Shown: positions 1 to 64,000 of the stretch, piece by piece
How the letters are laid out: each line of letters starts with the position of its first letter
Numbering within the stretch: position 1 is the stretch's first letter
Assembly: GCF_031769215.1 (NCBI RefSeq)
Contig: NW_026782015.1
Coordinates: 1,550,001 to 1,614,000 of the forward strand
Source: Ylistrum balloti
Lineage: Eukaryota
Direction: 5' to 3'
DNA: 64,000 nt
Notes under the pieces: generated by a model
The model's database searches: none
What the model saw: the letters and a program-made list of their open reading frames with translations, nothing else
Told to the model about the DNA's origin: nothing
Position numbers and translations under genes: made by a program

Positions 1-1594
1 AAGAAACGTACTGTGAAGTGATATTTGACGAACATTCTTAAACATTGACTTTATACAGTTTTATCACTAATTAGAGCCGCAGAAAATGAACCCGCTTGCC
101 TATTATACTGCAGGCCAACTGCTTTGCAAAAAGATCATTTCCTCGATTGCAAGACCAACACTGGACACTAGAATCCTAAAACTTTGATGGATTTATAAAC
201 TTAGCACCATGATACTTTCATTTTCTATGACTGACTTCCAATAGGGTATAACTACAAGTTTATAAACCTACATTGTGTATCTAAAGTAAGTTTTTAAATT
301 CACTTAATTAGATCAATAGTTTAACAATAAACATTGACTGAAGATTTCACACCCGAGATATTTGTTATGTACACTATTTAGGAAAATTACTAGACCACTA
401 GATTTTCTATTGATTTCAATTTTATCCAGAATAGCTCAATTGTTAAAAAGACAATTTTCCTAATATTTATGTGCCATAATGTTAACTAGCTTTTATATGT
501 GTTTGAATATAAGTTAATCAGTTAACAAGAATACACTGCTGCTGATAATGGAATAACACAGTTAATTACCTGGTAGTCCTTAGATAATTAAGCTGTCAAA
601 ATATATTATGTAACCATAAAATCTCCATGTTTAACATAACAACCGTAACCATCTAGAATGCAAAACTGTACTTCAGGACACACTTAAGTTGTATAAGACT
701 TACTGATAACAGTCGCGTAGTAGTGGAAACATGTTGATGATACCGTCACCGTAATAAACAACGAAACTGCTCATGGATGTTGAGAATCCTTTGTCTACAA
801 CTTTAAAGCCTGTAAGAGGCAAAGACTAGAACAGAATTGTACATTGATCTTTAAAGGACTTCTTCATTAGGTATTGAAAGCGGACTTCCAACCTTATGTA
901 GCGGACTTCCAACCTTATGTATTGGTTGTTGTGTAAAAATCATTGTTGCCTGAAAAAGGGTCAAGGGCCAGTTAGAGAAAATTAGGGAAGATCAATGTAG
1001 CCTGATGGCAGGCCATAAAGGGTTTAACTAAAGTGGACAGTGAGGCGGGGCAAAAATTGAGAAATTCATGGAAGGTAATTGTGGACAGAGAGGCAAAGCC
1101 AAAATTTAGAAAATTTGGGAATATCATTGTGGACAGGGGGCATATCAATATAGACAGAGGGGCTGGGCATATTAGAGAAAATAAGGGGATATCATAAATA
1201 TATGGTTTGGCAAATTAGAAAAAAGTTAGGGGATATCATTATAGACAGAATAGCTGGGCAAGTTAGAGAGAATAAAGGTTAAAGTAAAGTGGACAGATGC
1301 AGGGCCATATTGAAAACATTCGAATAAAATCATTGTGGACAGAGAGACAGGACCAAACGGAGAAAATAATGGTTCGTTTATTTTTGGCACCTTAGCTTTA
1401 TTGATGAAACCCTGAAGCTCAGACCTCTGTTTTTTAGGACCTATATATTGCTGCCTTAGCCTGTTACAAGGTGAGACTTGATAATGTGAGGTTGAAAGGC
1501 CAGGTTTTAAGGTTTCCGGGCTGGAGGATACGTTTGCAAAAGCTGTTAGTTTTCAGTCTCATTTTTGCAAGCTTGTGGACAGCTTGACAGTCTG

Positions 1595-2770
1595 AATTAA
1601 GTTCCTCACAAGCTTCATTACTAACCTGCATATAGCTTCCAAACAGTTAAATGAACTTACAACAAGTTTGTCACAAGCTTCATACTAACCTGCATATAGC
1701 TTACAAACAGTCAAATGACTTTACAACATGTTTGTCACAAGCTTCATACTAACCTGCATATAGCTTACAAACAGTCAAATGACTTTACAACAAGTTTGTC
1801 ACCAGCTTCATACTAACCTGCATATAGCTTACAAACAGTCAAATGACCTTACAACAAGTTTGTCACAAGCTTCATTACTAACCTGCATATAGCTTACAAA
1901 CAGTCAAATGACTTTACAACATGTTTGTCACAAGCTTCATACTAACCTGCATATAGCTTACAAACAGTCAAATGACTTTACAACAAGTTTGTCACAAGCT
2001 TCATACTAACCTGCATATAGCTTACAAACAGTTAAATGACCTTACAACAAGTTTGTCACAAGCTTCATTACTAACCTGCATATAGCTTACAAACAGTCAA
2101 ATGACCTTACAACAAGTTTGCCACACGCTTCATACTAACCTGCATATAGCTTACAAACAGTCAAATGACCTTACAACAAGTTTGTCACACGCTTCATACT
2201 AACCTGCATATAGCTTACAAACAGTTAAATGACCTTACAACAAGTTTGTCACACGCTTCATACTAACCTGTATATAGCTTACAAACAGTTAAATGACCTT
2301 ACAACAAGTTTGTCACAAGCTTCATACTAACCTGCATATAGCTTACAAACAGTCAAATGAACTTACAACAAGTTTGTCACACGCTTCATACTAACCTGCA
2401 TATAGCTTCCAAACAGTCAAATGAGCTTACAACAAGTTTGTCACACGCTTCATACTAACCTGCATATAGCTTACAAACAGTTAAATGACCTTACAACAAG
2501 TTTGTCACACGCTTCATACTAACCTGTATATAGCTTACAAACAGTTAAATGACCTTACAACAAGTTTGTCACAAGCTTCATACTAACCTGCATATAGCTT
2601 ACAAACAGTCAAATGAACTTACAACAAGTTTGTCACACGCTTCATACTAACCTGCATATAGCTTCCAAACAGTCAAATGAGCTTACAACAAGTTTGTCAC
2701 ACGCTTCATACTAACCTGCATATAGCTTACAAACAGTTTAATGAACTTAACAACACGTTTGTCACAAGCT
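1595..2770. repeat. 64-bp minisatellite, about 18 copies
   Basis: Unit TACTAACCTGCATATAGCTTACAAACAGTCAAATGACTTTACAACAAGTTTGTCACAAGCTTCA; period 1681 to 1745. Confidence 0.95.
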
Positions 2771-2881
2771 AACAGCAAGCTGTTTGGGGATAGCTGTTAT
2801 AACCGTCATAGTTTTTAATCACATACCATTCCATTTAATGAACAGATGGAAATGTTATTTCTGACTTTATCTTTTTTCAAG

Positions 2882-3055
2882 ATGGAACTGACTGGCGCTG
2901 GACTTGATGATGGAATTCTGATTTACAACCGAATCCCCAAGACAGGCAGCACTTCCTTTGCTGGAATTGCATATGACCTCTGTAAACGCAATAAATTTCA
3001 TGTCCTTCACGTCAACACTACAAAGAATGCTCACATCCTGTCACTGTCTGATCAG
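2882..3055 (+). CDS. HS2ST1: Heparan sulfate 2-O-sulfotransferase, first coding exon visible in window (internal exon)
   Basis: TTTTTTCAAG| acceptor and CAG|GTATGC donor; 174 nt, phase 0-0; MELTGAGLDDGILIYNRIPKTGSTSFAGIAYDLCKRNKFHVLHVNTTKNAHILSLSDQ contains the 5'-PSB PAPS-binding loop (PKTGST). Confidence 0.93.
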
Positions 3056-3104
3056 GTATGCCTCATGATCTTACTTTTTTTCTTTGGTTTGTGTTCAATT
3101 GTCA

Positions 3105-3570
3105 TTATTGTGTGTGAAATTGTCATCATTTTATGTAAAATTGTAATCATTTCATGTGAAACTGTCATCATTTTATGTGAAATTGTCATCATTCTGTGTG
3201 AAATTGTCATCATTCTGTGTGAAATATTTGAGGGAGAATTAAGGTCTCCAATTTCAGATGAAACAATGAAGAAATGAACATGTGTTAGCTTGAGGGAGAA
3301 TTTGGATCTTTGATTTCTTATGATACAAAGAAGAAATGAGCATGTGAAAGGTTTATTGAGAATTAGGTCTCCAATTTCTGAAAAAACAAAGAAGGAATGA
3401 ACATGTGGAAAGTTGAGGGAGAATAGAGATCGTTAATTTCTGATGAAAAAAAAGATGGGTGAATATGTGGAAAGTTGAAGGAGAATTAAGGTCCCCAATT
3501 TCTCAAGAAACAAAGAAGGAATGAACATGTGGAAAGTGGGGGAAGAATTAGGGACTTCTATTTCTTGTGA
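3105..3570. repeat. Short 21-bp repeat followed by degenerate ~60-bp repeats
   Basis: GTGTGAAATTGTCATCATT units (3105-3225), then GAGAATT...CCAATTTC...GAACATGTG units. Confidence 0.75.
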
Positions 3571-3854
3571 AACTTCCTGTGGTGATAGGTGTCTAATCTA
3601 GATAAACAGAAAATCATTTGCTGATGGCAGAGCATTCATCTTTTTAGGTTACAAGTCACCATATTGAGCATGCAGTTGGTTTTGATAAAGGGTAATTGAG
3701 TTATTTGAAAAATTGATTCAATAATTACTGTGACTCACTTTCATGGTCATAGGAGTCGGAAAAAACCAGGAGACTAAAAGTTATGGTGTTGGATTTCTTG
3801 GTTGGTATGCTGAAGGAGTTTCAAAAATTTATTTCTCACAGAAAAAATATCAAT

Positions 3855-4760
3855 GTAGGTTGTTATGTCAGACTGTTTCTATATGTTTCACCCCTTTGTT
3901 ATGTCAGACTGTATCTATATGTGTCACCCCTTTGTTATGTTAGACTGTTATCTATGTTTCACCCCTTTGTTATGTTAGACTGTATCTATATGTTTCACCC
4001 CTTTGTTATGTTAGACTGTATCTATATGTTTCACCCCTTTGTTATGTCAGACTGTATCTATATGTTTCACCCCTTTGTTATGTTAGACTGTTATCTATGT
4101 TTCACCCCTTTGTTATGTTAGACTGTATCTATATGTTTCACCCCTTTGTTATGTTAGACTGTATCTATATGTTTCACCCCTTTGTTATGTTAGACTGTAT
4201 CTATATGTTTCACCCCTTTGTTATGTTAGACTGTTATCTATATGTTTCACCCCTTTGTTATGTTAGACTGTATCTATATGTTTCACCCCTTTGTTATGTT
4301 AGACTGTTATCTATATGTTTCACCCCTTTGTTATGTCAGACTGTATCTATATGTTTCACCCCTTTGTTATGTCAGACTGTATCTATATGTTTCACCCCTT
4401 TGTTATGTTAGACTGTTATCTATATGTTTCACCCCTTTGTTATGTTAGACTGTATCTATATGTTTCACCCCTTTGTTATGTTAGACTGTATCTATATGTT
4501 TCACCCCTTTGTTATGTTAGACTGTATCTATATGTTTCACCCCTTTGTTATGTTAGACTGTTATCTATATGTTTCAACCCTTTGTTATGTCAGACTGTTA
4601 TCTATATGTTTCACCCCTTTGTTATGTTAGACTGTTATCTATATGTTTCACCCCTTTGTTATGTTAGACTGTTATGTATATGTTTCACCCCTTTGTTATG
4701 TCAGACTGTATCTATATGTTTCACTCCCTTGTTATGTTAGGCTGTACCTATATGTAACTC
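3855..4760. repeat. 36-bp minisatellite, about 25 copies
   Basis: Unit GTTATGTTAGACTGTATCTATATGTTTCACCCCTTT. Confidence 0.95.
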
Positions 4761-5329
4761 ATTTCTTTGTTTCCTTCCTTTTCATCCCTTAGACTCATGG
4801 TTTTCAGTTTTTTCTGGTAAACAGTATTTTTCATAGTTAAAAAAAGCAATTTAGTAAAAGTTACTACATAATTCCATTTAGTCCTGTATCAGTACGCTAG
4901 AAGGAAAATGTCAGAAAATAAAAATTTGTCATTTGATATGGAATAGAAAGTTTGACATGTTGATGATAGTGTATTTGTGCGTGGTTTATTTTACAACTTT
5001 GTGTGATTGATTTCTTCAGTCTACATTTTCTGAATCTCTGTTAAGTGATTTGGTAAGTTTCGCTTAATTTCCCTCTATCATGATCCTCTGCCTACGTAGG
5101 TAACGTAGCCAGTATACTGTTGTAGTATTAGCGTGTTTGAAACTCGTCCATTATGTTTGTCCTCTGTTTGATCTGTAAAACAGGCTACAGCCCTTACATC
5201 ATGTTGGTGAAGAGTTTTATGTTTCTGAGGAAACACTTCCCCATTACTGCACAAGATTGTATCTGTTTTGTTCACTGTTAAAATGATTGAATTTGTTACA
5301 TTATCATCTGTAGAAGGAAATGCAGTGAG

Positions 5330-6560
5330 TATCATCCACAGTCCTTGACAGTCCTCTCCACAGTCCTCCACAGTCCCTCACAGTCCTCCACAGTTCTCCA
5401 CAGTCCCAGACAGTCCTCCACACTTCCCCACAGTCCCAAACAGTCCTCCAGTCCTCCACAGTCCTCCACAGTCCTCCACAGTCCCCCACACTTCCCCACA
5501 GTCCCAGACAGTGATCCACAGTCCCAGACAGTCCGCCACAGTCCTCCACAGTCCCTGACAGTCCTGCACAGTCCTCCACAGTCCCAGACAGTCCTCCAAA
5601 GTCCTCAACAGTCCTCCACAGTCCCAGACAGTCCTCCACACTTTTCCCCACAGTCCCTGACAGTCCTCCACAGTCCTCTACAGTCCCCCACACTTCCCCA
5701 CAGTCCTCAACAGTCCCAGACATTCCCCACACTTCCCCACAGTCCCAGACATTCCTCCACACTTCCCCACAGTCCCTGACAGTCCTCCACAGTCCTCAAT
5801 AATCCCAGACAGTCCTCCACACTTCCCCACATTCCCAGACAGTCCTCCACAGTCCCAGACAGTCCTCCGCAGTCCCTGACAGTGCTCCACAGTCCCTGAC
5901 AGTCCTCTGCAGTCCCTGACAGTGCTCCACAGTCCCTGACAGTCTTCCACAGTCTCTCACAGTCCCAGACAGACCTCACAGTCCCTCACAGTCCTCCACA
6001 GTCCTTAACAGTTCCAGACAGTCCTCCACAGTCTTCCGCAGTCCCAGACAGTCCTCCACACTTCCCCACAGTCCTCAACAGTCCCAGACAGTCCTCCACA
6101 CTTCCCCACAGTCCCAGACAGTCCTCGCCACTTCCCCACAGTCCCAGACAGTCCTCCACAGTCCTCAACAGTCCCACACAGTCCTCCACCTTCCCCACAG
6201 TCCCAGACAGTCCTCCACAGTCCTCCACAGTCCCAGACAGTCCTCCACCTTCCCCACAGTCCCAGACAGTCCTCCACAGTCCTCCACAGTCCCAGACAGT
6301 CCTCCATAGTCCTCCACAGTCCTCAACAGTCCCACACAGTCCTCCACACTTCCCCACAGTCCCTGACAGTCCTCCACATTTCCTCACAGTCCCTTACAGT
6401 TCCAGACAGTTCTTCAAAGTCCCCCACAGTCATCCAAAGTCCCAAACAGTCCCCCACAGTTCCAGACATACATCCACAGTCCCCCACAAACTCCTACAGT
6501 CCCAAACAGTTCCCCATATTATCCCATAGTCCCTATAGTACAGGAATGAGTTCCCCAGAA
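5330..6560. repeat. Low-complexity ACAGTCC(N2-3) repeat
   Basis: Irregular 9-11 nt units ACAGTCCTCC / ACAGTCCCAG / ACACTTCCCC. Confidence 0.9.
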
Positions 6561-7503
6561 AGCTCCCAAAGTCCTCACGACAGCTGAATTTATTTTCACT
6601 CAGTCCCCCAGACAGCTGGACCTAATTTACTTCTGACTCCCCCAGAAAGCTGGATCTAGTTCATCCACAGTCTCCAGACAGCTGGATCAAGCTTTGCCCA
6701 TTGCATCCCAGACAGCTTGATGTGGTTTTCCTGCCACATTCCCCCTGACAGCTGGACCCAGTTTTCCCAACAGTCCCCCAGACAGCTGAATCTAGTTTCC
6801 TTACTGTCCTTAACAGATTGCCACAGGTCCCTACTGTCCTTAACAGAACCACAACAGATCTCGACTTTCTTTAACAGATTTCCAACAGATCTCTACTGTC
6901 CTCAACAGATCCCTGAAAGATCCCTTCTGTCCTTAACCAGAGAATGTGACTAGATTGTCCCATCAGAGAATGTGACTAGATTGGTCAACCAGAAAATGTG
7001 ACTAGTTTGTCCCTTTAAGGAATGTGACTAGTCTCACCAGAGAAAGTTACATGTTTGTCACAATGAAAAATATGTCTTGGTTTTCCCTGAAAAAAAACAG
7101 AACTAGGTCTTTTTTCTTCACTTTCAAGGTCACACAAGTTAAATATGATTAACTCTTTAAGGGATTTTTTCTCAAAAATTAGAAAAAACTAGTCATACTT
7201 TGGGTGAAGGGTTTTCAAGTTTGTTAATATGAATGACCTTGGCTCACTTCTAAGATCACAAGCATCAAATGAACTTTCTTTTTTATCTTTTTTTATGCTC
7301 CTCAAAGGGAGAACATATAGTTGCTGCTTTATCCATCTGTCCATACATTTATCCATCACTCGTTTTTGCATTATTTAGGAGTTATTGCCCTTTGTTATTT
7401 TTCATACTTAAGTTTTTAACTATTCGTGTAGGATAGCCTGCCTTTGACGGCCCTTGGTTTTTTTTTTCGAGGTCACTAATTACCTCATTTTTTATCATTT
7501 CAG

Positions 7504-7589
7504 ATGAGATTTGTACAGAACATTACTGAATGGGATTCCATGAAGCCTGCAATGTACCATGGACACTTTGCCTACATTGAGTTTGGAAG
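7504..7589 (+). CDS. HS2ST1: HS2ST1 exon
   Basis: ATCATTTCAG| and AG|GTAGGT; 86 nt, phase 0-2; MRFVQNITEWDSMKPAMYHGHFAYIEFG resembles the vertebrate VRFVKNITSWKEMKPGFYHGH segment (recalled). Confidence 0.93.
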
Positions 7590-8899
7590 GTAGGTTTACC
7601 TTATGTTCTATTGCATATGTGGGATTAAAAATTTGATGGACCATATAGCGGGAAAGTTTAACAATTATAACATTTAAATGATTTTGCCTTAAAAAAAAAA
7701 GAAAGTCAATATTGAGTGATGGGTTATATTTAGATATTTTAATTTCTCAACTAAAATGATTACCTGGTGATCAAATATACATTATATGGCCTCGCGAGAG
7801 CCTGTCAAGGCCTCTAGTCAGTGTCAACTGGAGGGTTATAAAGTCCTAGACTATATGAAGAACAAACACAGCAGCATGAATTGCATGGCTTTATCAGGGT
7901 TGTGAACACTGTTCACTGTATCTAGTTTACCAACCAGCATTTTCATCCTGGTGTTGCCAAGCTGCAGGAAAATGATTATTGTACCAGCTGATATTCTTGA
8001 ATTTTTTTCCCATTGTGTATTAAGTGAAAATCAAAAGAAAATGGCAAAGGATGGAAATTTAGGTATGCTTGAAATGAACAACTTTTGTGATTTAAATTTT
8101 GGCGATCTATATGTTAACCTGCCAAGTCACTAAAATAATGCTGCATGAAAATTTCTCCCAATATGGTAACTCCTGAAACTTTCTGCTGCCTTAAACCATG
8201 AATCATATCATGAGATCACATACTTGAAAAGAAATTTTTTGTTATTCTGTTCTAAATAGATATTAAAAAAAAACATAGGTAATACTTTGGCGTTCCTATC
8301 CTACAACTCTGTGATTTTACTATTCAGGTGTACAGACTCTGTGTGGACGATGTATGCATGTTGAAGACACAATGCACACACAGTGTTACTGATGGGTAGT
8401 ACAACTCTATGTCTGATGTACAATATAGAAGGCTGAAACAATTATATATAAAGTATCTGAGAGATTTAAGACTTTACCCAATTGTAATCCAGAATGAAGT
8501 GTTTCTTCCTACCCCAAAAACTAAATTGGAATGTCACATGACAAGTGATGCTTGATGGTAGCAGTGACAGCGTAGTAGTTAGCCAAGTTTTTATCGTCTA
8601 TCTAGAATGACTCAAGAATCCATCTCAAAATTATCTCTCCAAATTACACTTTCCTGCTTATAAGAATCATCCATAAAAGGGAAACGCATGATTACAGTGT
8701 ATATAAGCTGAGGGGAAAATTACATTTAATGGTGAGTTGCAAGTGTTGCCTTAATGCTTGTGAGTCTTAATGCTTGTGAGTTAGTTTATGTTGTGTAGGA
8801 TTCTTCCCTCTGTTCGAATCTTTTAAACATTTTTTATGTGTCAAAAATTTTGACGGGACGTATTATGTTGTCGCATTGTCTCTCCATCCATACATTGTA

Positions 8900-9300
8900 A
8901 ACTTTCGTTTGTGTGTCTATCTCCTCTCCTCATTTTCATCCAATCTTTTTTGAAATTGGTAGACTTAATCACCTTGATATGAACCTGTTTTTCCTGAAAA
9001 GCAGTTTGATTAGATAGTGTTTGGAAGAGTTATTGCCCTTTATTGTTTTTATAATGTTAAATCTTGTCTGAAGGTCTCCTCTCTCAGTTTTCAACCAATT
9101 TCTTTCAAACTTGGAACTTTTAATCATCATGACATGAAGTTATTTTTTCCTGAAAAGCAGTGTGATTAGATAGTGTTTGGAAGAGTTATTGCCCATTATT
9201 GTTTTTGTAATGTTAAATCTTGTCTGAAGGTCTGCTGTCTTAGTTTTCAACCAATTTCTTTCAAACTTTGTAGACTTAATCATCATTATGTTTTTTAATG
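8900..9300. repeat. About 155-bp unit repeat family, copy cluster 1
   Basis: AGAGTTATTGCCC at 9026 and 9182 (period 156) with shared CAACCAATTTCTTTCAAACTT. Confidence 0.7.
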
Positions 9301-10599
9301 GCATTGTGATTCTTGAATTTACAATTACAAAATGGAGATCAGCCTTTTTTGAGATATGTCTTCCGTCTGAGCACACGTAAGCAGAAATTTCTTTTAATTT
9401 GATCATATTTCAAACCGTTACACTGCCGAATTGTTCATTTTATCATCTTAATTTTGTGTAGAGATTTTTTTTCAGAGTGTTTCAATAACAGAATGAAATA
9501 TTTGGTGAGAAGTATTCTCGGGTAATGCCATTTTCAAGTTTGCTGAAATTGAATACACTGACAGCCATCTCATTTCAACTACAGAACTAGTTAGCATACA
9601 GATCCATTGGGCCTATTGTACTCTGTTGTCCCAAGCTACACTGATAACATTTAAGGGATTGATGGGTACTGTAACGGCCACCAGGTGGCCATCTTGAAGT
9701 TTGAAATTTAAAGTAATTGCGTTAGTGTCTTTTCTGGGAATCAAATTTCATAGAAAGGTTTTCATTGTCTATTTATATAACCATAGATACAGAATTTATT
9801 GAAGAGGAAAAGAAGAAATATCACAGTTACATAGAACAAAAATATGATTATATGTTGGTGAGTACCAGAATCCCTAATGGATATCTTGTGTATTATGTCT
9901 ACAACGAGTCGTACAAGACAGGTTTTCTGTGCACTGACATCAGCTATAAATTCATTCATTGTTCAATCATTTCGGTGTAAATTTATGAACCAAAATGTTG
10001 AAGAAAAACTTCATTTGTAACTGGTGCTTATAGAATGTGCAGGAGAGGGCAATTTGGTCAGGTACTTGATACAGATTGGCTTCTCTGGAAGAGTTAGATA
10101 CAAGCCTGTCACATCTAATGGTCAACATTTTCTACAGACCAAGTAGACAGAAAGATTTGTTTATTAGCTGCCTGTACTTCAAACACAGTTGAAATGACAG
10201 GAATTCCCAATGCTGTCCACTTACACTACAAGGACATTCATGTCTTTTTGCAAATAGGCCACTTCAAACCAAACAGATTGGTTGAAGAGTTCCAAACTCA
10301 CTAACCTAAAGTAAGGGAAAACAGTCAAATTCAGTATTGAATCAGGAGAGGTCAGAGATTGTATGGCCTTGTACAGGAGAAAACCTGTGGTCTGTCTGTT
10401 ATCATTTGTATTTATAAGAGATGCTGGATTTGTTTTAATACTTAAAGGTGTATGAGTCCTGTAAAGGTAAAGATGCACTGTGAGATTAACACAGGTTAGT
10501 GGATAAATATCAATCATAGTGTCTAAACATTAACACAACAATAGTACTTCTGGGATATACTCTAATCCTATTCCTATGAATGAGCGAAATCGGATTATA

Positions 10600-11975
10600 G
10601 TTTCACCTCCATGATTGTATAACCTCTAATGTTGCCACCTCCATGATTGTATAACCTCTAGTGTTGCCACCTCCATGATTGTATAACCTCTAGTGTTGCC
10701 ACCTCCATGATTGTATAACCTCTAATGTTGCCACCTCCATGATTGTATAACCTCTAGTGGTTCCACCTCCATGATTGTATAACCTCTAGTGGTTCCACCT
10801 CCATGATTGTATAACCTCTAGTGTTGCCACCTCCATGATTGTATAACCTCTAGTGGTTCCACCTCCATGATTGTATAACCTCTAGTGTTGCCACCTCCAT
10901 GATTGTATAACCTCTAGTGGTTCCACCTCCATGATTGTATAACCTCTAGTGGTTCCACCTCCATGATTGTATAACCTCTTGTGGTTCCACCTCCATGATT
11001 GTATAACCTCTTGTGGTTCCACCTCCATGATTGTATAACCTCTAATGTTGCCACCTCCATGATTGTATAACCTCTAGTGTTGCCACCTCCATGATTGTAT
11101 AACCTCTCCATGATTGTATAACCTCTAATGTTGCCACCTCCATGATTGTATAACCTCTAGTGTTGCCATGATTGTATAACCACCTCCATGATTGTATAAC
11201 CTCTAGTGTTGCCACCTCCATGATTGTATAACCTCTAGTGGTTCCACCTCCATGATTGTATAACCTCTAGTGTTGCCACCTCCATGATTGTATAACCTCT
11301 AGTGTTGCCACCTCCATGATTGTATAACCTCTAGTGTTGCCACCTCCATGATTGTATAACCTCTAGTGGTTCCACCTCCATGATTGTATAACCTCTTGTG
11401 GTTCCACCTCCATGATTGTATAACCTCTTGTGGTTCCACCTCCATGATTGTATAACCTCTAATGTTGCCACCTCCATGATTGTATAACCTCTAGTGGTTC
11501 CACCTCCATGATTGTATAACCTCTAGTGTTGCCACCTCCATGATTGTATAACCTCTAATGTTGCCACCTCCATGATTGTATAACCTCTAGTGTTGCCACC
11601 TCCATGATTGTATAACCTCTAGTGGTTCCACCTCCATGATTGTATAACCTCTAGTGTTGCCACCTCCATGATTGTATAACCTCTAATGTTGCCACCTCCA
11701 TGATTGTATAACCTCTAGTGTTGCCACCTCCATGATTGTATAACCTCTAATGTTGCCACCTCCATGATTGTATAACTTCTAATGTTGCCACCTCCATGAT
11801 TATATAACCCCTAGTGGTTTCACCTCCATGATTGTATAACCTCTAGTGTTGCCACCTCCATGATTGTATAACCTCTAGTGTTGCCACCTCCATGATTGTA
11901 TAACCTCTAGTGTTGCCACCTCCATGATTATATAACCCCTAGTGGTTTCACCTCCATGATTGTATAACCTCTAGT
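10600..11975. repeat. 32-bp minisatellite, about 43 copies
   Basis: Unit CCACCTCCATGATTGTATAACCTCTAGTGTTG. Confidence 0.95.
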
Positions 11976-13494
11976 TTTGCTATCTCTGTTAGGGAATTTC
12001 ATTGATTCAACACCTGCAGAGAGATTCTTTCTAAATGAATTTTATATTGGTTACAAGAAAAATGAGCATTTTACTGTCCCACTGATTTTAAAGGTTAGGT
12101 AGTACAGAGTTGGAACAGATTACAAGCCTTGTCTTCCTGATATAGACCAATCCTGTCTTAGATGTTTCAAATCAGATCAGATGATTGTGCTCTGAAAAGG
12201 TCTGCTGATTTGTCATGGTATACAGTATAGATGGAGTGTTAATGATTTCATATGGATGTCATTAGTTTTACGTTACACAACTCTATGCATTTATGCACTT
12301 TGTATGTGCTTTTTTTACATTAGTGTTTTAATGTAATGATATAGACATAGTTATGTCAAAGGTCAATGCAAAATACTCAATCATTTCTTTTCAGAGTGAT
12401 GACTTATAAACTATTAATGCTATATTATCTCTGATACATAAAAAGTATCATCACCGGCCATTGTTTATTGTATTATAATTAAGTCTACTTTTGAGAAACA
12501 TATGAAACAAAATTAACTAAAATCAAAATTATAAAGCCGCTTGACTACAGAACAAGGTAATCAGGTCAGAGGTCAAATTACCAAAGCCGAGGTCAAACTC
12601 AAAACTCAAGACCATTTAATGGTGAATAGTGGGTTGTAATCAAATGTGATTTAAGTTGCCTATTTACATGTAAAGGTCATCAGTTCAGAGGTCAAATTTC
12701 CAATGAAGAGGTCAAGCACAAACTCAATATTTCCTATTGAATATTTTGTTTTGACGTTATGAAGTTAAGTTGACCTTTAAATAAGGAGAATCAGGTGTGA
12801 ACTTACCTACTACAGGTTCAAATATTCCTGTCGTCTTTCACCTGCAGATCTATCATGTTTTATAACAAATTTGGGGAGAGATGTGCATACCTGTAGTTTA
12901 TCATCAATGCTATATGTGTACCCTAGGATGTGTTAAATTTAAATAGATAAACGAATACGAATGACGATGTTTCCTTCCAGACAATGATGAAGAGGTTTGA
13001 AAACTAGTTACTTAAATGGAGAATACCAATTTGGTCTAGAGTTCTGGGAGACCTAATGAAAGTGTCAAGTGTGTACTGTTGGAACATGGTAATGTGTTTT
13101 AGCTTGGTATACAATAAACACCAATTTTCCAGGACAATTTAGACTGTTTGTATGCCTGTGTTACTGTGAGGCCAGAGTCTGCACAAGCTCTGGTATTAGA
13201 CAAGGCCAAATACAGCTGGAGAAAAGTGCATTATTGAACAAGAGCCCAACAAGCTAATGTGTGAGAAGACATGTTTCATGTTCTGCAGGTGTAATATGCA
13301 GGTTGATTTTTTTTTGACAAAAGACTGGTAGTTTTCATACAGTGTTTGCATAATTTTTTTCGAAAATCGATAATCATTGATGTAGTTAGTTTGATATATA
13401 GGAAGTATTTTAATGCTGACATTCAATCTGTGTTACTACCCATCATTAAGTCTGTTGTTTATTTCTCTATAGTACAAGTATCAAAAACCCTAGC

Positions 13495-16430
13495 ATATCC
13501 TCACATACAGATTGACTCCAGTAGATCATGTCTCCAATAGATATTTGACTCCTCCACACACAGATTGGAGGTGATCAGTCCCCCAGTGTGATGGTCCAGT
13601 AGATATATGACTCCTCCACACACAGACTGGAGGTGATCAGTCCCCCAGTGTGATGGTCCAGTAGATATATGACTCCTCCACACACAGACTGGAGGTGATC
13701 AGTCCCCCAGTGTGATGGTCCAGTAGACGTATGACTCTGGTGTGATGGTCCAGTAGATGTTGGTCTCCTCCACACACACACAGATATATGACTCCTTGGA
13801 GGTGATCAGTCCCCCAATGTGATGGTCCAGTAGATGTATGTCTCCTCCACGCACAGATTGTTGGTGATCAGTCCCCTTGTGTGATGGTCCAGTAGACATA
13901 TGACTTCCCCACACACAGATTGGAGGTGATCAGTCCCCCAGTGTGATGGTCCAGTAGATGTATGTCTCCTCCACGCACAGATTGTTGGTGATCAGTCCCC
14001 TTGTGTGATGGTCCAGTAGACATATGACTCCTCCACACACAGATTGGAGGTGATCAGTCCCCCAGTGTGATGGTCCAGTAGATATATGACTCCTCCACAC
14101 ACAGATTGGAGGTGATCAGTCCCCCAGTGTGATGGTCCAGTAGATATATGACTCCTCCACACACAGATTGGAGGTGATCAGTCCCCCAGTGTGATGGTCC
14201 AGTAGATATTGACTCCTCCACACACAGATTGGAGGTGATCAGTCCCCCAGTGTGATGGTCCAGTAGATGTTGGTCTCCTCCACACACAGATTGGAGGTGA
14301 TCAGTCCCCCAGTGTGATGGTCCAGTAGATATATGACTCCTCCACACACAGACTGGAGGTGATCAGTCCCCCAGTGTGATGGTCCAGTAGATCATGTCTC
14401 CTCCACACACAGATTGGAGGTGATCAGTCCCCCAGTGTGATGGTCCAGTAGATATATGACTCCTCCACACACAGATTGGAGGTGGTCCCCCAGTGTGATG
14501 GTCCAGTAGATATATGACTCCTCCACACACAGTGTGAGGTGGTCCAGTGTGATGGTCCACTCCTCCACACACAGATTGGAGGTAGTCCCCCATGATGGTC
14601 CAGTAGATGTATGACTCCTCCACACACAGGTGATCAGTCCCCTTGTGTGATGGTCCAGTAGACATATGACTCCTCCACACACAGATTGGAGGTGCATGAG
14701 TCCCAGTAGATGACTCCTCCACACACAGATTGGAGGTGATCAGTCCCCCAGTGTGATGGTCCAGTAGACATATGACTCCTCCACACACAGATTGGAGGTG
14801 ATCAGTCCCCCAGTGTGATGGTCCAGTAGACATATGACTCCTCCACACACAGACTGGAGGTGATCAGTCCCCCAGTGTGATGGTCCAGTAGATATATGAC
14901 TCCTCCACACACAGACTGGAGGTGATCAGTCCCCCAGTGTGATGGTCCAGTAGATGTATGTCTCCTCCACACACAGACTGGAGGTGATCAGTCCCCCAGT
15001 GTTATGGTCCAGTAGATGTTGGTCTCCTCCACACACAGATTGGAGGTGATCAGTCCCCCAGTGTGATGGTCCAGTAGATCATGTCTCCTCCACACACAGA
15101 CTGGAGGTGATCAGTCCCCCAGTGTGATGGTCCAGTAGACATATGACTCCTCCACACACAGATTGGAGGTGATCAGTCCCCCAGTGTGATGGTCCAGTAG
15201 ACATATGACTCCTCCACACACAGATTGGAGGTGATCAGTCCCCCAGTGTGATGGTCAGGTAGATCATGTCTCCTCCACACACAGAATGGAGGTGATCAGT
15301 CCCTTTGTGTGATGGTCCAGTAGACATATGACTTCTCCACACACAGATTGGAGGTGATCAGTCCCGCAGTGTGATGGTCCAGTAGACATATGACTCCTCC
15401 ACACACAGACTGGAGGTGATCAGTCCCCCAGTGTGATGGTCCAGTAGATCATGTCTCCTCCACACACAGATTGGAGGTGATCAGTCCCCCAGTGTGATGG
15501 TCCAGTAAATGTTGGTTTCCTCCACACACAGACTGGAGGTGATCAGTCCCCCAGTGTGATGGTCCAGTAAATGTTGGTTTCCTCCACACACAGACTGGAG
15601 GTGATCAGTCCCCCAGTGTGATGGTCCAGTAAATGTTGGTCTCCTCCACACACAGATTGGAGGTGATCAGTCCCCCAGTGTGATTGTCCAGTCCACACAC
15701 AGTGTCCCCCAGTGTGATATGACTCCTCCACACACACAGAGTCCCCCAGTGTGGAGGTGACATATGACTCCTCCACACACAGATTGGAGGTGATCAGTCC
15801 CCCAGTGTGATGGTCCAGTAAATGTTGGTCTCCTCCACACACAGATTGGAGGTGATCAGTCCCCCAGTGTGATGGTCCAGTAGATATATGACTCCTCCAC
15901 ACACAGATTGGAGGTGATCAGTCCCCCAGTGTGATGGTCTAGTAGACGTATGACTCTGGTGTGATGGTCCAGTAGATGTATGTCTCCTCCACACACAGAT
16001 TGGAGGTGATCAGTCCCCCAGTGTGATGGTCCAGTAGATATATGACTCCTCCACACACAGATTGGAGGTGATCAGTCCCCCAGTGTGATGGTCCAGTAAA
16101 TGTTGGTCTCCTCCACACACAGATTGGAGGTGATCAGTCCCCCAGTGTGATGGTCCAGTAAATGTTGGTCTCCTCCACACACAGATTGGAGGTGATCAGT
16201 CCCCCAGTGTGATGGTCCAGTAGATATATGACTCCCTCCACACACACAGTCTCCTCCACACACCAGTGTGATGGTCCAGTAAATGTTGGTTTCCTCCACA
16301 CACAGATTGGAGGTGATCAGTCCCCCAGTGTGATGGTCCAGTAAATGTTGGTTTCCTCCACACACAGATTGGAGGTGATCAGTCCCCCAGTGTGATGGTC
16401 CAGTAAATGTTGGTTTCCTCCACACACAGA
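13495..16430. repeat. 62-bp minisatellite, about 47 copies, with scrambled patches
   Basis: Unit CTCCTCCACACACAGATTGGAGGTGATCAGTCCCCCAGTGTGATGGTCCAGTAGATATATGA. Confidence 0.95.
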
Positions 16431-16713
16431 ATATTGGTGGTCAGTCATCGTTTGATGTTTAATTGCTTCTACAAGAGTGTCTATGTATTATCACTTTCCT
16501 ACTTCTATGTTAAAACTCAATAGTTTGTAGTGTTTTCTTTGATGAGTTGTCAGATATGATAAGTTCTAGGGTTTAAGTCATGTCTGCCTCTTTGTGTTAT
16601 TATGATTATGCCTTTAAACTCTTTAAGTTTTAAAACATATCTTTATGTCTTGATTGCCTTGTTTTCCTTTTGACTTCAACAGTTGGTCATCCTCTATTCT
16701 GTTCAGATTATTT

Positions 16714-17370
16714 CAGTGTCGGTATGTTTACAGGTATGGAACACGTAGACAGACACTTTACATCAGTGTCGGTATGTTTACAGGTATGGAACACGTAGAC
16801 AGACACTTTACATCAATGTCTGTATGTTTACAGGTATGGAACACGTAGACAGACACTTTACATCAATGTCTGTATGTTTACAGGTATGGAACACGTAGAC
16901 AGACACTTTACATCAATGTCTGTATGTTTACAGGTATGGAACACGTAGACAGACACTTTACATCAATGTCTGTATGTTTACAGGTATGGAACACGTAGAC
17001 AGACACTTTACATCAATGTCTGTATGTTTACAGGTATGGAACACGTAGACAGACACTTTACATCAATGTCTGTATGTTTACAGGTATGGAACACGTAGAC
17101 AGACACTTTACATCAATGTCTGTATGTTTACAGGTTTGGAGCAGGTAGACAGACACTTTACATCAATGTCTATATGTTTACAGGTTTGGAGCAGGTAGAC
17201 AGACACTTTACATCAATGTCTGTATGTTTACAGGTTTGGAGCAGGTAGACAGACACTTTACATCAATGTCTATGTTTACAGGTTTGGAGCAGATAGACAG
17301 ACACTTTACATCAATGTCTGTATGTTTACAGGTTTGGAGCAGGTAGACGACCACTATACATCAATGTGAT
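16714..17370 (+). repeat. 50-bp array containing the HS2ST1 3' splice site, 13 copies
   Basis: Unit TGTCTGTATGTTTACAG|GT(A/T)TGGA..GTAGACAGACACTTTACATCAA; the last copy is the real exon start. Confidence 0.95.
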
Positions 17371-17470
17371 TCGTAATCCTCTCCACAGACTTGTGTCCTA
17401 TTATTACTTCGTACGACATGGCGATGATTTTCGGCCTTATTTAAAGAGAAGAAAAGCAGGAAATAATGAA
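17332..17470 (+). CDS. HS2ST1: HS2ST1 exon with 3'-PB motif
   Basis: TGTTTACAG| and GAA|GTAAGT; 139 nt, phase 2-0; (R)FGAGRRPLYINVIRNPLHRLVSYYYFVRHGDDFRPYLKRRKAGNNE. Confidence 0.93.
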
Positions 17471-17519
17471 GTAAGTTGTTTTTTATTACATTTATGTAGG
17501 AATACAGCTGTTTAAGAAT

Positions 17520-17905
17520 AAATACCAATCACAGCTATTGTTCCTTTAATATTCAACACAATAGACCAATCACAGCTATTGTACCTTTCATATTCAACAC
17601 AATAGACCAATCACAGCTATTGTACCTTTCATATTCAACACAATAGACCAATCACAGCTATTGTACCTTTCATATTCAACACAATAGACCAATCACAGCT
17701 ATTGTTCCTTTCATATTCAACACAATAGACCAATCACAGCTATTGTACCTTTCATATTCAACACAATGGACCAATCACAGGCATTGTTCCTTTCACATTC
17801 AACACAATAGACCAATCACAGGCATTGTTACTTTCACAATCAACACAATAGACCAATCACAGATATGGTACCTTTAATATTCAACACAATAGACCAATCA
17901 CAGTT
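17520..17905. repeat. 41-bp minisatellite, about 9 copies
   Basis: Unit CAATAGACCAATCACAGCTATTGTACCTTTCATATTCAACA. Confidence 0.93.
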
Positions 17906-18309
17906 TTTGTACCTAATATCATTGTGTGTGGGCTGTGACCTGGTGACAGTATAGTGGGCTATTGTAATTTTATGAGCCTACTGAAACAGCTTCCCATATT
18001 TCCACATTAGAACTATAGAGTTAAAGAAATGAGAGTGCTGAGTGAGGCTGTCACTGGAATCACTGACAGTTAACTGGCCAAATTGAGATAGACATGTCTG
18101 TTCCTAAAGTGAGACTGATACTAATTGTGATTTAGTTTATGTTAGGGCCCTTAACCCCAGCTGTAATAATTACACTCAGTTTAAGTTGCCATGTGAGGAT
18201 TATTGATTGAGACAGAGAGAAAGATATATTTTGTAAGGTGAGTGTAAGGCTCCATTCTGTAATTGATTGGGATCAGTATTGGCTCACAAAGAAATTTAAC
18301 AAATTTTAA

Positions 18310-20205
18310 ACAAATGATATCCCCAGTCACCACTTTACTGTCCAACAACTGATATCCCCAGTCACCAATTTACTGTCCAACAAATGATATCCCCAGTCAC
18401 CACTTTACTGTCCAACAAATGATGTCCCCAGTCACCACTTTACTGTCCAACAAATGATATCCCCAGTCACCACTTTACTGTCCAACAAATGATATCCCCA
18501 GTCACCACTTTACTGTCCAACAAATGATATCCCCAGTCACCACTTTACTGTCCAACAAATGATATCCCCAGTCACCAGTTTACTGTCCAACAAATGATAT
18601 CCCCAGTCACCACTTTACTGTCCAACAAATGATATCCCCAGTCACCACTTTACTGTCCAACAAATGATATCTCATACCACCACTTTACTGTCCAACAAAT
18701 GATATCCCCAGTCAACACTTTACTGTCCAACAAATGATGTCCCCAGTCACCACTTTACTGTCCAACAAATGATATCTCCAGTCACCACTTTACTGTCCAA
18801 CAAATGATATCTCATACCACCACTTTACTGTCCAACAAATGATATCCCCAGTCACCACTTAACTGTCCAACAAATGATATCCCCAGTCACCACTTTACTG
18901 TCCAACAAATGATATCCCCAGTCACCAGTTTACTGTCCAACAAATGATATCTCCAGTCACCACTTTACTGTCCAACAAATGATATCTCATACCACCACTT
19001 TACTGTCCAACAAATGATGTCCCCAGTCACCACTTTACTGTCCAACAAATGATATCCCCAGTCATCACTTTACTGTCCAACAAATGATATCCCCAGTCAC
19101 CAGTTTACTGTCCAACAAATGATGTCCCCAGTCACCACTTTACTGTCCAACAAATGATATCCCCAGTCACCAGTTTACTGTCCAACAAATGATGTCCCCA
19201 GTCACCACTTTACTGTCCAACAAATGATATCCCCAGTCACCACTTTACTGTCCAACAAATGATATCCCCAGTCACCAGTTTACTGTCCAACAAATGATGT
19301 CCCCAGTCACCACTTTACTGTCCAACAAATGATATCCCCAGTCACCAGTTTACTGTCCAACAAATGATATCCCCAGTCACCAGTTTACTGTCCAACAAAT
19401 GATATCCCCAGTCACCACTTTACTGTCCAACAAATGATATCCCCAGTCACCAGTTTACTGTCCAACAAATGATATCCCCAGTCACCAGTTTACTGTCCAA
19501 CAAATGATATCCCCAGTCACCACTTTACTGTCCAACAAATGATATCCCCAGTCACCACTTTACTGTCCAACAAATGATATCCCCAGTCACCAGTTTACTG
19601 TCCAACAAATGATATCCCCAGTCACCACTTTACTGTCCAACAAATGATATCTCATACCACCACTTTACTGTCCAACAAATGATATCCCCAGTCACCACTT
19701 TACTGTCCAACAAATGATATCTCATACCACTACTTTACTGTCCAACAAATGATATCCCATACCACCACTTTACTGTCCAACAAATGATATCCCCAGTCAC
19801 CACTTTACTGTCCAACAAATGATATCCCCAGTCACCACTTTACTGTCCAACAAATGATATCCCCAGTCACCACTTTACTGTCCAACAAATGATATCTCAT
19901 ACCACCACTTTACTGTCCAACAAATGATATCCCCAGTCACCACTTTACTGTCCAACAGATGATATCTCATACCACCACTTTACTGTCCAACAAATGATAT
20001 CCCCAGTCACCACTTTACTGTCCAACAAATGATATCCCCAGTCACCACTTTACTGTCCAACAAATGATATCCCCAGTCACCACTTTACTGTCCAACAAAT
20101 GATATCCCCAGTCACCACTTTACTGTCCAACAAATGATATCTCCAGTCACCACTTTACTGTCCAACAAATGATATCTCCAGTCACCAATTTACTGTCCAA
20201 CAGCC
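18310..20205. repeat. 35-bp minisatellite, about 54 copies
   Basis: Unit CAAATGATATCCCCAGTCACCACTTTACTGTCCAA. Confidence 0.95.
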
Positions 20206-20249
20206 AACAAGTACATCTCAACACACATGACTAACAAACTAATCAAACA

Positions 20250-20640
20250 GACAGAACTTGTCCACACTTGACTGAATTCCTAACTAACCAATCATGACAG
20301 AATATCTCTCCACACTTGACTGAATTCCTAACTAACCAGTCATTACAGAATATCTCTCCACACTTGACTGAATTCCTAACTAACCAATCATGACAGAACA
20401 TTTCTCCACACTTGACTGAATTCCTAACTAACCAGTCATTACAGAATATCTCTCCACACTTGACTGAATTCCTAACTAACCAATCATGACAGAACATTTC
20501 TCCACACTTGACTGAATTCCTAACTAACCAGTCATTACAGAATATCTGTCCACACTTGACTGAATTCCTAACCCATCATGACAGCACATCTGTGAAGACT
20601 TGTCTGAACTCCTAACAAACCAGTTTTACCAGAACACCTG
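20250..20640. repeat. 48-bp minisatellite, about 7 copies, alternating A/B variants
   Basis: Unit TCCACACTTGACTGAATTCCTAACTAACCA(ATCATG/GTCATT)ACAGAA... Confidence 0.9.
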
Positions 20641-20949
20641 TCTACACCTGATGTCCTTAGCTCATAGGACATTAGTGAGACAGAAATGTCTATATATCCA
20701 TTCTGCTATATGTAGACTGTATCAAACTGTTCAATAGACCAATGGGAACACAGCTGTGCAATAACACAACTTACCAGACTAATAAAGATATTGTTTATTC
20801 TTGTCAAAATAGTTATCCTTGTTTATATTGTGTCTAGACAACATATTTATGACAGTGGTTTGTTTCAGATTAATAGATTTCTGAGAAATGCTTGAACTGC
20901 TGCTTCATAATCACTCTTTAAAAAGGCTATATAATCGTAACGATAAGAT

Positions 20950-22160
20950 GTACTAGATATATTACAAACAGGGAACAAAATTATTACAGAAAGGTTGTAC
21001 TAAATATATCACAAACAGAGTGTACTAAATATATTACAAACAGGGAACAAAATTATTACAGAAAGGTTGTACTAAATATATCACAAACAGAGTGTACTAA
21101 ATATATTACAAACAGGGTACAAAATTATTACAGAAAGGTTGTACTAAATATAACAAAATATATTACAGTACAAAATTATTACAGAAAGGTTGTACTAAAT
21201 ATATCACAAACAGAGTGTACTAGATATATTACAAACAGGGAACAAAATTATTACAGAAAGGTTGTACTAAATATATCACAAACAGAGTGTACTAAATATA
21301 TTACAAACAGGGAACAAAATTATTACAGAAAGGTTGTACTAAATATATCACAAACAGAGTGTACTAAATATATTACAAACAGGGAACAAAATTATTACAG
21401 AAAGGTTGTACTAAATATATCACAAACAGAGTGTACTAAATATATTACAAACAGGGAACAAAATTATTACAGAAAGGTTGTACTAAATATATCACAAACA
21501 GAGTGTACTAAATATATTACAAACAGGGAACAAAATTATTACAGGAAGGTTGTACTAAATATATCACAAACAGAGTGTACTAAATATATTACAAACAGGG
21601 AACAAAATTATTACAGAAAGTTTGTACTAAATATATCACAAACAGAGTGTACTAAATATATTACAAACAGGGAACAAAATTATTACAGAAAGGTTGTACT
21701 AAATATATCACAAACAGAGTGTACTAAATATATTACAAACAGGGTACAAAATTATTACAGAAAGGTTGTACTAAATATATCACAAACAGAGTGTACTAAA
21801 TATATTACAAACAGGGTACAAAATTATTACAGAAAGTTTGTACTAAATATATCACAAACAGAGTGTACTAAATATATTACAAACAGGGTACAAAATTATT
21901 ACAGAAAGGTTGTACTAAATATATCACAAACAGAGTGTACTAAATATATTACAAACAGGGTACAAAATTATTACAGAAAGGTTGTACTAAATATATCACA
22001 AACAGAGTGTACTAAATATATTACAAACAGGGTACAAAATTATTACAGAATATACTAAATATATCACAAACAGAGTGTACTAAATATATCACAAACAGGG
22101 TACAAAATTATTACAGAATATACTAAATATATCATAAATTGAGTGTACTAATTATATTAC
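20950..22160. repeat. 72-bp minisatellite, about 16 copies
   Basis: Unit GTGTACTAAATATATTACAAACAGGGAACAAAATTATTACAGAAAGGTTGTACTAAATATATCACAAACAGA. Confidence 0.93.
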
Positions 22161-22914
22161 TGATAGGGTATATATGCTTGGTAAATAAAAAATTGGGTAT
22201 ACTTGATATATGACAAATACGATATCTAAATTCATTACATATAAAGTGTTATTTATATATTACAAATAGGGTATATTGAATTTATTACAAATAGTGTGCA
22301 CTTAATGTATACTAAGTAGTGTATGGACTGGATTATTTAGCTATATCAACTTTTTAGCTATGGAATATATATAGGAAAGCAGTGTAGTGCTGTTGTAAGG
22401 TCTCCATTTAAATGTCTTATTACCTGGGTTATGACCCTTTATCTGTTCCATATAAAGAGTGCAATTATCCAGAGTTACAGCCCTTTATCAGTGTTATGTA
22501 ATTCTAGGAAATCAGAACTTCAGAAACAGCACTTTAAAATTTTACAGTTTGTGCTGCAGTAATGTGTGCCGATTTTATTACAGTATTGAGCCATGATATT
22601 TCATTGTAACTATGAGTACATTGATGGTGTGATACCAACCAAGACTTTTATCAATAACATATTTCCTGACGTTCATACTGAGTGGCTGTGTTATCGAGGA
22701 TGACACTCTAATAGACCTGGGGTCCAACATTTCTCAGGCTAATTGTATCAGGATAAGGTTTGGGTTTTAAGGCCTGAAAATCAATGACATTTTGTTAAGG
22801 CAAGTAGGCATGTTTGTATTGAGATTGATATGGTGGAAGAAATACTGAAACTCTACCTACTGCTAACATACATGTATCTGAACAGAACTTCAGATTTTCA
22901 TGTTTTCCTTTGTC

Positions 22915-23530
22915 TTCCATTGTTGTATTGAATTGTTGTGTTGTCTATTGTTATGTTGAGTTGTTGTGTTCATTGTTGTATTTTGTGTTGTCCATTGTTG
23001 TGTTGTTCATTGGTTTTTTTTATTATGGTGTTGTCCACTGATGTGTTGTTGCATTGGTCATTGTTTTCTTGACTTGTTGTTTAGTTCCTTGTGTTGTCCA
23101 TTGTTTAGTTTATTGTGTTGTCTATTGTTTAGTTCATTGTGTTGTCCATTGTTTAAATCATTGTGTTGTCCATTGTTTAGTTCCTTGTGTTGTCCATTGT
23201 TTAGTTCATTGTGTTGTCCATTGTTTAGTTCCTTGTGTTGTCTATTGTTTAGTTCATTGTGTTGTCCATTGTTTAAATTGTTGTGTTGTCCATTGTTTAG
23301 TTCATTGTGTTGTCCATTGTTTAGTTCATTGTGTTGTCCATTGTTTAGTTCATTGTGTTGTCTATTGTTTAGTTCATTATGTTGTCCATTGTTGTGTTGT
23401 CAATTGTTTTATTGAATTTTTGTGTTGTCCATTGTTGTGTTGTTCATTGTTGTGTTGTCCATTGTTGTGTTGTCCATTGTTGTGTTGTCAATTGTTGTGT
23501 TGTATTGTTGTGTTGCCCATTGTAGTATTT
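22915..23530. repeat. TG-rich 15/24-bp low-complexity repeat
   Basis: TTGTGTTGTCCATTG with or without TTTAGTTCA. Confidence 0.88.
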
Positions 23531-24189
23531 ATCGTTATAATGCCCATCGTTTTGTTTGAGTACCACATTCAGGACCTGCAACTTTTTTTAAAACAAACTT
23601 ATCACCTTTTGTTAATTGTTTTTTTCTGGAACATAACTTTGCTTTCATTTAAGCCAGGATATTGAAAACTTGGCTTAGATTGGTCATATTAGGATGACAT
23701 GAAGGACACGCAACCCCTTAATTATTGCCCTTTGTTAAAATTTGGTGTCCAGTAAAGTTGTTTTCAGGGAGCATTCATTAATTTCTCTGATACTCTGGTG
23801 TGGACTGGTTGTGTTGTCCATTGTTGTATTTGGTTGCCATGGCATCCATTGTTATACAAAATGTTGTGTTTTCCATTGTTGTGTTAAGTGGTGCAGTAAA
23901 AGGCCCCTTGTATGTATAAAAAGACAGAGCAGGAGAAATCTGGGAACTTGCCAGACAGGGATGGAATATTTTAGAGAAATAAAGTGAGATAAATATCTGT
24001 GATTATCATTAATTGTTGATTCACCCAGTTTGTAGACAAGACCATCATCCTGGCTCATCAATTATTCTGTCCTGCACGACGTTGTATGTTCACATTAGTT
24101 GTGTCTGCTCTCCAGTATTTCTGTCTGTAGTTCAAGTACTTATTGACGGGCAGGTGATCTCATGTAATGAAGAGGCATCCTTTGTACGT

Positions 24190-25200
24190 CCATCTGTCTG
24201 TAGTCTTGTACTTACTGATGAATAAGTGACCTGATGTCCTGATAGGGTGTCCTATATCCCCATGTCCATCTGTCTGTAGTCTTGTACTTACTGATGAATA
24301 AGAGACCTGATGTCCTGATAGGGTGTCCTATATCCCTATGTCCATCTGTCTGTAGTCTTATACTTACTGATGAATAAGAGACCTGATGTCCTGATAGGGT
24401 GTCCTATATCCCCATGTCCATCTGTCTGTAGTCTTGTACTTACTGATGAATAAGAGACCTGATGTCCTGATAGGGTGTCCTATATCCCTATGTCCATCTG
24501 TCTGTAGTCTTATACTTACTGATGAATAAGAGACCTGATGTCCTGATAGGGTGTCCTATATCCCTATGTCCATCTGTCTGTAGTCTTATACTTACTGATG
24601 AATAAGTGACCTGATGTCCTGTTAGGGTGTCCTATATCCCTATGTCCATCTGTCTGTAGTCTTATACTTACTGATGAATAAGTGACCTGATGTCCTGATA
24701 GGGTGTCCTATATCCCTATGTCCATCTGTCTGTAGTCTTGTACTTACTGATGAATAAGAGACCTGATGTCCTGTTAGGGTGTCCTATATCCCTATGTCCA
24801 TCTGTCTGTAGTCTTATACTTACTGATGAATAAGTGACCTGATGTCCTGATAGGGTGTCCTATATCCCTATGTCCATCTGTCTGTAGTCTTATACTTACT
24901 GATGAATAAGTGACCTGATGTCCTGATAGGGTGTCCTATATCCCTATGTCCATCTGTCTGTTGTCTTATACTTACTGATGAATAAGTGACCTGATGTCCT
25001 GATAGGGTGTCCTATATCCCTATGTCCATCTGTCTGTAGTCTAATACTGATTGAAGGTTAAGTGATGCTATGTCATGATTAGGTGTCCTGTGTCCATGTG
25101 TCCATCTGTCTGTAGTCTTACAATGATTGAATGGTAAGTGATGTTCTGTCATGATGAAATGTCTTGTGTCCATATGTCCATCTGTCTGTAGTTTAGTACT
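24190..25200. repeat. 76-bp minisatellite, about 11 copies plus degenerate edges
   Basis: Unit ATGTCCATCTGTCTGTAGTCTT(G/A)TACTTACTGATGAATAAG(A/T)GACCTGATGTCCTGATAGGGTGTCCTATATCCC(T/C). Confidence 0.93.
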
Positions 25201-25782
25201 GACTGACAAGATGTTGTGTCATGATGTCTAGCATCCTAACCTCCATCTGTCTGACAACAATTATTTCCTTTCAACATCTTTTTTAAAAGCCAAATTAATT
25301 CATATTACAGGGAAAGTAACTTGTTCAAATCAGTGGTATCAAAAGTTTTAAAACTTCTGAATGACCCCAAATAACCATGGAGCCCATGGGTCATTCTGTT
25401 TAGCTAGGGGTATGCTGGGATGAGAGTCAAGCAGTTATTAAGATGAACTAAGAACATGACCAATAGACTACAGGTGTCAAACATTTTAAAGATCTGTAAT
25501 AAAGTGGTAGTCAATGGGAATTTTCATAAACACTTTCACTTTCTTCATTTCACAACTTAAAGAAAAGGTGAGTGATACAGGCCTGTTGGGAGGCTGTCCT
25601 ATCAAAACTTTATTTTCATATTGTTTTAGGACTCTCAGTCTCTTGGTAAAGTCCAAATAGGAATATGAAGACTTGAAGTTGTGCAGAAATGTTGTTGCTG
25701 TTGTTAGGATGATGTACTTGCCGGTATCTACACTGTCAAAATTCTGTGGGATCAGATTCCTTATCTAGTTACTTACATTGTT

Positions 25783-27195
25783 ACAATTCAGTGATGTCAA
25801 GGTCCACATCCAGCTACTCACACCATCACAATTAAGTGATGTCAAGGTCCATGTCTAGCTATTCACAACATCACAATTCTGTGATGTCAGGGTCCACATC
25901 CGGCTATTCACACCATCACAATTTAGTGATGTCAGGGTCCACATCTAGCTATTCACTCCATCACAATTCTGTGATGTCAGGGTCCACATCTAGCTATTCA
26001 CACCATCACAATTTAGTGATGTCAGGGTCCATGTCTAGCTTTTTGCACCATCACAATTCTGTGATGTCAGGGTCCACATCTAGCTATTCACACCATCACA
26101 ATTCTGTGATGTCAGGGTCCACATCTAGCTATTCACACCATCACAATTCTGTGATGTCAGGGTCCACATCTAGCCATTCACACCATCACAATTCTGTGAT
26201 GTCAGGGTCCATGTCTAGCTATTCACACCATCACAATTTAGTGATGTCAGGGTCCATGTCTAGCTATTTGCACCATCACAATTCTGTGATGTCAGGGTCC
26301 ATGTCTAGCTATTTACACCATCACAATTCTGTGATGTCAGGGTCCACATCTAGCCATTCACACCATCACAATTCTGTGATGTCAGGGTCCACATCCAGCT
26401 ATTTACACCATCACAATTCTGTGATGTCAGGGTCCACATCCAGCTATTTACACCATCACAATTCTGTGATGTCAGGGTCCACATCCAGCTATTCACACCA
26501 TCACAATTCTGTGATGTCAGGGTCCACATCTAGATATTCACACCATCACAATTCTGTGATGTCAGGGTCCATGTCTAGCTATTTGCACCATCACAATTCT
26601 GTGATGTCAGGGTCCACATCCAGCTATTCACACCATCACAATTCTGTGATGTCAAGGTCCACATCCAGCTATTTACACCATCACAATTCTGTGATGTCAG
26701 GGTCCACATCCAGCTATTCACACCATCACAATTCTGTGATGTCAGGGTCCACATCCAGCTATTTACACCATCACAATTCTGTGATGTCAGGGTCCACATC
26801 CAGCTATTCACACCATCACAATTCTGTGTTGTCAAGGTCCACATCCAGCTATTCACACCATCACAATTTAGTGATGTCAAGGTCCATGTCTAGCTATTTG
26901 CACCATCACAATTCTGTGATGTCAGGGTCCGTGTCTAGCTATTTGCACCATCACAATTCTGTGATGTCAGGGTCCGTGTCTAGCTATTTGCACCATCACA
27001 ATTCTGTGATGTCAGGGTCCACATCTAGCTATTCACACCATCACAATTCTGTGATGTCAGGGTCCACATCTAGCTATTCACACCATCATAATTCTGTGAT
27101 GTCGGGGTCCACGTCTAGCTTTCACACCATCACAATTCTGTGATGTCGGGGTCCACATCTAGCTATTCACACCATCACAATTCTGTGGTGACAGG
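25783..27195. repeat. 45-bp minisatellite, about 31 copies, ending about 30 nt before an HS2ST1 acceptor
   Basis: Unit CACCATCACAATTCTGTGATGTCAGGGTCCACATCTAGCTATTCA; source of the 435-aa His/Ser ORF. Confidence 0.95.
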
Positions 27196-27224
27196 GTTAA
27201 TATGTTGTTCTGTTTATGTTACAG

Positions 27225-27322
27225 ACATTTGACGAGTGTGTAGAGAAAGGAGGCAGCGACTGTGACGCTGAACACCTCTGGCTGCAGATCCCATTCTTCT
27301 GTGGACAAGACGCTGAATGTTG
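27225..27322 (+). CDS. HS2ST1: HS2ST1 exon
   Basis: ATGTTACAG| and TG|GTAGGT; 98 nt, phase 0-2; TFDECVEKGGSDCDAEHLWLQIPFFCGQDAEC(W). Confidence 0.94.
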
Positions 27323-28710
27323 GTAGGTATAGTATATAGGAGTGTTGGTAGATAGTGTGTACATGATGTGTGTTGGTGGGTATAGTGTACAAGATGTTGA
27401 GTGTTGGTGGGTATAGTGTACAAGATGCTGAGTGTTGGTAGGTAGTTTGTATAAGATGCTGAGTGTTGGTAGGTACAGTGTACAAGATGCTGAGTGTTGG
27501 TAGGTACAGTGTACAGGATGCTGAGTGTTGGTAGGTACAGTGTACAGAATTCTCAGTGTTGGTAGGTAGTGTGTACAAGATGCTGAGTGTTGGTAGGTAG
27601 AGTGTACAAGATGCTGAGTGTTGGTAGGTACAGTGTAGAAGATGCTAAGTGTTGGTAGGTACAGTGTACAGAATTCTCAGTGTTGGTAGGTACAGTGTAC
27701 AGGATGCTGAATGTTTGTAGGTAGTGTGTTTAAGATGCTGAGTGTTGGTAGGTACAGTGTACAAGATGCTGAATGTTGGTAGGTACAGTGTACAGAATTC
27801 TCAGTGTTGGTAGGTACAGTGTACAGGATGCTGAGTGTTGGTAGGTACAGTGTTTAAGATAATGAGTGTTGGTAGGTACAGTGTACAGAATTCTCAGTGT
27901 TGGTAGGTACAGTGTACAGGATGCTGAATGTTGGTAGGTAGTGTGTTTAAGATGCTGAGTGTTGGTAGGTACAGTGCACAAGATGCTGAGTGTTGGTAGG
28001 TACAGTGTACAGGATGCTGAGTGTTGGTAGGTAGTGTGTTTAAGATGCTGAGTGTTGGTAGGTACAGTGTACAAGATGCTGAGTGTTGGTAGGTACAGTG
28101 TACAAGATGCTAAGTGTTGGTAGGTACAGTGTACAGAATTCTCAGTGTTGGTAGGTACTGTGTACAGGATGCTGAATGTTTGTAGGTAGTGTGTTTAAGA
28201 TGCTGAGTGTTGGTAGGTACAGTGTACAAGATGCTGAATGTTGGTAGGTACAGTGTACAAGATGCTGAGTGTTGGTAGGTACAGTGTACAGAATTCTCAG
28301 TGTTGGTAGGTACAGTGTACAGGATGCTGAATGTTGGTAGGTAGTGTGTTTAAGATGCTGAGTGTTGGTAGGTACAGTGTACAGAATTCTCAGTGTTGGT
28401 AGGTACAGTGTACAGGATGCTGAATGTTTGTAGGTAGTGTGTTTAAGATGCTGAGTGTTGGTAGGTACAGTGTACAAGATGCTGAGTGTTGGTAGATACA
28501 ATGTACAAGATGCTGAGTGTTGGTAGGTGCAGTGTACAGGATGCTGAGTGTTGGTAAGTACAGTGTACAGGATGCTGAGTGTTGGTAGGTACAGTGTACA
28601 AGATGCTGAGTGTTGGTAGGTACAGTGTACAAGATGCTGAGTGTTGGTAGGTAGTGTGTACAGGATGCTGAGTGTTGGTAGGTACAGTGTACAGGATGCT
28701 AAGCATTGGT
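27300..28710 (+). repeat. 31-bp array containing the HS2ST1 5' splice site, about 45 copies
   Basis: Unit TGTACAAGATGCTGAGTGTTG|GTAGGTACAG versus exon end GGACAAGACGCTGAATGTTG|GTAGGTATAG. Confidence 0.95.
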
Positions 28711-28875
28711 AGGTACAATGTACAGTAGATGGCTAAATTTTATGACAGAAATAAAGATCAGATACTTCTTTTGTTGTCCATTCATGTTAACTAGGATGTT
28801 GGGAATGTTGATCTCCTGTACCACGAATAAGGTGATATTTTCTGATACAACTACATAAACATTTTTAATGAACAG

Positions 28876-29033
28876 GAATCCTGGAAGCCAGTGGGCTTTG
28901 GAGAAGGCCAAACAAAATGTGTTAGAGAACTACCTATTGGTCGGGGTCACAGAGGAGCTTGGGGATTTCATTGCAGTACTGGAGGCTGTGCTGCCACGAT
29001 ACTTTAGAGGAGCAGTCAAACTGTACAGCTTAG
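28876..29033 (+). CDS. HS2ST1: HS2ST1 exon
   Basis: AATGAACAG| and TAG|GTAAGT; 158 nt, phase 2-1; NPGSQWALEKAKQNVLENYLLVGVTEELGDFIAVLEAVLPRYFRGAVKLYSL. Confidence 0.94.
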
Positions 29034-29189
29034 GTAAGTTACTGATAATATATCAGTCATGTGACATATTGTCAGGGACAGGGAGATGTAGTTCATCTCA
29101 CTACGTTCAGGGACTAGGAGATGTAGTTTGTCTTCCTACATTTAGGGACAATATGTAGTTTGTGTCTTCCTATGTTTAAGTATTGTAAA

Positions 29190-29960
29190 CTATTATTTGT
29201 CTGGAGATTAACTTCTACAGTTTTCAACTGATCTGTTTCAAACTTGGTAGGCTTTATCAACATGACATAAAGTTGTGTTTTACTGAATGGCTGTTTGAAT
29301 TGACTGTATTGGGCAGAGTTATTGCCCCTTGTTGTTTTTTATGTCAATCTTCTCTGGAGGTGTCCTCCCTCAGTTTTCTACTAATTTCTTTAAAACTTTT
29401 ATAGACTTTATTCACACCATAACATGTAGTGTTTTCCTGAATGACAATGTGATTTGATGGTTTAGGGAAGAGTTACTGCCCTTTGTTATTTTCATTATAT
29501 TAATCATGTCCAAAGATCATCTCTCTCAGTTTTTCTTTCGAACGTCGTAGGGTTAAATCACCATGACATGAAGTGGTGTTTTCCTACACATCAGATTGTT
29601 TAAAGATATTTTGAAGGTTTTATGACCCCATTGTTTTTCCAACATTTTAGTTTTGTATGGCGATTTCCGTCCTTTCTTTTTTACCAATTTCTCTGGAATT
29701 TGGTAGACTTTATAACCATTACGTGAAATGATGAGTTATTGCCCTTTGTTTTTTTCTACAATCTATCTTGTCCAGATATATCCTCCCTCATTTTACAGCC
29801 AGTTTCTTTGAAACTTCATAGGCTTGAAAACCACAGCATGAGATTATGTTCTTGTAAATAACAGTTTTGATTCAACAATATTTTATTTCAAAGTTATTAC
29901 CTACTGTTCTTTCCAGCATTTTAATCTTGTCAAGAGATTTCTTTCAGTTTTTCAACCATT
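29190..29960. repeat. About 155-bp unit repeat family, copy cluster 2 (more degenerate)
   Basis: AGAGTTA(T/C)TGCCC at 29315 and 29469 plus further degenerate copies; same motifs as 8900-9300. Confidence 0.65.
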
Positions 29961-30779
29961 TTTTTTTTAAACCTTGTATGCTTTAATCAAATATTAAAAG
30001 AAATAACACTGTTTTCCCTCTTGACATTTTACTTTTTATTACCATCTCTATATTTGTATTCTTTTTGATGCAACAAAAATCCTGAAAATTAATGTGAGAT
30101 AAACATGTGTTGTACACCCAACCCCATGAAACTCTTGTTACATTTTAAACTTTTTTTTTTAAGTTCCATGAGTGGAATTCAGCAGAAACTTGCATGAAAT
30201 GATTTTGAGTTGGTCAAGACCAACCAAGTGTTGTTAATGGGTCAATCCAAGATCCAACATAACTACATTCTTGAAATTCACATTTTGAAATTATTCTCGA
30301 GTTCCACTGGCACCATTGAGCTGAAAATTGGCTGGGATGTTATAGAAAGGAAGCCAAACATGTTTTGTTATTTTTGCCTCATCAAAGTTCATTATGGCAG
30401 CCATTTTGTAACATGACTAAACAAACATAGTTTCCAAGAACGATACTGATTTCAAACTTCTTTCGAAGCTCCACTACAATTCAGCCGTAATGTTGTAGGA
30501 ATATGGAGAAAATGAAATGAGGAGAAGTTTTTGTCTTTGCTTCCAAAATATTGTGAATCAGAACTGTTTTAATTGCTATTTCTACTACTACTACTGTTAT
30601 ATCATATATAGGTCTTTATAACAGATGTCAGTTATAAGACTTCTTGTTTCTGATCAGAATGATTTAATTCTCACCCATCTATGCTGCCCAACAAAAAAAT
30701 TCCTTATAAAAATCAAATGCGAAAATGCATGTCTTATCTAGCCCTGCAGGTATATTAAAACATCAGTTTTTTTTTTCAG

Positions 30780-31000
30780 GGAGAAAGTCGCACCTGAGAC
30801 GTACAGCAAATAAGATCCTGCCTAAACAGTCGTCTACTACCAAAGTGCGCCAGTCCTTTATCTGGCGTATGGAGCAGGATTTCTACAACTTTGTGCTGGA
30901 ACAATTCCACTTTGTAAAACAATCAACTTTTGACGTAGTTAATGGAAACTATGTGGAAAAGGGAAACAATTTTCATTACGAGAAAATTCGACCAAGATGA
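30780..31000 (+). CDS. HS2ST1: HS2ST1 last coding exon
   Basis: Poly-T CAG| acceptor, phase 1; (G)RKSHLRRTANKILPKQ...FHYEKIRPR, TGA at 30998-31000; the six exons sum to 876 nt = 292 codons. Confidence 0.93.
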
Positions 31001-31569
31001 AGCTAAAGTGTTTCTTTTTCCATAAAACAATTCCAATATTGTGATATTTTTTGTCTCACTTCCTTATTGGAAGGCAAAGAAATAATTTGATGTGTAACAG
31101 TGTTGTGTGTATGTCGGTATAAATGAGTTGTCTACCCTTCAAGTGTGGAGAATCAGGTACAATGACATTGTTTTGTATAAGGGAAGCTATGGGCTACTAA
31201 CGAGGAGTCGTGGGCTATAACAAGGATATAATGAACTACAGAGGGAGCATGATGACCTACTGGAGAGGAGATTGAATGATATTCGATATGATGTGGACTT
31301 AGCGGGGAGAATACGGTCTTGGGAAGGGGAGTGACAGGGTATGTGTCTTTATAAGAATCATGTTAGATCATGTTGAGATAAGCTTGATACCTGATGTGTT
31401 GTGTGCAAGTTCTCAGGGTTTATGAAATCCGTGCTGCTCTTTACTCTATGTTTACTGTTGTTGTATATTGTTTTTTGTTTTTAAGTTTGATACTGGTTCA
31501 TTGATATCAAATATTAATAACATTCAAATACTGGGACCAATACAAACTAAATCACATGTAATGCAAGAG

Positions 31570-31575
31570 AATAAA
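31570..31575 (+). terminator. Candidate HS2ST1 polyadenylation signal AATAAA
   Basis: AATAAA about 570 nt after the stop, immediately before a GT-rich array; positional inference only. Confidence 0.35.
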
Positions 31576-31589
31576 TAACCATTACTGGT

Positions 31590-32870
31590 GAGGTGTGTAG
31601 TGAGGACGGATGAGGTATGTAGTGAGGACAGATGAGGTGTGTAGGGAGGACAGATGAGGTGTGTAGAGAGGAAAGATGAGGTGTGTAGTGAGGACGGATG
31701 AGGTGTGTAGTGAGGACGGATGAGGTGTGTAGTGAGGACGGATGAGGTGTGTAGTGAGGACGGATGAGGTGTGAAGTGAGGACGGATGAGGTGTGTAGTG
31801 AGGACGGATGAGGTGTGTAGGGAGGATGGATGAGGTGTGTAGTGAGGACGAGTGAGGTGTGTAGTGAGGACGGATGAGGTATGTAGTGAGGACGGATGAG
31901 GTCTGTAGTGAGAATGGATGAAGTGTGTAGTGAGGACAGATAAAGTGTGTAGGGAGGGCAGATGAGATGTGTAGTGAGGACAGATGAGGTGTGTAGGGAG
32001 GACAGATGAAGTGTGTAGGGAGGACAGATGAGGTGTGTAGGGAGGACAGATGAGGTGTGTAGGGAGGACAGATGAGGTGTGTAGTGAGGACGGATGAGGT
32101 GTCTAGTGAGGATGGATGAGATGTAGTGAGGACAGATGAGGTGTGTAGTGAGGACGGATGAGGTGTGTGGTGAGGACGGATGAGGTGTCTAGTGAGGATG
32201 GATGAGATGTAGTGAGGACAGATGAGGTGTGTAGTGAGGACGGATGAGGTGTGTGGTGAGGACAGATAACATGTGTAGGGAGGACAGATGAGGCGTGTAG
32301 TAAGGACAGATGACATGTGTAGTGAGGACGGATGAGGCATGTAGTGAGGACAGATGAGGTGTGTAGTGAGGACAGATGATGTGTGTAGGGAGGACAGATG
32401 AGGTGTGTAGTGTGGACAGATGAGATGTGTGGAGAGGACAGATGAGGTGTGTAGGGAGGACAGATGAGGTGTGTAGGGAGGACAGATGAGATGTGTAGTG
32501 GAGATGTGTGGGGAGGACAGATGAGATGTGTAGGGAGGACAGATGAAGTGTGTAGAGAGGACAGATGAGATGTGAGGGGAAGACAGATGAGGTGTGTAGT
32601 GAGGACAGATGAAGTGTGTAGGGAGGACAGATGAAGTTTGTAGGGAGGACAGGTGAGTTTGTAGGGAGGACAGGTGAGGATTGTAGGGAGGACAGATGAG
32701 ATGTGTAGGGAGGACAGATGAGGTGTGTACTGAGGACAGGTGAAGTGTGTAGGGAGGACAGGTGAAGTGTGTAGTAAAGATGGATGAGGTTTGTAGGGAG
32801 GACAGGTGAGGTGTGTAGTGAGGACAGATGAAGTGTGTAGGGAGGACAGATGAGGTGTAGATTTAGGACA
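31590..32870. repeat. 22-bp minisatellite, about 58 copies
   Basis: Unit GAGGAC(A/G)GATGAGGTGTGTAG(T/G). Confidence 0.93.
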
Positions 32871-35689
32871 GACATGGTGTGTGTTAAAGACAGGTGTGAA
32901 AAAGTAAGAAAATTTATGTATTGCATTACAACTGCCATCCAAGTTGGTATGATATTCAAAGTTAATAAAAAAATTATGATAAATCTTACGTCTGTTTTCT
33001 TTGCAAATGTGTCAAAAGATTTATAATTGTCCTGTCTGGTATGTTGTTTTTGTTGAAAGTGAAGTCAGCCTAAACTGTGAAAATAAGTAACCATATTGTT
33101 TTCCTATACATTTATCAGCCTCCCCCCACCACCCCATCATCATCAGGTGGGCTATTCAAATCTCCCTATACAACTATGGTCCATCTGTCTGTAAACAATT
33201 TGTTAATGCTATTCCCTTCATTCATAGTTGTCTCTTTTTGAATTTTAGACTTACAAGGGAAAAAAATCGTTGATAGGTGGCCATCTTGTATTTTGACAAT
33301 AAAAGTTTGGCGTCACCTATTCTTGTGAAGTACTGGATTGGTCGTTTTCAGATTTCATAAATGCCTAGGTTCCCCCTGGTCCTTAGCCGTGCTGTTGATT
33401 TTGGATTAGTCAGCAACTAAATTGTCCGATAGATGACCAACTTGAATTATGATAGTTAAAGATTATAATGGCTAATTTAATTCTGAAGAGGAATTTTCAA
33501 CTTTCATGTTGAAACAAAAGAAGAGAAAAGGTCCAACTTTTAAGGAAAAAATAAAGCTCAAACCATGGTGGGCACCAAGATCTTTGAATTCCTTTCTGAA
33601 AGGATCTAGCCATGTTTGATCAAAATCCATTTACTCATAATAAAGACAGAATGCAAAAAAAGTGAATGTTTGATGGCACTCCTCTGCTACTGGTCATCCT
33701 GACTCTCCATGTCAAATGACCTAAACATCTCATTACTGTTGTGGAAGGATTCTGTTTCTCATACATTTATCGTAAGTATGGTCCATAACAAATTTGGACA
33801 AAATCCCTTTTTCTGTGTAAGTCCTAATGCAGAACAATTACTTCCATTTCTTTTATGGCGTCAAACTACTCCTCTCCAAGAAGAACTATGTCTTCTGTTC
33901 ATTATATCAAACATGAGAACTTTCAACCTTTAATAATTATACCAGACGAAATTTCATCCCAGTCTGGAGTTATGTATGTTTAGGTATTGATATATCAGTC
34001 CTTTTGATCAGGTAAAAATGAACACAACAAAAAATATAATTATCTGATTTTATTGCATTGCCAAGTGCATGATGATGACTTGATCCTCACCATACAAAAG
34101 AGAACATCTACAATAAACACTAATACTGCACAGGGCTGTTAACAGACAGGCCACACCCATCTCATAGCAGGCCACACCCATCTCATAGGTGTTACTCACA
34201 GACAGGCCACACAAATCTTACAGGTGTTTCCAAAATAAGCCACACCCATTTCACAAATGTCACCTACCTACAGGTCACACCTAGGTCACAAGTGACCAAT
34301 CCAAGCGCTAGATCAAATTCCTCGGACAGGTCATGTGATATCCATCAGATAGATCAAACCATCTCTGATTGTCCACATCAGGGCTATCAATGATCACATA
34401 TAGAACAATGCTCAGTGCCCCAGGCAATACATACAAAATACACAGAAATCACTGAGATCAGGATCCTACACAGGCCTGAAACCAAGCCTCTCTCCTCACA
34501 ATACTGTTTATTTTTATATTGTAAGTTTCTAGGGATGAAGATTTCAAGGTCACAACAATTGATTTTTTCATTATATTATTTTTACAAAAAATAAAAAAAG
34601 AGAGAGAGAAATCTGCACTCAATATACATTTTTATCATAACTGTTTGTTAGTGTATGTTAGTCTATTATAAGGAAGAATGCACTGCGAACAGTGACATGA
34701 CTAAACAAACCACGTTACAAGAACATTGCTATATAACCCAATGTTTATACTGGTAACTAGGTTTCAAAAAACAACGATTCAAAAAGACTGCAGAGTTTAA
34801 ATGGCACCTTGAAATAAGATTGCTTTTGGTCCACTCTCGACAATCATTCTAACATTGACCCGTAACTGGATAACATAACCAACTTCGGAGTGACAGGGAT
34901 ATCCTAGGACTGAAGTAGAAAAACTATCAGATTGGTCGATTCCTGAAGTAAATTTAACACCTTTATCCCAGTAGTGAAACATACTGTCAGTCATGCCTCT
35001 AACCCCACCCACCGTCCCGCCCACCCCCCTCTCATCCTCTTCCCTAGTCTGCTCAAGTTAAACATGCCAGCAAAAGGGCCCCATAGTTTACAATAGGAGG
35101 CTGCATACAATACACTACAAAGCCTCTGGTTATGCTTGTTGCCTACCAAGCTGTTATGTACACTGTAACCTACATGATAATATATACAAGCAAATAGATA
35201 CCAAATCTGGGCTTAAACTGTACAAAACCAGTAGATTTTACTACTGGATGACATGACCTTGACCTATTCTGTGAAATACCAAAAGATTTTACTACTGCGT
35301 GACATGACCTTGACCTCCACAGCAAATAATCACACTTACATAGGCAGCCCTATACACTATATAATCTTATTGTGTCACTTTTAAAAAACAGGATTTCTTT
35401 GTTACAAATGTTGACAAAAGGATTGCACTCTTCCCTCTGTAGCTGTTGGTTTGAGAATCAACCAATGCCTACTTTGTCCTGGAGTCAGTCTACACGAATC
35501 ATGACAACCTCCAGCACCACACATGCTTTGTCTCCAGATCTTTCAATGGTACTGTACAAGTATTTACATATAGACTAATATTTGTAGAACTTCAATTCAT
35601 ATATATTATATATTGGTGATAAAAAAGTCTTACAAAAACATACAGATCTGATAACAAATGACTAGAGTTGACACTGTACAGCATTTACA

Positions 35690-36090
35690 GGAAACCATGA
35701 TACCATACAGAACTTACAGGAAATGATTATGCATTACAGCTTTTACAGGAAATTGTAATAACATAAAATTTACAGGAAACCATTATTCCATAGTTTCTAG
35801 GAAACCATGACACCATACTGCATTTACAAATCCACATAGCATTTACAGGAAACAATTACACCATCCAGCATTTACAGGAAATGATTACACCATCCAGCAT
35901 TTACAGTAAGTGATTACACCATGTAGCACTCGCTGGAAATGATTACACCATACAGAATTTACAAGAAACAATTACATCAGACAATTTACAGGAAACAATT
36001 ACACCATACAGAATTTACAAGAAACAATTACACCATCCAGCATTTACAGAGAATTATAACACCATCCAGCATTAACAGGAAATGATTATC
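35690..36090. repeat. Degenerate ~30-bp repeat
   Basis: CATTTACAGGAAACAATTACACCATCCAG-like units. Confidence 0.75.
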
Positions 36091-36299
36091 TCATATTTTC
36101 ACTGTGACTAAGCAATGTTTTCTCGTTTTCTTCGCACTTCTCTAACAGGACATGAGGCCTGTTAGTTGATGTGTTGATATGACTGCCTATGCTAGACACC
36201 CAGTCAATGTTACAGCACAAGGCCTGCTCATCATCCTTTGATCCTAATATAATACTAGGAGAACATGGTTAGAATTTCTGTAACCAAGTATCATCTCCT

Positions 36300-36945
36300 A
36301 ACAAGAGGACCAAAGGGCCTGCATCACTCATTTATCACTAACATAAGTTCTGTTGATTTTAATTAAGTTATATTCACTAGAATTATATACTTGTCTCGGA
36401 GGATGTCATAGTTATGAAGCTTTTGTAGAAACTGTCTTTTTCTAATTCAACAATTTTCAAAGTGATCTTGGTCAATCATGTTGATTCCAAATTTTCCTTT
36501 GATCCCCATTTTCTCTTTTTTATTTGAGTAGCAGGCGAACTATGACATAGAAAGTGGCGTAAGGTCATCCATTTGAACCAATTGTAAAGCCATCATCCCA
36601 GCATACTACTGGCGATATATCATGACAATTATTTTCTCCATTATTAAGAAGAAGTTGTTAAAGTTCAAAAGTTAGCACCCAATGGATGAAGGACACTTTA
36701 CCATGTTATAAGCTTTATTGTCCTTAGGACTGGTGAAATTAAATTCTTACTATATTATATCAGCTTTATAGTCCTTCAGGCTGGTGAAATTAATATCTTA
36801 CCATGGTATAAGCTCTGTTGTCCTTTGGACTAGTGAAATTAATTTCTTATCATGTTGTATGCTTTATTGAACAGATGAAATTAAATTCTTACTATAGTAT
36901 ATAGGCTCTATTGTCCTTTGGGCTGGTGAAATTAAATTCATGACA
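36300..36945. mobile_element. Degenerate copy of the same repeat family, end segment tandemly repeated
   Basis: Starts AACAAGAGGACCAAAGGGCCTG; about 5 degenerate GTCCTT..GCTGGTGAAATTAA units at 36690-36945. Confidence 0.35.
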
Positions 36946-37726
36946 CATTTAAGCCCTGTGAATCAAAAAGAGTCAAGGACATTGATCTGAAAAAAAACTT
37001 GAAAGCCCTACACTCCAGAATCTTACAACAGGTGAATCTCTTGAATTCAAAAATGTTGACCATTTCATTCAGATTGTTTGCTCTTTCAGCAAAAAAAAAA
37101 AAAAAAAAGTGAAAACGAAGGGAGTATTGAAGGTCACTACAGTTCTGATCGACCCTGCAACTTTATCACATAGTAACACATACATGATTACATTCACAAC
37201 TGGTAAGGAAGCTCTTGACAGATTTGTTATAGATATATGAGTAGTAAAAAAAGATCTTTTCTAAGTAACCTTCAGTATATGAAACTTCTGTCAGATCAAA
37301 AAGTTCTAGACAAATAAGAAATCTACTAAGTACACTGACCGACCACATGTATAATCACAGACAGCAGCTAACAACCATAAACATTCACACTACAGTCATC
37401 ACACAGTACAACCGATGTCATTCTTATTATGTACACACATATATCCACATCTGTGGATAACCATGTATCCACCTTACAAATTTACTTGATGAATATGTAT
37501 CCACATTATCCACATATATCTGCACATCCTTGAAGATTACCAGTCACACTATTAAGTACAAACCAAGGATGTTGATCTTGAACTAACTGTAAACATATTT
37601 TGATTTATGTAAACTAACAACAAATGATATCAACTGAAGTAAATGTTGCTATAACAATGGAAATAAAGTGCTAAAATGACAGAAACAATGCAAACTATAA
37701 ACTAAAAGATCCACCAACCTAGACAG

Positions 37727-38635
37727 CTCTCTATCTCACCTGTTATCTATCTCACCTGTTATCTCTCTATCTCACCTGTTATCTATCTCATCTGTCATGT
37801 ATCTCCCTATCTCACCTGTTATGTATTTCACCTGTTATCTCTCTATCTCACCTGTTATCTATCTCACCTGTTATCTATCTCACCTGTTATCTATCTCACC
37901 TGTCATCTATCTCACCTGTTATCTATCTCACCTGTTATCTATCTCTCTATCTCACCTGTCATCTATCTCTCTATCTCACCTGTCATCTATCTCACCTGTC
38001 ATCTATCTCTCCTGTCATCTATCTCTCTATCTCACCTGTCATCTATCTCACCTGTCATGTATCTCTCTATCTCACCTGTCATCTATCTCACCTGTCATCT
38101 ATCTCTCTATCTCACCTGTCATCTATCTCACCTGTCATCTATCTCACCTGTTATCTATCTCTCTATCTCACCTGTCATCTATCTCACCTGTTATCTATCT
38201 CTCTATCTCACCTGTTATCTATCTCACCTGTCATCTATCTCACCTGTTATCTATCTCACCTGTCATCTATCTCTCTATCTCACCTGTCATCTATCTCACC
38301 TGTCATCTATCTCTCTATCTCACCTGTCATCTATCTCACCTGTTATCTATCTCACCTGTCATCTATCTCTCTATCTTACCAATCATCAATCTCTCTATCT
38401 CACCTGTCATCTATCTCACCTGTCATCTATCTCTCTATCTCACCTGTCATCTATCTCACCTGTCATCAATCTCTCTATCTCACCTGTCATCTATCTCACC
38501 TGTCATCTATCTCTCTATCTCACCTGTCATCTATCTCTCTATCTCACCTGTTATCTATTTCTCTATCTCACCTGTCATCTATCTCTCTATTTCACCTGTT
38601 ATCTATCTCTCATTCTCACCCTCATTCTCACCTGT
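37727..38635. repeat. CTATCTCACCTGT(T/C)AT 16/24-bp repeat
   Basis: 16-nt unit with variable CTCTCTAT inserts. Confidence 0.92.
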
Positions 38636-39393
38636 TATCTATCTCTCTATTTCTCTTGTTATCTTATTACCTGTTTATTATCTAACCAATCTTCAAATCT
38701 GTCTAAAATCTTTTTTAGAAGATATTTTTCTACATTCTATGTCACCAACAAATAATACCAAATCTAAGTATCTCTATCTCAAATATTTGAGTATTTCATA
38801 TCAACAAAATACAAACCACATCTCATCACTCTCTACTCTCATTTATCAAATAGAAGTCTTTAAAAGCATCTTTAATCTCAACAGAGTCTATCATCACCTG
38901 TTATCTATCTCACCGATATCTCACCTGAAGCTCCTTAAAATAAAAAGTCACTATCTTACCTGTCTCTACAATGGTAACATCTCTCTATCAGACAAATGTA
39001 CATCAATAAAATCCTGTGTAATCTATCAATTCTTGGCACGCTAAAGAGGAAGTTATCTTCAGATATAATTTAATATTTCACCATCATAATTTACTCATCA
39101 ACGTTATAATCCACACACAAATCCTGTCATCTATCTCACCTGTTACTATCTCTCTGTCTCACACACACACTCTATATTTCACACTGTTATCTATCTCACA
39201 CACACCTACACACACCTTGTTAACATCTCTCACATCACCTGTTAGAATATCTCAAATCTATTTTCAATATTCAAGCAATCACACTGTTATCTCTCTATTT
39301 CACCTGTTATCTATCTTTCTATCTTGCCTGTCATCTATTTTTCGGTCTCACCTCTTATCTATCTCTCTATTTCTCTTGTTATCTTATTACCTG

Positions 39394-39399
39394 TTTATT
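39394..39399 (-). terminator. Candidate MEGF8 polyadenylation signal AATAAA
   Basis: TTTATT on + at the end of about 2 kb of A/C-rich sequence downstream of the MEGF8 stop; inference only. Confidence 0.3.
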
Positions 39400-40239
39400 A
39401 TCTAACCAATCTTCAAAGGTGGTCTAAAATCTTTTTTAGAAGATATTTTTTACATTCTATGGACCAACAAATAATACCAAATCTAAGTATTTCTGATCCA
39501 AATATTTGAGTATTTCATATCAACAAAATACAAACCACATCTCATCACTCTCGAACTCTCATTTATCAAATAGAAGTCTTTAAAAGCATGCTTTAATAGA
39601 CAACAGAGTCTACATCACGATAGAAGCTCCTTAAAATAAAAAGTGACGCTTACAATGGTAACAAAACAGCAGACAAATGTACATCAATAAAATCCTGTGT
39701 AAAATATCAATTCTTGGCACGCTAAAGAGGAAGTTATTTCAGATATAATTTAATATTTCACCATCATAATTTACCATAACAAAACGAATGTATAATCCAC
39801 ACACAAATCCGGTCAATAAATTCCTACAGACACTTAGATCCACACACACACAATCCAGATATATTCCACACCCACATCAATTCACACACAAACTACACAC
39901 ACCTTGTAACATCTGATCACATAACCGAAGGAAGAATATCAACAAAGACGATATTTTCAATATTCAAGCAATCACACGTATCCAATTCCGCTGATGATGC
40001 TAGAACCTCTATAACAACAAAACTAATGCCATGTATCAATAACAAAACATCAGGGCAAACAACAAGTCCTTTAAAAATAACATACACAATGTATATAATG
40101 TATAATGAACTCTCTCTGGTAAAGCGAGATATGTGTTCACTTTGATGGGATAAAAGAATTGCATTGAGACATAAACATATAATCAATAATTTGTGAAATG
40201 CCAAGTTGATGAACAGCCTTAATATGTAGCCAATACAAT

Positions 40240-41100
40240 GGTACAAACATAAAATGTGATGTACAGGCTTTATATCTAGTCAATACATCAATAAAACATA
40301 AAACATGATGTACAGCCTTCATATCTAGTCAATACATCAGTACAAACATAAAACACGATGTACAGCCTTCATATCTAGTCACGATGTAGCCTTCATATAC
40401 AGCCTTCATATCAGTACAGTACACAAACATAAAATACGATGTGCAGCCTTCATATCTAGTCAATACATCAGTAAAACATAAAACACGATGTACAGCCTTC
40501 ATATCTAGTCAATACATCAGTACAGACATAAAACACGATGTACAGCCTTCATATCTAGTCAATACATCAGTAAAACATAAAACACGATGTACAGCCTTCA
40601 TATCTAGTCAGTACATCAGTACAAACATAAAATACGATGTACAGCCTTCATATCTAGTCAATACATTCGTACAAACATAAAATATGATGTACAGCCTTCA
40701 TATCTAGTCAATACATCAGTACAAACATAAAACACGATGTACAGCCTTCATATCTAGTCAATACATCAGTACAGACATAAAATACGATGTACAGCCTTCA
40801 TATCTAGTCAATACATCCATACAAACATAAAACACGATGTACAGCCTTCATATCTAGTCAATACATCAGTACAAACATAAAATACGATGTACAGCCTTCA
40901 TATCTAGTCAATACATCAGTACAAACATAAAATACGATGTACAGCCTTCATATCGAGTCAATACATTCGTACAAACATAAAACACGATGTACAGCCTTCA
41001 TATCTAGTCAATACATCAGTACAAACATAAAACACGATGTACAGCCTTCATATCGAGTCAATACATTCGTACAAACATAAAATACGATGTAAAGCCTTGA
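40240..41100. repeat. 50-bp minisatellite, about 17 copies, within the presumed MEGF8 3' UTR
   Basis: Unit GATGTACAGCCTTCATATCTAGTCAATACATCAGTACAAACATAAAACAC. Confidence 0.92.
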
Positions 41101-41452
41101 TATTAATGTCAAGTCAATATGACAGTTCAAGGATAAAAGCACTGTACATACACTACGAATCTTATATAAGATTTCAGATTAGAATACATTTTTTTCAGTT
41201 AAAAAACAATTACATACCTACATTTAAGGAGAAAAAACATTGTAAATATTACAAAAAAGGCTAGGAAATGTAACACAAATGTATTACATCAATGTTGGTA
41301 TGAAACATTTGACAGGATATATCACAATTACCAAACACTTACTAGTTATTCAGTTTTTTTAATGATGGCAATGTATATGTGTTCAATGTGAATTTAAAAT
41401 TCAAACTTATAACAACTTCACTAGCTACAATATCAATGACTTAGTCGAAATA

Positions 41453-42387
41453 TCAACATACTGTAGAGCTTGGGCGTCGCCGTGATGTCACTTTCATTCC
41501 CATCATGGCTGCCCGAACACTTAAAGTCAAAGTAGAACCAAGACACAGCTTGGTGGGAACTGTTGGGCCACCAGGCATCTGGAACATAGCTGTCCTGACA
41601 GCCGATATCCCATCATCCGTAGGTTCAATGGCCATGGCCACAACATCAAATGGATGTTCATCCTTTGCCATGGGTTGAAAAGGAAGTTGTAAAGTCTCTA
41701 CAGGAGTCAGGACCATCCCTGATGTGTTACGATTGGACAACTTCATATACTTTGTCCGCCTTGGTAATGGCGTCGATACAAAAGGCAGAGGCTCAGGTTC
41801 AATAAGAATAAGAACACGTGCAAAAGGACGTGACGCCATATGCATCATCTCTTTAGCACGTTCACGTCTGCTTCTCTGAGCATCGACAGCTTGCTTAAGT
41901 TTCCATAGTAACACACACATGGCAAGAAATAGGAAAAAACTGGAGAAAAATACAGAGAAAAACACAAACAGATCTATATGTGTCTGATCTTGTCTGAAGT
42001 AGAGGTTTCCGTATGTCTCATTGGATGTAGGACCTCCACGTCCGTACATTACCACATAAAACTTTGAAGTCTTGAGTCCCAATTCGAGGGGCAGCGTTAT
42101 AACCACTCGTGACTGAACATTCTGGATGATAAGGATAGTGTGGGTCATTTTGACAGTATGGTAGGTGTGGAAGTCATTAGCTTTCAGTTCTATCAGTTCA
42201 TGCCACTTGTGTGATGAGCTATTCTGTACACTACGTCTGTGACGACTACCATGCTGAATTTCCTGTGGATGGGGAAATATCAGGTCAGAGGCCAGAGAAG
42301 GGTCAAGCTTGATGCTGTGGTAACCATTGGCCTTGCTCACATCAACAATAAAGGTCTGGTCACTTGACGAGAAGTAGATATCAACAC
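41453..42387 (-). CDS. MEGF8: MEGF8 last coding exon (juxtamembrane, TM helix, cytoplasmic tail)
   Basis: TATTTTGTATAG| acceptor, phase 1; FRQDQTHIDLFVFFSVFFSSFFLFLAMCVLLWK...MASRPFA...EPTDDG is the MEGF8/attractin-family TM and tail signature; TGA at 41455-41453; 18 exons sum to 4184 nt. Confidence 0.95.
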
Positions 42388-42559
42388 CTATACAAAATAC
42401 AGAAAATTACGTCCTCACTCAAATCAAAATCTGGAGACAATCAAAAAACGTTTTGGGGTTTCACAGAGACATACCTACATACAGTTTCACTTGATTGTTC
42501 TTAGAACTATAGAAATCAGTGTAATTTTATGTAAATCTAAGAAAAAATCTGAATGATGA

Positions 42560-43775
42560 ACACTACAACCAGCCCCAGTCTAAAGAAAAACACTACAACC
42601 AGCCCCAGTCTAAAGAAATATTAGTACACTACAACCAGCCCCCAGTCTAAAGAAAAACACTACAACCAGCCCCAGTCTAAAGAAAAACACTACAACCAGC
42701 CCCAGTCTAAAGAAAAACACTACAACCAGCCCCAGTCTCTACAACCAGCCCCAGTCTAAAGAAAAACACTACAACCAGTCCCAGTCTAAAGAAAAACACT
42801 ACAACCAGCCCCAGTCTAAAGAAAAACACTACAACCAGCCCCAGTCTAAAGAAAAACACTACAACCAGCCCCCAGTCTAAAGAAATACACTACAACCAGC
42901 CCCAGTCTAAAGAAAAACACTACAACCAGCCCCAGTCTAAAGAAAAACAATACAACCAGCCCCAGTCTAAAGAAAAACACTACAACCAGCCCCAGTCTAA
43001 AGAAAAACAATACAACCAGCCCCCAGTCTAAAGAAAAACACTACAACCAGCCCCAGTCTAAAGAAAAACACTACAACCAGCCCCAGTCTAAAGAAAAACA
43101 CTACAACCAGCCCCCAGTCTAAAGAAAAACACTACAAACAGTCCCAGAAAAACACTACAACCAGACCCCAGTCTAAAGAAAAACACTACAACCAGCCCCA
43201 GTCTAAAGTCAAACACTACAACCAGCCCCCAGTCTAAAGAAAACACTACAACCAGCCCCAGTCTAAAGAAAAACACTACAAACAGCCCCAGTCTAAAGAA
43301 AAACACTACAACCAGCCCCAGTCTAAAGAAAAACACTACAACCAGCCCCAGTCTAAAGAAAAACACTACAACCAGCCCCAGTCTAAAGAAAAACACTAAA
43401 GAAAAACACTACAACCAGCCCCAGTCTAAAGAAAAACACTACAACCAGCCCCAGTCTAAAGAAAAACACTACAACCAGCCCCAGTCTAAAGAAAAACACT
43501 ACAACCAGCCCCAGTCTAAAGAAAAACACTACAACCAGCCCCAGTCTAAAGAAAAACACTACAACCAGCCCCAGTCTAAAGAAAAACACTACAACCAGCC
43601 CCAATCTAAAGAAAAACACTACAACCAGCCCCAGTCTAAAGAAAAACACTACAACCAGCCCCAGTCTAAAGAAAAACACTACAACCAGCCCCAGTCTAAA
43701 GAAAAACACTACAACCAGCCCCAGTCTAAAGAAAAACAATACAACCACCCCCAGATTAAAGAAAGACACTACAAT
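42560..43775. repeat. 30-bp minisatellite, about 40 copies
   Basis: Unit CACTACAACCAGCCCCAGTCTAAAGAAAAA. Confidence 0.95.
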
Positions 43776-43894
43776 TAGGAATAATGTTGTATGTTACAGT
43801 ACATAGAAGTGGATAGTTATGAGAAGTTTTGGTGATAGGAGGAGAAAGTATTTAATAAGAAAATCTAGATAAATTTGTCATAAAATGTGGATAC

Positions 43895-44114
43895 CTCCTT
43901 TTGTGATGTCTATGGTAACTCGGATGTCTACATTGAGGTAGCGTGGTTGGACGGCAAAGAAGACAGTGCGCCCTCTCAACAGTGGTCCAGGATTTTGGTT
44001 ACAATTCTTCTGTGTGTCTGGATCTAGACAGTAATCTCGATCTACTGTCATCTGACGGTAACAATGGTGACCATTCGTAGGTGTTCCTAAGAAGTACTCC
44101 TTACAGGCAGAGCA
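43895..44114 (-). CDS. MEGF8: MEGF8 exon
   Basis: TGTTTCATAG| and GAG|GTATCC; 220 nt, phase 0-1; CSACKEYFLGTPTNGHHCYRQMTVDRDYCLDP...RTVFFAVQPRYLNVDIRVTIDITKG. Confidence 0.93.
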
Positions 44115-44155
44115 CTATGAAACAGGAAATAACATTTTGAATTAAGATCTTCCAA

Positions 44156-44633
44156 AACAAGAGGCTAAACAGGCTAAAAGGCCTGTGTTACTCACCTGCT
44201 CTATAGCTCATGAAGAGAAGACATTCTTGATAGAGAGTATCAGGGAACTTTCATGTTTAGTCTATAATTGATACCTTATTGCCTGTAGGTTCCAGGTAAA
44301 ATTGAACACAACTGATGCCTGTGACCTTAAAAATGGTCAATGTGATTAATTGATTAATAATTGATTAGTTTGATTACCCTTCATCCCAGCTTACTAATGA
44401 CTAAATGAATCTGTACCTTTTGGTTTATGAGCGGAAGTCGTTTGGAAAATTGAACACATTTGACCCCTATGACCTCAAAAGTAGGCCAATATAATTCATT
44501 TTATCAAACTTTATCCTTCATACCAGTATGCTGACCCAATATCTTGAGTATCAGATAAAGAGAAAAGTTAACTAAAACCAAACAATGTGCCATGACACAA
44601 CCTTATTTATTCTTCAGACAGATGAGCTAAAAA
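44156..44633. mobile_element. Dispersed hairpin-ended repeat, Helentron/HINE-like
   Basis: Starts AACAAGAGGC...ACTCACCTG, ends CAGATGAGCTAAAAA (imperfect sub-terminal inverted match), TGACCT motifs inside; family assignment from memory of bivalve repeats. Confidence 0.45.
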
Positions 44634-44732
44634 TAAACGCTTTTTCAATGAAGAACACTACACAGCAGACAAGACTTATTCAGAAGAGGAAATGTCATTT
44701 TGTTGCGGAACATCATCATAAGAAAAGTTTAC

Positions 44733-44868
44733 CTGTTTCTGCCAGCACTTCTCCGCAGACTCCTTGTCTATCTTCTGACTCTGACAGGGACTCTCAGTGT
44801 TATTGGCACAGCGACAGTTCAGGCCAGACTTACTGTCACACATGTCACTGTGGCCGTGACACTGGCAC
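44733..44868 (-). CDS. MEGF8: MEGF8 exon (laminin-EGF)
   Basis: ATATTTACAG| and CAG|GTAAAC; 136 nt, phase 2-0; CQCHGHSDMCDSKSGLNCRCANNTESPC...CWQKQ. Confidence 0.92.
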
Positions 44869-44904
44869 CTGTAAATATGGATGTGAAAGTATGTCTCTTA
44901 CTAA

Positions 44905-45600
44905 ACCCAGGTCATTTATGTCTCTGACTTTTACATAAACATGTACACCAAGGTCATTTATGTCTCTGACTTTTACATAAACATGTACACCAAGGTCATT
45001 TATGTCTCTGACTTTTACATAAACATGTACAAACATGTCTCTGACTTTTACATAAACATGTACACCAAGGTCATTTATGTCTCTGACCTTTACATAAACA
45101 TGTACACCAAGGTCATTTATGTCTCTGACTTTTACATAAACATGTACATAAAGGTCGTTTATGTCTCTGACTTTTACATAAACATGTACACCAAGGTCAT
45201 TTATGTCTCTGACCTTTACATAAACATGTACACCAAGGTCATTTATGTCTCTGACCTTTACATAAACATGTACACCAAGGTCATTTATGTCTCTGACCTT
45301 TACATAAACATGTACACCAAGGTCATTTATGTCTCTGACTTTTACATAACATGTACACCAAGGTCATTTATGTCTCTGACTTTTACATAACATGTACACC
45401 AAGGTCATTTATGTCTCTGACTTTTACATAAACATGTACACCAAGGTCATTTATGTCTCTGACTTTTACATAAACATGTACACCAAGGTCATTTATGTCT
45501 CTGACTTTTACATAAACATGTACACCAAGGTCATTTATGTCTCTGACTTTTACATAAACATGTACACCAAGGTCATCTATGTTTCTGACTTTTATAATGT
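44905..45600. repeat. 42-bp minisatellite, about 16 copies, filling almost the whole intron
   Basis: Unit CCAAGGTCATTTATGTCTCTGACTTTTACATAAACATGTACA. Confidence 0.95.
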
Positions 45601-45614
45601 GAGTGTTAACATAC

Positions 45615-45772
45615 TTGATACACTTATCAAAGGCTGTTTTTCCCTCTTTCTCTACCCTGAAGTAGCCCTCTAGACAATTCTCACAACGCCGTCCTTCAGT
45701 GTTGTACATACAGTTGACACACATTGCCTCATCTTCTTTTGGGCCACGTGATCCAAAGCTATTGTCTTTACT
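45615..45772 (-). CDS. MEGF8: MEGF8 exon (laminin-EGF)
   Basis: AACTTCAG| and AA|GTATGT; 158 nt, phase 0-2; SKDNSFGSRGPKEDEAMCVNCMYNTEGRRCENCLEGYF. Confidence 0.9.
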
Positions 45773-45954
45773 CTGAAGTTCAAATTAAACAAACAATGTT
45801 CATATCTGTATGGGAATATATTCCAATTTGAAAACTTCACAATGAAGTAAACTTCTCGAAATGAAATGACTTACAGTAAGGTATGTTATTCTGGCAAGAG
45901 GTCAAACTCACATTCAAGGTCTAGGGGAATTACGTACATACCAGAATCATTGGG

Positions 45955-47240
45955 AAACTTACATCACAGAAGTATGGGGAATAATTACATCCCAGAAGTA
46001 TGGGGAATAATTACATCACAGAAGTATGGGGAATATTTACATCCCAGAAGTATGTGGAAATACTTACATCACAGAAGTATGGGGAATACTTACATCACAG
46101 AAGTATGGGGAATAATTACATCCCAGAAGTATGGGGAATACTTATATCACAGAAGTATGGGGAAGACTTACATCACAGAAGTATGGGGAATATTTATATC
46201 ACAGAAGTATGGGGAAACTTACATCACAGAAGTATGGGGAATACTTATATCACAGAAGTATGGGGAATACTTATATCACAGAAGTCTGGGGAATAATTAC
46301 ATCACAGAAGTATGGGGAATATTTACATCAAAGAAGTATAGGGAATACTTATATCACAGAAGTATGGGGAATACTTACATCACAGAAGTATGGGGAATAC
46401 TTACATCAAAGAAGTATGGGGAATAATTACATCCCAGAAGTATGGGGAATAATTACATCACAGAAGTATGGGGAATAATTACATCCCAGAAGTATGGGGA
46501 ATACTTATATCACAGAAGTATGGGGAATACTTATATCACAGAAGTATGGGGAATAATTACATCCCAGAAGTATGGGGAATAATTACATCACAGAAGTATG
46601 GAGAATAATTACATCACAGAAGTATGGGGAAGACTTACATCCCAGAAGTATGGGGAATAATTACATCCCAGAAGTATGGGGAATACTTATATCACAGAAG
46701 TATGGGGAATACTTATATCACAGAAGTATGGGGAATAATTACATCCCAGAAGTATGGGGAATAATTACATCACAGAAGTATGGGGAAGACTTACATCACA
46801 GAAGTATGGGGAATAATTACATCACAGAAGTATGGGGAAGACTTACATCCCAGAAGTATGGGGAATAATTACATCCCAGAAGTATGGGGAATACTTATAT
46901 CACAGAAGTATGGGGAATACTTATATCACAGAAGTATGGGGAATACTTATATCACAGAAGTATGGGGAAGACTTACATCACAGAAGTATGGGGAATATTT
47001 ATATCACAGAAGTATGGGGAATAATTACATCCCAGAAGTATGGGGAATATTTATATCACAGAAGTATGTGGAAATACTTACATCACAGAAGTATGGGGAA
47101 TACTTATATCACAGAAGTATCGGGAATAATTACATCACAGAAGTACGGGGAATACTTACATCCCAGAAGTATGGGGAATATTTACATCCCAGAAGTATGG
47201 GGAATACTTAATCCTAGAATTTGAGGGAATACTTACATCC
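45955..47240 (-). repeat. 26-bp array containing a MEGF8 5' splice site, about 49 copies
   Basis: Minus-strand unit GAT|GTAAGTATTCCCCATACTTCT(G/GG) versus real donor GGGAT|GTAAGTATTCCC. Confidence 0.93.
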
Positions 47241-47383
47241 CAAAAAATTGAATGGTTGTTCATGCCGTCTCGAAATGTACAATTTGGTGTGTGGTTGTGG
47301 CAGTGTTCCAGACAAGGCACACAGGGTTTCTTGTCCTGAGGTGATCCTACATATAACTTCTGACAGTGTTCACAGTGTGGACC
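47237..47383 (-). CDS. MEGF8: MEGF8 exon (laminin-EGF)
   Basis: ATGTTTCAG| and GAT|GTAAGT; 147 nt, phase 0-0; GPHCEHCQKLYVGSPQDKKPCVPCLEHCHNH...IFWD. Confidence 0.9.
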
Positions 47384-47830
47384 CTGAAACATAAAACTCT
47401 CCATACAACAAATCTTACTTTTTTGCAATTTATGAGGAAAATATGACACTAAGCAGAATGTGACATTAACAAATGAAATTATCATTACATTAAAATCATT
47501 TTTACAAAGTTTCAATTCAGTAGGGTATCTATTCATAGAAAAGTGTAAGACACAGACTGATGGACTGACTGACAAACAGACAAGGGAGGTAATAATAGTC
47601 TCCTCCAGATGGACTGGAAGGGAACTAGTAAAAAAGGCCTCACTCCTGAGAGTACAGCTACTTGGGTTCTGATCAGGTACATAAGTTCAGCATGACAAAA
47701 TCCCAGCAAGTCGTACAGCTAGTTGGGGCCTAATCAATGTGACATACTTAATCATGAAAGAAATTATGATGTGAATCCAGTTAAACTATGAAAAGAGAAA
47801 GGTAAACTCTAACACTATACGAAGGCTCAC

Positions 47831-48020
47831 CTGTGTATTGTTGATGCAGTCAAGACAATTTTCTTTCTCCATAGCACTGAGACACTTGCTGTAACCGTTA
47901 CACTTACACTTGGTGCTGCAGTCATTGCCTACCCAGCCAAAGTCACATGTACAATGATCAGGTGCATCACACACCCCATGTACACAGCCTTGATGGCATA
48001 CAGGCTCACAGATGTCCTTA
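47831..48020 (-). CDS. MEGF8: MEGF8 exon (EGF / laminin-EGF)
   Basis: TACTTACAG| and CAG|GTGAGC; 190 nt, phase 2-0; KDICEPVCHQGCVHGVCDAPDHCTCDFGWVGNDCSTKCKCNG...NNTQ. Confidence 0.93.
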
Positions 48021-48345
48021 CTGTAAGTAATAATTATATATGTACACAGATCTCCTTACTGTAAATAATAATTATATATGTACACAGATCTCCTTACTGT
48101 AAATAATTATTATATATGTACACAGATCTCCTTACTGTAAATAATAATTATATATTTACACAGGTCTCCTTACTGTAAATAATTATTATATATGTACACA
48201 GATCTCCTTACTGTAAATAATAATTATATATTTACACAGATCTCCTTACTGTAAATAATTATTATATATGTACACAAATGTCCTTTCTGTTTAGTATAAT
48301 TATCCATGTACATAGATTTCCGAACTGTAAATTATAATTTTTAAC
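48006..48345 (-). repeat. 38-bp array containing a MEGF8 3' splice site, 9 copies
   Basis: Acceptor AG (CT on +) at 48021, 48059, 48097, 48135, 48173, 48211, 48249, 48287, 48325. Confidence 0.93.
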
Positions 48346-48369
48346 GTGTCCACACTGATCTCTTTAATA

Positions 48370-48690
48370 TACAAAAACACAGTAAATCAGAGATTACACC
48401 CAGTATACATATAATATCAGACACACATAAACAATGGACACAATTCTATAAATACTGGACACAGTGAGTCAGAGATTACACCCAGTATACACATAATATC
48501 AGACACACATAAACAATGGACACAATTCTATAAATACTGGACACAGTGAGTCAGAGATTACACCCAGTATACACATAATATCAGACACACATAAACAATG
48601 GACACAATTCTATAAATACTGGACACAGTGAGTCAGAGATTACACCCAGTATACACATAATATCAGACACACATAAACAATGGACACAAT
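48370..48690. repeat. 82-bp tandem repeat, about 4 copies
   Basis: GGACACAGTGAGTCAGAGATTACACCCAGTATAC...; period 48421 to 48503. Confidence 0.9.
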
Positions 48691-48769
48691 CCTATTAATT
48701 ACGGAGTTTTACACAGTAGAAATGAAACATATGCCTTTAAAACCATATATAGAATTAGATGGTACATAC

Positions 48770-48950
48770 CGTTCTTTCCACAGATAACCCTTCTTACATT
48801 CACACATGAAGCCTTCAGGTTTGTCTATACAACGCTGCCTCTCCCTGTTACAGCTGTGATGGTTATTCAAACACTCATTCTCAGTGACGCATTTGGTGAA
48901 CACCCACTGTGGGGGACCCATCGATAGGCGTAGATAGGGATTTTCCTGTG
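48770..48950 (-). CDS. MEGF8: MEGF8 exon (calcium-binding EGF-like)
   Basis: TTACTTCTAG| and CG|GTATGT; 181 nt, phase 1-2; ...ENECLNNHHSCNRERQRCIDKPEGFMCECKKGY. Confidence 0.9.
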
Positions 48951-49387
48951 CTAGAAGTAACACACCTAACAGAATGTTAATAACAGGAGTCAGATCTTTA
49001 ACATCCGCTTTCCGGTACCCATAAATAGGTAAAGAAAGGGTTTGTCCTCTACACAAAACTATATAAAAAAACTAAAAAAACACAGCTGCCTTAATCCTCA
49101 ATAACTTTCAACTTTCTTTACTCTAATCCACTCTAATAAACTCAAAGGTAAAGTGTTAACAAGATAAAATAATGGTTAATGTTCTAAAAGTTTTAAAGGA
49201 TTTGGCTGAGCTATTAAGTTTGATACAATAAATCACAGAAGGGAGGTAGCTCCTACGAAAAACATCAAAATACCAAATACATTGTATTATTGGTAACGTA
49301 CAGCAGTTACTTTCAGAGAATATGATTAAAGCTTATGCTGAGAAAGCACAAAAGCATTCAGTCATTCTCAAGGAAATACCTCCAATG

Positions 49388-49757
49388 AACAAGAGGCCCA
49401 TAGGGCCTTAACGGCCATTTGACTTTAATGAGATTTATGTGAAAGTGGCTAAATATGCCTAAACAAGACCACTTTGTCGGTTCATAGAAACATTTTCTGC
49501 AAACCTGAAATCCTATTTGCAACTACATAAATATGGCTCTGGACCAATTGATTTGAAACCTCAACTCATTTGACCCCTGTGACCTTGAAAGTGGGGTAAA
49601 GGTCATTTATTTCAACACACTTGGTAGCCATTCATCTCATCATGCTACAGAACCACTATCAGCACCCTAGGCCATTTGGGTACCGAGAAGAAGTTATTTG
49701 AATGGAAACATGATAGCTATAGGTCATCCTGACCCTTTTGGTCAAATGACCTAAAAA
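49388..49757. mobile_element. Dispersed hairpin-ended repeat, Helentron/HINE-like
   Basis: Starts AACAAGAGGCCCATAGGGCCTT, ends with hairpin AGGTCATCCTGACC-CTTTT-GGTCAAATGACCT then AAAAA. Confidence 0.45.
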
Positions 49758-49894
49758 TAACTTACAGCATATCTTGAGTACTGATCCCATTATTAGTGCC
49801 CATCAGAATTGTTTGAGACAATTACCAGCTCCAAACTTTCATAAACAGTTGAAAAAAAAGCATTTTACCCCTCTTTCCAGCAAAGAAACCTTAC

Positions 49895-50189
49895 CTGGCT
49901 CTTCTCCTTCACCTGGCACTTCTCCTTCACCTTGCACCTCTCCTTCATCTGGCTCCACCACATGTTCATCACATCGACCCCCTATGGGGCTATTCACACC
50001 TCCCTTCATACAAACTCCCAAGCCATTGAGTCCTAAGAAAGCACACCAGCCACAGCCTGGAGCCTGAAGGCACTCTGAGCACCAGCCATACTCCTTACAT
50101 GGGCGTGGACATTTGCTTCTTGCTGCTTGGATAATGAGGCCGCATTCTCCACCAGCACAGTGGAGATGGTGGTAGGCAGGTGGCATGCA
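49895..50189 (-). CDS. MEGF8: MEGF8 exon (PSI)
   Basis: TAATTGCAG| and CAG|GTAAGG; 295 nt, phase 0-1; CMPPAYHHLHCAGGECG...CSECLQAPGCGWCAF. Confidence 0.92.
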
Positions 50190-50313
50190 CTGCAATTAAC
50201 AAGTAACAGTTCCTATAGATAAACATTATTTACCCCAGTTTATCAATAAAACTTAAGTTATATCCTAAACTTGGCAATAATGGATCGAAAGAATGTGATT
50301 GGTGGGCACTGAA

Positions 50314-50315
<2 letters not shown>

Positions 50316-50365
<50 letters not shown>

Positions 50366-50368
50366 GAG
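50316..50368. repeat. (GA)n microsatellite
   Basis: Near-perfect GA run. Confidence 0.95.
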
Positions 50369-50467
50369 AAACAAAGTTATACTATTGTAGAATATGACTG
50401 GCCAGTAATGAAGAGGTAGAGAAGCAAAGTAATAATCCTGTGGTGACATTACTTAAAAATCACAAAC

Positions 50468-50679
50468 CTCCTGTAACATCTCACTCCAGATACATTCCTT
50501 AGAACCTCCTTCACTTCCCGTTGACTTGAGACAGGAGGTACAGGTACGATAGGTGTGACATCGGGCTGGACAGATATCCTGGGACTGTGAGCGCTCGAGA
50601 GGTCCTTCTGTCACCGTCCTCAACAGGAAACATCCCCACTCAAATGGCTGATTTCCTGTTAGGATCAGGGTCTTTTCAG
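50468..50679 (-). CDS. MEGF8: MEGF8 exon (PSI)
   Basis: GAATTTCAG| and GAG|GTTTGT; 212 nt, phase 1-0; ...FEWGCF...CPARCHTYRTCTSCLKSTGSEGGSKECIWSEMLQE. Confidence 0.9.
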
Positions 50680-50832
50680 CTGAAATTCAAGTAGTTTGTA
50701 TTAAAATAAAACTGTGGCATTTCATGGAACAAAATATTACCTTAAAGTAGCAGTTTGTGTTTAACTTAGCATACCTAATGGTTGACTTGCAGTATAAATT
50801 TTGCATTAAATGGCTGACTTATTTAAACTCAC

Positions 50833-51037
50833 CTTTTCGTTTGATGTTATTGGCCCAAAGACAGCTATTAGCATGGCACTTATCACAGTCTGAGGCTGTA
50901 CAGGAGAACTCTTCACACTGCCCTGCCTCCAGCTTCACTTGGTTCAGAGTGTTTGCGTCACACTCATTTTCTAGCTTACATTCACCATCAAAAGGGATGC
51001 ACTTACCCTTGGGACAGTTGGTGCACCATTTACACGC
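50833..51037 (-). CDS. MEGF8: MEGF8 exon (PSI)
   Basis: GTATTTTAG| and AAG|GTGAGT; 205 nt, phase 0-1; ACKWCTNCPKGKCIPFDGEC...CTASDCDKCHANSCLW. Confidence 0.92.
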
Positions 51038-51483
51038 CTAAAATACAAAGCAGTGCATCATTTTTGTTTCATATAACATGAAAACATTTGCAAGATATCA
51101 ACTTAATATTGGTATATGGGCAATGCGATTCTTTGTCCCCTCATCAACACTTATCAAGATGAAAACCTTTGTCCCCTCATCAGCTCTCATCAATGTATTG
51201 TATACAAAATGAAAACTTTTGTCCCCTCATCAGCTTTCATCAATACACTTTATACAAAATGAAAACTTTTGTCCCCTCACCAGCTCTTATCAATATATTG
51301 TATAAAAGATGAAAACCTTTCCCGCCTCGTCAGCACTCATCACTGTGTTATTAAAAAAGATGCAATATTTTGTCCCCTCATCACCAATGTTAAATATACT
51401 GTATACAAGAGGTAAATCTTTAACCTGACATCAGCACTTATCAATATATTGTGTATGAGATTAGGCAGAAAGGGTGAAGTTAC

Positions 51484-51622
51484 CTTGGAATAATTCTGTT
51501 TGAAGTGAGGAAAGGTAGCAAGGCAATGGGAGCAGTCTTTGTATTGGTAACAGGAACGCTCAAGGTGCCACTGTAGACTACACTGCTCTCCAGTAATTAC
51601 TGTCACATGGGGTGCCTCACAG
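51484..51622 (-). CDS. MEGF8: MEGF8 exon (PSI)
   Basis: CTATTATAG| and AAG|GTAACT; 139 nt, phase 2-0; CEAPHVTVITGEQC...CYQYKDCSHCLATFPHFKQNYSK. Confidence 0.87.
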
Positions 51623-51704
51623 CTATAATAGACATATACACTGGATTTTTTAAACAGTGTGGCCATTGTATAAAATGAACATGCCATCATAAACAAAGTA
51701 GAAA

Positions 51705-52210
51705 TGTTAATCAATCAAATTATTATAGATTACATACACTAAAATGTGAATCAATCAAATTATTATAGATTGCATACACTAAAATGTGAATCAATCAAAT
51801 TATTATAGATTGCATACACTAAAATGTGAATCAATCAAATTTGTGAATCAATCAAATTATTATAGATTGCATACACTAAAATGTGAATCAATCAAATTAT
51901 TATAGATTGCATACTCTAAACTGTGAATCAATCAAATTATTATAGATTGCATACACTAAAATGTGAATCAATCAAATTATTATAGATTGCATACACTAAA
52001 ATGTGAATCAATCAAATTTGTGAATCAATCAAATTATTATAGATTGCATACACTAAAATGTGAATCAATCAAATTATTATAGATTGCATACACTAAAATG
52101 TGAATCAATCAAATTATTATAGATTGCATACTCTAAACTGTGAATCAATCAAATTATTATAGATTGCATACACTAAAATGTGAATCGATTAAATTATCAT
52201 AGATTGCATT
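51705..52210. repeat. 40-bp minisatellite, about 12 copies
   Basis: Unit AATCAATCAAATTATTATAGATTGCATACACTAAAATGTG. Confidence 0.93.
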
Positions 52211-52469
52211 AATTTGATACCTTATTACTGTAACCAAGACAAAGAAAACTGACAAGAAAACAAATACAGAGTTAGTATAAGGCCTGTACCTTTTCAAGTA
52301 TCTTTACCTTGTGATACTAACAAAGCATCCTTAAATAGACAGGTCCAGGCTGATATTTTGCATCATCTCATTCTCATTAACACACTGAATGAGATTTTGT
52401 TACAGTATGTCAGCCGGTGATCAAGGTAAAAATGCATATTTCATTAATCTGTTTGCATACTTTACGTAC

Positions 52470-52731
52470 AATGCAGGCTCTGGCCGACTGTTGGAGTAAC
52501 AGTACGTCCTGTTCTGGGCCCCAGGAGTGGACATGATACAGGCAGAACAGCCTGAGGAGTTGACACAGCGGTTGAGGTCTCCAATCAGGCTACACACATC
52601 ACTGGGCAGGTCAAGCTTGATAATCTCACTGTGAACAAAGTGGTCCAGACCTCCCATCACATATATACTATTGTTTACCACAGCAGAGCTTGGTGCCAAC
52701 ACAGAGTGTAGAGGTCGACTGAAGGACACAT
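52470..52731 (-). CDS. MEGF8: MEGF8 exon (kelch to PSI)
   Basis: TTTATTGCAG| acceptor; donor TT|GTACGT (a same-phase GTATGC 9 nt further is also possible); phase 1-2; ...SIYVMGGLDHFVHSEIIKLDLPSDVCSLIGDLNRC. Confidence 0.85.
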
Positions 52732-53148
52732 CTGCAATAAATATGTACTAGTTTAACATACTACTCGACCCATTAACGACTACAAAAGTGAAGCCTATTG
52801 TAAAATTTCAATATTTTGTTTTTGTATCTATATCATATTTACTGGGTGTAATTTCACAAACAATATGAGGGAAAATCCCAGTCAGATACAAGCAACATAC
52901 AAGCTAAGATCAGAGCTGTAATGTACACGCATATTCTATAAATGTACAAGGACATTTAAACAGTCTATTTATGTTATTATCACTTGACTTGACTGATGAT
53001 AATGGATTGTATGGAAATATCTAAAACATTCATATGATATAAAATTTAGATGCATTTGCAAACTTCGATTAAATAAATGCCTTGGAGTAATATCAATCCT
53101 ACAGTAGATCACAGTTACAATGGTAAATTCAACATCTTCTATACACAC

Positions 53149-53293
53149 CTCCTAAATCAAATTTGTGCCAATAGTTACAGAGGTATCGATAGATGAGGAT
53201 GCTGTTAGAGAAGTTGGAGTTGTCTGTTCGTCCTCCCATCACTACCATGTAGTCTCCCATGTCTACTGCTGTGTGAAGAAAGCGGGCATCCTT
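53149..53293 (-). CDS. MEGF8: MEGF8 exon (kelch)
   Basis: TATTTTGTAG| and GAG|GTGTGT; 145 nt, phase 0-1; KDARFLHTAVDMGDYMVVMGGRTDNSNFSNSILIYRYLCNYW. Confidence 0.9.
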
Positions 53294-53357
53294 CTACAAA
53301 ATAAACACATCTATCATGACATAAATTATAATTCAATCAAATATAGACCAGAGGAAA

Positions 53358-54420
53358 GACTTACCTGACTAACTCTCCTAAGCTTATAGGACCTGCCTTA
53401 CCTGACTAACTCTCCTAAGCTTATAGGACTTGCCTTACCTGACTAACTCTCCTTAGCTTATAGGACTTGCCTTACCTGACTAACTCTCCTAAGCTTATAG
53501 GACTTGCCTTACCTGACCAACTCTCCTTAGCTTATAGGACCTGCCTTACCTGACTAACTCTCCTAAGCTTATAGGACCTGCCTTACCTGACTAACTCTCC
53601 TAAGCTTATAGGACCTGCCTTACCTGACTAACTCTCCTTAGCTTATAGGACTTGCCTTACCTGACTAACTCTCCTAAGCTTATAGGACTTGCCTTACCTG
53701 ACTAACTCTCCTAAGCTTATAGGACCTGCCTTACCTGACTAACTCTCCTTAGCTTATAGGACTTGCCTCACCTGACTAACTCTCCTAAGCTTATAGGACT
53801 TGCCTTACCTGACTAACTCTCCTTAGCTTATAGGACTTGCCTCACCTGACTAACTCTCCTTAGCTTATAGGACTTGCCTCACCTGACTAACTCTCCTTAG
53901 CTTATAGGACTTGCCTCACCTGACTAACTCTCCTTAGCTTATAGGACCTGCCTTACCTGACCAACTCTCCTTAGCTTACAGGACTTGCCTTACCTAACTA
54001 CACTCCTCAGCCTGTAGGACCTGCCTTACCTGACTACCCTCCTCAGTCTATAGGACTTGAGTACAGACTTGCTGTAACTACCCTCTACTGCTATAGGATT
54101 TGAATAAGACTTACCTAACTACCCTCTGCTGTCTGTAGGATTTGAGTACAGACTTACTGTAACTACCCTCTACTGCTATAGGATTTGAATAAGACTTACC
54201 TAACTACCCTCTGCTGTCTGTAGGATTTGAGTACAGACTTACCTAACTACCCTCTGCTGTCTGTAGGATTTGAGTACAGACTTACTGTAACTACCCTCTA
54301 CTGCTACAGGATTTGAATAAGACTTACCTAACTACCCTCTGCTGTCTGTAGGATTTGAGTACAGACTTACTGTAACTACCCTCTGCTGTCTGTAGGATTT
54401 AAATACGACTTACCTGACTA
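53358..54420 (-). repeat. Compound 37-bp plus 42/43-bp arrays, both containing a MEGF8 5' splice site
   Basis: Plus-strand units CTTAC-CTGACTAACTCTCCTAAGCTTATAGGAC and GACTTAC-CTAACTACCCTC versus exon end ACTTAC-CTGACTACCCTCCTCAGCCTGGAGGAC. Confidence 0.92.
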
Positions 54421-54583
54421 CCCTCCTCAGCCTGGAGGACATTCCATTCTTTCTTGTCATTCTCTAGATTCAAAACATACAGCTGGTCTGATACTGAGAA
54501 TTTATCAATATGAAACAACATCCCTCCGTAGACAAAGATGGCATTTGTTTGTTCATGATAAACTGCGGTATGTCCATACAATC
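54414..54583 (-). CDS. MEGF8: MEGF8 exon (kelch)
   Basis: TTTGTTAACAG| and CAG|GTAAGT; 170 nt, phase 1-0; GLYGHTAVYHEQTNAIFVYGG...WNVLQAEEGSQ. Confidence 0.92.
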
Positions 54584-54757
54584 CTGTTAACAAAGAAAAA
54601 AAATGTTGAAATTACTGCTTTTCTAAAATATAAAACAACCTTCACTAAAATTTTTTCTATCTGTAAAACTTTTCACATTATCTATCAAATTTTCTATTGC
54701 TATTCAGAATGGATACCTTTCTTAAGGTGAAAGCCCTTTTTTGACTTAAAATCTTAC

Positions 54758-54950
54758 CTAAAGGAACAGCTCCATCCAAACTACCCCGATCATACTCTGA
54801 CCATGCCTTTCCATGCTCCACGTTGGTATCAAACATGTAGATCATGTTGGAGAAGTAGTTTTCTGTTGAGAATCCCCCAATGATAAGTAGCTTAGTTTCC
54901 TCTATTCGTGTCATAGTGTGTCCAGCCACAGGTTTTACCAGGGCTGGTAC
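54758..54950 (-). CDS. MEGF8: MEGF8 exon (kelch)
   Basis: GTTATACAG| and TAG|GTAAGA; 193 nt, phase 0-1; VPALVKPVAGHTMTRIEETKLLIIGGFSTENYF...GAVPL. Confidence 0.9.
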
Positions 54951-55004
54951 CTGTATAACAGTCACATACCATGTCATTGTCATAATATAGAACTTCATTC
55001 ATAT

Positions 55005-56255
55005 AAGGACAACTACAATCACTCAATGACATGTCTGTCTACTTGTACAGTATAACTACAATCACTCAATGACATGTCTGTCTACTTGTACAGTATAACT
55101 ACAATCACTCAATGACATGTCTGTCTACTTGTACAGTATAACTACAGTCACTCCATGACATGTCTGTCTACTTGTACAGTATAACTACAATCACTCAATG
55201 ACATGTCTGTCTACTTGTACAGTAAAACTACAATCACTCAATGACATGTCTGTCTACTTGTACAGTATAACTACAATCACTCAATGACATGTCTGTCTAC
55301 TTGTACAGTATAACTACAGTCACTCCATGACATGTCTGTCTACTTGTACAGTATAACTACAATCACTCAATGACATGTCTGTCTACTTGTACAGTAAAAC
55401 TACAGTCACTCCATGACATGTCTGTCTACTTGTACAGTATAACTACAATCACTCAATGACATGTCTGTCTACTTGTACAGTAAAACTACAATCACTCAAT
55501 GACATGTCTGTCTACTTGTACAGTATAACTACAGTCACTCCATGACATGTCTGTCTACTTGTACAGTAAAACTACAATCACTCAATGACATGTCTGTCTA
55601 CTTGTACAGTAAAACTACAATCACTCAATGACATGTCTGTCTACTTGTACAGTATAACTACAATCACTCAATGACATGTCTGTCTACTTGTACAGTAAAA
55701 CTACAATCACTCAATGACATGTCTGTCTACTTGTACAGTATAACTACAGTCACTCCATGACATGTCTGTCTACTTGTACAGTATAACTACAATCACTCAA
55801 TGACATGTCTGTCTACTTGTACAGTATAACTACAATCACTCAATGACATGTCTGTCTACTTGTACAGTATAACTACAATCACTCAATGACATGTCTGTCT
55901 ACTTGTACAGTATAACTACAGTCACTCCATGACATGTCTGTCTACTTGTACAGTATAACTACAATCACTCAATGACATGTCTGTCTACTTGTACAGTATA
56001 ACTACAATCACTCAATGACATGTCTGTCTACTTGTACAGTATAACTACAATCACTCAATGACATGTCTGTCTACTTGTACAGTATAACTACAGTCACTCA
56101 ATGACATGTCTGTCTACTTGTACAGTATAACTACAATCACTCAATGACATGTCTGTCTACTTGTACAGTATAACTACAATCACTCAATGACATGTCTGTC
56201 TACTTGTACAGTACAACTACAATCACTCAATGACATGTCTGTCTACTTGTACAAT
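55005..56255. repeat. 43-bp minisatellite, about 29 copies
   Basis: Unit CAATCACTCAATGACATGTCTGTCTACTTGTACAGTATAACTA. Confidence 0.95.
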
Positions 56256-56322
56256 GTGATAAACGGAGTTTCATTTATCATTATATAAGGGCAGTATACC
56301 TGCAATCTCCATGTTTACTAAC

Positions 56323-56473
56323 CGACATACGTGTCCACTTGCGCCCACCAATAGAGAAGCTCCAGAGCTCATTGGAAGCCTTGTATTTCTGGTTACCAGT
56401 CCTGTCTTTGATGAATCCTCCATATATAAACAGCTGTCTCTTTATAGGAATACAGGCAGCAGCGTGGTAATAC
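56323..56473 (-). CDS. MEGF8: MEGF8 exon (kelch)
   Basis: GTTACCCAG| and TCG|GTTAGT; 151 nt, phase 2-0; RYYHAAACIPIKRQLFIYGG...NELWSFSIGGRKWTRMS. Confidence 0.88.
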
Positions 56474-56721
56474 CTGGGTAACAATGATACAAGGTAAAAT
56501 CATCAGTGCATGTTGGATAACGTGTAAAATCATAATTGAAAGGGGATCTAGCAACAGACGTAGACAGCAATTATGAGATACTATGGAGTGAATACAAATT
56601 AGGAATGTTGAAGGATCCAGGAGATATCTTATATACAAGTTTTGAGCTACAGACACACAGACAAACATACTAAGTGATAAATACATCCCTCTCTTTACTA
56701 ACAGGTGGTAATGTTACAATA

Positions 56722-57940
56722 TAGTGAAACCTGAATTAAGACCAATCTCATTACTAAGACCACCTTACAATTAAGACCATCTCATTACTGAGACCACCTT
56801 GCAATTAGGACCATCTCATTACTAAGACCACCTTGCAATTAGGACCATCTCATTACTGAGACCACCTTGCAATTAGGACCATCTCATTACTAAGACCACC
56901 TTGCAATTAAGACATCTCATTACTAAGACCACCTTGCAATTATACCATCTCATTACTAAGACCACCTTACAATTAAGACCATCTCATTACTAAGACCACC
57001 TTGCAATTAGGACCATCTCATTACTAAGACCACCTTGCAATTAAGACCATCTCATTACTAAGACCACCTTGCAATTAAGACCATCTCATTACTAAGACCA
57101 CCTTGCAATTAAGACCATCTCATTACTAAGACCACCTTGCAATTAAGACCATCTCATTACTAAGACCACCTTACAATTAAGACCATCTCATTACTGAGAC
57201 CACCTTGCAATTAGGACCATCTCATTACTAAGACCACCTTGCAATTAGGACCATCTCATTACTGAGACCACCTTGCAATTAGGACCATCTCATTACTAAG
57301 ACCACCTTGCAATTAAGACATCTCATTACTAAGACCACCTTGCAATTATACCATCTCATTACTAAGACCACCTTACAATTAAGACCATCTCATTACTAAG
57401 ACCACCTTGCAATTAGGACCATCTCATTACTAAGACCACCTTGCAATTAAGACCATCTCATTACTAAGACCACCTTGCAATTAAGACCATCTCATTACTA
57501 AGACCACCTTGCAATTAAGACCATCTCATTACTAAGACCACCTTGCAATTAAGACCATCTCATTACTAAGACCACCTTGCAATTAAGACCATCTCATTAC
57601 TAAGACCACCTTGCAATTAAGACCAGTTTTAGAAAGTCTTAAAAGGCCAGTTTTACATTGAAATTCATCTCACTAATCTGACCACAGACCAGTCACAAAG
57701 TTGCCTGATGTGTATCCCACTGTTATGTTAGATATGAGATAACTTAGGTTTATTCAAGATTCAAACCTGGACATTAGTTTATTTAATGGTATAATCTGGT
57801 TAAATGACGGAGAAAATAGGGACAAATGTAACCATAAGGGTAATCTGTATGCTTGGTCACACTCACTATTCAGACCATCCCAATATTTAAGACCATCGGT
57901 GTTCAGTCTCAGAGGTAGTCTTAATAGTAAGGTCTCACTG
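56722..57940. mobile_element. Non-autonomous TIR DNA element (MITE, Tc1/mariner-pogo-like) carrying an internal 34-bp array
   Basis: Left end TAGTGAAACCTGAATTAAGACC; right end reverse complement CAGTGAGACCTTACTATTAAGACT; TA on both flanks (56720-56721, 57941-57942); no transposase ORF. Confidence 0.7.
56735..57625. repeat. 34-bp minisatellite inside the TIR element, about 26 copies
   Basis: Unit GACCATCTCATTACTAAGACCACCTTGCAATTAA. Confidence 0.95.
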
Positions 57941-58025
57941 TATTTTGTTAAGATTTCATTATGTTTACAACATAAAAATATGACTTGAGGTTTAGTAATA
58001 CACTAGTTTTATACAAGTACATTAC

Positions 58026-58306
58026 CTGCTCTCTGGTTCATCGATGGTAATCGGCATGATTTGGTTCCACTTGTTTCGGGTGATGTTAAATACCCACAGA
58101 TCATTGAGTAGCCCCTTCTCTAGAGAATGACCTCCGAACATGTAGAGCAGCTCATCTCCACAGGCTGTAAGGGTGTGGCCATACCTGTTCCACTGACCAA
58201 ACAGGCCCCTAAGACGTGGTACTGCTTGGTAGAACCAGGGTAACAGCTCAATACTGTAGTTAGCTCCCCCCTGGAAGTTACCTTGACATCTACATGAATA
58301 TCTCTC
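58026..58306 (-). CDS. MEGF8: MEGF8 exon (EGF-like end, first kelch repeat)
   Basis: CTTTTTTCAG| and AG|GTAATG; 281 nt, phase 0-2; ...RYGHTLTACGDELLYMFGGHSLEKGLLNDLWVFNITRNKW. Confidence 0.88.
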
Positions 58307-58491
58307 CTGAAAAAAGATTCAAACAATAAATATAAGAAGGGCCCACTGATTCTACATTTGCTGTTGTTAAATAACACTTGGGGGGGGTGGGATGGGAGAG
58401 AGAATTACGTCCTTCAAACCAAGGGACATAAAACTCCAAAGATGTCGAAGAAACACATTAGAATCACTATGTTAACCCATTTATCACTCAC

Positions 58492-58655
58492 CTGTATAAA
58501 GGTACAGTTGTCTGTACAGATGTAGTTGTCACAGTCAGGACCATCATGGCCACTCTCACAGATACAGCGGTCACCCTCACACACTTTGTTTGTGGAGCAC
58601 ACAGAGGGACATTTGTTCATGTGATAGCTGGCATTAAATCCAGGTATACGATGGT
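58492..58655 (-). CDS. MEGF8: MEGF8 exon (end of CUB domain, EGF-like); most 5' exon visible
   Basis: TTTTCTCAATCAG| (in-frame alternative AG 15 nt upstream) and CAG|GTGAGT; 164 nt, phase 1-0; HRIPGFNASYHMNKCPSVC...CICESGHDGPDCDNYICTDNCTFIQ. Confidence 0.85.
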
Positions 58656-58825
58656 CTGATTGAGAAAATACTGTTCATATCAGCAAACAATCACTTTCAC
58701 AAAATAGTAAAATAAAATTGATTTAGAGAACATGTATATGAAGTTAATGGCATGCTTCATCAATATGATTAGAATAATTCAGCCTCTAACCTTTGATAAT
58801 TAAAAAATAATCTCAACACAGTGAT

Positions 58826-61800
58826 CACAATAATTTATACTTCAGCCTTTGGTGATTACAATAATTTATACTTCAGCCTTTGGTGATTACAATAATTTAT
58901 ACTTCAGCCTTTGGTGATTACAATAATTTATACTTCAGCCTTTGGTGATTACAATAATTTATACTTCAGCCTTTGGTGATTACAATAATTTATACTTCAG
59001 CCTTTGGTGATTACAATAATTTATACTTCAGCCTTTGGTGATTACAATAATTTATACTTCAGCCTTTGGTGATTACAATAATTTATACTTCAGCCTTTGG
59101 TGATTACAATAATTTATACTTCAGCCTTTGGTGATTACAATAATTTATACTTCAGCCTTTGGTGATTACAATAATTTATACTTCAGCCTTTGGTGATTAC
59201 AATAATTTATACTTCAGCCTTTGGTGATTACAATAATTTATACTTCAGCCTTTGGTGATTACAATAATTTATACTTCAGCCTTTGGTGATTACAATAATT
59301 TATACTTCAGCCTTTGGTGATTACAATAATTTATACTTCAGCCTTTGGTGATTACAATAATTTATACTTCAGCCTTTGGTGATTACAATAATTTATACTT
59401 CAGCCTTTGGTGATTACAATAATTTATACTTCAGCCTTTGGTGATTACAATAATTTATACTTCAGCCTTTGGTGATTACAATAATTTATACTTCAGCCTT
59501 TGGTGATTACAATAATTTATACTTCAGCCTTTGGTGATTACAATAATTTATACTTCAGCCTTTGGTGATCACAATAATTTATACTTCAGCCTTTGGTGAT
59601 TACAATAATTTATACTTCAGCCTTTGGTGATTACAATAATTTATACTTCAGCCTTTGGTGATTACAATAATTTATACTTCAGCCTTTGGTGATCACAATA
59701 ATTTATACTTCAGCCTTTGGTGATTACAATAATTTATACTTCAGCCTTTGGTGATTACAATAATTTATACTTCAGCCTTTGGTGATTACAATAATTTATA
59801 CTTCAGCCTTTGGTGATTACAATAATTTATACTTCAGCCTTTGGTGATTACAATAATTTATACTTCAGCCTTTGGTGATTACAATAATTTATACTTCAGC
59901 CTTTGGTGATCACAATAATTTATACTTCAGCCTTTGGTGATTACAATAATTTATACTTCAGCCTTTGGTGATTACAATAATTTATACTTCAGCCTTTGGT
60001 GATCACAATAATTTATACTTCAGCCTTTGGTGATTACAATAATTTATACTTCAGCCTTTGGTGATTACAATAATTTATACTTCAGCCTTTGGTGATTACA
60101 ATAATTTATACTTCAGCCTTTGGTGATTACAATAATTTATACTTCAGCCTTTGGTGATTACAATAATTTATACTTCAGCCTTTGGTGATTACAATAATTT
60201 ATACTTCAGCCTTTGGTGATTACAATAATTTATACTTCAGCCTTTGGTGATTACAATAATTTATACTTCAGCCTTTGGTGATTACAATAATTTATACTTC
60301 AGCCTTTGGTGATTACAATAATTTATACTTCAGCCTTTGGTGATTACAATAATTTATACTTCAGCCTTTGGTGATTACAATAATTTATACTTCAGCCTTT
60401 GGTGATTACAATAATTTATACTTCAGCCTTTGGTGATTACAATAATTTATACTTCAGCCTTTGGTGATTACAATAATTTATACTTCAGCCTTTGGTGATT
60501 ACAATAATTTATACTTCAGCCTTTGGTGATTACAATAATTTATACTTCAGCCTTTGGTGATTACAATAATTTATACTTCAGCCTTTGGTGATTACAATAA
60601 TTTATACTTCAGCCTTTGGTGATTACAATAATTTATACTTCAGCCTTTGGTGATTACAATAATTTATACTTCAGCCTTTGGTGATTACAATAATTTATAC
60701 TTCAGCCTTTGGTGATTACAATAATTTATACTTCAGCCTTTGGTGATTACAATAATTTATACTTCAGCCTTTGGTGATCACAATAATTTATACTTCAGCC
60801 TTTGGTGATCACAATAATTTATACTTCAGCCTTTGGTGATCACAATAATTTATACTTCAGCCTTTGGTGATTACAATAATTTATACTTCAGCCTTTGGTG
60901 ATTACAATAATTTATACTTCAGCCTTTGGTGATTACAATAATTTATACTTCAGCCTTTGGTGATTACAATAATTTATACTTCAGCCTTTGGTGATTACAA
61001 TAATTTATACTTCAGCCTTTGGTGATTACAATAATTTATACTTCAGCCTTTGGTGATTACAATAATTTATACTTCAGCCTTTGGTGATCACAATAATTTA
61101 TACTTCAGCCTTTGGTGATTACAATAATTTATACTTCAGCCTTTGGTGATTACAATAATTTATACTTCAGCCTTTGGTGATTACAATAATTTATACTTCA
61201 GCCTTTGGTGATCACAATAATTTATACTTCAGCCTTTGGTGATCACAATAATTTATACTTCAGCCTTTGGTGATTACAATAATTTATACTTCAGCCTTTG
61301 GTGATTACAATAATTTATACTTCAGCCTTTGGTGATTACAATAATTTATACTTCAGCCTTTGGTGATTACAATAATTTATACTTCAGCCTTTGGTGATTA
61401 CAATAATTTATACTTCAGCCTTTGGTGATCACAATAATTTATACTTCAGCCTTTGGTGATTACAATAATTTATACTTCAGCCTTTGGTGATTACAATAAT
61501 TTATACTTCAGCCTTTGGTGATTACAATAATTTATACTTCAGCCTTTGGTGATCACAATAATTTATACTTCAGCCTTTGGTGATTACAATAATTTATACT
61601 TCAGCCTTTGGTGATTACAATAATTTATACTTCAGCCTTTGGTGATTACAATAATTTATACTTCAGCCTTTGGTGATTACAATAATTTATACTTCAGCCT
61701 TTGGTGATTACAATAATTTATACTTCAGCCTTTGGTGATTACAATAATTTATACTTCAGCCTTTGGTGATTACAATAATTTATACTTCAGCCTTTGGTGA

Positions 61801-62740
61801 TTACAATAATTTATACTTCAGCCTTTGGTGATTACAATAATTTATACTTCAGCCTTTGGTGATTACAATAATTTATACTTCAGCCTTTGGTGATTACAAT
61901 AATTTATACTTCAGCCTTTGGTGATTACAATAATTTATACTTCAGCCTTTGGTGATTACAATAATTTATACTTCAGCCTTTGGTGATTACAATAATTTAT
62001 ACTTCAGCCTTTGGTGATTACAATAATTTATACTTCAGCCTTTGGTGATTACAATAATTTATACTTCAGCCTTTGGTGATTACAATAATTTATACTTCAG
62101 CCTTTGGTGATTACAATAATTTATACTTCAGCCTTTGGTGATTACAATAATTTATACTTCAGCCTTTGGTGATTACAATAATTTATACTTCAGCCTTTGG
62201 TGATTACAATAATTTATACTTCAGCCTTTGGTGATTACAATAATTTATACTTCAGCCTTTGGTGATTACAATAATTTATACTTCAGCCTTTGGTGATTAC
62301 AATAATTTATACTTCAGCCTTTGGTGATTACAATAATTTATACTTCAGCCTTTGGTGATTACAATAATTTATACTTCAGCCTTTGGTGATTACAATAATT
62401 TATACTTCAGCCTTTGGTGATTACAATAATTTATACTTCAGCCTTTGGTGATTACAATAATTTATACTTCAGCCTTTGGTGATTACAATAATTTATACTT
62501 CAGCCTTTGGTGATTACAATAATTTATACTTCAGCCTTTGGTGATTACAATAATTTATACTTCAGCCTTTGGTGATTACAATAATTTATACTTCAGCCTT
62601 TGGTGATTACAATAATTTATACTTCAGCCTTTGGTGATCACAATAATTTATACTTCAGCCTTTGGTGATCACAATAATTTATACTTCAGCCTTTGGTGAT
62701 CACAATAATTTATACTTCAGCCTTTGGTGATTACAATAAT
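58826..62740. repeat. 31-bp minisatellite, about 126 nearly identical copies
   Basis: Unit TACAATAATTTATACTTCAGCCTTTGGTGAT; the only recurrent variant seen is GATTACA to GATCACA. Confidence 0.97.
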
Positions 62741-62769
62741 TCAACCTTTGACATAAGCTGATTAGGTGA

Positions 62770-63875
62770 TAATAATTCAACCTTCAGCCTCACACTGAAC
62801 TTCTGGCTTTGGATGAAGAAATACAATCATTTAACCTCTGACCTTGGATAACATTGATTTAACCTCTGACCTTATAATTTGGTGACTAAAATAATTCAAC
62901 CTTTAGCCCTACACTTAACTTCTGGCTTTGGATGAAGAAATACAATCATTTAACCTCTGACCTTATAATTTGGTGACTAAAATAATTCAACCTTTGGCCC
63001 TACACTTAACTTCTGGCTTTGGATGAAGAAATACAATCATTTAACCTCTGACCTTATAATTTGGTGACTAAAATAATTCAACCTTTGGCCCTACACTTAA
63101 CTTCTGGCTTTGGATGAAGAAATACAATCATTTAACCTCTGACCTTATAATTTGGTGACTAAAATAATTCAACCTTTGGCCCTACACTTAACTTCTGGCT
63201 TTGGATGAAGAAATACAATCATTTAACCTCTGACCTTATAATTTGGTGACTAAAATAATTCAACCTTTGGCCCTACACTTAACTTCTGGCTTTGGATGAA
63301 GAAATACAATCATTTAACCTCTGACCTAATAATTTGGTGACTAAAATAATTCAACCTTTGGCCCTACACTTAACTTCTGGCTTTGGATGAAGAAATACAA
63401 TCATTTAACCTCTGACCTTATAATTTGGTGACTAAAATAATTCAACCTTTGGCCCTACACTTAACTTCTGGCTTTGGATGAAGAAATACAATCATTTAAC
63501 CTCTGACCTAATAATTTGGTGACTAAAATAATTCAACCTTTGGCCCTACACTTAACTTCTGGCTTTGGATGAAGAAATACAATCATTTAACCTCTGACCT
63601 TATAATTTGGTGACTAAAATAATTCAACCTTTGGCCCTACACTTAACTTCTGGCTTTGGATGAAGAAATACAATCATTTAACCTCTGACCTTATAATTTG
63701 GTGACTAAAATAATTCAACCTTTGGCCCTACACTTAACTTCTGGCTTTGGATGAAGAAATACAATCATTTAACCTCTGACCTAATAATTTGGTGACTAAA
63801 ATAATTCAACCTTTGGCCCTACACTTAACTTCTGGCTTTGGATGAAGAAATACAATCATTTAACCTCTGACCTTG
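62770..63875. repeat. 91-bp minisatellite, about 12 copies
   Basis: Unit AACCTTTGGCCCTACACTTAACTTCTGGCTTTGGATGAAGAAATACAATCATTTAACCTCTGACCTTATAATTTGGTGACTAAAATAATTC; period 62941 to 63032. Confidence 0.95.
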
Positions 63876-64000
63876 GATAACTAATGGTATCAATGATTTC
63901 CAAGCACACAGTCAGCAGCCATTGCAGAGCGCTAAATAAGTTCTATGACAAATAGGAGGGTTGTATGATGAATACATATGGACTCAGAACCAACATCATT

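What the first reader, a model, noticed from the sequence alone, without database searches (positions are those of the whole stretch)
16714..54420. Recurrent splice-junction minisatellites: five arrays built from amplified exon-intron boundaries
Seen: in both genes, five unrelated arrays (50, 31, 26, 38 and 37/43 bp) have a unit that is a copy of a real splice junction with flanking exon bases. Polarity is consistent: acceptor arrays run upstream into the intron with the last copy coding, and donor arrays run downstream with the first copy coding. Each real site therefore sits beside 8 to about 45 canonical GT or AG decoys. Established: tandem duplication of AG|GT-containing segments is a proposed intron-gain route, and decoy-site use usually feeds NMD. 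Inference: either junctions are hot spots for array birth in this lineage, or arrays arise anywhere and survive only when they grow away from the exon. Either way, splicing must discriminate among many near-identical sites, and VNTR length could tune expression.
Basis: partly seen in the sequence, partly recalled or inferred. Interest (0 to 1): 0.82.

Follow-up and report, generated by a model that had tools for sequence, protein, structure and literature searches.

The report
Splice-junction minisatellites ("mirages") in a mollusc
Five tandem repeats in two neighbouring mollusc genes really are multiplied copies of the genes' own exon-intron boundaries, but this kind of repeat is already known from amphioxus and several human genes, and most of its frequency here follows from very short introns in a repeat-rich genome.

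Summary
All five arrays (50, 31, 26, 38 and 37/43 bp) are tandem copies of a real junction of an HS2ST-like gene (+ strand) or MEGF8 (- strand). Each unit carries 13-36 exon bases plus the GT or AG.

The "consistent polarity" carries no information. Duplicating a junction-spanning segment always leaves the extra copies on the intron side.

The window is 54% minisatellite, and MEGF8 introns shrink to about 100-700 bp once arrays are collapsed. Random seeding therefore predicts about 3-4 junction arrays in the window against 5 seen, which is not significant. The unselected 5' half of MEGF8 adds 5 more. The total is 10 of 44 intragenic arrays, against 3.4-3.8 expected (uniform null, P about 0.001-0.003) or 5.4-6.1 (null conditioned on the intron, P 0.02-0.05). 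This is a mild excess, not a proven hot spot.

Every decoy in the five arrays would cause a frameshift or premature stop. The arrays are locus-specific, not transposon-borne.

The kind is known: amphioxus "mirages" and human F7, IFI6, CBS, LMNB2 and PDGF. The host is a mollusc nearest to bivalves. This scan has already noted the same thing on other DNA of this genome, which earlier notes call a scallop. Expression tuning is untested.

The parts
16713..17367 (+). 50-bp acceptor-junction array, 13 copies. Unit = 14 nt of intron end (ctgtatgtttacag) + the first 36 nt of HS2ST exon 3. The last copy is the real acceptor (AG at 17330-17331; exon starts at 17332).
   Evidence: TRF; sequence; exon 3 aligns to HS2ST1 chain residues 453-496 from its first codon; 12 homologous decoy acceptors, 11 AG sites in the array score at least as high as the real acceptor; decoy use gives a frameshift or stop; locus-specific.
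17332..17470 (+). HS2ST-like exon 3 (139 nt), the real exon behind the 50-bp array.
   Evidence: weak Sulfotransfer_2 hit.
27225..27322 (+). HS2ST-like exon 4 (98 nt). Its donor TTG|GTAGGT lies at 27322/27323.
   Evidence: gap-free alignment to HS2ST1 chain residues 499-530, with the next exon resuming at residue 532.
27306..28724 (+). 31-bp donor-junction array, about 45 copies. Unit = about 17 last exon-4 bases + 14 intron bases. The first copy is the real donor. 37 decoys have the identical 9-mer TTG|GTAGGT.
   Evidence: TRF (27340-28724); sequence; decoy scores; read-through meets TAG directly after the donor; locus-specific.
45924..47249 (-). 26-bp donor-junction array, about 50 copies, downstream of MEGF8 exon 14 (47237-47383). 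Unit = about 13 exon + 13 intron nt. Only 13 decoys keep GAT|GTAAGT.
   Evidence: TRF; sequence; junction; decoys; first in-frame stop ends 81 nt after the donor, and 26 is not a multiple of 3; column variability.
48007..48339 (-). 38-bp acceptor-junction array, 8.8 copies, upstream of MEGF8 exon 13 (47831-48020). Unit = 24 intron + 14 exon nt. The last copy is the real acceptor.
   Evidence: TRF; sequence; junction; EGF Pfam hits on exon 13; every decoy meets a stop at codon 7 of the insert.
53360..54441 (-). Donor-junction array in two families, filling the intron after MEGF8 exon 5 (54414-54583): 43/85-bp units next to the exon and 37-bp units further away. The unit holds about 27 exon nt + the donor. 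26 strong decoy donors. The real CAG|GTAAGT is the strongest.
   Evidence: TRF; sequence; junction; decoys; stop ends 15 nt after the donor; locus-specific apart from a weak 70-72% match on contig C604.
49889..49953 (-). Small 18-bp x3.7 in-frame array across the MEGF8 exon-11 donor. Three same-phase donors lie 18 nt apart (49931, 49913, 49895).
   Evidence: TRF; sequence; candidate donors.
2882..31000 (+). HS2ST-like gene: six coding exons in the window (2882-3055, 7504-7589, 17332-17470, 27225-27322, 28876-29033, 30780-31000). The first acceptor is uncertain.
41456..58670 (-). MEGF8 3' half: 18 exons, about residues 1400-2811 of a unionid MEGF8. The 5' half lies beyond the window end.

Best explanation
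These are 'mirage'-type minisatellites. Short segments of 26-50 bp that happened to span an exon-intron boundary were duplicated in tandem. They then expanded by the ordinary minisatellite processes, replication slippage or unequal exchange (the process is inferred). The genome makes minisatellites at a very high rate, and the introns of these genes were originally short. Duplicating a junction-spanning segment always leaves one copy joined to the exon: the first copy for a donor, the last for an acceptor. So the gene stays intact and the copies pile up inside the intron. The arrays are most likely tolerated passengers. The splicing machinery is inferred to keep using the exon-adjacent site, as shown experimentally for human F7 intron 7. 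Any use of a decoy would give a frameshifted or stop-containing RNA that is expected to be degraded by NMD.
For: Units derive from junctions whose exon parts encode conserved residues. Arrays cover 54% of the window, 37% of the next 80 kb and 25% of a random 200 kb of the same contig. MEGF8 introns collapse to about 70-2700 bp (median about 280) once arrays are reduced to one unit. With that geometry, random seeding predicts 3-3.8 junction arrays in the window against 5 seen. The junction sits in the middle of the units (exon share about 0.3-0.7), not at a unit edge, as expected for random placement. Array ages differ (86-97% unit identity), so this was not one burst. The arrays are locus-specific. 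Decoys are mostly intact rather than disabled: 37 of about 44 and 26 of about 28. This fits tolerance through exon-proximal site choice, shown for F7 and reported for other human genes (PMC1557585). Amphioxus mirages do not disturb splicing (PMC3087553, PMC3902484). All decoys in the five arrays are non-productive.
Against: In the larger sample there are more junction arrays than even the conservative null predicts: 10 against 5.4-6.1, P 0.02-0.05. In random DNA, array units carry donor-like sites somewhat more often than matched controls: 13 against 7.1 +/- 2.5, P 0.03. No RNA data were available, so use of the real sites rests on protein homology alone. Acceptor arrays place the decoys upstream of the real site, where a simple 5'-to-3' scanning rule would favour the decoys.
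Confidence: 0.72

Rival explanations
1. Junctions, donors especially, are true hot spots for the birth or expansion of arrays in this lineage. The cause could be a mutational bias linked to transcription or splicing, or a donor-like motif that promotes expansion.
For: 10 of 44 intragenic arrays span a junction, against 3.4-3.8 expected under uniform seeding (P about 0.001-0.003). The unselected 5' half of MEGF8 alone gives 5 of 15 against 1.2-1.3 expected (P about 0.004-0.007). Donors outnumber acceptors: 7-8 against 3. There is a donor-like site excess in a random 200 kb.
Against: The excess shrinks to 1.6-1.9-fold (P 0.02-0.05) once one conditions on which intron holds the array, and it is absent within the window. 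At stricter donor thresholds the random sample shows no excess (3 against 2.9). The junction lies mid-unit, not at a duplication end point. The donor:acceptor ratio does not differ significantly from 1:1 and could equally reflect selection against acceptor decoys. The sample is only two genes.
Confidence: 0.18
2. The arrays are functional. Donor arrays could recruit U1 snRNP to protect or boost expression of repeat-swollen introns. The distal CAG|GTATGG copies of the 50-bp array could act as recursive splice sites. Array length could tune expression.
For: Decoy donor cores are the least variable part of the 31-bp unit, and GT is intact in all aligned 37-bp copies. Eight distal copies of the 50-bp array read CAG|GTA (sequence).
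Against: There is no RNA or population evidence. Low variability can come from recent amplification. In the 26-bp array most decoys have lost +1G or +5G. Most arrays in the same introns contain no splice site at all (34 of 44). Known precedents behave as silent passengers (PMC1557585, PMC3087553).
Confidence: 0.07
3. The arrays are assembly artefacts: collapsed or inflated repeats.
For: None specific. Long perfect repeats such as the 42-bp array outside the window are hard to assemble.
Against: Arrays show internal variant and higher-order structure, and graded divergence from the real junction. They are bounded by unique sequence. The same pattern recurs at many independent loci.
Confidence: 0.02

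Closest known systems
Amphioxus 'mirage' minisatellites (Adh3, Canestro et al. 2002; globin genes BflGb6/9, PMC3087553; PGBD5 and troponin C, PMC3902484)
   Same: Tandem repeats whose unit spans an exon-intron boundary. Both 5' and 3' boundaries are affected. Many copies carry AG or GT. The unit range is similar (Adh3 10-72 bp). Several occur per gene.
   Different: The host here is a mollusc, not a cephalochordate: MEGF8 is 39-46% identical to Branchiostoma against 50-52% to bivalves. Arrays here are longer, up to about 50 copies, and denser: 10-11 in two neighbouring genes. Normal splicing was shown by RT-PCR in amphioxus and is only inferred here.
Human F7 intron 7 37-bp VNTR, and the similar IFI6 (6-16), CBS IVS13, LMNB2 and PDGF minisatellites (PMC1557585)
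   Same: The first monomer spans the exon-intron boundary, so the real donor is followed by identical pseudo-donors. The unit size (37 bp) matches one array here.
   Different: F7 has 5-9 copies with only 4 exon bases. Here there are up to about 45 copies with 13-27 exon bases, and there are acceptor arrays too. The 5'-to-3' choice of the first donor was shown by mutagenesis in F7 and is untested here.
Intron gain by tandem duplication of an AGGT-containing segment (Rogers model; e.g. PMC4974935)
   Same: Tandem duplication creates extra, potentially usable splice sites.
   Different: In that model an exonic segment is duplicated and a new intron is created. Here existing junctions are duplicated and no new intron or exon is evident.
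Recursive splice sites (ratchet points)
   Same: Eight distal copies of the 50-bp unit have a 3' splice site directly followed by a donor-like GTATGG.
   Different: This is a motif resemblance only. It is a by-product of the exon's first bases (GTTTGG) with one substitution. There is no conservation or RNA evidence.

Membership tests
Mirage / junction-spanning minisatellite | Head-to-tail array of a short unit (about 10-160 bp) | tested here: met
   TRF: periods 50, 31, 26, 38 and 37/43 bp; 8.8-50.6 copies; 86-97% matches.
Mirage / junction-spanning minisatellite | The unit contains exon bases plus the splice dinucleotide of a real exon-intron boundary | tested here: met
   13-36 exon-derived bases per unit. 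The junctions are fixed by gap-free alignment to solved HS2ST1 and by 17 MEGF8 homologues.
Mirage / junction-spanning minisatellite | One terminal copy is the real junction, contiguous with the exon | tested here: met
   It is the first copy for the three donor arrays and the last copy for the two acceptor arrays.
Mirage / junction-spanning minisatellite | The mature mRNA uses the real site and decoys stay silent | not testable with these tools
   No RNA data are available for this genome. This is inferred only because the real sites reproduce the conserved protein and all decoys give a frameshift or stop.
Mirage / junction-spanning minisatellite | Length polymorphism or instability | not testable with these tools
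   Only a single assembly is available.
Recursive splice site | Juxtaposed 3'ss and 5'ss motif, with RNA evidence of stepwise removal | tested here: inconclusive
   The motif CAG|GTATGG is present in 8 distal copies of the 50-bp array. There is no RNA evidence.
Heparan sulfate 2-O-sulfotransferase (HS2ST) | Sulfotransfer_2 domain and collinear similarity to a solved HS2ST1 | tested here: met
   PF03567 scores 23.9 bits against a cut-off of 22 on exon 1. Exons 2-5 match 3F5F/4NDZ chain residues 424-583 without gaps, E 4e-7 to 7e-17.
MEGF8 | Collinear similarity to named MEGF8 proteins, with attractin-type beta-propeller and laminin/attractin EGF domains | tested here: met
   The last exon is 52% identical to unionid MEGF8, E 6.5e-82. 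33 exons are collinear with P0005 residues 9-2811. PF24981, PF23301 and PF24973 hit single exons, mostly below the whole-protein cut-offs.

The most novel reading that the evidence does not exclude
Junction-anchored arrays, donor arrays above all, are favoured in this mollusc lineage beyond what short introns explain. The cause could be a splicing- or transcription-linked mutational bias. Alternatively, rows of U1-binding decoy donors at the start of an intron may help expression of introns swollen by minisatellites. Either way, this genome would be a natural library of dozens to hundreds of in-vivo splice-site competition experiments.
Probability: 0.12. Interest if true: 0.7.

Novelty: new member of a known kind. 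Interest (0 to 1): 0.4.

Why it matters
If the density seen here holds genome-wide, this mollusc offers many natural tests of how a spliceosome picks one site among up to about 40 identical ones. That covers both donors and acceptors, a question studied so far mainly in one human intron (F7). It also shows how minisatellite growth can multiply intron length several-fold (here from about 100-300 bp to 1-1.5 kb) without breaking genes. Finally, it gives a concrete null model, collapsed introns with conditioning on the intron, that any claim of a 'junction hot spot' must beat.

Tried and rejected
- **Amphioxus origin:** this was my first guess because of the mirage literature. I rejected it because MEGF8 is 39-46% identical to Branchiostoma against 50-52% to bivalves, and the tree places the window with bivalves and a gastropod.
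- **Transposon-borne satellites:** rejected. Three arrays match only themselves in the 648-Mb genome, apart from weak 70-76% hits.
- **Known RNA families in the window:** none found.
- **More junction arrays:** the 42-bp array at 44905-45594 and a 23-bp array in the 5' half start 13-25 nt inside the intron, so I did not count them.
- **Selection disabling decoys:** not supported in general. The donor core is the least variable part of the 31-bp unit, and GT is intact in all aligned 37-bp copies. Only the 26-bp array shows loss at +1 and +5.
- **Shared arrays in related species:** a search with the exon-5 open frame found nothing. The best relative of the last exon is an unnamed 198-aa fragment at 88% identity. 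This could not be tested.
- **Species name:** earlier scan notes say Ylistrum balloti. I could only confirm 'mollusc, nearest to bivalves'.
- **Canestro et al. 2002:** PMC117041 is not held, so I cite it through PMC3087553.
- **Joined sequences:** Exons were searched one by one by reference. Joined exon pairs existed only in memory inside scripts that scored candidate junctions.
Full report
**What is there**

The window is G000:C158:1550001-1614000 of a 648.5-Mb assembly. Tandem Repeats Finder reports 49 separate arrays covering 54% of the 64 kb. Two convergent genes fill most of it.

On the + strand lies a heparan-sulfate 2-O-sulfotransferase-like gene (HS2ST). Its six coding exons are 2882-3055, 7504-7589, 17332-17470, 27225-27322, 28876-29033 and 30780-31000. 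Exon 1 reaches the Pfam Sulfotransfer_2 cut-off. Exons 2-5 align to the solved chicken HS2ST1 fusion (3F5F/4NDZ) at chain residues 424-451, 453-498, 499-530 and 532-583. Residues 452 and 531 are supplied by the two split codons, so there is no gap at any junction.

On the - strand lies the 3' half of MEGF8: 18 exons from 58670 down to the stop before 41456. I mapped them with 17 full-length MEGF8 homologues found through the last exon. Rfam finds nothing in the window.

**The organism**

The MEGF8 last exon is 52% identical to a unionid mussel protein, 50% to Biomphalaria and 46% to Branchiostoma. A 389-residue exon from the 5' half is 50-52% identical to bivalves, 44% to a gastropod and 39% to amphioxus. 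In a tree it groups with the bivalves and the gastropod, with support 81/90. So this is a mollusc, nearest to bivalves. Earlier notes of this scan call the genome a scallop, Ylistrum balloti. I could not test the species name.

- **50-bp array (16713-17367).** The unit is 14 nt of intron end plus the first 36 nt of HS2ST exon 3. The last copy is the real acceptor.
- **31-bp array (homology from about 27306 to 28724).** The unit is about 17 last bases of exon 4 plus 14 intron bases. The first copy is the real donor.
- **26-bp array (47249-45924, - strand).** It copies about 13 exon bases plus GTAAGTATTCCCC after MEGF8 exon 14.
- **38-bp array (48339-48007, - strand).** It copies 24 intron bases plus the first 14 bases of exon 13.
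- **37/43-bp arrays (54441-53360, - strand).** They copy about 27 last bases of exon 5 plus the donor.

I built a position weight matrix from the 37 real donors and 37 real acceptors of these two genes. Decoys scoring at least as well as the lower quartile of real sites number 38, 14 and 26 for the donor arrays, and 16 and 7 for the acceptor arrays.

No decoy in these five arrays is productive:
- The HS2ST exon-4 read-through meets TAG at once.
- The exon-5 read-through of MEGF8 stops 15 nt after the donor.
- The 26-bp unit shifts the frame, and a stop ends 81 nt after the donor.
- The 38-bp inserts meet a stop at codon 7.
- The 50-bp inserts shift the frame or meet a stop.

It is an 18-bp x3.7 in-frame array across the exon-11 donor, with three same-phase donors 18 nt apart.

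Three arrays searched against the whole genome match only themselves, apart from weak hits at 70-76% identity. So they arose locally and are not transposon cargo.

**Polarity is not evidence**

Suppose a segment e+i is duplicated in tandem, where e is the exon end and i is the intron start. The result reads exon-e-i-e-i-intron. The first donor still gives the normal mRNA, and every further copy lies in the intron by definition. The mirror argument holds for acceptors. It says nothing about a survival filter.

**Is it more than chance?**

I reduced every array to one unit to approximate the gene before expansion. I then asked how often a seed of each array's unit length, placed at random among viable positions, would span a junction with at least 6-10 exon bases. 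Viable positions are those inside an intron or across a junction.

MEGF8 introns in the window collapse to 98-944 bp. The expectation for the window is 0.5 (HS2ST) plus 2.1-2.6 (MEGF8), against 5 observed. When the null is conditioned on the intron that actually holds each array, the expectation is about 3.8 against 5. Neither difference is significant. The five arrays as handed to me need no hot spot.

To get an unselected sample I fetched the next 80 kb and mapped the 5' half of MEGF8, which has 15 more exons. It holds five clear junction arrays:
- donors at 86142 (42 bp), 81815 (64 to about 100 bp), 71944 (64 bp) and 67475 (29 bp);
- one acceptor at 67703 (36 bp);
- one borderline donor array at 69649 (38 bp).

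Coordinates here continue the window numbering.

| Sample | Junction arrays seen | Expected, uniform null | Expected, intron-conditioned null |
|---|---|---|---|
| 5' half of MEGF8 alone | 5 of 15 | 1.2-1.3 (P 0.004-0.007) | 2.0-2.3 (P 0.03-0.05) |
| Both genes together | 10 of 44 | 3.4-3.8 (P 0.0014-0.0034; 2.8-3.2, P 0.0003-0.0009, if only arrays of at least 5 copies count) | 5.4-6.1 (P 0.02-0.05) |

Uniform-null figures are; intron-conditioned figures are.

A random 200 kb of the same contig is 24.7% arrays. Of its 61 arrays, 13 carry a donor-like site against 7.1 +/- 2.5 in length-matched non-array controls (P 0.027). There is no excess at stricter thresholds.

My reading is that roughly half or more of the junction arrays are what short introns plus a very high array birth rate predict. 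There is a mild residual excess that two genes cannot settle.

Two further points argue against a break-at-the-junction mechanism. The junction sits in the middle of the units (exon share about 0.3-0.7), not at a duplication end. And arrays of every kind crowd the same introns (34 of 44 contain no junction).

**How it most likely works**

Shown: the units derive from junctions, the arrays are local, they differ in age (86-97% unit identity), and decoy use would be non-productive.

Inferred: the arrays grew by slippage or unequal exchange, and the spliceosome keeps using the exon-adjacent site. The second inference rests on precedent:
- In human F7 intron 7 a 37-bp minisatellite whose first monomer spans the boundary gives 4-8 identical pseudo-donors. 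These are functional but unused, because the most upstream donor is chosen.
- IFI6, CBS, LMNB2 and PDGF carry similar arrays with 10-25 pseudo-sites, of which at most the first two are used (PMC1557585).
- In amphioxus the same structures, named 'mirages', occur at both 5' and 3' boundaries of Adh3, globin, troponin C and PGBD5 genes without disturbing splicing (PMC3087553, PMC3902484).

Decoys here are mostly not disabled. The donor core is the least variable part of the 31-bp unit, and GT is intact in all aligned 37-bp copies. This fits tolerance rather than purging. The 26-bp array is the exception, with +1 and +5 among its most variable columns.

Acceptor arrays are the less understood case, because their decoys lie upstream of the real site. 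Exon definition (real exons of 139 and 190 nt) is my guess for how the real site wins. The donor:acceptor ratio of 7-8 to 3 could reflect weaker tolerance of acceptor arrays, but it is not significantly different from 1:1.

**Novelty**

The kind is known. I found the mirage and F7 papers through the literature search before opening the notes of earlier agents on other windows of this genome. Those notes had reached the same label on other DNA.

What is new is the host phylum. My searches turned up no report for molluscs. The density is also unusual: 10-11 junction arrays in two neighbouring genes. Expression tuning, recursive splicing at the CAG|GTATGG copies, and a U1-recruiting role remain untested ideas.

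Exons were searched singly by reference. Joined exon pairs existed only in memory inside the scripts that scored candidate junctions.

Noticed in passing
window 49889-49953 (- strand): An 18-bp x3.7 in-frame repeat (GEGEVP-like codons) straddles the MEGF8 exon-11 donor. It gives three same-phase donors 18 nt apart. Use of different ones would add or drop 6 residues without breaking the frame.
   Followed up: partly
L004:1376-2177 (C158:1635376-1636177), - strand: A 42-bp donor-junction array after MEGF8 exon 2. Its first five copies are 100% identical to the real junction unit. The unit is 14 codons long, so read-through stays open for 222 nt. This is the only junction array seen where decoy use could give in-frame insertions.
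   Followed up: partly
window 45924-47239: In the 26-bp donor array the most variable unit columns include +1 (G to A, 31%) and +5 (48%) of the donor. Only 13 of about 50 copies keep GAT|GTAAGT. The 31- and 37-bp arrays show the opposite, with conserved donor cores.
   Followed up: partly
window 16713-17130: The eight copies of the 50-bp acceptor array furthest from the exon read CAG|GTATGG, an acceptor directly followed by a donor-like site. The four copies next to the exon and the real site read CAG|GTTTGG.
   Followed up: partly
G000:C604:521876-522412 and G000:C140:75236-75432: There are weak matches (70-76% identity) of the 37-bp and 31-bp junction units to tandem arrays on other contigs. 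They may be unrelated donor-seeded arrays that share the donor core.
   Followed up: no
window 1-64000; L002-L009; L010-L029: Minisatellite load differs strongly by region. It is 54% of the window, 37% of the next 80 kb and 24.7% of twenty random 10-kb samples of the same contig. Most MEGF8 introns consist mainly of one or two arrays.
   Followed up: yes
window 1599-2770 and 24188-25206: Two intronic or upstream arrays carry good donor-like motifs on the strand antisense to HS2ST (CAG|GTTAGT and CA|GTAAGTAT in the TRF consensus). So donor-like cores also occur in arrays that are not derived from a junction of the host gene.
   Followed up: no
L003:9826-10000 and L004:1-993 (C158:1633826-1634993), - strand: The first beta-propeller region of MEGF8 (about residues 117-496) is encoded by a single 1.17-kb exon. 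The homologous second propeller in the window is split into at least six exons.
   Followed up: no
window 31000-41456: The 10-kb stretch between the two convergent genes (3' UTRs or intergenic) also holds several arrays, for example 22 bp x58 at 31589-32872, 16/40 bp at 37727-38664 and 50 bp at 40207-41103. No coding similarity was found there.
   Followed up: no
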